Numbered from the stretch's first letter, positions 1-64,000 are shown. The stretch: DNA of 64,000 nucleotides from Blastocystis sp. Blastoise (GCA_039096225.1 JBBPEB010000029.1:186001-250000), one strand, 5' to 3'. Notes: generated by a model from the letters alone, not told the origin. A program made the numbers and translations.

Positions 1-861
1 TATATATATATATATATATATTATTTATCAATTCAATTATTATTCTATATATCTACGTGAACATCTATTATTTATATATATATTTATATATATATATTTA
101 TTTATATATTTTTAAGTGATTTTTTTATATCATTTATTTATTGACTTTTTCTCTTGTACATACATATATATATATACATATATATACATGTTTTTCTATA
201 TTTTCATTTGTGTTGTTTATATATATTTTTTATATATTATATTATTTCTAGATAGATTTCTTATATATTATATTTACAGTAATCTTAGAATCTATTATTT
301 TCATGAAATTTTTATCTGTTTACGTTATTATTCTTAATATATTTATATATACATTTTTTAATAATAAACAGGTTTCTTTTTAACAGTATGTTTTTACTGT
401 ATATATTTGTATTCACTTATATATATATATTATAATCATATGATGAATGGTTTTGTTTATAAATATTTATATATATATATATTAATTATTCATTTTTTTT
501 TAAAGAACTATATCATTCCTATTATTATTAAACTTATTAGCTATTATTATTATTATTTTCATGTTACAAATAGACTTTAATTATAGGATGATTCTAATCA
601 AATGTAAAAAAATGTTTATTTGTTGTATATATATATATATTGAATAAATCAACTAGTTCAAAATTAAAGTTTTATATATAATTATGAATTATGTGAAATA
701 AAAGAAATATTTAAAAAGAAGAAAAAAAACACCAATAATTCTATAAGGAAATATAAATAAATACTTATGAATTCTATATAATAATAATTGATATAAAGTT
801 ATATATAATTTAATATTTATAGCATTTTATATATTTATAATCAATATGTTATATATATATA

Positions 862-3423
862 TTATATTTTTTTTGGTTCTCCAAAACTAGCAAATACTTG
901 AATGGTTCCATTAGTAGATCCCGTGACAATCATAAATCCAGAATGAGGGGTTTGTGTACTATTATTGTTCGCTATGGCTTCGCGGGCTGCTTTGGCGGCA
1001 ATATTGTACTGGCCCGGACGACACATCTCAATTACCTATATATATATATATAAATATATATATATATATTATTATGAATAATAGTGTTTAGTTATATAAT
1101 TTTATTCTATTTTATAAAAATACATTAAATAATAATAAATAATAATAAACGATATATATATATAAACCTTATTAGAAGCAAATATAGCTGTAGTTAGACT
1201 TTCGTTCTCTACAGTAGCCTTAAAATATTCATAAGAATCTGATTTATCTGCATAATTCCCCATCATTGACTTCTTATATAGATCATCTGCTGTTCTCCAT
1301 ATATAACTATGGATATAATAGTATATATGTATTATATATTATGTTGTATATATTATATATTATATACTATATAAACTTAGTAAACATAGATATAAAAATA
1401 AAATGAAATAAATAAAGAATAGAATAAATATATATAATAGAAATTCATTTATATATATATATAAACGTAACCATCATCAGATGGTGAAATTATATGTTCA
1501 AAATCACTACTATATATAAATAATTATTATTATTTATTATATAATTCTATATATATATATATATACCTAAATGTAGCTTTCAATTGAGCATTTCTATTGG
1601 TTAATCCTTTGTACTTATGAAGTACGGAGAAGTTTTCCATGCCAATTAATCGAAGACGACTATCATTTGTACTTACTAATACTCGATTCCCCGCGGGACT
1701 ATTCATAAATGATAAACCACATACTTTTCGACCATTTCGATCTTTTCCGTGATGGTTACGACATTCTATTTGAGTAAAATATCGTAGACCATCGGTATAA
1801 TAAAATATTACTGTACCGTCTACAAGTCCTGCTGAACATAATCTACCTAAATATATATATATTAATAATATGAAAAAAACTAAATATATATAAATTAATA
1901 ATAATAAGAATAATACTATATATATATATTAATAATATAAATAAAACAATATATATATATATATATAAATACCTCCAGGAATAAAAGAAGCGGCAGTAAT
2001 AATGGCGGGAGTTTGGATCCATCGTACAACTTTTCCCTCCACAATATTCCAAATACGTAACTTACTGTCCATACATCCTGTTAAGAAGTAACTGTCTTCA
2101 TTGGGATGAAAATCAACACTTGTTACCATATCACTATATATATATATATATATATTATATATAATATATATAATAAATATTAAATAATAATATATTCTAT
2201 ATATAATAAACAATAATAAATAATATATTATATATAATAAATATTAAATAATAATGTATTCTATATATACTAAACAATAATAAATAATGTATTCTATATA
2301 TAAGACAAGAATAATAAATAATTCAATATATATACTATACTAATATTTCTAGTATAATTATAATATAGTATAACTATATACCTGTGTTGAAATATACATA
2401 GACATTCTGGTTTTGATATATGCCACAATCGTACGGTCATATCGAGTGACGCAGAGAGAAGAAATAGTGAAGAGGACCAAGATAAATCAACCACATGTGA
2501 CTATATACATATATATATATAATCATATGAATGAATTCTTAATTAGTGAATAATAAGAATAATGGTATTCTATTATTTGTTATATAATACTTTTAAATAG
2601 AATATAATAGAATATATAAATAATTATCATAAAAATTAAAACAATCATAATAATTAAAAAAAATCATAATAAGTATAATCATAATAATAATCATAATAAT
2701 AATAATCATAATCATCATCATAATCATAATAATCATAATAATCATAATAATCATAATAATCATAATAATCATAATCATCATAATAATCATAATCATCATC
2801 ATAATCATAATAATAATAATATACCTTATGTCCCGTGAATATCTTATAGGGTTCGTCATCAAATACTCGTTGATCCGGATATAACTCCCATTGACTCGCG
2901 TCACATTTATGTACTTTCCATATATATATTATACCCTCATCACCTATATATATATATATACATATAAATATTATTATTATAATAAAAACAAGATAATATA
3001 ATAAACATATATATATAAACGTACCTGCTGCAGCTAAATATTGATGGTCAGGACTAAATTTCATACACCAAATAGAACCAGTATGCATTTTAAGTGTTTG
3101 ACAGACATGGAGATTGGATAATTCTTGCCAACATTTCTTAACGCAAGTGGACTTTATTATATTCACTGGATAACTTACAATTCTCTAAAAAACATATAAA
3201 ATAAGCAATAATTCTTAAAATAAATATATAGAATTTATTATTTAAATATGATAGTATTTATCAACAAATAAAGTAACATACAGGAGTATAATTTCCTTGT
3301 GAAACACTATAAAAAGTATATAGATACAAAGCTCATACATATTGAAGCATGCATTATATTATAGATAAACGAAATATCATACTATCGACTGTCTTTCACA
3401 GTTTGATCACCATCGGATGACAT
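862..3423 (-). CDS. WDR44: Multi-exon WD40-repeat protein, WDR44-like
   Basis: Exons encode HTGSIWCMKFSPD..YLAAAG, GH..VDLSWS..FLLSASLDMTVRLWH, VTSVDFHPNEDSYFLTGCMDSKLRIWNI and LVSTNDSRLRL, the WDR44-family pattern. ATG at 3423 (MSSDGDQ), TAA at 864-862 (..FGEPKKI*), GT-AG introns. Confidence 0.8.
2645..2822. repeat. Intronic (ATC/ATA)n microsatellite
   Basis: Tandem ATCATAATA variants inside an intron of the WD40 gene. Confidence 0.9.
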
Positions 3424-5046
3424 AGTTTTTTTTATATTTTTACTGAACGACTTATTTGATAATTTATATTCTTCGAATTCAACTTCTTGAGGATATTTTA
3501 TAATAAAAAGAACTTGAAATGATGATAGTATCCAAGAACAATAAAAAATATATTATGAAAATAATTCCTATGGAAAATTCTATTGTTTTCAGTGTATCTA
3601 TTCGTTTTTCCCAGATAGATAAATCTTTTTTTGTTTTTATTTTAAATTAATACAAATATGTTATTTATTTTAACAACTAAACAATTGTATCATCTTAGGC
3701 ATAAGATATAGATTCAGTCTAAATCAATTATGTATCATTATAAGGAAACATCATTTGTGTTTTCATTTATTTCATTCTATCTAAGCGCTTATTCATCTTC
3801 TTATTTCGTAATTCATATTCGATAGGTTAATTTAAATAAGAAATCATTCATTTAATAATCAAAATGCTTATTCTAATCCATTATTTTCAAATTATTCTTC
3901 GTTATTGATGTATTCAATAATATCAGAATAATATATAATGTGTTCTGAAATATTTTACATCAAGAAAATTAAAAAAAGTCTATTTTTTTAATCATTATTC
4001 ATTTCATTTATAGCATTGATATATACATAATAAACTTTTTTTATTTCAACTTTTATTTATATTAGATTTTATAAACAACAAACAATTTTTTCTTATTTTA
4101 TAAAAATCAAATCGTCAATTACTGTTGTCTATAATAATTTACAACACAGTTTCTTTTTTCTTTTCATAATATGCTTTTTCTTTTAAATTATTATATTTTG
4201 ATTCTAGTTACATATTCTTTTTATCCTTACATTCTTTATTTGTTTTCTTCTATATATAGAACTCAAAATTGACTTGATTTACGCATAGAATTATTTTTAT
4301 TTTGAATATATAATTTTTTTATCAATTAAATATTTTTAAAATAAAAAGAGTATACAATTTATAGTCATTTATCTATCAATAAATGCTGAAACTACAAATA
4401 GAAAAACAATAATTAGTATGCATTATTAATAAAACAAATACAACTATCATTCTTAGCCCATAAACAATATTTTTTCAATATTAAATCTATCGATAAGCAA
4501 GTATGATGATATATATTAAAACTGACCTCAAAAAATGGTTAAAAAAAACTGTTCATTGGGCTGCTCTAATAATTCATGATTCCTTAATTACGCCGACATT
4601 TGTATTTGAAACACGACTTTATCATACATTGGTTGAATTAAAAATTCAAGTTTATTTACACAAGACATTCTTTACTGTTGATCATAAGATAACAAAATCA
4701 TTCATATTTAAGTCTCTAATAGGCATAGAAAATGATAATAAAGATTTTAGTATATATATGGGAACAACTGACGAACTTCAAAAAAGGGATCTGACAAGGA
4801 CAAAAAAGCAAATGATTTTTCTGAAAGAAAAGATAACCGTGGGAATACGGCGAAGCTATTAAAGAAATGCAGAATAATCATAAAATAAAAAAACACGACA
4901 GATATAGAACAGAGTCAAAGGCGTTTCTGAGATGGAAAAAAACCAAGTATTCATTTGTATTAAGAATTCAATTGTTAGTTACTGCGGTACATAAATTGTA
5001 AGATAATTTAAATATTATAATTTAGTAAAATATCTATAGATTAAGA

Positions 5047-6720
5047 ATGAATGAAGATATCAAACCTAGGCAAGATTCAATGACAGGTTCTGTTGCCGAT
5101 CAATTCAAGGAGATATATTCATCATTTCGTGATGAGTACGATTCCTTGTTTATGCAAAAAGAAACATTACTTCGTCAACCTTCTGGTACAAAAAATGAAT
5201 CCATGTTTATTCATAAATTGAATAAATTATTTGAGCGTTATCGTAATGAATTTGATTATTTTGAAAGAAAATCAGTATATCGATTTGGATCTTTCCATTC
5301 AGCTGGAATTGACGATCGTTTTTCTCGTTCAAATGATAGTTCTCCAGAAGCTAAAGATATGAATATGGCACCTACACCGATGAGTTGCGCTGTTAGTAAA
5401 TCTACTGATTTTCCTTTTGAATTATATGGATATGATCAACAAGATGCAAATACAAAAACCTTTTATACTCAGCCTATAGTCCTTATTAAAGTAGGTCAAT
5501 ACAATATAGCTGTTCCTAAGAAATGTTTTAATAAATATCCTGATTCTTATTTATGTGAAATTATTATGAAACATTATAATTATCAAGATGGTGTTTATCA
5601 TTTAATAGATGATCCTCATCCTATATATTTTAAAGAAATAATACATTACTTATTAACGAATGAAATGCTATCTGTATCGTATACTGAAGAAGAAAAGGAA
5701 TTTCTTATTGAAGAATTTTCACATTATGAAATTCCCTTGTCAGATTTCTTAATAAAATATTTATGGAAAAAAAGAAGACATATGTTATATAAGCATTATC
5801 ATGCTGGAATCCCTTTATATTTTCGTGTTCATGATACAGTCTATAGTTTAACAGAAGAACAAGCTATGAAATATGATAATGAATATTTTGTTGATTATTT
5901 ATTAAGAAATAAAAATCAAGAAGTTGATGAATATAATCATATTTTATTAGATCCTGAATGTAATTATTATATATATATATTTGAATATTTACAAACAGGA
6001 AATATTACTTTAGAACAAACAGATAATGAAAAAATTAGTCAAATTCAAGAAGAATTCTTTAAATTTCATATATCTGTTCCTTTAGATTTATGGAAAAGTA
6101 TATATACACGAATAAAGGAACATACTCCTTCTTCTTTATTTCCTGATAGTGCTTTATTATCTGATGTTTCTTCTTCTTCTATACATTTATTATCTTTATG
6201 GTTAGGGGCTTCTAAACAATGGAAAAATATATATAGAGTAAGTAGTGATGGTATACATATGTCAAATGTACATCAATTAATAGATGGTATGAAAGATATA
6301 TTATATATAATAAGAGGGAATCATGGATATATATTTGGTGCTTATACACATATTGGATTTAAATGTAGTTCATTTAATGAATTTGTTGAAGATCCTTATG
6401 CGTTTTTATTTACTTTAAAAAATCCATCAAATCATCCAAAACGATTTATTTGTCAAAAACCAGAAATTGCCTTATTACATCATAATAATCCTGATTATTT
6501 CGGTATTTTTGGTTCTTCTGAATTTGTAATCAAACGATTTAATGATGATTTAGTTGTAGGAAATATTAATATCGATGGAAATAAATGTTATATAGATGAT
6601 ACTAAATTATTAAAGAATGATATAAATGATTATTATACATATATACTTGGTGATTCTGAAGAAATGCTCGATTTTAATTTTATTGTTGATGATATGGAAA
6701 TATTTACGGTCACCGAATAA
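5047..6720 (+). CDS. BTB/POZ-like (x2) + TLDc domain protein, 557 aa, intronless
   Basis: BTB-like segments (IKVGQ..KYPDSYL..HPIYFKEIIHYL; ..YYIYIFEYLQTG). C-terminal TLDc motifs WKNIYRVSSDG, GYIFGAYT, AFLFTLKN, FIVDDMEIF. Confidence 0.85.
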   Translation: MNEDIKPRQDSMTGSVADQFKEIYSSFRDEYDSLFMQKETLLRQPSGTKNESMFIHKLNKLFERYRNEFDYFERKSVYRFGSFHSAGIDDRFSRSNDSSPEAKDMNMAPTPMSCAVSKSTDFPFELYGYDQQDANTKTFYTQPIVLIKVGQYNIAVPKKCFNKYPDSYLCEIIMKHYNYQDGVYHLIDDPHPIYFKEIIHYLLTNEMLSVSYTEEEKEFLIEEFSHYEIPLSDFLIKYLWKKRRHMLYKHYHAGIPLYFRVHDTVYSLTEEQAMKYDNEYFVDYLLRNKNQEVDEYNHILLDPECNYYIYIFEYLQTGNITLEQTDNEKISQIQEEFFKFHISVPLDLWKSIYTRIKEHTPSSLFPDSALLSDVSSSSIHLLSLWLGASKQWKNIYRVSSDGIHMSNVHQLIDGMKDILYIIRGNHGYIFGAYTHIGFKCSSFNEFVEDPYAFLFTLKNPSNHPKRFICQKPEIALLHHNNPDYFGIFGSSEFVIKRFNDDLVVGNINIDGNKCYIDDTKLLKNDINDYYTYILGDSEEMLDFNFIVDDMEIFTVTE

Positions 6721-7337
6721 TATATTCTATACAACCATTATTTATAAAGTTATATTTATATACATTTTTGTTCTAATTTTTCTATTTTCTTTTTTATTGT
6801 TATAACTTCAATACATTTATTCTTTTTTTTTCTTTCTCTATTTATATATAGAACAATCACTTTCATTATTCTCTATATCAGTATTTATTTTCATATCGTT
6901 CTCTATATATTTATCATTTTGTTTTATAAATAGATTTTTTTTTTTATATTTTTTATTTACTTTATTTTTATGATTTCTATTCTTTCCCCTACTTTTTAGT
7001 TTTCCTTTTTTTCTTTTATATATTGTTTACACTATTACGTATCATTCGTTTTTCTATTCTTTTAAACTTTGTTTATTTTTTCTATATCTATAAATATAAA
7101 TTTTCAATTTTTATAAACATATATTTGCTATTTGTCTAATTCTGTTTTTATATAGACATTTTTTTTCTTCTTCTGTAACATTAGGTTTTACATTGTTTTT
7201 ATTATCATCATATTCATCATATATATATTTGTTTCTATATTCATTATATATATATACATTCATTATTTTTTTTATTATATTATTTGCATTTTACTATTCA
7301 ATATTATATTTTACATAAAAATATTTTATATATTTTT

Positions 7338-7376
<39 letters not shown>

Positions 7377-9313
7377 TAAGCTTCTTTTTGATGATGTCAT
7401 AATACGTTTTTGAGCACAATAATTCTTTATATATAATGTTTTCATTATGTAAATAATTCTTAATTTATTTATGATTTTTTTTTATCTTGGTAAAGCTAAT
7501 TACTCTTTATAAATAAGAATATTGTATTTTCTTATTTGAAAGAATGAGAATAATATATATATATTTTTAATTATATGTTCGTTATGCTCTATTTATCTAA
7601 TTGATATATATATTCATATCTTTCTTTTGTTTTCTATATATAAAATAAACTCTATTTTCTTTTGAATTATTTTTTTCATTATATGTATTTCTATTCGTTA
7701 CAGTTTTTTTCTATAATCTATTTCTATTTGTTTCTTGTCATATTATATATTTTAAAATTATTTATTTGCTTTTTATTTGTTTTTTTGTTGTATTCTTTTT
7801 GTTTTTCTTTTTTATACTTATTCAACATATTTATTCTTTCTCTATTACATAATTCATGCTTTTTTTTCTCTTCTGAAGCAGATTATTATTATTCTTATTT
7901 TTGTTTGAAATAAATAAAACATTGTATACACTCTAGAGATAACCAACAACATTTCTATTCATTTTAAATGAATAATCACTACTGTCGTTTTGCTTTTTTT
8001 CTTGATATTTCCCCGTGAGAGAGAGAGTAAAATGACTCAAGTTTTTTTATCAAAAATGGTTAGGCCTAAACTCGTAAACAGTTTTCCCGCCAGACAACCT
8101 GAGGACTCTGAATTTCTCGGTTCAAAAATGAAACTTGAACAAAGAGCATTTATATTTGACCATGGTTTACCATCAATATGTGATTTTATTTTAATAAGAG
8201 ATTATGTGTGTGTTTAGGGCATAGTATTTGACATGAAAGTCATATTCAAAACTCTAAATAACTAATTTTGAGAAAGATCGTAATTATGTCGTGATATAAT
8301 AAGAGATGAGTCTTTTAATTCACATATCTAATATTAAAGCTCTATACGCATGTCTACGTCAAATAACAACTGATTTCCTCACTAGTCGCGATTCACTGAT
8401 AATGGAGTAAAGGCAGTTTTTTCTAGAGATAGTTTTACTGTATTATTAATGGTTAAAAAGAATGTATTCTTAAATATAAACATTAAAGAAATAAGTAAAA
8501 ATGATATTTTAAAAAATGACAAGAAAAAGTTACACGCAATATTCGTGTATTTGACCCAAAATATACTGTTTTCTTTTGCCTGTCAATAGCATAAACAGGG
8601 CATTCACGGTATTTACATAAAATTTTTCTGAGAAATTCTCGTTTTTTTTCGAGAAACAAAAAATGCTGAAAAAATTAAATGTTGTCTGATTAACTTGAGA
8701 AAAGTTCTTAAAGTACAATTTTCTTCAAGTTAAATGTTTTTTCATTTTATACTTAGATATTGATCATATTGTCGATTATTATACATGAATACATGGTTTG
8801 TGAGAAAGAAATAATGTTTATGAATCCAGGTTATCACTTTCTAAAACTTGATTTTAAAAGTGGCTTTTAAAACATATATAGAATTATAAATATGCTTATG
8901 AAATGGTATATACTAACTCATGAACTATAAATAGCATTATTTTTTAGACACATTATGATTTTACATTTTGAATTCTGTTGTTTTATGGTACAATTCTTGT
9001 TATTTGAATAGTATTATATGATAATAATCATTAGTAGTAAGAAATAAAACAAAAGTACTTTATTATTTTTTTAATTTAGCTGAAATTCTTAGTTGTACTT
9101 GAATTTACTTCATGCTTTTTTAGATCTATTATGATCATTATGACTATTATACAATTTAATAAAGAAATAAAGAAATTGATACAATAATATTGACACAAAA
9201 TTAGAATTATAAATAAAACAAAATAGAAATAAAAAAGAGTTAATATGATATATAAATTTATATATAATAGATTTTAATCAGAAATGAATCAGATAGATAT
9301 CATAACAAATCGA

Positions 9314-11761
9314 TTAAATAAAAAGGTTAAACATAAATAATTTTTCTTCATTACTAAAAATATCTTCATTATTTTTATACTTAATGATTTTTGTTTTTGT
9401 ATCATTCAATATAATTTCTGATACATATAAGTAATCAGGGATTGTATCAATGCTCTTAACTGTTGATTTACAGAATTCATTTAAAAAGCTATTAAATTCA
9501 TCATCATCAGAAATTGTTAATACATCCTCTGTGCCTTTAATTATAGATACGTATGTATTCATTTTATTTTTATTTGTTGATAAATAAGTAAGGAAATTAT
9601 TCTATAATCATAAATAAAAACAAAAAAATAATTATAAACAAAAATAAACTATTATATATATTATACTATTATATAATTCTTTTGTGGTTGACCATCTAAT
9701 ATTGGCAAATCCCTTAGACCAAGTTGATCATTACAGAAACGATTGATTTTTTGAAAAAGCGATATAGGTAATGTTGGATCCCCTAAAGTGTAATATATAT
9801 ATATATATATATATATATTATTATTATTATTATATATTATTATTATTATTATATATTATTATCATTAGTATTATTATTAGTATTATTATTAGTATTATTA
9901 TAGAAATTAACAGAAAGTGGAAAATAGAAACACTCATAAATATGATAAAGCATGAAAATACAACACAAACATAAATGCATTAATTTAAAAAAAATATATA
10001 TATAATAATAATAAAAAATTGTACAAATATAAAACACGTAAAATATAAAAGAATATAATTTACACATAAAAGTAGTAGAGGCATTGTTAGAAATACCCAA
10101 AAAATACCATAATTATTTTAACCTACCCAAAAAAAAAACGAATTGTTAGAAATACCCAAAAATATTCAAAATTTTTGTTAAAATACCCAAAAATTTTACA
10201 AAATTGTTAGAAATACCCAAAACTTTTTCAAGACTCTAAACGATTGGTACTTTGAAAACACAAATTTCTTAATAACCAATTAAAATTCTTTTTCTTTATT
10301 TTGTTAGAATTAGAAAAAAAACTCCAGAATATTTTTATATTTGATTTATTATATTTCACAAGTGAAGCTTATACTATGTAAGACATTAAAAAAATTTAAT
10401 AAATTCTCATAATAATGAAGAAAAATAACTATCTAAGTTAAAACCAGCATTTCATTTTACATATTTTATATAATTGCTAGAATTTTTAAACTAAATATAA
10501 TATAAATATTTCAGATACTTTTATCAATTGACTGGAGTCATTTATAATGTAATAATATATAGTACTGCTCTCAAATAAAGCATTTAGAAAACAACAATGC
10601 TAATTTTCCTGATTTTTTGGTGATTTTCCTCTATAAAAATAATATTTGCAGTTATAAATCACCAAAAAATACATTTATTTATTTTTCACTATATCTACAC
10701 GACTAAAAAGTTAATTACTACAAATTGTCGGCAACTATGTCTGTATATAGACGAAAAACACATTTTCATTATTATTTTTTAATAATTAGACAATTGATTC
10801 AAGTCAGCCACAAGAAGATGTGGAAAATCGTTTTTGTATGAATAAGGTTGATTACAGTGACTTCAAAAATAGTGAAGAAATTAAGAAATTTGAAAATGAA
10901 GAAACATATGGAGTACAAATTATGTACGAAAATAAGTCTAAACTCAAAAGTGATGTCTCAATTCAAATGCAAAAGCTAGGATATCCAATTAAGGTTCAAA
11001 AATCAGAAAAAGGAAGAATTATTTACAAATGTTGTGTTTCCGATTGCCCGTTTATGCTTCATTTCCAAGGTGACGACGTTTCTGGATGGATAATGAAAAG
11101 ATACTGTCATCATGACTCAACTGTATGTTATTTAATTAATTATTATAGTTTATACTTATTATTAATATAGAAATGCAATCGTTTTAATATGATTTACATT
11201 AAGCTTAACAAACAAAATAAAATAGATTATCAAATTATTAAGACAAGTAACTAAATATAAATATAATATATAATGTATATAATATTCTATTATATACAGT
11301 GATAAAAAATCGAATTAAAAATCATCAATTTAATATAAGGTATATATATATATCAATATATAAATTGTGAGAGAGAAATCTATACATTGAATAAAGAAGG
11401 AAAAAGAGGAAAATAAATATATAGAGAGAAAAAAATGAAATACAGTAGTATATGTATGTGAAAAGTGTTATATATTAATTCAATGTATGAGAGTAATAGA
11501 AGAAATATCCACCTATATATATAGAGAAAGGAAGATTATATAATATATACAGAGAGAAAGAAAGAAAGAAAAATTCTATTATATATATAGTAAGAATGAA
11601 AGAAAGAAACATTTATGAATATATAAAGAGAGAACGACAGATATATATATATAGAGAGAGAGAGAGAAAGAGAGAGAAAAAAATATATAATATATATATA
11701 TATATAGAGAGAGTAAGAGATGGAAGAGATAGAGAGAGATACATAGAAAGAAAAAAAGAAA

Positions 11762-11819
<58 letters not shown>

Positions 11820-14800
11820 TAAGTCTTAATCCAATGATTCTATCAAAAGATGCTAGTAATAGTAATGATCAAAATCATGAAGATGAAGCTGAGATACATG
11901 AAACTATCAATTTTACACACAATTCTCGGAGCTCAGATGCTAATTCTAATCCTACAAATACCCAAACTCTTCCTATCTTAGAAGATCCATTCATATCTAG
12001 TAAAAATTCTGAAATGGTCATAGAAGATATAAATAAATCAAAGGATAATAATCATGAAGATGAAGAAAGTAGAACAATTGATATAGAATTGAATATTGAA
12101 GATACATCAATAGATAATGTGTTTTCTTATGAAGAACAAAATGAAGGAATTACAGAAGATAGATTTAATAATATATTTAAAGATATTTCTGATAAATGTA
12201 TATTTATTCAATATAAGTCACATAAATACAATCAAGATATAAGCTCAAATGATGTTGTGAGTTATTTAAAGGAAAATAATCTAGCCAAGTATTTCAAATC
12301 AATATCTCAGTTAAAACAATTCCTGGAGAAGAAGAATATCAGTGTTTCATATGAAATAGCAAGAAACGCCTTAAGAGAATTAGGTATTAAGTCAACTAAT
12401 GACTATAGTAAAATACCATGTATTATAAAAAGTATAATAAGCAAAGAAAATTATGCTATATATGGTTGCCTCCCTCCAGGATATACATATAAGAATATTA
12501 ATGCTTATCCTTCTTCTTCTTATATTCAATCTAATATAGATGAGAATATAGTAGATAATCATTTAGAACAAGATGAAACTTTCAGAGTAAACTTGGAAGA
12601 TAGTGTTCTGAATTATTCTGAAAATGATTCAGTTTGTAGTGGAAATAATTCCAATATGAATATACATGAAGAAATAAACATGGATAGAGAATTAAACAAA
12701 GCAGTAGGGAATAATAAAGTAATAAGTCATGAGTTTCTATATTCTTTTGTATCTATTAAATCAAATATAGCATTATATAAGAAGGGAAATAAAGCAGTAA
12801 TCTTTATGGATGGAACTCATATGTATATGAATGATCATATCATATTAACTGCTATATCCATTACTATTAATAGACAAATACTTCTTCTTGCTTATGGTAT
12901 ATATGCTGTAGAGTGTTTAGCTACCTGGAGTGATTTCCAAACTAATCTGAAAAAAGCACTTGAACTCATGTCATGTAAAACTACAAACATAACATTTTTC
13001 TCAGATATGGACAAAGGTCTCAAAGGAAGCCTAGGAGTAGTCTTTCCTGAATGCACATATATATCATGTGCATTTCATATTCTAAAGAAGATGACAAATG
13101 TGAATTCAAGAATAATAGGACTAATATCACAACTCATTCTAATTGATGATGAAGAAGAATTCTATAAGCTTATTAATGATTCTTCAATAACAGAGAACCA
13201 GAAGAAGCAAATACTCTCACAAAGGGGAAAGAATATGTATAATATAGATCTACCACCTCATGTATCCAGATATGGATACATTGCCTCAAGTTTGGCCGAG
13301 TCATTTAATAATCTTATTAGTGACATAAGAGGAATGTCTATACAGAAGGTATTGTTTGAAATCTATAATCATGCAATTAATTATCAACTGAAAATAAAAG
13401 AGGCACCTCATATATCATTCTTTCTTCCTTACTTTCAAAAAGAGTTTGATATGGCTGATATATTTGTTTCTAATGTGATATCATATAAGAGTATAAATAA
13501 GGGTTTATATAGACTAGTAATGGAAGAAGAAAACCGTGAATACATAATTAATTTTGAACAGAATACATGTTCTTGTTCAATTTTTCAATACCAAGGTTAT
13601 CCTTGTATACATGCTATTCTTCTATATAAAAAGTATAATAGCAGTGTTTCGTATAATCAACAAGGAATTGACGATTTCAATACTATTGCCAAATACTTCA
13701 TTCCATATAAGAACCATATGAATACTTATTATAATTATTATGTAGATAGGTAATGATATATATAATACATATTATATAAATATTTTTTTTTGTTATATAT
13801 AGAAGAATAGATGATTCATGCTTGAAAGAAGAAAGTCACATAAATATTACAGGACCAAATAATCCAATTCGTAAATCAGGTCGACCATCTAAGTTTAACT
13901 ATTCTCATATAACATCTTATTATCTGAAAAATAAGTATTGGAAAATAAAGAACAGTATTCCAGCTTTGGAGTGTTTGAATGAGTGTGCAGTTGAAGCTGA
14001 AAAAGAGAAATATGAAGAAACTGATATTGCCTCAATTCCTACACTTGAAGATGTAGAATCATCAGAATATAGTTCGAAGAGAAGAAAGTAGTATTTTTTA
14101 AATGATAAGTCTATGTATATACTTATTATAATCTATAATACATATTAATTTTTTTACATTCCTAATAATATAAAATATTTTTAATTAATCATATTTAATA
14201 TAAATGTCTTCTTATTTATAAGATCATTGTTTTGTTATTGATTCAAATATAATATCATATATGTCGTTGATATTGCAGATATTCATATTAAAGAGACTAA
14301 GACTAATAAAAAAGAATACTCATCAACGGATATAAATCCAAAATGAAACCAGCTAGAGTAATATGTATTACAAATTATTGCATATGCAAATAAATGAAAG
14401 AGGACAAGAATAAGAAGGAGAAGGAGAAGGACAAGGACAAGGACAAGGAGCAGAAGAAGAAGGATAGGATAAAGATAAGAAGAAGGATAAGGATAAGGAT
14501 AAGAAGAAGAAGTAGAAGGAGAAGGATAAAAAGGACAAAGATAAGGATAAGGATAGGAGAAAGAAATGACAAGAAGAACGATAAAAAAAGAGAATGGCAG
14601 AAATAAAAGAAAAAGAAGGAGAAGGAGAAGGAGAACAAGAAGGAAAATAAGAATAAACCAAGAATAAACATAATAAGGAAAACATCAATAGAAGGTAAGG
14701 ATAAGTAGAATGAGAATGATTAGAAGTAGAAGCATAAGAATAATAATACGAAGAAGACGGAGAAAGAGAAGCATATGTGGGAGTAGAAGAAAAAGCATGT

Positions 14801-16033
14801 GAATAAAAATGGAAAAAGAAGAAACTAAAAAGAGAATAGAAGGAGAGGATCAAAATATGAATAAGAAGGAGAAGGATAAGAAGGATAAGAATGACAAAGA
14901 GAAGGAGAATAAGAAAGAAAGAACGAGAAAGAGAAGAAGGAAAAAATAAACAGAAGAAGAAAGAGAAGGAGGAGAAGAATGAGAAGAAAAAGAATAGGAA
15001 GGAGAATGACAAAAAAAAACAAGAATGACAAGAATGGCAAAAGGAAAAAGGAGAAGAAGACAAATTATAGAAGGAGGAGAAGAAGAAAAATTATAGAAGA
15101 AGGAGAAGAAGAAAGATTAAGAAGAAGGAGAAGAAGGAAAAGGAGGAATCAAAAGAAGGAGAAGGAGGAAGGAGAAGAAGATGAAAAAATAAAATTATAA
15201 GAAGAAAAAGTAGAAGAAGAAAGAGAAAGAGAAGAACCACAAAGAAAAGGGGGAGAAGAAAGAAATTATAGAAGTAGAAGAAGGAAAAGAAAAGAGAAAA
15301 AGGAGAAAGAGAATAAGGACAAGAATAAGGTAAAAGTAAAAGTAAAAGAATCAATAGAAGAAAAAGTATGAGAAGAAGAATATTGAAAAGGAGATAGAGA
15401 AGTAGACGAATAAGTTGAGATAAAATGAGAAAGAAGAAGAAATAAAAGTATGGTAGTAGAAACAGAAGTAGAAATAGGTAGAAATAGATGGAAAAGGAAA
15501 ATGAGAATCAGTAGAAGAAGAAGAAGAAGAAGAAGAAAATGAGAAAGAGAAGAAGAAGAATGAGAAATAGAATATAGAAATGAAATAGAAGAAACAAGAA
15601 TGAAAGAAGTAGAAGAAGAAAAAATAATACTAATAATACGAATGTGAATGAGAATAAGAAGAAGAAATAGAAGAATAGCAATAATGGAATGAAAATGAAA
15701 AAAAAAAAGAAGAAGAAAGAGAAATAGAAAAAGAAGAACAAGAAGTAGTTGTAATAGAAATGGATGTAGAAGCATAAAAAAGTAGTAGAAGCAAAAGTAG
15801 GAGTAAGAGTTGAAGTTGGAGTACAAGCGAAGTAGAATAGAAATATAAGTAGAAATATAAGTAGAAGAATGAGAAGTAGTATTAGTAATAGTGTAGAAGT
15901 CGAAATGGAAGAAAAAAATAACAGTAAGTAGTAGTAGTAGAAATATGAGTAGAAGAACAAGTATAAATAGAAGAATAAAGGAAAGAAGGAAAGAAGCTGA
16001 AGTAGAAGAAGTATAAGGAAAAGAAGGTAAATA

Positions 16034-16066
<33 letters not shown>

Positions 16067-19000
16067 TAAGGAAAAGAAGGTAAATATAAGAATAATAATA
16101 ATAATAGTAAGGAGAAGTAGTAAAAAAGAAGAAACAGAAGAATAAGGAGGAAGAGGAAATGAGATGAATAAAGAAAAGTAAAAAGAAGTAAAATATTGAG
16201 AAATAGAACGAGAAGTAAAAGAATAATAAAAAACAAACTTTAATAAGTATGGATAGAAGAAAAAGAAAAAGAAAAATAATGAGAAATAGAATAAAGAGAT
16301 TGAAAATGATAAGAAAAAGGAAAGCATGAAAGATAATAGGAATGAGAATAAGAAGAATAAGTAGAAGTATAAGGAGGAGTATAAAGAAAATGGAGATAAG
16401 GAGTAGAAGCAGAAGGAGAAGCTAAGGTTGAAGAAAAATAGAAAGGATGATAATAAGAAAGATAAAAGAAATAGAAGGAAAACGAGAGTGTGAAGTAAAA
16501 TAAGAATAACAAAAATAAAAAGAAGCAGAAGGAAAACAAGAAGAACTAAATGAAAATGAGGAGAGGAAGAATTTGAAAAAGAAGAAATATAATAAGAAGA
16601 ATAAGAACAAGAAGAGGAATCACAAAAATAAAAAGAAAGATACTACAAATAAAAAGAATACTGAGGAAGACAAAATATAGAGTAAAAAATGATATAGAAG
16701 AAGCAGAAGATAGTGAATAAGGAGAAGAAGAAGATAAAGTAGAAGAAGAAGTAGATCGAGAAACAGAATAAAGGGAAATGAAAAGTAGAATGAAAATAAG
16801 TAAGAAAATAGGAATATATAAATAAGATGTAGAAGAAAAATTGAAGCAAAATGAGACGAATTTAGAATAAAACAGAATACGTTAAATTAGAAGAATATGA
16901 AGAATAAAAAATGAGAAGCATACAAGTAGAATAATGAGAAATAGACAAGCCTGTAGAAGAAAGGCAAAAAAAGAAGAATCTGGAAAAAACAAGAATAAGA
17001 ATAGAATAAGAATAAGAATAAGAATAAGAATGGAATAAAAACTGACTGAGAAAGTACTAGAAGTAGTAGAAGTAGTAGTAGTGTAAATAGACTTAGACTT
17101 AGACTTAGAAGCAGAAGGAGAAGCACAATTATGTATGTATAAATAGAAGAAACAAAGTATAAGTAAAATAGGAAAAAGAAAAGGCGAATAGATGAAGTAT
17201 AATTATAAATATAAATAGAAGAATGAGAAAGAGAATATGAATAAGAATAGATGAAGTATAATTATAAGTACAAATAGAAGAAGAAATAGAAGAAATAGAA
17301 GAAAAATATAATAGGAATAAGGAGTAGAATTAAAAGAGTCTAATATAAATAATAATAAAAAGAAGTTATACTAGTATAAGTAGATGTAAAATGATGAATA
17401 TAAGTTGATAAACAAGAAGTACTAGAAGTAGAAGAATAAGTAGAAGTAGAAGAAATCGAATTATAATAGAACTAAAATAAAAAGTAGACGAAAAAGAGTA
17501 GAAGTTCAAATTGAAGAATAAGAATTAATAGTAGTACGAGTACATGTAAAAGGAGAAGTGAACGTAGAAGGAGAAATAGTCATAAGTAGTGGTAGTAGAA
17601 GTAAAGAACAAGAAGAAGAAGAAGAAGGAAAACTAGAAAGTATAAGTAGAACTAGAAGTAGAAAAGAAAGTAGAAGTAGACGTGCATGTATAAATAAAAG
17701 TAAGAATAGAAGCACGAGTACAATGATAAGTAGAATTAGAATAAGAATAAATACTAGTAGAAAGAAATAGGAATAAGAATAATAACAAGTAGTAATAGAA
17801 CTAGTAGTAGTAGTAGAAATTGGAATAAGAATGAAAGTAAGTAATAATATAAGTACAAGTAAACAAAAAGTATAAGTACAAGTAGAAATAGAAGAATAAA
17901 GTAATGAATGAAAAAAAACTGAAGAAGACGAAGTATAAGGAATAGAATAAGAACAGAATAAAAAAGGAATGAAAATAATAATAATGATGTAAAAACGTGA
18001 AAAGAAGGAGAAGAATAAAGAAAAGGAAGAGAGACTATATAATTAGAAAGAGAATGAGAAGTAAAATAAGAAGAACAAGAACTAATATAAATAGAACGAT
18101 AATAAGAAATAGAAGGAGAAGGAGAATATCAAAAAGAGAGTGAGAATGAGAAGAAAAAGGAAAATATGAAAGATAATAGGAATAAGAATAAAAAGGATAA
18201 GTAGAAGTACAACGAAGAGAAAGGAAAATGAAGAGAAGAAGTAGAAGCAAAAGGAGATGATGATGTTGAAGAAAAACATGTTGGAGAATAATAATAAACC
18301 ACATAAGGAGAAACAAAAGGAAAAGAAGAATTTGATGTAAAATAATAAGTATATGAAAAAAGGAGAAGCAGAAGGAAAATGAGTAGACTTAAACTGAGAA
18401 TACATGACAGAGAATTTGAAAAAGAAGAAATAGGATGAGAATAGTAGGAAAAAGAGAGGAATGAGAATAAGAAATAGAATGACGATACAAATAAGAAGAA
18501 GAAAAAGAAAATATAGAGAAAAAAGATGATATAAAAGAATGAGAAGATAGGGAATAAGAAGAAGATAAAAAGTAGAAGAAGAAGAAGAAGAAGAAGAACC
18601 AAAGCTAGAACTAGAACAAAGAGAAGGAAAAGTAGAAGTTTAAAAAAGAAAGATAATAGGAGAAAAAGTAAGAATTAGAATAAGATATAGAAGGATAGTG
18701 AGAAGAATTTGGTGAAAATAGAATACGCAAAAGTAGAAGAATATATATAAATAAAAAGTGAGAAGTATACCAGCAGAGTAAGGAGAACTAGACAAGAAAG
18801 TAGATACAAGTAAAAGAAGAATTTGGAGAACAATAAGAATAAGAATATGACTAAGAGAGTAGTAGTAGAACCATAAGAGAAGTATGAATAGATGTAAAAG
18901 TATAAATGAAGTAGAAGGAGAACAATAAGTATGAGTAGAACCATATGTATAAGTATAATGAGAATAAGAATAAAATAAGAAAGATGACAATATGAAGTGT

Positions 19001-22000
19001 TAGTAGAAGGAAAATGAGATAAATAGTAGAATAAAAAGAAGAATATTAAGGAGAGAAAGTTTAGAAGTGGAAGGAGTACAATAAAAATAAGAATGAAGTG
19101 AATAAGAATAGGAATAAGAAGAATAAAAAGGAGAAATGAAAATAGAAGGAGAAGAAAGAAGATATAAAGGAGAATAATAATAAGTAGAAGGAGAAATAAA
19201 AAATAAGTTTAATAAGAATGAAAATAAGAATAATAGAATAAATTGAAGATAGAAAAGTATAAGAAAAGAAGGAAGAAGAAGGAAAGTGATAAGATGAAGA
19301 ATTAGAATAAATAATAAGAAAATGAAGAATACGAATAAGGAGTATGATAAGCAGAAGTGAATAAAAAGAATGAGAAATGGAAGGACAATACTAATAATAA
19401 TAATAAGAAAAAGAAGATACAAAAGGAGGAGGAGAAGAATGAAAAAAAGTTAAGGCTAACTAGAAGCAGAATAGTATAAAGATAATGATAATAAGATTGT
19501 AGAACAAGAAATAGAAGTAGAATAAGAAGAGAAATGATTAGGAAGTATAAGTAAAGTAAGAAGAGAAAGATATCATGAATAAGAAGAGAAAGATATCATG
19601 AATAAGAAGAGAAAGATATCATGAATAAGAATAAGAATAAAAAATGAAGTAGAAATACAAGCAGAAATAGAAGTAGAATAAGAGTGTAAAAATAAGGTGA
19701 ATAAGAATAAAATGTGGAAGATGAAGAAGTAGTAAAAGTTGAGTGAATAGTAAAGAGAAATGGAAAGTAGACACTAAGGCTTATGAAATGAAAACAAAGG
19801 AATAACACCAGAAATAAGAAGTAGAATTAGAATAAGAAGGAAATTAAGAATGAAATGCTGAAGTAGAAGAAGAATTAACAGGAGACAAGAATAAGTAGAA
19901 GGCGAAGCAGAACGAGAATAAGCGTAAAAATAATAATAATTAAAGAATAATATCAATTAAAAGAAGGAAAATAGGAATGAGAAGTAAAATAGAAATTACA
20001 ATAAAAAAAATAAGTAAAAGTAACTAGATAAGCAGAATGAAAATATGAATAGTATGATGAAGGGAAAGGAGAATGAGAAAGTCGCATATGAAGGAAAGCG
20101 AGAAGTAGCACGAGGATAGTAATAAAAATAAGAAAGAGAAATTAAAAAATAAGGAGACGTGGAATAAGAAGGAGAAAGTGAGATATATGGAAAAACTAAA
20201 TAAGAAACAAAATATTAAGTAAAATAAGAAGTAAAAAAAGAAGTAAAAAAAGAAGTAACAACAATATATGAAAAAGAAGAAGTTGAAGAAGTTGAAGAAG
20301 GAGAAGAAAAATAAGAATAAGAGAAATATATCTAAGAATAATAAAAAGAAGATGACAATAACAAGGAGAAGTAAATTTACAAGGAGAAAAAAAAAGAAAG
20401 GAAACATAAGTGAAGAAGGAGAATAAGGAGAAGTAGAATAAGATGTACAGGTGAAGAAGAATAAGTAGTAGACGTAAAGTAAGAAGAATAAGAATAAGAA
20501 TGAAAGGATAAGAAGAAGGATAAGAAGAAGAAGAAGAAGAATGAAAAGGAAAGGATAATTAGAAGTATAATAATAAAATATAATAGTAGAATTCGTGAAG
20601 AGGTAATAGTTATGAAAACAAATAAAGAAAAATTAATATCTATACAAAAAAGAAGAAAAAGATGTAGTAAGAAGTGTATTAGAATGAAGAATGAAGAATG
20701 AAGAATGAAGAATGAAGAATGAAGAATGAAGAATGAAATTTTGTAAACCAAAAAATTTAATAAATAAAAGAATAATAAATTGCAACTTTCCTAATAGACT
20801 AATAATATTTGTAATCAATTTTTTGTTTTATAGAAGAAACAATAAAAATACCACTAGGTCTAAAGAATATATAATATTATAAAAATAGAATATTAATAAT
20901 TATAATATAAAGAAAAAAATAACATATATATTATTAATAGTCAGTTAAAACAAACTAACTATATTATTAAATACATATATACCTTAATAAAGACTTGAAT
21001 CATCGCAATCTGATTCCCAAGTTGTGCTTAAATACGCTAAGATTCTATAAATAAATACGTAGAATAAATTAATAAAATTAATTAAAGTATAAACATATTA
21101 GAAAAACAACAAGATAGAAAAATAGGAGCTAATTCAATTATAAAAAGTATAATATAAAATTAAAAAAAGATAGGGATGCTATTAGAATGATAGTGATGTA
21201 TTAATAGCATAGACAAGAAATAGATATAGCAAAAAATAAACAAAATGAGAAAAATGAAAAATATCTATATACCTTAGATTCATCAGTATTGTTTACCAAG
21301 ACCTTTTGAATTGATCTGAAACCAGATGAAGTTTGTTTTGAGCATATAAACAAGAAATAACCCATTGATCAACTGATTACTATATAAAATTAAATATTTG
21401 AAGAGAGTAAACTATATAATATATATATTTATAACTAGAAAACATACATAGATTCATTTTATATGCTTATAATGAAAATATATGAAATAAATCAATATTT
21501 GATTTTCAAGAAATAACCATTCTGAGGATGGAAACAGAGGAAAAACAGCCTAAATAGCGGAATTAATCTCTTCTATAGAAACTTTTTTGGGTTTCAGTGA
21601 ACAAGTTTTAAAAATAATTTCTAGAGATTCAAAGTATGGTATAAAAAGTCTTCTTTGATATGGTCCCTATTCTTGGAGTCTTTCAGAATCACTTAAATCT
21701 TTGGAAAACCGTATTCAGCTACGGCTTAAATGAACTCCTAAAAAAGAATATTTTTTAAATATTATTATATGGATTATTTGCTTATTTAGAAGGTTATTTT
21801 ATTATTTATATTTATATTATATTTTATTAGGTAGATTATTATAGATTAGGCTTGAAATGAATCCAGATAATAAACCAATTAGTGATTCATTCTTTCACGT
21901 ATATACTTATTTGATTTACCATTATTTATATAGGTTTAGAAACATGATTTAGAGAGCCCGGTGGAGTTGGCTACAATATTGGAAGAAAACGCAATGATCG

Positions 22001-23179
22001 GAATTTCCTCTTTAAGAATATTCTTTGGTGTATGTTCTAGTGGTATATTATTTTGTTTTTTGTTTGTATATTTAATTATTTATTTAGGAAATTCAAAAGA
22101 AAAAAGTAATTGGTCTCCATCTACTAAGAAAATTGATGTCTAGGTCCTTCTTTTGATTTTTATTATTTTATTTTTTTATCAGAAGTATATATTTATGTTA
22201 TTAATGCTATATTGTATCTAATTATATAGAAATGGCAAGTGATTATTGTTTTGGAATTTTTGTAACTTTTCGATTTCAGCACAATTATCGAGTCCTTAAA
22301 AGTATATAAATATATTAAATAATTATTTTTTTCTATAGATATATGGAGTAAATTGATATGGTTATATATACAAAAAAAAATACTAGAAGAATATGGCTAA
22401 AAAGTATATATTTTTTTATTTTTATATTATTAAAATTATATATATTTGTTTAATTAAATTTGTATATTGTAGTTATTTATTTTTGTTATAACTGAGGCTC
22501 TAACATTGATATATGGTTCAAATATATATATATATATTTTTATTATTTATAAATTCTTAATATTTTATTAATTTATTATATTATTTTTCTATATAGGACT
22601 ATTAATTATCATTCTTTTATTATAGTTTATATATATATATATGTATTATTTATTTTCGATATATTTTATTCTTATTCATATATATAGTATTATTAAGCTA
22701 TGTACTCATTAGCTTCTCTACATCAATACTATTATGTGACTAGGTATATTATATATATATTTAATTATTAGCATATTATTTTCTATTACTTCTTAATATA
22801 TATATATATATATTTATATATTAACTAGTATTTTTATATAGAGAATGTGACGTTTCCCTTATGTTATAAACTTCATGGTCATCAATTTTTATATCTAAGG
22901 TATATAGTTTTTATATGTAAGTAATTGTTTTATTGTAGTATATTGTTTCACATTATTTTTATATATTATTCTATTTTCCGTACAATAATTTTTTATTTTT
23001 TTTATATAATTTATATTATGTACCTATAATTACTAATAATATCCTATTGTTTATATTTCTGTTATTCATGTCTCTATAGTTTTATTAGTTATATAAAAAT
23101 ATAACTAGTAAAACTGTAATTACATATATATATTATATAGGTGTTATATAAATATACGAATGTTGCTTTAGTTGAAGAA

Positions 23180-23262
<83 letters not shown>

Positions 23263-24148
23263 GTTATAGACTTTTATTGTATTCTTTTTATATTATTATT
23301 TTATACATTTTTCTCTCTATATAACATATTCACAGATATATTTACCAAATATATACTCTTTAGAAAATTGATATATGTTTTATTTTGGAAGTTGATAATA
23401 TATACTAGAATCAGTTCATATCAATTGTTTATTCTTAAACTTTATATATATATATATATATTATTTATCAAAGTCAAAGTTATATATAAATAGAATAATG
23501 AAGAATTATCTATATATAGTGGTCTTTAGTTCTATTACTACATTATTTTTATGTATTTAAGGTATATATAAATATATTATATATATACTTTTATATATAC
23601 TTATTATATAAATATAAACTTATAGACTTATATATAGTAATATATCAGTTATCCTTTTATTTTTCTCATGAGTTTTTAAGTATATAGTCTTTTTATCTTA
23701 TTATATATATAATACATTTTTTATAATTGACACAAAAGGTAATATTATTTGTATATATAATTTTATCTCAACTATTCTTCTATTTTATTCTTTTATATCA
23801 CTTTTTCTTTCTATAACTATATTATGTATTATCATTTTATAATATAATTTGTTTATAGTTAATTATGTATATATATGTAGTAACAGTAATAACTCTTCTT
23901 TTTATCTCTTTTGTTCAATTATACTAGTATATTTTCTATGATAATATATATACTTTGTATTTATCTCCTTTTATATATATTATCTATTTATTTTGATACT
24001 AATTATATATACACTTAGTGTTATGTATACTACATTTTCTTTTTGTTTATAATACTATACTAATATCATTTTTATTATATATAGGATTAAGGATATATAT
24101 AATTGTTTTGAATGATTTACTTTTGTATTATGTTAAACCTTATTTTCT

Positions 24149-24189
<41 letters not shown>

Positions 24190-24908
24190 TTTTCTTTATA
24201 TTTTCCAGCTTTCTTTTCTATTATATACATTTATACTCACTATAGTGTACTATTATTAATATATATAGTTTGTGAAGATATTAAATAGATTCTACGTAAA
24301 GAGTATGTATTTTAATTGTTTTAATACATATACATAATATGTTCCTATGTTATATTTAAATATATATATTTTTTACTTTATATATATATTTTTCTCATAA
24401 TTACATATATGTATATATTCATATATATATATATATAGACTTGGTATTCCCTTAATTAATTCATGCCGTCTTATTCATTCATTTTATATATATAGTCTAT
24501 AATCAGCTTTTATGAATTATTACAAATAATGTATACAATCCTTTTGTATGTATTTTATTTATATTTATATAGCTTGCTATGTAGTATTTTCTATTATAAC
24601 AATATAATGTGTTTATTTTATTTATATATATATTAATTTTTTTTTTAATCTATATATAGAACGTATCTTTAGCTTATCTTCTATGTTCGTATACAACTTA
24701 ATATAGATAGTATATATTGTATATATTTATTATATATATTGTTTGCTAATATTCTATTTTTAACTTTATTCTTAATTACATTATATTCTATTGTATATTG
24801 AAATAATCTTTTTATTCTACATGTTTTTATTATTTAGGTTAGTATTAATAGGTGTAATAGAGTATATATATATATAATTACAATATTTTTATAGTCTCTT
24901 TTCTTCAA

Positions 24909-24941
<33 letters not shown>

Positions 24942-26549
24942 TATTCATATAATTAATATTCCTTAGACTGAATATGGTCAGTAGCAATCATTAATAGATT
25001 GCTATCAGGTTCAATTCCTGATCTAAGGTTGTATACTATATTTTTTATAAAAAAATTTAAATGTTTTTTCCCTATAGGTATTCTCATTCATTAGAACCAA
25101 TATGAATAAATACATTGAGTTTCATGCAATTGAATCAACTCTATACGTCGTTAGTCGCTCTTTTATAATAATTTTAGATACCTTTACTTAAAACCAAACA
25201 CATTCACAATTACAATCACCCAAAATTATCTAGTCATTATTTTGTTGAGTTATGTATCCTATTCATCAATTTTACACACAAATAAAAAATAAATATTCAT
25301 CAATAATATCTTGAAGTCTATAAACACGCAATACATTATTTGTTTATACTCTTAAAAGGCATTTCTACTGTTTATATTAATATGATTGACACTAAGAATC
25401 ATTTCTAACCAACTTTAAAAACTTTTGAAGAACCTTAACAAATTTACATTACCTAAAAAACTATTATAATCAACTTTGGCTTATACGAGTCATGATTAAA
25501 TTTAAATTATTAATAGAAATTCATAATAAAGGCATTCTATCTCAACATATCACCAAGAGAAATCAATTATGTTTGTAACTTCCCTAAAATTAAATTAATT
25601 ACTAAAAGACGTATTTTAATTAATGTAGAATTCAAATTCAAACACACATAAACTCATCATTTCTGACAATTTTACACATTTAGACAATCTAGTGAGTATC
25701 ACATAATCAACTAATTCTTGTTGTCTTCATCAAGTCTAACGATTTCCTTATGACAAGAAGCATCAATTTTATTTTATTCAACACTCTATAAATAATTAAT
25801 CAATTAACTAATTTTATTTACTTAAATACATACTCCAATAACAACAACAAGACATCAGGAGTGAGAATAACTGATTAAACTATTTAAATAAAATAATTAA
25901 TAATAAAAAGTAGAAATATTAGGATTTTAATAATTTTTAATAAGTTAATTTATAGTGAAGTTTCAATAATCATATAAAAAATATGATTAATTTAGCTTTT
26001 GTATGTTCTAAGCATATATCTATCTATATATAGTCCCTAGGAGTATATTAGAGTACCTTCCAGTCTCCATTGGCAGATTGATCTAAACTGGTATGTTCTC
26101 TTTCTCTATTATGAGCTAATCTAGGTGATGTAAAGTGGTTGTACTAGATGGTCAGCTATTGTGTCGTGGTTATAAATGGGATGATGTGACGTCACCATAT
26201 AAAACTATTTCTTTAGGTTTTATCAATGAGTGGGAAATGCTTGGCTATGTTAACTGAGCGTTGCTTGAAACTTTCAAAAAATCAATTGGTCAAATGTCTA
26301 AACAGATTTGTCTTGAATCATACAGAATCATGATCTATTCACATAATCACTACATCTACAATTCAAATATTCATATTTGAAGTTACTTGGTTTAACTCAT
26401 ATTCTGATTCTAGATGTATATATTTTCTACATTTTTTTTATATAAATATAATTATATAATTATATTAATGTTTATATAGGTTGTTATATAGCTATTAAAT
26501 CTAGTTCTTGCTTTTCTTGTCACTAAATTCTTGGTTCTTCTCTTTTATG

Positions 26550-26580
<31 letters not shown>

Positions 26581-29522
26581 TATCTGTCAAACGCGTATTG
26601 TTTTTTTCTCAAACGCGTATTTTCTCAAGATTATTTTCTAAAATAAAAGAATAACTGTGATATTTTTTTCTTAGCTATATAACTTTTTATGTCAAGCTTC
26701 AGTGCTATTACACACAACATATGATTAAATATTTCATTAGTGCCTTATGAAGAAGAAAAATAAGAGTCAAATTGTATTCATTTCAAGGGTGTACTCTGTC
26801 AAACTTTGTTAGGTCATTCTGATTTCGTAAATACACATAGAGAATGAGTTCTGACATAATCTTGTCGACAAATAAGTCTTTGAAACTGTCTTCTAGGTCG
26901 TGATACTGAACTTCATATTCTTTGTTTGTTTTAATTTATTATGATTTACTTTCTACAGAGTACTTTAAATATATTGTAATGACTTAAAAGCTAAATATAT
27001 GAGATAAAATTTTGAATGGGTTGAAATCCCTATTATAAATAATCAGATTCTTCTCAAATTGATTTCAACTATTGTACTATGATTAAATGATTGAACTAAT
27101 TAATAAAATAAATAAAACAATAAATATATTTGTCATGTCATAATTCTATTTTTCAGGTTTCTGTCTTTTATTTCAGACAGTCATATTTTTATTTTTAGGT
27201 TGCATATGACGTGAATATTTTTCATAATAATTTTTGTAGATTATAAAATATTTTATAATTATTAGAATTGTAAATGATTAACTTCCAATATCATCAAACT
27301 AAAAATAATTATATTTTCTTGAGTACCAAATACTTTTGACTACAACAATAAGCAAAAAACATAAAAATTAGTTCTTCATAGTTTATTAACACTAAACAGA
27401 AAATTTGATTTATTATGGATTTGCAAGCGTCTAGTTTCACCAAATTGATTTATTTATAATTTTAATTTATAGTTATAAGATATATGTTATGTGAACTTTA
27501 ATATTATGTTAATAAATATCTTTTTAATATTTTCCTTATGGAGAAAAATAATCATTTTCAATTGACGTTAAAGTGTTTTTCTAAAAAAGGGTTGTTACAC
27601 TTAGTGATAGTTCTTGATAATTATTGAATTAAAAACAAAAAAAATATATTCTTATATATTTAACACTCTCTTATATAAATATTCAAATGATATTTTAAAA
27701 AACAAATAATTCTTACTGGTATAAAGAAAGCTGCTAAAAGAAAGAAAAAGCCAAAAAAAAAATGATTTTTTTCTGTTATTAATTAATGTCAGGTTACCTA
27801 TCTCTTCATGTAGATTGGGAACAGTTTATATATATTAAATTAGTACAATGTTAAGTATCTCTATTTAGTAAAATATAGATTTATATATAAATATTTTAAT
27901 ATTTATTAACACAAAAGAAATTATATGTATATGGCTTTTTGAGTTTTTTACACTTTTTTCTTTTTTCCCATATTGAAAAATAGAAATTCAAAAGTATGTG
28001 CAGTTTCAAACTGTTTATATGCTTGCTATTACATTATGATAGTGAAAATTCTAGAATCAATACATTATGATACAACACAATGAAATGCATTTTTTTCATA
28101 CTTTTTGACAATAAAGTAATATAAATTATAAATAAATTTCAGAATTTTAAATTATTTAAAAATGATAGATATTCGACTATAGTTGCAAAAAATATAATAA
28201 AGAGAAATAAACACATAAAGAAAACATATATATATTTGACATAATATACATTTTTTAAAAACTCGTTTTAGGGTATTGTTATCATGCCCTTGAATCAATA
28301 AATATTTCATTAATTGTTTTCAAGGTTTATATATATAATATAGATTGATAGATGCATAATATACCAAAATTTCAATACTCTGTGACTTATTATTAACCGT
28401 CAAAATATCATAGTTAGTTAGTGTTTTTATGAAAAACAATAAAAAATGTAAAAAAAAATAAAATCCTCTTTTTGAAACACTAAATTTAATTTCAAATATT
28501 TTAATATAAATAATATAAATAAGCACGGCTTATATTTTATACATATATAAAAATAGAAACTAGTTAATCATTCTATGAACTTCAGTAATCAGGAATATTC
28601 ATGGAGTAAAGGAATGAGTGTGAAATTTTTTGTTGTCTTTTTCATTATTCTTAATTTTTATTATATGTTTATACATAGATATTATTTTATAAATAACTTG
28701 ACATATTATTTCTTTAACTAATTTATTTTATGAGTAGGATTGTTAACTCAATATATAAAACTATAAAAAACAGTTGTTAATTGTGTGTCTAAAGGTAGTG
28801 TATTTCTTAATGTTAAGTGATTATTTTATCATTTATATTAGTCTTGATTTAGGGTTGATTATAATATCCAACAAATAATGATTTTTAATGATAATAATAT
28901 GAGAATTAGCACTAAATTATTGATAAGATATTACTAATTTTTAAGATAGATACGTTAACAATAATTGCAGACGATATAGACCTCATTTATGTTGTAATAG
29001 ACTAATTTTGAAAGAACATTATTCAAGTGATACTTGCTCAAACTCATTTGAGTGAAAATTATTTGTATATTCTTGAAGATAAACATATTCTTATATATTT
29101 TTTAGATTAACTCTTTTTAATAAGTCGCTCTTGTCATTAAAAAAGTTGGTACTATAAAATAAGACGAGCAACTTTGTGTACTGATTTTTCATTGTGTATT
29201 ATGTGTATACACTTCATATTTATGAAGTAGTCTCTGATAGATTAGAAAAGAGTTTATGCAAAAAATTATTTAAAAAAAATAAATATCAACTGAGTTCAAC
29301 CAAAAACAAAATATACACAAAAACATAAAAATACGCGTTTGAGAAAAAAACGATACGCGTTTGACAGATATTATTAACTTCTTATGTTTTGATTTTATAA
29401 TATAAATTTCTTAATTTTTGAAAATTATTTCTATTTATACATATTATTAGTTTCTTCTATGTACTTATTTGAAGTTTTTATTAATATTAATTTATGCACT
29501 TTTTTCTTTTTTTTAATTATAT

Positions 29523-29559
<37 letters not shown>

Positions 29560-31678
29560 CTATTTCTATATATATTTGGTTTTCTTTTTGTCTATATTTG
29601 CCTTCTTTTCCATTTTATTCTTATTAATTTCTTTGTTATACTTTATATTTTTCTTATAGTCATCGTGTTGATTCGGGTAATTGTTACTACTATTAATACT
29701 ACTCAATATCACATTTCATTATATAATATACCTTTTTTCTTTAGTTCTTACTTATCATTCTCCTTACATTCTTCTTATCTTTCCTTTTTGTGTTCTCCTT
29801 CTATAATTACATCTTCTCTTCATTTCCACCTCTATATCTTAATCTTCTTGTTCTTCTTCATTTTCTTCTTATGTCATTACTTCCTTTTCATATCTTTCCA
29901 CTTCTACTTTTCTATTCGCTATTCCTTTTAATTCTTCATCTAGACGTTCTTTCTATATTCCTTTTTCTTTTATATATCCTTATTCCCCTTCTCCTTTTCT
30001 GTCTCCAATATTCTTTTCCTACTCGTTCTTCTTCATCTATTTATCCTTATGCTTCTATATCTTGTATATACCATTCTTTTGCTTCTCAATCTCAATCTCC
30101 TTCTCTCAATCTCTTCTGTATCTCTTCTTCTTCCTCTTCTTCTATATATCCTTATTCCCCTTCTATATCTTATATATATCTTTATTCTTCTTCTATATCT
30201 TATATATATCCTTCATCTTCTATATATCCTTCGTCTTTATATTCTTTTTCTCTCTATATATCCTTCGTATATATATTCTTTTTCTCTCTATATATCCTTC
30301 CTCTGCATTCCTTCTTCTATTTGCCATTATTCTTCTTATACATTTTATCTATATCATTCTCCTCCTATGTTTTCTATTTTTTCTATATATCCTTATTCTT
30401 ATCTTTCCTCTTCTATATATCGTTTTTCTTCTATATATCTTATTTTTGCTTCTTCTTCTATATATCTTTCTTCTTCTTCTATTTATTGTTCTTATTCTTC
30501 TGTATCCTCTATTTATCATTATTTTCCATAGTATTCTTCTACTGTATCTTCTTCTTGTCTCTTTCTTCTTCTTAAATATCTCCTTCTTCTCCTTCTTTTC
30601 TTCTATATCTTCAATATACCTTTCTTTATCTATATATTTTGATGTTCATTATTTCTCTATATATCTTTATTCTCCATATTCTTCCGTATCTTCTTCTTCT
30701 TTTTATGCTTCTCTTTATTCTCCTTCTATATATCTTTCTTTTCCTTCTTTTCCTTCTCAGTCTCCTTCTCTTCATTTTATCATTCTCTTTCTCTCTATCT
30801 CTATCTCTTTCTATTTCTATATCTTCTATATGTACTTTTTCTTCTTCTTCTTCTATATATCATTATTTTCCTCCTCCTCCTACTCTTCCTTCTTCTTTTA
30901 TCATCATTCTTCTACTTCTTCTATCATTTCCTTCTTCGATTTCGATATCTCTATATATCATTTTTCTCCTTCGTCTTCTCCTTCTTTACTCTTTATATTA
31001 TTCTAATTTTATTCCTTTTCATCTATTTCCTCTTTATCTCAATATTCTCTCGATTTATTACACATAATATCAATTATATATATATATATATATAATCTTT
31101 TATACTCTTTTTCTTTCATCATATACTATCTTTTTTTCCTACATTTACACTTGTACTTCCTATGTGTACTCTACTTATATTTTTATTTCCTTCTTAATTT
31201 ATTCTCCCTTGTTCTTCTTCTAACTCTCTTCTCTATCTGTTTTCTCTTCTTCTCCTATACATGACTTTTTATTATCCATCTATCTTTCTTTTCTTCTTAC
31301 CTTCTTATCTTATTTTTTACTCGCTTCCTATTCTTATTCTTCTTCTTTATATATATGCTTTTTATTCTCTATCCTATTAACTAACTCCTCCTTCTTCTTC
31401 TTCTCATTTACTTAATATTTTTCTTTTTCCTAATTTATTTTCCTATATTCTTCATATTCATGTTTTCATTTTTTTATATTCAATTCCTATCTTTTATCAT
31501 CTTATATCTATATATATACTTCTCTCCATATTTAAACTATTTCTATCTACTATACTAATTAATATAGTATTTATTTTTATTAATAAAAAGATTTTATCCT
31601 TTTTATTTCTTATTTATACTTATTATTTTATATGTTTCTTGTTTATATATTTAATTTATATATTAAAATAATTTTTTC

Positions 31679-31722
<44 letters not shown>

Positions 31723-33607
31723 GCAACAGTAATATGTATTCTATTTGATAAATATATATGAAAGAGATAAGTATATATTTATATATCTATATTATTGATT
31801 CATCTTTTTTAGATATATATATTAAATATTGTATTTTATTATTATTTATTATTACTCTTATGCTCTATAAGGTGAGAGGCTATCATAATTCGATAACAAT
31901 CAGGTTCAACTCCTGACATAAGTCATTCTATATATATATATATATATTTTTTTATTTAATAAACGTTTTAATTATATGTTCTTTTTACACTTATTAATGT
32001 ATTTATTAAATTATTTATAGCTCTTCATCCTTCAAAACTTCATAGTTTCTGAAATGAGTTGTAATCTGTTTTATTCTCAAAAGTGTAGCTTATTCAAAAT
32101 ATGTTTGAATTGAGTTAAATACAGTTTTAAAACTTAGATTCATTTTTTATTTTCAAAATATACTCAAATACAGAGTATATTCAGCAATCATTAATACTTT
32201 AACGACTGTAGTTTATTATTTTTAACTGAATTCTGGTCAGTATACTCAATACAAACAACTAAGTACAATACATACGTATTCATGATTTTTAAACAACATT
32301 TTCCATTTCGACATTTACTTGATCCATTATAAAACTATTTGTCCTTTTGATATAGTAAAGAAAAACGAATACCATATACCAAACAAAACGTTTTAACTTG
32401 AATCTCGTCATCTATTAAATATTTTTCTTAATCAATTCACAGTTCATACTCTTAAAACAGTTATTTAAGATTAATATTTATGTATTTGTCCTTATACAAT
32501 ATTTTCATGACACTGTAATAATATATATGAAAATTAAAAGAGTCAAGAAATCTGTTAATTATCAAAAAATAAGTTCTATTTACTAAAATCATATTTATAA
32601 GATTTATAAACTTATACCATATAAAAACATAGCTCTTATATAAAGTATTGGCTGAATTAGTTTATTTGTAAGTAAATTAAAAGTATGTTATATAACGTAA
32701 TTTTAGGTTACTCTTTTTAATCAGATTTATTTCATAGCTATTTATGGTTTATTTGTCTGTTAATCTTATTTTTTAAAACAATTACAGACAATTATATTAT
32801 GATCCTTGTCTATTAAGTTATTTTATTGAATTAATAGTATAAATAAAAGTTATATAACAAAATAAATGTATATATTGATTAAAATAAGGAATGAATATAA
32901 ATAAATAAAAATAGATAAAATTGCCAAAAAGCAAATTCTTAGAATTATATAGTACAATAGACGAACTTCTAATAGAAACTTAAAAATCGATTGATTGGAT
33001 CAAATAGTCAAATCCTAACGTCATAATATGAATTATTCTTTTCATTTTTTATTAATTTAAATTCTTGAAATACATCTAATAAACACGGTTATTATATAAA
33101 TTAATACGATTGGACAACGAAATCAAAATGTTAACAGAAATTTTTGGGTATTTCTAACAAATCATACAAAAAATTGGGTATGTATACAAATCAATAGGGA
33201 AATCTGGGTATTTCTAACATTTTTCCAAAGTAGTATGTATTAAAATAAAATACATGTATATTCTTGCTTTTTATGTAGATTAGAAATAACATCGATAATT
33301 CTTTTCATCTCATTCAGAACCGATTCACTTGTCAGACCAATTTGTTGCTCAAGTATTCTTCTATCATAGATATTATTATTGTCTAAACGGCTTGAGTATT
33401 TTTGATATCGTCTCTGATACTTCTAGGTATAATAAAATAGATTTTAACAAAATATACGTTTATCTTTTTGAATATATTCCTATTACTGCTTTTATCTAGT
33501 TTCTGCTTCGATGCTTTTGCTGATGTAATTTTGTTCAACACTGTATTTTTGCTTAAAATTAATTCATCTGATGATGAAGAAGAGGATGATGAATCAATAT
33601 CGCTCAT
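9314..33607 (-). CDS. CACTA accessory gene (~240 aa, TnpA-like position, function unknown) with the MULE inserted in intron 2
   Basis: Phase-compatible GT-AG exons 33607-33458, 33422-33254, 9782-9667 and 9601-9314 join into one open frame (MSDIDSS..KKIN|KYQRR..KQEYT-W-DPTLPISLFQK..NYII|NNFLTY..MNTYVS..). Divergent from the CACTA transposase. The 3' end may extend through further exons. Confidence 0.7.
10078..10222 (+). repeat. MULE left TIR: five copies of a TGTTAGAAATACCCA-type motif at ~30-bp spacing
   Basis: TACCCAA cores at 10094, 10124, 10153, 10184 and 10214. Confidence 0.9.
10737..14091 (+). CDS. MULE/MuDRA-type DDE transposase, 6 exons, apparently intact
   Basis: N-terminal MuDR/WRKY-like domain (KSEKGRIIYKC..CPF..WIMKRYCHH..C). 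Catalytic motifs FMDGTH, FFSDMDKGL, CAFH, AESFN. SWIM finger CSC..GYPCIH and SGRPSK tail. All five GT-AG introns splice in phase. Confidence 0.93.
14390..20740. repeat. 6.3 kb purine-rich (A/G on +, U/C-rich on -) low-complexity tract
   Basis: AGA/GAA/TAG/TAA micro-units with very little C on the + strand. Internal duplications near 16008/16061, 16326/18167, 17186/17246 and 19560-19630. Ends in (GAATGAA)n. Confidence 0.92.
20983..21379 (-). ncRNA. Putative spliced non-coding exons reading leftward into the U/C-rich tract
   Basis: GC-richer blocks 21379-21273 and 21044-20983 are bounded by TATAG acceptors and AAG|GTATA donors on the minus strand. All three frames contain stops. Confidence 0.35.
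21850..24960 (+). ncRNA. Putative multi-exon long non-coding transcript (unit 1), upstream of tRNA-like element 1
   Basis: More than 10 short exon-like blocks with host-style TAG acceptors and GT donors (e.g. 21850-21898, 21934-22042, 22088-22143). No continuous reading frame found. Confidence 0.4.
23183..23259. repeat. (TA)n microsatellite
   Basis: About 38 TA units. Confidence 0.95.
24961..25028 (+). ncRNA. Non-canonical tRNA-like cloverleaf 1 (68 nt)
   Basis: CCTTAGA|CTGA-ATATGG-TCAG|TAGCAATC-ATTAATA-GATTGCTA|TCAGG-TTCAATT-CCTGA|TCTAAGG. Four fully paired stems (7/4/8/5 bp), D-loop GG, TTCAA T-loop (B-box-like), no linker nucleotides. Confidence 0.8.
26578..29373. mobile_element. Non-autonomous TIR element (~2.8 kb) nested in the MULE; superfamily unresolved
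   Basis: ~46-bp TIR TAATATCTGTCAAACGCGTATYGTTTTTTTCTCAAACGCGTATTTT at both ends with one mismatch. The palindromic target (TA or ATAT) makes the TSD ambiguous. No intact ORF. Confidence 0.85.
29740..31450. repeat. 1.7 kb pyrimidine-rich (C/T on +) low-complexity tract
   Basis: TCT/CTT/TAT micro-units, compositionally the reverse complement of the 14.4-20.7 kb tract. Confidence 0.88.
31857..31922 (+). ncRNA. Non-canonical tRNA-like cloverleaf 2, homologue of element 1
   Basis: CTTATG|CTCT-ATAAGGTG-AGAG|GCTATC-ATAATTC-GATAAC|AA|TCAGG-TTCAACT-CCTGA|CATAAG. T-stem is identical to element 1, with compensatory changes in the other three stems. Confidence 0.75.
33140..33226 (-). repeat. MULE right TIR: three inverted motif copies at 30-bp spacing
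   Basis: TGGGTA cores at 33145, 33175 and 33205; TGGGTATTTCTAACA occurs twice. Confidence 0.9.
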
Positions 33608-33782
33608 AGAGTTGGCTATAGAGAAATAGTAACGAAATATAGATCCTGAATTGTATGTATAAACGTATATACAAATAAAATCTTAATTTTTGTTTTCTAT
33701 GGTTATTTTTAAAATATTTATTTTTAGATTTTCTAGGATATACGGTATTGATCACTATTGTTTGTAAAAGAAAATTAAAATC

Positions 33783-36700
33783 ATGCGTCCTTCTAAGCTA
33801 ACAATCAGAGAGAAAAGATCAAATAAAAAAAGTCACAAACATATTCAAAATGGATCAACAAGAATTGATACGATATCAAATGATAACGAAATATTACAAA
33901 TAGATGATATATTATTTACGGAAACTTGTCAGATTTCAGAAGGTATATATTTATATTGACTCATGATTATCTTCTTTTTATATAGATAGTTATATAAATT
34001 GTTTATTGAATTCCATTGAACAAAAACAAAATGTATATACATTCATATTTGTTGATAAATAAACTATTTAGAATGATGAAGTTCAAAATGATAGCAAAAA
34101 TAAGAGGTTTTTCATACGATTAATGAATCTTATTCATGAGAATTCAATGACAGAATCACAAATAGAAAACATGATTTTGTTTCTTAAAGAATGTCAAGAA
34201 GATGGTATAATCAATTTAAATAATATTACTTTGGAAGAAAATGGTAAAAAAATGTTAAGAAAAATGAAAAGAAAATACATGGATAATTATAAAAATAGAG
34301 CTACACTGTTTATATGTCAAAAATGCCAAAAGGTTATTCAATTCGATATTGGCCATCTTGAGCCGCGCTTATCTAAGGAATACAACAAGTGTTTATGTGG
34401 AACAGGTATATAAATATATATCTTTTTTATTTTTTTAATATAATAAATAATAAAGCAATTGTTATTAGCTTTTATATATAATTATTCAATATTATATTCT
34501 TTAGTTAATATTCAACACTATATATAGATAGTACTATTCAGAAAGTAATTATGTATCCACTGTGTTATAGAATTATTTCATTATTATCAGACGAAAAACA
34601 AATGCAAGAATTATCTTTCATAAAATCTACAGAAATATTGTCCTACCTAGAAACAAAAAGAATCCCTAATAATCATCATATCAATCCCTTATTTTATTCG
34701 GAACTTTTTTCTTCTTATGTTTCACCTATTTTAAAAACATGTGACTATGTTTTTACTTTTACCATGTCTGTTGATGGTGTAGCTCTCTATAATCACTCAA
34801 AAAATCCAGAAAATAAATCCACAACTCCTATATCGTTATTACTGTTAAATAATTCCTTAGAACAATGTTTAGATTCTAAAAGTCATTACTTTTATTCTGT
34901 TACTCAATCAGCTATTAATGAAGTTATTATGGAGTATTTACTCAAGGAATTCAAGTATCTTTACGAGAATGGTATTAAATTCTATGATAAAAATCAAAAT
35001 AAATATGTCACTGCTAAAGCCATCCTATTATGTAGTTGCTGCGATTTTCCTGAAGCTGCAAAACAAATTCATATGAATAATCAAGTAGGCAGTTTCTTCT
35101 GCAGATATTGTAAAGTAAGAAAGGAGGCAAGAACAAAGAATGGAATCAAAACATGTTTTTCTTCAGTTAATTCAGATAAAAGATCGTTTATGGTTAATAA
35201 ATCTCTTCCTATAATGTATTCATGTTCAAAAGAAGAAAAGAAACTTTCCAAAGAATCGTTATCTTCTAATATCAAGATTATATTAGATAAGCCAATTACT
35301 ATAAAAAAGGAATATGTACAACCAGATTTTTTCGATTCAATTGATATTGAAATAAGAAATGAAATAGACATAAAAAAAGATAGAAACATTGGTTCCTTTG
35401 GTCTGTCTCCAGTTGAGTCATTATATGAAAAGTATCTGAGCTACTATAGTATATTCAATAGTATGCCGTTAGACTGGATGCATTTATATGGTAATATTTG
35501 TGATACTTTAATTCAGATACTATTCCATCATAAGAAAGTAGTTGATAACAAAATCATAATGGATTCATTAGTTAAATTTTATAAAATTAAATCTGGTTTA
35601 ACTAAACAAGAAATATATAATAGTATTCCTCTATTTCTAAATGAAAATATTCTTTCTACGATGTATAATATAATTGGTAAAATAAATAGAATCAAAAAAT
35701 CTCCTATTGGATCGTATTCATATATGATCAATGAAATAGATTACTATTCATCTTCTATTTATAATAGAATATTTTTTTTCTGTAAAGTAATACCTCTGTT
35801 ATTAGAAGGATACTCTGAAAATGATTGTCTTCTTATTCCAGTTGTTTTCTTTTTGGCTTCTTTTATTAACAAAACACTTACAATACGTACAGAATACACA
35901 CAAGAAGAAATTAATATATTGAAAATGGAGGCAACAAAAATAGTCTTATATCTCGAGGTAACTCTTCCCTCAATACTCTTTAATACACAATTGCATTCTT
36001 TACTTCATATTCCACAGAATATTCAGAATTTAGGCAGTCTTAGATTATATTCTACATCCTCGTATGAACGTTCATATTCTATGATGAGGAGATTTCTTTT
36101 AAATAGAAGATATACTTGCACATCATTAATGAACAAATTAATTCTTTCAGAATTTGCATACCAACACAAGTCTGTAACCAATTTAACAAAACGAAATCAG
36201 AATAATAAAAATGCAAACTTTTCATTAGAATGGAAATATAATCTTCATAAGACGATGGTTATTAGTGAAGATGATATCAAAGTAATTTATGGATTTTGTT
36301 TAGAGAATCAAATAATGAATCTTCCGTTTTGTAACAACGATTTTAATATAAATACCAAAGAAAAAAGTAATCTACTTATAAGAAAACAAATATTTATGAT
36401 GCTAAAGAATGTATATAATACAAATGTTTTTATTGAATCTTCATTTAAGCCAGAAGTAATGAAAATTGACTGTAGTTTTCTTTGTTTTTATGAAAAAGGG
36501 AATATTAGATCTTCAGAAGCAATTTCAGTTTTACAAGTCCAGGAAATAATAAAGGTATGCGATAGTTTATTTATTATAGGTAAACACTTCAAAAATTTCA
36601 TGTTCTCTTGCAATAAATTATATGGAGTAATAACTAATCCGAATGATTTTGAATTAGATTATGTTATACCAATTGAATGGGTCATTCAATCAAATCTTTT

Positions 36701-36785
36701 AGTTGTTGATGATGCTGTTTATGTATATATATATTATGAATACTTAATTTTTATATATTTCCAAAATTTTTATTCTCTTTACTAA
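33783..36785 (+). CDS. CACTA/EnSpm transposase (TnpD-like, Transposase_21/DUF4218-type), multi-exon; may continue in small exons to ~37450
   Basis: In-phase exons from ATG 33783. Motifs CQKC..CLCG, YPLCYRI, MSVDG (D), CCDFPE (D), FCRYC, PLDWMHLYGN, QLHSLLHIP, LGS..SYER (E). Confidence 0.9.
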
Positions 36786-38174
36786 ATTGTTTATTTATAT
36801 TTATATCATTAAATTATTTATTTATATTTATGAATATATATATATTTAAGTTTTTAGTCTCTTATTGATTTATTCTAATCTTATTAAAAATTTATGGTAT
36901 TCATAAATATTTTTGTATATATACATTTTTAAATAGTATTATTACAATATATATATTGATTAAAATTTATATATTATGTTCGTTTTTTTCAATAGTTTTC
37001 CTTTTAATACAAAAAATTATTTCTTTCTTTTTATATATAGGAGGATAATGAAGCTGCAAGCTATATATGTAGAACAATTGTAATATTCAATGATTTTATA
37101 ACAATTGTATGCAATAATTATCATCTTTGGTTATCTTATCTTATATCTCAATAGGATTAATACATTCATTTTTTTTCAAGTATTTTATATTACTATTCAT
37201 ATGCTAGTCTAATTATTCTCTAATAGAGATTTGCATCATTCAGAAAAATAGTATTTCTTACATATTATATATAATCATAATTCTATAATTATTGTATAGT
37301 ATACTCCAAAAATCTAAAATCTATGTGTATTCTCAAAAGTGATTAACTATTCATACTTTTATTCATTTCTTTTATAAATTTTCTTCCAAAAATGGATCTA
37401 ATTCTTCTAATAGTTGTATATCAAATATGGCGTTATTTACAAATCATGTAAATATATATAAAATATATGTTATTTATTTATATTATACTATAATACTTGA
37501 TATTTGACTAAAGAATTATATCAAATAGTATCAAATGTATTTATTAGTATTGTATTCAATTATATATTTTTCATTATTTATTTTATGTTATTCTATTACA
37601 AAAATTTTCTTAATGTATTATTACTTTCTTTTTATATATTCCTATTCATTTTTTTCCCCACGTTTATGAGATATCTCTATTGCTCATATGAGATATATGA
37701 CATTTACGTTTTGATCATCCTAAAAAACATTATTCTTTCATATATTAATATTATTTTTATTCATCATTATTTACTTATATTATTGTTTGTATATAGGCGA
37801 TTATTTTTTGTTAATAGATATTGTTGCTTGTTTTCATGTCTTATTATTGTATAAAATCTTAAAGCCTCACCTTCTCGTATTTCTTTATTCTTTTATTATA
37901 CAAGAATCGAAAATCACCTTTTAAACTGATTTATATATATCCTGGTAATTATATTATTTTTATTTATTTTTTATTGAGCCTTTTTTAATAGTATATACGT
38001 CAAATAATAGATATTAGCAGTGTTGTTATATTTCTTTAACCTATTACTAATCTCTTTATATATATAGTTTTAGTTAATCAAAACATTGTCTTCCATTTCA
38101 ACATTATTTTCATCATACTCTAATTTATCAAAAAATGACTATTTATTTGTGAATTTATAAAGAAATACAATATT

Positions 38175-38488
38175 TTATTTATATTTTATATTTTTTTATC
38201 TATTATATGTTTTTCTATTACCACATTTTTATTTATATTTTATATTTTTTTATCTATGATATGTTTTTCTATTACCACATTTTTATTTATATTTTATATT
38301 TTTTTATCTATGATATGTTTTTCTATTACCACATTTTTATTTATATTTTATATTTTTTTATCTATGATATGTTTTTCTATTACCACATTTTTATTTATAT
38401 TTTATATTTTTTTATCTATGATATGTTTTTCTATTACCACATTTTTATTTATATTTTATATTTTTTTATCTATTACATGTTTTTCTTA
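38175..38488. repeat. 54-bp minisatellite, ~5.7 near-identical copies
   Basis: Unit TATGTTTTTCTATTACCACATTTTTATTTATATTTTATATTTTTTTATCTATGA. Confidence 0.95.
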
Positions 38489-38833
38489 TTATAAAAATGT
38501 TATATTTTGGGATACATTTTTCTATATGATTATGCTATCATTTATGTTTACAAGATATTACAATTTATTAGTATTTCTTCTTTACCAAATAATCAGACTT
38601 TTTAATCGTAATATATTTTGTTTTATTGATATACATCACTATTTCTTTGTTATTGTATTGATTTTTTAGATAATTAATCTTTTCGTATTTTATAGTTTTC
38701 TGATTCAAAAATTTTCCTTTCTCTTCTCATTCTTTTACGATATCTATTCAACTTCTTCAAATAATTATTGAAAGTATTCATTTTATTATTCTTTTATTTG
38801 GATACGATAATTGGTATATATATATATATATAG

Positions 38834-40026
38834 GTAGTATGTTAGATTGTGACCGTTGTCATCGTTGGTTTCATTGTGTGTGCGTTGGTTTAGATCCCTC
38901 TCTGTACACGTACTCGTCCATTCAAGATAAGCCGTGGTACTGCGAAGATTGTAAGATGGCTCTACAAGTATATATATATATATATAGATGGAGAATCGTG
39001 TGGAATGGAATCAATCGGATAACCAACAGGAAGGTATATATTTATTAATAATAATAATAATATATAGATATTCCTCCATCACGTGATCAGAAACAGCTTC
39101 TCCTCAATCACGTGACTTTTCTATTACTTTCAAGTTCTAAGAATTCCCAACAACCACAATCATCGAATTCCCTTGATAATTATACTCTTCCTTATTTAAA
39201 TATGAATAATCTCCATGGGAATGAAGAAAACAATGATATTTCATTATATCAATTTAATACATTTTATCATGCTCGACAAGTATATATATATATTAATTAT
39301 ATTCTTATTATTTCTAGTTCTATATATATACATGGCTCTCTCAAAAGCATACATGGGTTAAGAAACAAGAGCTAGTCCCGCGGTTATTTAAGAAACATAA
39401 AGTAAATTATATATATCTTTATGGAAATCTTCATTCATATATATATATATATATATAGATGCCTCTTCCCTCTCTTCCTTCCTTGTCTTCTCTCACTCTC
39501 TCTATTCTCTTTCTTTCTCCTCTATTCACATCACTCCCTCTCTATCTTAATAAACTCGTCGAATGTTCACAGTCCCACGGGATTCGAACACAAGCTGCCA
39601 TTTATACAGCTATAACCACGATTATTGAGTATAATCCTCAGGTTATTCGATATAAACCTGTGCTGGATATTCTGTGCAAAGGAATGAAAAGCCGATCTAT
39701 TATGATTCAAGAGAAAACGCTTCATGTGCTCTACACGTGCTCTAAGAAGGATCTTAAATATATATCTCTTTATCTGACTATTCTTCAATCTGCTATTTAA
39801 GATGACGGAGTCAGTGTACAAAAAGTCAGTTGCAAAATGTTAAATGAAATCCTCACCTATTGTGAAACAATGGAACACAAAGATAGTGTATTCTCCCTAT
39901 GTGTCTCTCGTTTATATAAAGAAACTGATGAGGTATGTGTCACTCTTTTGAACAACCTGATGATGTATATATATATATATATATATATTTCTATCTCTCT
40001 ATATATCTACTATCTATTTCTATATA

Positions 40027-40068
<42 letters not shown>

Positions 40069-40705
40069 CTTTATATAGTTGGTCACGTTATTAGGAAAAT
40101 ATTTACACATTATTTATCCTAAGAATACTCTAGAGGCACAATTCAACCAGGTCTCCAGTATTCTTAAATTGTGTTGTGAACAAAATCAAGATTTGAAAAT
40201 CTCATTGGGAAAAATGTTGGCATACGTTGTGGGGACTGGGGTATCATGTATTCTTGAAATAGAAGACAAACAGGAACAAGGAATACAATTAGTATTATAT
40301 ATATTAATAATAATAATTCTTCTATCATCTTAAATATATAGTGTTATTGCTTATTATTATTAGTAGTAGTTACTCCCTCTTCTCCTTCTTCTCTTCTTCC
40401 TTCTCTCCCCCTCCTTCATTCCTATCTCACCAACGATATCTGTGTCTCACCCGTGGAACAAGAGAGTATCCGAGACGTTCTTCAAGACATTATACAAAAG
40501 GTATATATATATATATAGAATAGTATAGTATTTATATATGAATCTATGAAATGTATATTGTTTATGATATTATATATATAGTTAGTTAAAAAGGAATGGT
40601 CAAGTTCCCTTTGTTCCTCGATCTGCTCTTCTCTCTATTCTATTATAGGCACGTGCCCTCAAATCAAACTAATCGATAAAACTGTCTCTACACTAGTCAC
40701 TATTG

Positions 40706-40740
<35 letters not shown>

Positions 40741-41368
40741 AGATCTCAACCCTTAATTTATCTCCAAAACCTCTCTGGACACTTCTCCAGGCCTATATAC
40801 AACCATTATATATACCTAAAGGAACTAGTATTTATATTATATATTATATTATATATTATATTATATATTATATTATATAGAGATAGTCGCAGTAGTTCTC
40901 AACTCACAATTTCCCACCAAACAGATGTGCGTCACGGTTGTTGGAGCACTTCTTATGTGTAATTCTAGTTATTCTCTCTCTATTCCTCCTCGCACTATTT
41001 CTCCCGCCAATCTCTATCCCGCCATATATTCCCTCCTTCTTCCTTATCTCTCGTCTCTCACCTCACCTCCTCTCTATCTAGCAACATTAAAAGAGATAAC
41101 CGCGGGAATGACCAGATGTCTTACCAAAATGACACCTCTTACAAAATAATATTCTTGAAATGAGCAGAACTCCAGTTTGTCTTCAGTATATAATTCTATT
41201 TCTGACTCTCTCTACCCTTGTGTCCTATCATCTGTATCTTCTCTTCGTTATCTCTCTCTCCTCCTCCTTCAACAACTCATCAACCGGGTATAGCATTATT
41301 ATTATTATTATTATTATTATTATGCTTATTATTAATATTTTTATTATATAGACTTTTGGATAATTGAT
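38834..41368 (+). pseudogene. SCC2: Captured internal fragment of the cohesin loader SCC2/NIPBL (PHD finger + HEAT repeats), disrupted
   Basis: PHD motif CDRCHRWFHCVCVG..WYCEDC precedes HEAT repeats (IRTQAAI..EYNPQV.., DDGVSVQKVSCKML resembling SCC2 DtGvSVRK, ..LINRGLL resembling QGLvhP). Introns are retained. In-frame TAA at 39798-39800, frameshift near 41140, both termini missing. Confidence 0.72.
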
Positions 41369-42277
41369 TTAGATATTAAAATAATGATAAGTCTCCCATG
41401 TATATATATATTTATAATACTATATCAATATATATATATATATTAAATTATGGTTATTATTATAATCATGTATATATAGGATAGAAAGAAGTTTCATATA
41501 TATTCATATTATAATGATATATTACTATTTATATACTATATATTATCTTGTTTATTTATCTTGTACTGTGTTTTAATTACTTAAATATTACTCTTTTTGT
41601 TTTGTAGTATTTAGGAATAAAATTGTTTAGAATTCTTTTAGAATAATATGAAAAAGGAGTAAGTTTCAGTCTACTTTATATTTTAATAAATTACATTCTC
41701 TATTATGTCTTAAACAACTTGATAACCTTTTAAAAAGCCTCAGTTTATTCAGTCACTTATAATAATCGATAATTCGTCTTAATAAAACTTATAAAAAACA
41801 AAAGTCTATAAATTATGAATCATGTCTCTATAAGTAATTATACTAAATATATATTTTGATTCTTTAGGATCTTCATAGTATAAATTAAATATTATTATAT
41901 AAAATTAGCAGACAAATATATTTAATTCAAATTATACTTTTAAAAATAACGATTCTTTTGTTTTAATAAGTCTGGAAACATGTTATAATTAAATAATTTA
42001 GGTTCATAAGCACATAATACATTTATAAATCAATTTTACACTCAAATAGACTTATTAGAAGAGAAAAGGGAAAATTTTAAAAATGTTTTAACCCCTGGAA
42101 ACAACGATTTTCTACAGATTTTTATTGTATAAAAAAAATATAACTAGGGGGAATTTCTCTTTGTTTTTAAGATTCAATATTTTCACATATTTATTTTTAT
42201 TTTTATTTTTTTACAACTATATTTTGTATATTATAAAATGTATATATATATTTTTTTATTTATCTTATACTCTATAG

Positions 42278-42818
42278 GCTTACTGGTGTATCAAAATGAT
42301 TTCAAATAGGTCGCAATTGGTCTTCGTTTTTATAGGTATGTTTCCTTTTCATTTATTTCATTCTCTATAGTTAACTCATGACCTGCGGGATCCAGGTGAT
42401 CAGAAATCTGGTGTTATAAACGGTATATATTTTTAGCATTCTCTTTGTTATTATTATTATCATCTTCTATAGGTTTAGGTGTTGTTAGTTGTCTCCTTAG
42501 TCAGCAACTCACTGGTTCTGAAGGTATTTTATTATATTTTATTTTTTTGAAATTAACTATTTTTATTTTTATTTAGGTTTTAGGTCCTTCATGAGGTCTC
42601 TATTGGTCTAGTCTGTTTGGTGGTTGAAGGTATATTGCTATATTATATTTATTTTTTTACATTCTTTTTTTATAGTGTTTGTTCTTCATTATGGGGTGTT
42701 CTACAAGTGGTATATGAAGGTATTTATTGATCTATTATATCTATTCTATTATTTCTATCATTATATATATATAGTGATCCAAAATCCTTCTCAATTGACT
42801 CAAAATCAACAAAAATAA
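42278..42818 (+). ncRNA. Putative six-exon non-coding transcript in the CACTA right subterminal region
   Basis: Regular 45-60 nt exons flanked by TAG acceptors and GTAT donors (starts near 42278, 42371, 42473, 42577, 42677, 42775). The spliced product has only short ORFs. Confidence 0.4.
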
Positions 42819-43520
42819 CTATTATATTTATTATTTTCTTATAGTTTTAATTTTTATCTTATTATTTATCGTCTTTTATTATTATATTGTTTATTATCAT
42901 TCACACAACGATTAAATAAATGAAAAAAATAATGAACGAATGAAAAGAAAGACCATATCCGACAAAATTAACCTATTTTTTGGCTACTCTTTTCGCCTAG
43001 CTGAAAAAATGCTTAAATTTTAACAAGCAAAATTTCTCATTAGAGGTATTTTTATATTCACGATTATACCTGACGGTGAATAGAGCTCTCGGTGGACTCT
43101 CGGCATTTTAGGGTGTGTCATCCTTATTCACTGTTTTCCCTGTCGCCAAAATCACGAAAACCTATTCCCATTTTTTCACGAAACAATTATTGGGGAAACC
43201 TCACTAAAACTTCAAACTACCTTTTCACTAAAAAAAAAAAACGACGGTAGTGAATGATAAAAAGGTTTTATGAAAATCAAATTAATTATAATTGATATGT
43301 AATCCTAAGCTCACTTTATTATTCTAGCAAATGACCAACACATAAAAAACATTGTTCAATTAGAATCTATACATTTTCCGCTATGTAATCATAAAAAATA
43401 AATATATCAAAATAATAATAATAATTGTGATTATTCGTGTTTTTTCTGGAGATTTTTTAAAATTGTATTTTTTTTCATACTTTATATAAAGAATATATAT
43501 TTTCTTTTAAAACGTTACTT

Positions 43521-46500
43521 ATGGACTTAATTGTCATTGCTGATGACTATGGGTAGATTAAATTCATAAAATATATCTATTTTGATGTTTAGTTATTCTC
43601 CAGAACGGGATATGGTAATCATTGATTCCTTTAAAAATGGTATTGTTCGTGGTTCATCGCTTCTAGTATATTTTATTATCATTCCAAGACTATTTTATAT
43701 TTAGGTGAATGGATATTCAGCAGAAATGTCGGTACCTAAAGCAAAAGAATGTGGTCTAGAACTTGGATTACATTTGAATTTTTCTGAAGGTATTCCTGTA
43801 TCACCAATCAATCAAGTTTCAAGTCTTGTCATTCAAAATGATCGAGGTCAACATGTCTTTCGTGGTAAACAAGGATTCCGTAATGCTGTAGATGATGGAA
43901 TAGTTTCTCTTGATGATATACAAACAGAAACTATAGCTCAAGTATGAATAATTCAAAATCTTAACTGATTTAATTCATAATACTTTTTTAAAATATAGGT
44001 TGAACGTTTTAAATTATTCTATGGTTCTTATCCAGTTTATTTTGATGGCCATCAACATATTCATATTATTCCACAATTAGTTCCATTACTAGCAAAAATA
44101 CTATCTAGTTATCATGTTCATTATACTCGTTTACCGTTAGATAACGATGAAGAATCTGGTTGGATAACGGATGAAACACAAAAGGAAGCGCACGTGAAAC
44201 ATTTTTATAATGTATAGAGATATTTTTTGTATATATTGTTATGTTTTTAATGATTTAGTTTTTTTATATTTTTAATGTTTATTTATTATATATATAAATA
44301 ATTATATTCTATATATTCTTTGTATATGTATATATACTTGTTTCTAGTCCTTAAAAGTTCGTCAAATATATAAAGAATATAATTTCTTGTGTCCTATTGG
44401 CTTAGGTATGTCTATTGGCGGGAAGAATATGTCCATTCAACGTATTAATAATATATTATTGAAATTCCCACGGGAAAAATCACAATATAATGTTTTTGAA
44501 ATGATGGTATTTAATAATAAGATTAATAATAATAATAATAAGATTAATAATAATAATAATAATAATAAGATTAATAATAATAATAATAATAATAAGATTA
44601 ATAATAATAATAATAAGATTAATAATAATAATAATATATATATATAGACCCATCCAGGTATTCCTTATAAAGATCGTACGAAAGGGGGATGTGGTGAGGG
44701 ATCTGACGATTTCTCCCAATCAGAAGATCGTGTTCATGAACATAATATCTTAACTAGTACCTATTTGAGAGATATATTAACTGAAAAAGGAGTTCGTTTT
44801 TGTTCTTATTCAGAAAGTAAATTAAATACAATGAAAAGTCGTATATATATACATATATTTTTTTACTATTTTTTAATATTTTTCTTTATAAATATGATAT
44901 ATATATATAGCAACAGATTTTACTACTTCGAAACGTCGTATTTTAATGCTTTCTTCTTTAAAAGAAGGAACAGGAAATACAATAACATGTTATAGAATCT
45001 ATAATTATTTCTTTTCTTTAAATTATTCTGTACATATATTTGATACAACTGATAATTGTACACAAGAAGCGTTTCAAGCCGTTTTAAGCCGTTGGAATCC
45101 GAATCTTATCGTTGCTATTCATGCATATCGATCTGGAAAATATGTAGTTAAGCAATCTATTCCCTATGTATTAGTACTTGGAGGTATATATATATAGTAT
45201 TCTATATTATATTATATTATATTATATTATATTATATTATATTATATTATATTATATTATATTATATTATATTATATTATATTATATTATATTATATTAT
45301 ATTATATTATTCTATATCACATTATTCTATACTATATTATTCTATACTATATTATTCTATACTATATTATTCTATACTATATTATTCTATACTATATTAT
45401 TCTATACTATATTATTCTATACTATATCAACCATTATATAAAAATTATACGATATATATTGTATCTTATAAAATAATATTTTCGTTTATAGGTACAGATA
45501 TTAATGTTGCCGTACAAGATCCATCAAAAAAAGATATTATTGCCAAAGTATTTACAAATGCACGTCACGTGATTGCATTTACAGATTCGATGTACGAAAG
45601 AGCACAATCATTTATTAAAGAAATGAAAATTAGCACTTCTGTACCTATCTCTATTATTCCTCAAGGATGTGTATTTTCTTCGTTCTCTTCTTCTTCCTCT
45701 CTTCGTGAATCTTTACATCTTTCTTCAACGGATAAACTTATTCTTCTCCCCGCGGGAATACGACCTGTATCTTTTAAAACTAGTATTCTATTTTATTAAC
45801 TTATTTGACTTCTTTTATTATATGGAATATATATATATATAGGTAAAGAATATATTATATTTATTTAAATGTATATATGAATGGTATAAACGTGATCCAT
45901 CAATTTATTTGTGTTTCTTAGGTCCTATTTTAGATAGAGACTATGCTAAAATTGTATATATATATAATATATATATATATAATTATTTTACATACTACTA
46001 TTTATTATATATATATATAAATAGGTATTTTCATATATTCCAAATGAAAATATTCATATAGAGTTATGTACATGTTCAAATGAGTTATTTATTGAAAAAC
46101 AAAAGGAATTATATACTAATATCCACTTTCATTGCCCACTCTCTCATGATCTTTTCTTAAAATGTCTGAAAGATGCTGATTTATGTATTAATTCATCAGA
46201 TTCTGAAGGACAAGCTGCTATTGTAAATATATATCTAATATTTATATATTTATTATTTATATATTTATTATACTTATTATTAAAAAGATTATTATTATTA
46301 TTATATATATATATAGATTGAAGAAGCTTGGTTATGTGAAACTGTAATGGTAGCACGTGACAATGAGGGTAATAGACACACAATTACTCCTAATTATAAC
46401 GGATTTTTATTTAATTCTTGTGAAGAGTTTATTCAACAATCTGAAACGATTTTAAACGACGCACGTGAATATAATACTATTTGCATGAATGCTATAAAGT

Positions 46501-46637
46501 ATATATATATATATTATTTTTTATATATTTTATATATATTCTTTTTATATTTTTCTATATATAGAACTTTAAATGATATTTATAATCCTGAAATTGAAAA
46601 ACAAAAATATAATGATATTATAAAGCAATATCTATAA
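43521..46637 (+). CDS. YdjC-family carbohydrate deacetylase fused to a GLT1D1-like GT4 glycosyltransferase
   Basis: YdjC motifs IADDYG, GLHLNFSEG, FDGHQHIH, MTHPG splice in frame (..MKSP|TDFTTSKRRILML) to GT motifs GTGNTITCYRI, AIHAYRSG, GGTDIN, LPAGIRPVK, NSSDSEG, ARDNEGN. Confidence 0.85.
45206..45425. repeat. Intronic (TATAT)n followed by a 15-bp (TATTCTATACTATAT)n repeat
   Basis: Directly visible tandem units. Confidence 0.9.
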
Positions 46638-47046
46638 TTTATATATATATATATTATTTAATAAAGAATATTTCTTTTTTCAATATTAATTCTATTCATA
46701 GTATTTAATACTAAAATATAACTGCTTTCCTAAATAACTACTTTATTGTTTTTTAATATATTATTATATATTTTATTATATGTTCACACAAAGTTTATAT
46801 CTTATATATATATATAATTTAATAGTTTATCATTTTAAAACAGTTTATACATTAAAAATAACAAATCATAAGAAAACTATTAACATAATAGTTAATAATA
46901 TATTTCATATACATACATAACAGTTTAGCAATTATAATTAAAAATAAGGATTAAGATTAGTATTCAACATATAAATATATTGTATAAAAACGATATAAAT
47001 ATTCAGTATATATAATATTTCATTCATGATTTATAAATCATATTGA

Positions 47047-47764
47047 TTATGCATTACATACTTTTACATTTAAATACGGAGAATAATCTCTTTTATATAT
47101 ATCAAGTAATTCCTTATATTTTGAATAATTATTATTATCTATATATATAAATATTTATTTATATAGTAACATATACTATAAATACAAATATTTATACTTA
47201 CCAAATGATGTTAATTGAATATATCTTAAACAAGGAACTGAATTATTTATAATTAAATGAATTACTTTTTCCATATATATCTCATCCTTTATACCTATAT
47301 ATATATATATATAGAATAGAAAATAATAATAATATATATATATACGTAAATTTAAACAAATAATATTTTTACAATAATCTTGTTTTAATTGATTATCTAT
47401 ATATTTATAATATAGATTATTATCTTTCGTTTTTTCGTTAAAACAACTATCTATAAGAATAGATGTAATTGGTTTATGGGCATAAAATGAAAATGAAGGA
47501 AAACACTCGAATACATTAAGCGAAATTGAATTATCTATATATATATATTTAATAATAATAATATATAAAACATCATGACAAAAAGAAATCAATGAATGAT
47601 AACTATTACTATTCTTTATAAATATAGATATTAAAAAAATTGAAATATTTATGTATACATTTATAAAAGATAATATTGAATGTATTCAGAAGAGGAAGAG
47701 ATAGAATAGAGTCTGTTTTAAAACATTCAATAAATTCAAGGAAATCTGATATATTAAAAGAATC

Positions 47765-47796
<32 letters not shown>

Positions 47797-48880
47797 AATT
47801 ATAAGAATAGAATCAAATAACTTACTACAATAATTAAATTCTAATGATTTTAATTTATTTAATTGTTTAGATTTAAAAAAACATATTAGGCTGTTTAATA
47901 TTTTGGTATTATTTTTATCATCTATATATATATATATATATCGTATGTATATAAAATATATACCTAAATCTAAAGATAATTGTTGAATATTTAACCAAAA
48001 AGGAAGTTTTATATATCTTTCGTTTAAAAATATAGAATTTCTAAAGAAATGACCTATATATATAGAAAGAATAATTTAAATAATAATACTATAAATAATA
48101 TAAAGAATATATAAATATATAGATAGCTAATATTTACCATTTAAAGTGAATTGTAACATATTATCCGAGAATAAAGAGAAAAAATGATAGATTTTGTCAT
48201 CTATTATATCCATATCAGTATCAATTAGTTTTTCTAGTTTGCTTTCAATCCTCTCATGAATATCTATATAATATATATATAGTTTAATATCTTAATTATA
48301 CATTTTATATTCAAACAATATTATTTAATATGATATATGTATAACATTAAATAAATATATAAATAAAATATATATAAATATACTAATATATAAATTTGAC
48401 ACATGTTCATAATTTCCATTGCATAGAAATGAAAAGTATTCATATATATATTCAAAAATATCATTTATATAAAGAAATTGAGTAACTAAGAAGATTCTAG
48501 TATAGTATATAATAATATAAATAAAATACATTCTATTGATAATGTTTTTAATTCAGAATAATTCATATTCTTATATATATTCTCTGTATTATGTAATGAA
48601 TCATAATGTGAACTTGAAATACCTAATATATATATTATAATATAAATATATATATATATACCTATTGTTAGTGATTGAAAAGGATATACACTCAAATCAA
48701 CTGATGAAACATCTTGAGTATAAACAAATATATCAGAAACTAGAGAATAAAAGAAATTTTAAAATGTAATAATACGATTATTTATATATAAATACAATCA
48801 TATTTAATATTTCCAATTGTTAAGAATCCATTATCATATAATTGTTTCCATCTTTGAGTAAATAAATAAACACATAAATC

Positions 48881-48921
<41 letters not shown>

Positions 48922-49483
48922 ACCTTTAATAGTGAAGTCATGTTGTTTCTTTGTCGTCCAAAGATTATTGTATATATATTCAACTACTGGAAGTGTATCA
49001 AAATAACCATTTTGTGAAGGTTGAATTGTATCAATTAAATATAATAAAGAACAAGGAATAAATACACTTATTTGAGATAACCCAGGATCAGAGAAAAAAT
49101 AAGTATTAAAAGTTTCTAAAATATATATATGCAATTTTGGAAAACGATCTCTTGTAATTAAGGATAACACGGTATTTAAATATCCAAAGTCAATTCCTTC
49201 CGTAGAATTCTCTAAAAATACAAGATCTATCTCTAATGTTGTTACATTTGGAAATACATGAGTTCGTATAATTTCTATAAATAATTGCAAATATTCAGGA
49301 TACATTCGTCTATTAATAACTATATATATAATAATAATAATAATAATAAATATAATATAATATAAATATAATATATATACATTTAGATATATTGAATATT
49401 TCTAAAGAAGAATATATTGAATCCTTTAATAATCTTAAGAATGGAGGGGTTTCAACTGTTAACAAGAATTCTGGTTGATTATC

Positions 49484-49516
<33 letters not shown>

Positions 49517-51021
49517 CAATAAAAAGTAAAGTATTTGATTTGTTTACATATAGATATATTTAATAGATAGGGTAGTACATCATTATAGTTACCATAATCT
49601 CTTCTATACATATATATATATATATATATATATGGAATATAATACAATAGTATATATATATACTCTAATATAGGATGTTGCTTATCAATTACTATAAAAA
49701 ATAATAATAATAAATAAATAAATATATATATATATATATATACTTCCATTACAATCAATAAATGAAAAAGCAAAACAATAATCAATTTTATGTTCTTGAA
49801 GAGATAAATGTTTATTTTCTTTTTCAATCATTTCTTCATTATATTCACGGGAATAATTAGATAAAGATAAAATATATAAATCTGGTTTCTCTTCTTCTTT
49901 TTCATTTCTTATTTCTTCATCAATATCTATATCTATATCTATAATTTCATGATGAATTTCTTCATCTTTTATCTTTTCAATACTCTCATTATTTTCAATA
50001 ATATTCTTAAGATATATATGGATTTGATCTTCTTTAAATATATTCTTCTCTATTTCTGGATGTTCATGCCTATATTCCCAATAAGATTCAGGATAATACT
50101 TTTCATAATATTGAAGTTTATATTCCTTATATAATAGTGTATAATGAATATCAGTTGGTTTTATTGGTATATATTTCTTTAAGGGATAATAAGAAGCTAT
50201 ATAATATATATATATATATAATAAATTATTATATACCTTTTATATTATAACGTTCCATCTTAGGGAATATCTCACATAAATTGGAGGGATATACATATTC
50301 ATAAGGAATTCTATCATCAAAACCATCTATTTTAAATAATAAAATGTGAATTAAATAAATATACATTGCAAATAAACCATTGTAACATTAAAATAGTCAA
50401 ATAAACACGAATATTTAAGAAATAATCGATTTCTTTCCTCAGTAAAAACATCTAAATAAAAAAAATATTACTTTAAACATTAATTAACAATAATACTTAC
50501 TATAAATAGTAATAGACAATGGCTTTTTTGAACCATAAAGATTATCATCATCTCTATATATTTAAACAAGTTTATTATTCATTTATATACAATATGCAAT
50601 TATTCTGTTCCATAAATATATGCAACGACTCAATAAAAATATCTTCTATTTTTACATGATACTCAATATAATCGTCCCTCAAGAAATATCTTATGGTTTT
50701 ATCTATTTCTATGAGTTCCTCAAAGGAAAAGGAATTCAAAGGAATAAAGTGGCACACAATTTCTATAAATGTATCTATACAGAATGGCGGAGAGTCTATG
50801 TAATATGCTTTTTCATCTTTCTGATAATTTTCAGAATTTTTATAGTTTAAGAATAATAAAGAATTTGGATATTTCTTCAAAAAAGACAATGGAATTTTTA
50901 TTCTCGTTTCATCTTGAAAGATAAAGTTTATTTCTGAGGCATCATTGTTATTAGCATCTATTAAGCTCAAATTTTCTTGTTTCTCAAGCATATCATGATT
51001 CTCTTCCCATTTTTCTGACAT
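47047..51021 (-). CDS. Multi-exon lineage-specific protein with N-terminal BTB-like domain (FQDET family)
   Basis: MSEKWEEN start at 51021, FIFQDETRIKIPLSFLKKYPNSLL..YYID motif, many GT-AG exons. Last exon ..PYLNVKVCNA* ends at 47047. Confidence 0.65.
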
Positions 51022-53386
51022 TTCTTGCAACTTTAATAAAGAAAAATTAAACTTGAATATGTAAACAATATTAGAAATATGATTATTACTGTATCTTATT
51101 GTTAAGCAAGCCAATAATAAAAAAACAAAAAATAGTTTTCACAAAGAAAAATACTATAATAAAAAACTGGAATGTAAATGTGTCACTATTTATTCATGAT
51201 TATTTGAAGAATAAGAGTTTTCTAAAAAAATAATCGTGAAATATTCAAGACATATATATTCCTTTATAGTTAACGTTATTTTCATAATTAGCAGTTAAAA
51301 ATTGATGTCTCTATGTAAGAAATGAATAGAAAGCTATCAGTGATCCTTCTCCTCTTTTTAACAACAATTGATGCTTTGACATCATGACTGAATATCCTTG
51401 TTTTTTGTTTTTATAAGAAATATGAGATATAGAGAAGATAATATGATTATCTTGATTAATATTTTAATCATATTTTGGTGAATTGCTGTTTTTTCTAATT
51501 GAAATATATGTGAAACTAAGAATTGATAATCTCATTCAATATACAACAAACAAAGTCAGTACTAAAACATTTCCATTATAGCCTATTATTCAAATTATTC
51601 AACACTTCCATTTTATCTCAAAAATATAATCAATAAATCATAAATAAATAGCTCATATTTGTTAATATAGTTCTATAGATATCAAATATGTAAACTTATC
51701 TACTGAATAAATATTAAACCACAGTTTATTTTGACCATTTCAAAACTCATTCTAAAAGAATAGATCTTCAAGTAAATAATGAGTTAGTTTAAAACTTGGA
51801 ATAAGTATTAATATAATCAATGAAGTTGTAGTGTTTATTCTTAAAAAGAAATGTCACTTTTTAAAAAATTATTACTCAGTCTTGATAAAAGAAAATTATC
51901 ACTTCAGAAGGAATAAGCTCAAGTCATATATTTTATAAAATAATATATCATAACAATATATTTTGAAACAATGATTTTTATTTTTATCTTTTTTAGTCTC
52001 TTTTTTAAATAAATAAATGATATAAATAGAAAATGATGCAATTTAATATATTAAATTAATATATATATCTATTTAATTAGTTAAGAAACAAAACTAATTA
52101 AGAAATAATGAAATTATTAAAAAAACTGGCTTTTTACTAGAATTTCCTTCTTTATAAACTGGGTATACTTATGAAAAAGAAAACTAGATTCTTTCATTTT
52201 TATTTTATTTGCTATATTGTTGAAAATGGAAAGTGATAGTAATTCTTTAAAAGTAACTGATGTTATTGATGATAATAGTACTGCTACTCAACTTGAAAGA
52301 GAGAAAAGTGATTTTATCAGTATCCTAAAAAATGAAATTACCGTTTCTACTCAATATAATGAATGCATTAAGATGCTAGTAAATGAATTAATAAAGGATC
52401 TCAAAGTAAATGATGATATAAATGAAGATGACAATCATGTAACTGTAGATGTGCCTATATATATCACCGAATCTGATGTAACTACAAAAATTGATAATGA
52501 TAATGGAATTGATTATATTCGATTCACGAATAATGGTGGAGTTTATTCTCTTCCTAAAAGAATAACAAATAGTTTAGTAGGAACATTTTTATATGAACAA
52601 TGTCAAGAGAATCAAAAAACTAATGATGGTAATATTTTTTTAGATTATCGTGGTGATGAAACACTTTTTCCTTTATTAATTGATTCTTTAATGAATGAGT
52701 CAATTAATGTTGATCAACTAGTGTTAAAAGATCAACTTGAATTATTAGATTCATTTAAATATTGTGAATTACTTATTCCTAAAGAATTAATGAAAGTTCA
52801 TTACTAAAGAGATCATAATATGAAACCATATAAAGAAAATGATAATGTTCTTCTTTATATAAGTGGAAAGAAAGATGAATTATTAAGAGATTATTTGAGA
52901 AAGACTGGCTTATGGAATAAGATTGTTGATGAATATGATGATGGATATGTAGATTATGAGAAAAGAAGGATGAAATATATATGAAGATGAATTATATATA
53001 TATTGATCATATTTATGAATATATTCAATATAATTGTATTTATATTTCTGAAGAGGAGATACAAAATATAAATAAAGAATTATTAGAGAATGAGCTGTAT
53101 AGTTTATTTGGTGATAAAGGAAGAAATAGTGTAAAGAATGGATGAAATATTAATGTTTCATTTCTTCATTCATATATAGTTGATCCTTCTACAAAAGTTT
53201 CTTTAATGAATTGGCTTGGTACAGAAAAGAGATGGAAATTATTATTTAGGTATATATTTTTTATATATTATATAATTATATATATAAAGCAAGTGAACAT
53301 AATTATTCAAAAGACGAATTTCATAAATATTGTGATAATAAAGGAGAAACAGTAACTATAATAAAACATATAGGTCATAATAATCA

Positions 53387-56300
53387 TTAATATCCTTAAT
53401 TTAGCAGCCCAAAAGTACGGTGTCTCACACATTTTTCGTATTATTGACTTTGTTATTAACTTTTATAAAATAAAAATAACATCATAAAAACCGGAACACA
53501 ATTCTAAAAATGACTGTTAAATTTTTTTTTCGAAAACTCTAAATTTCTGGCTAAAAAACGCAAAAAACCATTTTCGCACAAAATTTTAACCAAAATTATT
53601 GGATTATTTTTATTTTATCCAATATTATTCATTTTTATAAAAACACTTATTTTTCCATTTTCATTTTTTATTGTTTTCTTATTTTTCCTATATCACTTCA
53701 CATACTCTATATTTATTTTTATAAAATTAACTTTTATTGACGGGTTGGTCTAATAAATAGTTTTGACGGGTAAATTTGTTTATATTTACAACTTGACAAC
53801 ATATCAATACACACATCACTAACTATAAACTCTAAAAACATTTCATATGTAATGATAATGACCTCAACTACTCTGAAACAACAATAATTCCTTTAAATAA
53901 CGACAAAAGACAAACTGATATCCAACACATTCCTTCTTTATAAACTTATTTGAGCTTTAATATATTTATCTAACCCTATATCCGTCATAAATATGTTTTA
54001 TATTTTTATAATATCAATTAAAAGAGAAACATTTGCTTTTAAAAATTTTTGTGTTTGACACCCAATTTTGTGATCATCAGATCTCAGTCGATATTAAACA
54101 TAAAATAAAAGTTAAAACATATTTGTAAACTAGACAACATAAATGTCATCCGTTTTTCATATTTTTGTTTAATATTGAATATTGACTGAGAAACATACAT
54201 TTATATGAAAAACATAAAAATGAAAAATTTCTAAAAAGGGTATATTTTGTGATCACTAGATCTCAGTCAATATTTTATAAAATAAAAAGGTTAAAGCTTA
54301 TTTAGATATAGGACAACCTAAATGTCATCCGCTTTTGTCACTTTTTCAAAATATTAAAAAATGAAGTCACAGGAGACAATAGTTGAACTCACTAAAAAAA
54401 TAACGTTCGAAATTTTTCTCAAAACTTTTTTATTTGTTTTTTGTCAATAATTTCATCATTAGCAATTTTATTTGACATTAGACTTTATATTTAAAAACTA
54501 TATATCAAAATAAACATATTTTATAATTTTTTATGGTTTTTAAAAGACTGTGACAACAGATCACCAGACAATGTTAACTCAATAAACTCTTAAAACGTTT
54601 TAATTAGTGTTTAGAATCATTCATGGACACTGAATATGATTTATTTGAAAAAGTTAGGACAACATGTTGAACTGATACAGACAATGTTTGTTTTAAAAAG
54701 TCAGTTATGAGTCATTATGAGTTGTAAATGTCATAAATATGCTTTAAATAAATAAATATGTTTTTAATTGTCTTTAATTAGTGAAATAAATCGTTTAAAA
54801 AAAGAAAACATTTTTGATACTATAGTTTATTTTGACAATTCCTCCATCAATATTAATTTATAAAAAATAAATAAAACTTATTTATAAACTAGACAACCTA
54901 TAGTTTATATATTTATAAAAATATTATCAAAATATAAAATAACTTTTGAGATAAAAAATTATATATGCAAAACATAAAAATTATTTTTTTTGAAAAAAGG
55001 GTATAGCTTATAACATTAATTTCTCAGTCAATATTTAATTATTTTATATATTTTTAACAAATAAATATAGAGAATAAACTATATTAACAATATAAATTTT
55101 AATATTTGAAATTAATAAAAAAATGAGTTCAGTAGAGTCAATAGTGTAACATGTTAAAAAACTGAAAATTGAAAAATCATTTTTCTAAAAATTTTCCAAA
55201 AGTTGACAAATCAAATTAATATTTTACAACTATTTTTTATATATTTGAAGACTAGGCCTTATATGTATTGCATATCTCAAAATAATAGTCAAAATTGGGT
55301 TAGACGAGTGTATGAGTATATGCACATGTTGACTCAAAATTTTATAAAAAGTAGTTCAATGTGTCCTAAACCACATATTAGGACAATTCTGAAAATACTA
55401 TCACTTTATAATGAGTTTAAAGGGTAAAATAGTTTTGAATTGTCTGTTTGACTGTCTTAAGTGAAGAGATTCAATACACTTTTTATAAAAATGAGTATTA
55501 GAGTGTTTAATGTTTATAATAATAAAAGAATTGTTTGAAATAAAGGTGGTTGTGTGTTTGACCAAAATGTTAAAATGAGTCTATTTTAAAAAAATGGTTG
55601 TAATAAGTATGTATAGAGTGTTTTATGAGTTTCTTCTATTAAAATTTACAATAAATAAACATTTTAAGTTGTTTAAAAAATTGATTCTTTATAATTACAA
55701 TAGTTAAGTTAAGAGATTCAAGTCACTTTTTATAAAAATAATAAATAGACGTATTATAGAATATAAAATATTAAAAATTAGTCTAATTAAATGTGGTTGA
55801 CTGTTTGATAGGAATGTTAAAATTGGTAAAAAGATTTTAATTGTTTCTAAAACAGTATAATACGTTTATTTTTGACTAAATACAAAACTATTATAGTTTA
55901 AAGAATGTTTTTTGTCTTTCAAAAGAACTAATTTTTTGTAATTGTGACTTTAAACAAAAGAGATTCAAGTTATTTTTTATAAATTAAAATAACAAATTAA
56001 ATATATATGTATATGAATATAAAATTAGTTAAAATAAAAGTGAGTATATGTATTTAAAAACTTTTAAATCTTTTAGAGTTTTTTTATAATAACTTATTTG
56101 TTTTATAAACTATATTTTATGTATAATAGGTAAAGTTTCCAAAGTATTTAAATCTATTTAGTTATGAAATGGAATGTAATTTTTGGTTTATATTTTAGTT
56201 TTTATTTCTTATTTCTAAAATGATTTTGATAACACTATAAAAATTGAATTAAACTTGAATTAATTAATTTAAAATAATGAAAAGATAATTTCTCTAAAAA

Positions 56301-57406
56301 TAATCTCTTTTACTTATAACGAATAAATTCTATTAATGATAAATATTAAAATAAGACTCTAATTTTTTTTGTTTATTATATAAAGTAATAAATATCTTTT
56401 AATTATTAAGAGTACTTTTGTATTAATAATTCAAACTAAAATAAGTATAATAAAAGAAAAATTATAATATTTATCAAATAATATCAAGATATGATTACTA
56501 TTTATATAATTAAACATTTATTAATTGAGAAAAGCTGTATAATAAAATTTCTAAAATATTTATATAATAGTATATATAAAAGGAAAGGATAAAATATAAA
56601 AAAACAAATAGATATCAAAATTATAATATTTTAAAAATAAAACAAAACAATATATGAAAAGAATATATAATGTTTTTTTTAGACAAGAGAATAAGCTATT
56701 TCTCACAATAATAATTATATAGACTAATTCAAATAAAACATAAATATTTAAAGGTAGGGTATAAGTGATAATAATATGTTTTAAAAGAAAAAGTATTTTA
56801 TAATCATATTGATATTATTTAAAATACTAAATATTTATAAAACTAAATGAATTGATAAAATACATAGAAAGTTATAAATGAAATAACAAAGAAAAGTGAA
56901 TTAATATTGAAAACTAAATAGAAATAGAAATAGAAATAGAAATAGAAATAGAAATAGAAATAGAAATAGAAATAGAAATAGAAATAGAAATATGAATAAG
57001 ATCAAAACTAAAACACAAGAGCTAATCAATTATCATTAATAAACAATAAATATATATAATCAATAATAAAAATAGCTAAAATAATACTAAATAAAAAAGG
57101 AAATAATACTCAAAAAATGTAATATAAAATGTTAAATAGGAATTATGAATAAATTGTGAATTAAATTATTTAGAATATACTAAACTAATAACTAAACAAT
57201 AGAAGATAACAACTAAAACAATTGAAATAATAATTTATAAAATATGAAATAGTCTTCATCCTAAAAATAAAAAAATAGAAATGAATAACAAAAACATAAA
57301 AATAAACATAATATTTAAAAAAAAATCAACATAAAATATAATAATTAAGAGATGACAACTATCAAAACTCAAGCGTAGGCTGGCGTAGCCAGTCGTGAAA
57401 CGCTTG
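53387..57406 (+). mobile_element. Non-autonomous Helitron-like element, 4,020 bp
   Basis: Inserted between A and T of a His codon with no TSD. 3' hairpin GGCTGGC-GTA-GCCAGTC (57378-57394) lies 12 nt before a CTTG end. Internal diverged repeats. Confidence 0.8.
56916..56992. repeat. (AAATAG)n microsatellite inside the Helitron
   Basis: About 12 units. Confidence 0.95.
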
Positions 57407-60400
57407 TATAAATAAATTTTGAGGATATACAGATTAAAGTTGCTATAATTCATATAGTATATATATAAATTTCATTTAATAGACTATTCAATATATATTT
57501 TATTGTTTGGAAATCGTTTTTAATAGAGCTTCTAATTTAAAACAACGAACATTGTATTCCTCAAACGAACTATGATTATACTAATAGTAATAAAAAAGTA
57601 GAATATGTTGTTATTTATATTATACTGATTATAGGAGTGATGATTAGAAATAGTAGAGGATTGTTATAGTAATATAAATTCTTCTTGTATTGCAAATCAT
57701 TCTTGTATTTCAAATACTAATAAAGAATACTCGTTATTTGTAAATATTGGCTGTTCATAGAAGGTGAATCATTTTATAATAGAAGATTATGAAATATAGG
57801 AAGAAATCATGTTTATATATTATGAATTATTATAACAATTTTATAACTATTATATTATATAAATAAGATTATTTTATTAATATGTTTTAGTATTTAAATT
57901 ATTTTATATATTTATTTACTATATTAATAATTAATAGATGATTGATTTCTATTGAATTTTGTTTATAAATAGTTTTTATAAAACTTAAATATATATATAA
58001 TTATTTTTTATGATATTCTACAAATTAAACAATATATGTCAGTATCATAGATTTAGCAGATGATACTATTTATTTTTTATACACTAATCGTTAATATATT
58101 TAATAGAAATATTTAAAGAAAATATTCATATAATAAAACTAGTTAAATATATATGTGATTAATTATTTAAATATATACATACATAATAATGCTATTAAAA
58201 AACAAATTGAGAAAAGTAAAAAGGCAATAAACTTATAGAATTATATATTTATTATTCAAAATTCACTAGTTATATAAAAAAAATATATAAATAAGAGTTA
58301 GGATAATATAAATGTCTAATCATATTTTAAATAGCTATTTATAATCTATGAAAGAATTCTATTTTTAAATATAGTTTTTAAATATAGTTTTCAACTATAT
58401 TAAATAATAGAGTATAAAACTATATAGAAAGTAAATAGTGTCTAAATTATTCTTTTAAAAAGATTTTATTACTACGAACTATTATTAATCTTTTCACATA
58501 TATATATTCTATTTAAAAAATGAACTATTTTACATTAAATGAAAAGAATTACTTCATTAAAAAACACTTTTTTTAAATAAATAATAGACAAATATATTAG
58601 AAAAGAACATAAAACTTATTATTTCTCACATAATTTACATGATATTTTTTATTTGAATATGACACTGTTTCCAATTATTTCAATGAAAATGTATTAACTA
58701 ATCAACTAAAGAAAACCATATCTTTTAACTACATTTTTACTCAATCATGTTATTCTTATCAAATGAATAATATTATTGTTATTTTAAAAATAAATGTATA
58801 GTTTTTTTTTCAATATATCTACTCATACTATGATATTATTTCTTTTAAGATATCTCTTTATTTATATTATATCTTTAATGCTTCTATTGTTATTTAGTTT
58901 TAATTATTTTAATATAATCCATAAATTACTCTTATATACTAGAATTTTATTTAACCTTTTATATATTACATTTTTTATCGTATGTATCTTCTGTACACAA
59001 TAGTTTTTGTATATAAAGTGAATAATAAACAATTATTATATAAAATATTTTATTATATATATATGTACACTTGCTTATAATTGTTCATCCTCTTAGTTCT
59101 ATTTCTTATTCTCTTTCATAATTTACTTTCTTTTGAAATAGAGATTTTATTACATTATTATTTTTATTCATTTTTTATTATTTTTTATGACTATATTTAT
59201 ATTACTTTATATCATATATAATTTTTCAAATCATTATCTAGTATTGTTATTATTATTTATATACATTAGAAACACTATATCATCATTAATACTATTATCA
59301 TAATTCTTTTTTTATTTCCAAATACTATAGACATATCTTTTTTTTCTTTCTTGATATATCTTCTGGTATTACTTAATATTTTTTATGTTTTCTATTCATA
59401 GATTTGTTGATATTGATACTAATCTTTATATATATATATTAAAATATATATATATATCTTTCCATTTCTATATAATTATCTATTCTTTTTACTATTCGAG
59501 ATTTAACTTTTATATTTTGTTTTGTTATTTTAGATTTATCTCATGTTATGATAGTTATATTTTATGAATAATTTAAGTGAAAGTAATAAGTATTAATATA
59601 TAAACTTAGGGATTTTTTTGTAAAATTTTCAAAATGCTCTATACTACAACCGTAATGATTATTTTATTAAAACTAAGATGCTACTATATATTATTTTTGT
59701 TAAAATAGTTAATAATGTGTTATAATATGTATTCTAATAAGATATTCAAAGACTTTATTCACTTTTATGACTATATTTTAGTATCACTTTCAGTTAAACT
59801 TATCTTTTATGAATAAGAAAAGATATAATCATATTACTAAACAACTTTTTTATATTATATTTTTTGATAATTGTAATAAAGCAAATCTTTACAGTGATAT
59901 GACAAGAAAATGATAAATAGTTTTGTTTAAGATAGTGTGGTTAGTTTTCTTTTTATATATAATAATTGTGTATATATTTTTTTATAGATTTATTAATATT
60001 AATTAAGAGAGTAAATATTCTATTTTCTTTTATTGTTAAAGTTAAAAATATATTTTATACATAGTAATAGTATTAATAGGTTATTTACATATATTAAAAA
60101 GTATCCAAATACATATTTTATTTATCATAGAGTTCATAGACAATTATTATAATAAATATAATATAAATATATGTTTTAAAATATTGTTAAAATATGTTTT
60201 TATGATTATACTTGATGGAAAGAACTAAATGAGTAGATTTTTAGAAATAAGCTAAATATAAAAAACTATGAATATCTGTATAATGATATAGAAAGAAATG
60301 TATTTCATAATATATGCATTAATAGCATAAATAATATCTATGTTTTTTAACGTATTTCATTTAATCTAAGGATTCAAGGAAGATAAGACTAATTAATAAG

Positions 60401-60822
60401 CTTGATTTTGATAAAGAAAAGAGTAGAGAATTTTGAATATAATAATAAAATTTGTTGAAGAAAGTAGAAATATTTAATGTGATTCCACTTCAGAATAGAT
60501 TAATGATGTTCTCCTGATAATCATTTCATATATAAGACTATGTTTCACATATTTATAGATATCTAAATAATATTTTAAGACAAATATTATTCATTTTTAT
60601 TGATCTGTTTTTAAAAAATATAATGTTTGAAAGAATGATTAATGATTTGATAACAGTAACATTTTTCTAGTTAATTCCAATAACCTAAACAAAGTATATA
60701 CTCCATTTCTTCAACTTGATTGACATAATTACAATTATCTTTCATTTTATTGAGAATAAATGTATTCTATACTATAATAGAAACATAAAGAGAATCTCAT
60801 TTTAAGTGAATACAGATAATAT

Positions 60823-62119
60823 TAGAGATTTACAAAAAACCGTATATGAATATATCACCGGTTTTTTTTTGAGAAAACCGTATATACGGTTTTTTATTTT
60901 ACTTATATCTCTTTTAATGTTTTTTTTTTATTGTTTATTAATTATGTATATTCATAAGAATTATAGTTGTAATAGAAAGAAACTTAGAAAAAAAAGAAAC
61001 AATTCCATTTGTTGACATTGTTCACAAAGTATCTTCGAATTTATTGTTTACTATATTATGATAATGTTAATTATGTTATGTATATATGTAAAAATCTAAT
61101 ATTATTGTAATACTCATGATATAAGTACTATTTTATAAGCAATTAATTATTTAATTTGATATTTTTTATACTATAATATTTCTCCTTTACTATAAATGCT
61201 ATTTAATACACAATAAACTAATATAATCAACATTTGATGAGCTTTAAAAAACTACATATTCTGTGAAATGTTTTTAATATCTTTCAGATTAATGTGCTCT
61301 ATCATGTCAACATCTTCATAAATAATTACATATCATAAATGATAACTGATATTACATTTTCACTAATTGTACATTGATTCTATTTTTATTTGACTCATTA
61401 ATAGTAGTAATGATTCATTTATACTTTATATCTCTCTATATAAATATTTCATGCTTTTAATATAGCTATAACTAGTATTTAAGAGAATAAAAAACATCAT
61501 TCATTTTATGATAGATAAATTTCAATGAAATTATAATAATATTATAAAATACATTGAGAAGTGATGATATATATCATATTATGTAATTATTTATAATATA
61601 GAGTCAAATATAGCCGATAATGTAAAAAAATGTTATAGTCACGGATTCATTGTATTTCCAAAAGAAGTTACTTCATTTTTTATTGATAAACGCAGATTAG
61701 AGTATTGAATAAGAACAATTAACTGATTCAATCAAAATGGACAAAAAGTGATTACTATCAATAGAGTTTAATCTACCCATAACTTGCTTGAGATTATCAG
61801 AAACAGTTATTATATGTTTGTAATATGACTAGATTAAGCTTAAATCTCTTTATTGTCTATATAATCTAATTAATAATAAAATATTTCTAAAAGAATATCA
61901 AGAAATAACTTAAATATATGAATAAGCCTGATATAAAACTTATAAAACAAAAAACAACTTTAAAAAATTAATATTTGACTTTATATAAGTAAAATAAAAT
62001 TCATATACGGTTTTAAAACCGAATATGGAATTTTGACTGAGAAATGAAAAAACCGTATATACGGTTTTCTCAAAAAAAAACCGGTGATATATTCATATAC
62101 GGTTTTTTGTAAATCTCTA
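60823..62119. mobile_element. Non-autonomous hAT element, 1,297 bp
   Basis: ~72-bp TIRs beginning TAGAGATTTACAAAAAACCGTATATG. 8-bp TSD GATAATAT at 60815-60822 and 62120-62127. Confidence 0.92.
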
Positions 62120-62424
62120 GATAATATGCTTTAAAAAAGTGAATAATGTGTTGTTTCTGAAATTTAATATGAATCTCAAATAAGTTTATCTGAAAAAGAC
62201 TGAATAAAAACCGCGAAAGTTGATGTTCAATAGAGTAATTTTTACAAAATTCTCATTAGTTTTTTTCAAAGATTTTCCAAGTTTTATTCTTTCTTATTTC
62301 AATGTTTCATGATAATTAGACTATATTCAGCAACTTTAGGATATTTATTTATTGATTAAATCAAGGTATATCTTTTAAGAATAATAACATATTATCCTTC
62401 TGTAATTATAGTTGAATTCAAGTA

Positions 62425-64000
62425 ATGTCAACAACAGAATTTCAATTAACTGAAGAGAAATGTATTTGAATATTATTAATAATACCTTAATCTATTTTTA
62501 GATTTATTTACATTCCAAGATGAGACGCAATTGTGGATTCCAAAAGAATTTATTGAGAAGTATCCTCAATTTCCCTTTTATAATATTATTGAGCACTCTG
62601 AGAAATATGATGATGGAAGTTATTATATAGATATGCTTCCTTTTCATATTGAACAAGTGATTTCTTTTTTAATGGAAGAAAACATGGATATTGATTCATT
62701 AGATTTGAAAGAAAGTTATGATATATATAAAACACTTTTTGAATACTCAGTTACGATCGATAAAGAAATTCAAAGTGATTTATTATTTCATATAGAAGAA
62801 TTATTCTATAAATATTTGAAAAATAATAATTGTCATGTAGATAGATATCGTTATAACTATGTCAAATCATATATGCCTATGGATTTATTTGATTTCAATA
62901 GGACATCAGTATGTATAAGAGGTAATTCTATGATTATTATTTATAAATAATATTATATATATAGGATTATTTACCCCTCAACGAAAAGATGAATTATTAT
63001 ATTATTCTCTTCTTATTAAAATGATGAATATTACTCAAGTTAGTATTGAATGTAAATATATATAATAATATAATATAAATAATAATATATATATAGATGA
63101 TTATTCTTCGAATATTCCATTAGAATATATATGTCCATCATGTATTAAAGATATATTCCCTTCATTAGAAAAATTAGCAATTACTGGTATATATATAATT
63201 TTATAATAATAAATATACATATAGTAATTACACATTATAAGAAAACTGATGTATTGTTGAATCCGAATAGTGATGAATATATAATGGAATATATTCGGTT
63301 ATTAAGTGAAAATGATTATGAAATAGAGAATCCTGAAGAACATGAATATTATACTGAATCAGAAATGAATGAATATAATAAGATTTCTTCTTTAGACCTG
63401 AATAAATTATATTATTCTCAGAATATGATTGAATCCTATAATAAAAGAAGAGAAAAGAATCAATTACCTAAATTATATAAATATATCGTTAATGAAGCTA
63501 TATATACAGATGATTATTCAAGTGTAGAAACTAATGAAGAAGAAGATGAATACACATTAGATGATGAAGTCAGAATTGAATATGATTGTATATATAATAT
63601 AAGAATATTATTTAGTTTATTATTATTATATATAGATAAAACAAATGATAAAACTTTCTCGTAAATAATTATATTATTTTTATTATACATTTTATTCTGA
63701 TACATTAAATAGTATTTATCAAGTATCTACTGAACATGGTATATCTCAATTATTACTTCTTCCTTCCTATTTGTGTATTTCAAAAATTGTTTTTAATGAA
63801 TGTAAATAAATATATATAATAAATATATTAATTTATTTTAGATTGGGGTTTTTACTGTATTCCTATGTTTTGCATGAAAATATTTGAAGAAGGTGTTCTT
63901 GATTCTTTAACTACATTAAAAATTAAATCGAGTATTTTCTTTTTGAACTATTATTAATATAATAATTCTGCATAGTTAAGAAATTAACAAATAAAATTGA
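62425..64000 (+). CDS. Multi-exon FQDET-family BTB-like protein, runs off the window end
   Basis: MSTTEFQLTEEK then FTFQDETQLWIPKEFIEKYP..GSYYIDM, the same N-terminal motif as the 47047-51021 gene. Confidence 0.7.

Follow-up and report, generated by a model that had tools for sequence, protein, structure and literature searches.

A probable recently active 20.36-kb Mutator-like element with a large cargo lacking detected protein coding in a tortoise-associated Blastocystis

Mutator-type cut-and-paste transposons are normally a few kb long, so a giant non-coding cargo is unusual among them. DNA transposons are also expected to lose sequence from their interior, and the non-autonomous derivatives tend to be short. 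Pack-MULEs, which are Mutator-like elements (MULEs) with captured host gene fragments, are non-autonomous. A SWIM finger 3' of the catalytic domain is common in MULEs but not universal. In a survey of the MULE superfamily, duplications are 8-11 bp and terminal repeats 14-500 bp long (PMC6446971), and complete arthropod MULEs are reported to measure 1.4-10 kb, mostly 2.5-5 kb (PMC13359780). Rehavkus elements are MULE relatives that have a minisatellite before the 3' terminal repeat and a 9-bp duplication (PMC6446971, Table 1). In maize, recombination has occurred between divergent Mutator clades, exchanging terminal repeats and transposase (PMC10401008).

In this study, we analysed a stretch of 64,000 nucleotides, hereafter the window, from Blastocystis sp. 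Blastoise, a tortoise-gut Blastocystis (GCA_039096225.1 JBBPEB010000029.1:186001-250000). Positions 10078-33226 of the window probably represent a single copy of a recently active autonomous 20.36-kb MULE, together with a later 2.8-kb nested insertion. This element shares with autonomous MULEs such as MuDR, Jittery, TED and Muta1 a DDE transposase bearing MULE and SWIM domains, a 9-bp duplication and long imperfect terminal repeats in which sub-motifs recur, and it likewise has non-autonomous relatives that carry its ends. Unlike them, it is 20.4 kb long with ~16 kb lacking detected coding, its non-autonomous relatives are 15.6-23.8 kb long and keep the whole cargo, and its transposase is remote from others. 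It resembles Pack-MULEs in holding a large internal non-transposase segment. However, it is autonomous, the cargo frames tested show no trace of a host gene fragment, and the cargo is constant across its subfamilies instead of varying per element. With Rehavkus it shares the 9-bp duplication and repetitive non-coding DNA internally near one end. Rehavkus has a PHD finger and is known from insects and annelids, whereas the window element has a SWIM finger and its tracts are kilobase-scale degenerate purine/pyrimidine low complexity with no minisatellite.

The element and its near-identical copies

The ends, the transposase gene and the nested insertion lie in the window as follows.

10069..10077, unstranded: left 9-bp target-site duplication AAAGTAGTA, same letters as 33227-33235
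10078..10237, plus strand: left terminal region, with three copies of the 15-bp motif TGTTAGAAATACCCA at 10085, 10144 and 10205, half-motifs and ~60-bp phasing
10790..14091, plus strand: transposase gene, exons 10790-11245, 11287-11352, 11813-13633 and 13801-14091, mapped from the 853-aa annotated protein
26584..29367, unstranded: nested terminal-inverted-repeat element of 2,784 bp with ends CTGTCAAACGCGTAT..., in the window copy only and outside the family cargo
33067..33226, minus strand: right terminal region, with two inverted copies of the 15-bp motif at 33145 and 33205
33227..33235, unstranded: right 9-bp target-site duplication AAAGTAGTA, matching the left copy

The original prediction of a perfect 9-bp duplication, of terminal inverted repeats built as motif arrays, and of a size near 20 kb after removal of the nested insert was borne out at each point; the motifs are ~60 bp apart, and the exact size is 20.36 kb. 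With up to three mismatches allowed, the motif has eight matches in the window and none of 100 shuffles reached eight; the motif scan found no internal copies inside the element. The two ends align across ~100 bp through common 15-bp motifs at +8 and +67, and their outermost seven bases differ. Two end motifs in phase had no match in a metagenome scan. The element has the terminal inverted repeats of a MULE, and its target-site duplication falls in the 8-11 bp range, being 9 bp in all five copies with both ends available.

The transposase is composed of a zinc finger in the N-terminal exon, a MULE DDE domain and a SWIM finger. In Pfam, the MULE domain PF10551 scores 41.3 bits against a cut-off of 27.6, and the SWIM zinc finger after the catalytic domain 33.3 bits against 19.6. 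The N-terminal MuDR-type WRKY/GCM1-like domain PF03108 reaches 14-17 bits against a cut-off of 25, and exon 1 has a Cys/His pattern. An alignment with 11 relatives shows no change in the CxxH motif or in the DDE triad D484/D549/E647 (numbered on the 853-aa protein). The transposase, which had been called intact, is therefore so by its domains and its triad. It is also remote: only three matches at E ≤ 1e-30 were found among 1.84 billion representative proteins, and identity is 20-30% for most of the top 150.

A search with the motif and the transposase, suggested in the original prediction, recovered full-length copies with distinct 9-bp duplications. Seven copies on seven contigs encode a 100% identical 639-aa open reading frame, and the whole 20.36-kb unit recurs seven times at >99.8% identity, as measured on copy sequence wherever available and by genome searches matching the cargo end to end. 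The copies are 0-2 substitutions apart across ~15 kb, except for one cluster of eight substitutions, and the whole cargo is present in all seven. Their first and last bases are identical and their flanking 9-bp duplications differ. Each of the five copies with both ends available has its own duplication; four are informative and different, and one lies within a TA repeat. To judge from these copies, the 20.36-kb element is very recently mobile as a single piece. It would move by cut-and-paste through its own DDE/SWIM transposase, each insertion producing a 9-bp duplication, and the most likely binding sites of the transposase are the arrays of the 15-bp motif at either end. A single sequencing run, guessed to be RNA, contains any of the stretch, with 18% of the sampled words.

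The nested insert, noted beforehand as a 2.8-kb element, is specific to the window copy. It is missing from the other six copies, and the empty site is visible in the copy on contig C8. Its duplication is ambiguous, either ATAT or ATA.

The cargo and the relatives that carry it

The cargo of ~16 kb makes up about four fifths (80%) of the element. Its parts follow one another in a collinear order.

14390..20740, plus strand: purine-strand tract of 6.35 kb, A 57%, G 24%, C 3.5%, degenerate GAA/AAG/AGG-type low complexity
20833..22343, unstranded: conserved non-coding block A, 76-86% identity in more than 15 diverged elements
22344..24960, unstranded: T-rich spacer with AT microsatellite
24961..25028, plus strand: tRNA mimic 1, a 68-nt cloverleaf with no acceptor/D-stem linker and a B-box-like T arm
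25029..26583, unstranded: conserved non-coding block B, 76-86% identity in diverged elements
29640..31420, plus strand: pyrimidine-strand tract of 1.8 kb, T 55%, C 25%, G 3%, mirroring the composition of the purine tract
31856..31923, plus strand: tRNA mimic 2, called tRNA-Ile(AAT) by ARAGORN, which does not score as a tRNA
31924..33066, unstranded: right subterminal non-coding region, 85-91% identity in same-end non-autonomous elements, homology to the second lineage ending at ~32322

The predicted plan, in which a block is followed by a T-rich or C/T-rich stretch and this by a cloverleaf, is thus seen twice on the plus strand. The purine tract shows a period-3 signal and has collinear homologues in related elements at 67-73% identity. 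The pyrimidine tract was considered as an inverted copy of the purine tract and rejected, the two having only ~65% low-complexity similarity.

Besides the seven copies, the genome search with the end motif revealed 10 or more elements, 15.6-23.8 kb long, that bear three motifs on the left and two on the right. They have the termini of the seven copies and the same collinear cargo, and they are without the transposase. Compared with the window element, they match from the first base to 11319 at 75-76%, and all but one of 10 match its right side through the last base (85-91%). Between the ends, the purine tract is 67-73% and the blocks are 76-86% identical. The exon-1 remnant carries stops in most of them. 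The search found no end pairs closer than 15.6 kb. However, a single breakpoint at ~11319 is common to all of these elements, so they may descend from a single deletion, and this weakens the argument from the lack of short derivatives. The architecture of most diverged elements was read from coordinates and identities only.

A second transposase lineage carries the same cargo. On contig C10, this cargo is found downstream of a transposase with 39% identity to that of the window element, and a transposase-less relative of this lineage (L042) has a different end motif, also at 60-bp spacing, and a pyrimidine tract in the same position. The cargo is 67-86% identical between these lineages, far more alike than the transposases, which suggests that the module was exchanged between transposase lineages by recombination. 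The discordant histories of element parts recall the recombination of maize Mutator; here, unlike in maize, the exchanged or retained part would be a non-coding module of ~12-16 kb. With its collinearity in at least 17 same-end elements and in the 39%-identity lineage, the cargo is, from these comparisons, a collinear module rather than a set of recent accidents.

The proposal of a giant DNA transposon family is in agreement with seven autonomous copies, at least 10 same-end non-autonomous elements and a second lineage with the same cargo. Short copies, or a cargo made of unrelated later insertions, would have spoken against it; only the 2.8-kb insert is later.

tRNA-shaped elements in the cargo

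The 3' ends of MALAT1 and NEAT1 carry tRNA-like elements, mascRNA and menRNA, which are cut by RNase P and RNase Z. In the mascRNA type, an upstream triple-helix (an ENE with an A-rich tract) stabilises the cut end. The mimics of the window element are comparable in that they have a non-decoding tRNA shape and lie on the same strand as, and 3' of, a long non-coding sequence. In contrast, the window mimic is a transposon-borne repeat of at least 150 copies, and the likeness is one of shape, with no relationship claimed in sequence.

Both mimics are on the transposase strand. The minimum-free-energy fold of mimic 1 is a cloverleaf (z = -5.0), and it scores 95.5 bits to model R1; mimic 2 with ~100 nt upstream is ~70% similar to mimic 1. 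The sequence 5' of mimic 1 appears by eye to be a (TA)n run. In the covariation analysis, 93.4% of cells are paired and nine pairs are changed on both sides; none of 500 shuffles was as high, and slid alignments used as controls were ~40% paired. Both the acceptor arm and the T arm are retained, the latter without change; the anticodon loop varies. The mimic is the best-conserved segment against the diverged copy (94.5%). This covariation indicates that the tRNA-shaped elements are under structural selection for a fold without decoding ability, as in the mascRNA type, and the mimic is the only part of the cargo with demonstrated constraint.

These elements had been described as tRNA-like, which holds for the cloverleaf shape and not for the tRNA model: RF00005 (Rfam, gathering score 29 bits) has no match at E ≤ 1 in 9500-34000, whereas genuine tRNAs of the same genome score 60-75 bits. 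Identity as tRNA genes was rejected on this ground and on the missing acceptor/D linker, the variable region of ~1 nt and the differing anticodon loops, which among the members are TAA, TTA, AAT and one 5-nt loop. Insertions of a tRNA-derived SINE were rejected as well, given the fixed collinear positions within these elements. The spacing of the two mimics is 4,110 nt in the window element and 4,106 nt in a diverged element, so here the mimics descend with the cargo. Since the family has 150 or more copies across the genome and many other repeats carry it, the cloverleaf is not special to the window MULE, and its presence there could be that of a hitch-hiking fragment.

Possible roles of the cargo

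In our judgement, the odds are even that the cargo is of consequence to the element, either in cis or as RNA. A spliced lncRNA and a part in self-regulation or anti-silencing, as first proposed, are speculative. It is quite possible, if short of probable, that the giant MULE carries functionless ballast, that is, low-complexity expansions typical of this 22% GC genome and old repeat fragments including a cloverleaf piece, which were inherited and shuffled by recombination while the large size cost the transposase nothing. Low-complexity DNA accounts for ~12% of the genome in tortoise isolates (PMC12129017). The purine tract consists of a patchwork of local tandem duplications, divergence is faster in the tracts than in the blocks, and the blocks, the mimic aside, drift evenly at ~86%; the cargo could therefore be inherited ballast. 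The mimic is the sole pattern of constraint and is present at least 150 times elsewhere in the genome, and the common deletion breakpoint suggests that there are few independent derivatives to judge from. Against this reading, the cargo stays collinear in at least 17 same-end elements and in a lineage with a 39%-identical transposase. No short derivative was seen in the end-motif search of the genome, the purine/pyrimidine strand asymmetry persists despite sequence drift, and the mimic shows compensatory changes.

It is very unlikely that the cargo conceals one or more small-exon protein genes, comparable to mudrB or to VANDAL accessory genes as a second gene of the element, that the open-frame scan missed. 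Introns are common in this genome, with at least three in the transposase gene, and the GC-richer blocks had been read as exons. However, these blocks show no preferential conservation: against one diverged copy, 26041-26420 is 80-85% identical and its surroundings 88-94%, and conservation lends no support to the 'exon-like' reading. The two longest open frames of block A are frameshifted in three of the seven near-identical copies. In diverged copies one of them has stops, and both have 49-63% amino acid identity at ~80% DNA identity, which equals the neutral expectation. Outside the skewed tracts there are no stop-to-stop frames of ≥80 aa except a 105-aa reading of a (TA)n run, and no Pfam family is above cut-off in the cargo frames tested. 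The cargo persists in the transposase-less elements, yet their sole recognisable exon has decayed. No protein coding was thus found in the parts of the ~16-kb cargo tested, in line with the prediction of an entirely non-coding cargo, and Rfam has no family in 9500-34000. The purine tract was rejected as coding on its ~700 stops over the plus-strand frames; its long minus-strand frames are Phe/Leu/Ser runs that follow from composition. A 204-aa predicted protein, P0006, has the zinc finger of exon 1 at its start, followed by a tail that matches an unrelated multi-copy gene and has no counterpart in the cargo. Since its locus carries stops in this genome, P0006 is uninformative on cargo splicing.

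It is hardly credible that misassembly, or the juxtaposition of separate elements, produced the 23-kb unit. The region is repeat-rich and low-complexity, but seven contigs show this structure, starting and ending on the same bases and lying between different duplications, the end motif has no internal copies, and the one true later insertion is cleanly bounded with its site empty in other copies.

For the mimics, the likeliest role, though one that we regard as doubtful, would be to have long read-through transcripts from the element cut or terminated by RNase P/Z (or Pol III/TFIIIC). Still more speculative, and unlikely, is the idea that the ~12-16 kb non-coding module, rather than the transposase, is the persistent selfish unit, acting in cis or via RNA. 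The mirrored tracts would make transcription stall or terminate, R-loops being one way, and RNase P/Z or TFIIIC would be drawn in by the two mimics. Expression or tolerance of the element would depend on this device, and recombination would pass the module between unrelated Mutator transposase lineages and pieces of it to other transposon classes.

In this genome, a very young, mobile Mutator family is 80% without detected protein coding, its transposase-less relatives retain at least 15 kb of cargo, and the cargo crosses transposase lineages. A cargo required in cis, or active as RNA, would amount to a novel type of transposon accessory function and offer a natural system for tRNA-mimic processing signals outside vertebrate MALAT1/NEAT1. 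If it is ballast, a MULE transposase can efficiently move more than 20 kb, which is of practical interest for large-cargo transposon vectors. The genome paper on tortoise isolates gives 5.6-7.5% transposable elements and leaves Mutator elements unmentioned (PMC12129017). The window element and its relatives sum to at least 0.3 Mb of the 33-Mb genome, so giant MULEs may be under-counted in that estimate.

A mobile unit of 20.36 kb

The Mutator-like element (MULE) lies at 10078-33226 of the window (G000:C19:186001-250000; assembly of 33.3 Mb in 34 contigs) and has AAAGTAGTA on either flank as its target-site duplication. The motif TGTTAGAAATACCCA is present three times at the left end and twice, inverted, at the right end, with a spacing of about 60 bp. 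At up to three mismatches it has eight matches in the window, and none of 100 shuffles reaches eight. The two ends can be aligned over about 100 bp via these motifs, and their outermost 7 bases are unlike.

Components of the MULE (window coordinates)
10790-14091: transposase gene, four exon segments, MULE and SWIM domains above the Pfam cut-offs
14390-20740: purine tract (A 57%, G 24%, C 3.5%)
20833-22343: block A
24961-25028, transposase strand: mimic 1, folds as a tRNA-shaped cloverleaf (z = -5.0)
25029-26583: block B
26584-29367: nested TIR element, 2,784 bp, only in this MULE copy
29640-31420: pyrimidine tract
31856-31923, transposase strand: mimic 2, a weakly folding tRNA-shaped cloverleaf (z = -1.2)

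The transposase matches NCBI protein WA158_002995 ('Blastocystis sp. Blastoise') at 100% identity and has only remote relatives outside its own genome. Alignment with relatives shows no variation in its D/D/E triad, CxxH motif or SWIM residues. An identical 639-aa ORF is encoded at seven loci on seven contigs. Over bases 10078-33226, each copy is more than 99.8% identical to the window in all sequence compared, and genome searches matched the cargo, that is, the non-transposase part of about 16 kb, end to end in all seven. In all five copies for which both ends were compared, the 9-bp duplications are at different sites (AAAGTAGTA, ATTATTATT, TTTATATTA, TAAAAATTA and a fifth within a TA repeat). 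These results define the MULE as a 20.36-kb mobile unit, with seven concordant copies as the basis for its contiguity. The original prediction of a giant single element holds, since these full-length copies with their own duplications are not short and the cargo does not consist of later insertions. Movement would be by cut-and-paste, with the DDE transposase most likely acting on the motif arrays.

The nested element is absent from all six other copies, where the empty site is visible. Its terminal repeats of about 45 bp are nearly perfect, each containing CAAACGCGTAT twice; its target duplication is ATAT or ATA (ambiguous), and no open frame of at least 80 aa was found within it. Substitutions between copies number 0-2 per roughly 15 kb, except for one cluster of eight at 11671-11764, which spans 94 bp of the intron that precedes the main transposase exon. 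This cluster, nearly the sole difference among copies, separates two haplotypes (contigs C19/C23/C31 and C8/C13/C14/C20) and looks like a gene-conversion patch or the trace of two source elements.

To the left of the MULE, an open frame of 557 aa (5047-6720, +) encodes BTB/POZ and TLDc domains and resembles an ordinary host gene. At 1.3 kb to the right there is a 744-aa open frame (34551-36785, +, and 34123-34413, +) with the CACTA-type domain Transposase_21 (29.6 bits), so the MULE may be inserted in a CACTA element or adjoin one.

Non-coding cargo and its tRNA mimics

The cargo had been predicted to be non-coding, and no coding signal was found where open frames, frameshifts and Pfam domains were tested. 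Apart from the two skewed tracts, no frame runs for 80 aa or more from stop to stop, the one exception being a 105-aa reading of a (TA)n run. Three of the seven near-identical copies have frameshifts in the two best frames of block A. Where copies share about 80% DNA identity, one of these frames has stops and both show 49-63% amino-acid identity, a level that equals the neutral expectation. None of the cargo frames tested reached the Pfam cut-off. The purine tract is made up of many short stretches duplicated locally, shows a period-3 signal and has about 700 stops on the + strand; its long - strand frames consist of Phe/Leu/Ser runs and were rejected as coding, being a product of composition. 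The GC-richer blocks had been described as exon-like. They are the least conserved segments against the diverged copy (80-85%).

The mimic is the best-conserved segment in the same comparison (94.5%). In an alignment of nine mimic members, a small sample of related sequences, 93.4% of positions pair as expected of the fold and nine pairs carry changes in both partners. Pairing in 500 shuffles never rises this high, and slid controls reach about 40%. The T arm, which is B-box-like, is invariant, the anticodon loops are variable, and the acceptor and D stems are joined without a linker. The Rfam tRNA model gave no match to the mimics, while genuine tRNAs of the same genome score 60-75 bits. The nine-member model has at least 150 genome matches above 81 bits, the majority outside elements of the MULE family. 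Taken together, the covariation, the lack of a tRNA-model match and the copy number argue that the mimic is a selected, non-decoding, tRNA-shaped element common to many repeats. The predicted resemblance to a tRNA thus extends to the shape alone.

Matches to the mimic model lie about 3.16 kb apart on C4 (G000:C4:1506832-1542676), and matches to the surroundings of mimic 2 recur at intervals of about 4.25 kb close to the ends of contigs C1, C6, C7 and C10. This spacing indicates that the mimic also belongs to tandem or subtelomeric repeats. A weaker match (44.8 bits; locus L009:3597-3663, C28 at about 345592-345658) is oriented opposite to another, 43%-identical MULE transposase with a stop and lies about 600 bp upstream of it. 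Two short stretches on G000:C9 and G000:C12 are dense in high-scoring tRNA genes, whose scores are equal and follow each other in mirrored order; the genome of the mitochondrion-related organelle is probably recorded here twice.

Since both mimics are on the transposase strand, transcription reading through the element would encounter one after the other. Their most likely roles, which we suggest only tentatively, would be RNase P/Z cutting or, at the invariant B-box-like arm, the binding of Pol III/TFIIIC. Whether the cargo matters to the element at all seems to us evenly balanced. The main rival explanation sees the cargo as inherited ballast, in a genome where low-complexity DNA tends to expand. 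Tortoise isolates of Blastocystis have genomes of 26-33.3 Mb with a GC content of 21-23%; transposable elements make up 5.6-7.5% of them and low-complexity DNA about 12%. Mutator elements are nowhere named in that genome paper (PMC12129017).

Retention and probable exchange of the cargo

A genome search by the end motif found at least ten further elements of 15.6-23.8 kb, each bearing three copies of it at one end and two, in inverted orientation, at the opposite end.

Same-end elements (contig and positions in G000)
C4:1557645-1573314
C8:566117-583522
C16:928556-952327
C16:1306514-about 1322117
C21:1090455-1108929
C22:23477-46364
C24:896723-914752
C26:1202853-1219034
C28:192235-214816
C28:365734-381761

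These ten elements contain no transposase by genome search. They match the window from the first base of the MULE to 11319 at 75-76%, and stops interrupt the exon-1 remnant in most. Their purine tract is collinear with that of the window (67-73%), blocks A and B are at 76-86%, and the final 1.8 kb is at 85-91%, reaching the last base of the window element in nine of ten. The architecture of most of the diverged elements was read from coordinates and identities. All have one breakpoint in common, so one deletion may have given rise to them all. The cargo is ancestral and has been kept by these relatives. The genome-wide motif search found no two ends less than 15.6 kb apart, hence no short derivatives. 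The end motif is unchanged where its surroundings have drifted to 75%, which fits putative transposase binding sites. A lone left-end fragment (G000:C28:177229-181838) is 84% identical to window 10320-11291, and next to it is an unrelated multi-copy gene in a decayed copy; in P0006, a 204-aa predicted protein from a public collection, the zinc-finger exon of the transposase is fused to that gene.

The Mutator superfamily itself is already known. In the literature searched, however, we found no description of an autonomous 20-kb MULE with four fifths of its length non-coding, of 15-24-kb non-autonomous relatives keeping the cargo, or of a MULE cargo common to more than one transposase lineage. 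Complete arthropod MULEs are reported to be 1.4-10 kb long (PMC13359780), whereas the Blastocystis MULE is 20.36 kb.

On C10, a transposase of only 39% identity lies upstream of a purine tract, block A, mimic, block B, pyrimidine tract and mimic, and this series is 67-86% identical to the window. L042, a locus compared in part, is a transposase-less relative of the C10 lineage. It aligns to window 24974 to about 32322, has the same mimic-to-mimic spacing as the window (4.1 kb), and terminates in its own motif GACATATTTATCA, present twice 60 bp apart. The cargo is far more alike between the lineages than the transposases or ends are. Judged from coordinates and identities, this suggests that recombination has passed the cargo from one transposase lineage to another, comparable to maize, where divergent Mutator clades are known to swap parts (PMC10401008). 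Just beyond the end of the diverged element, at L042:5450-5900 (C31, about 594150-594600), an open frame starts that by eye resembles the N-terminal domain of Helitron proteins.
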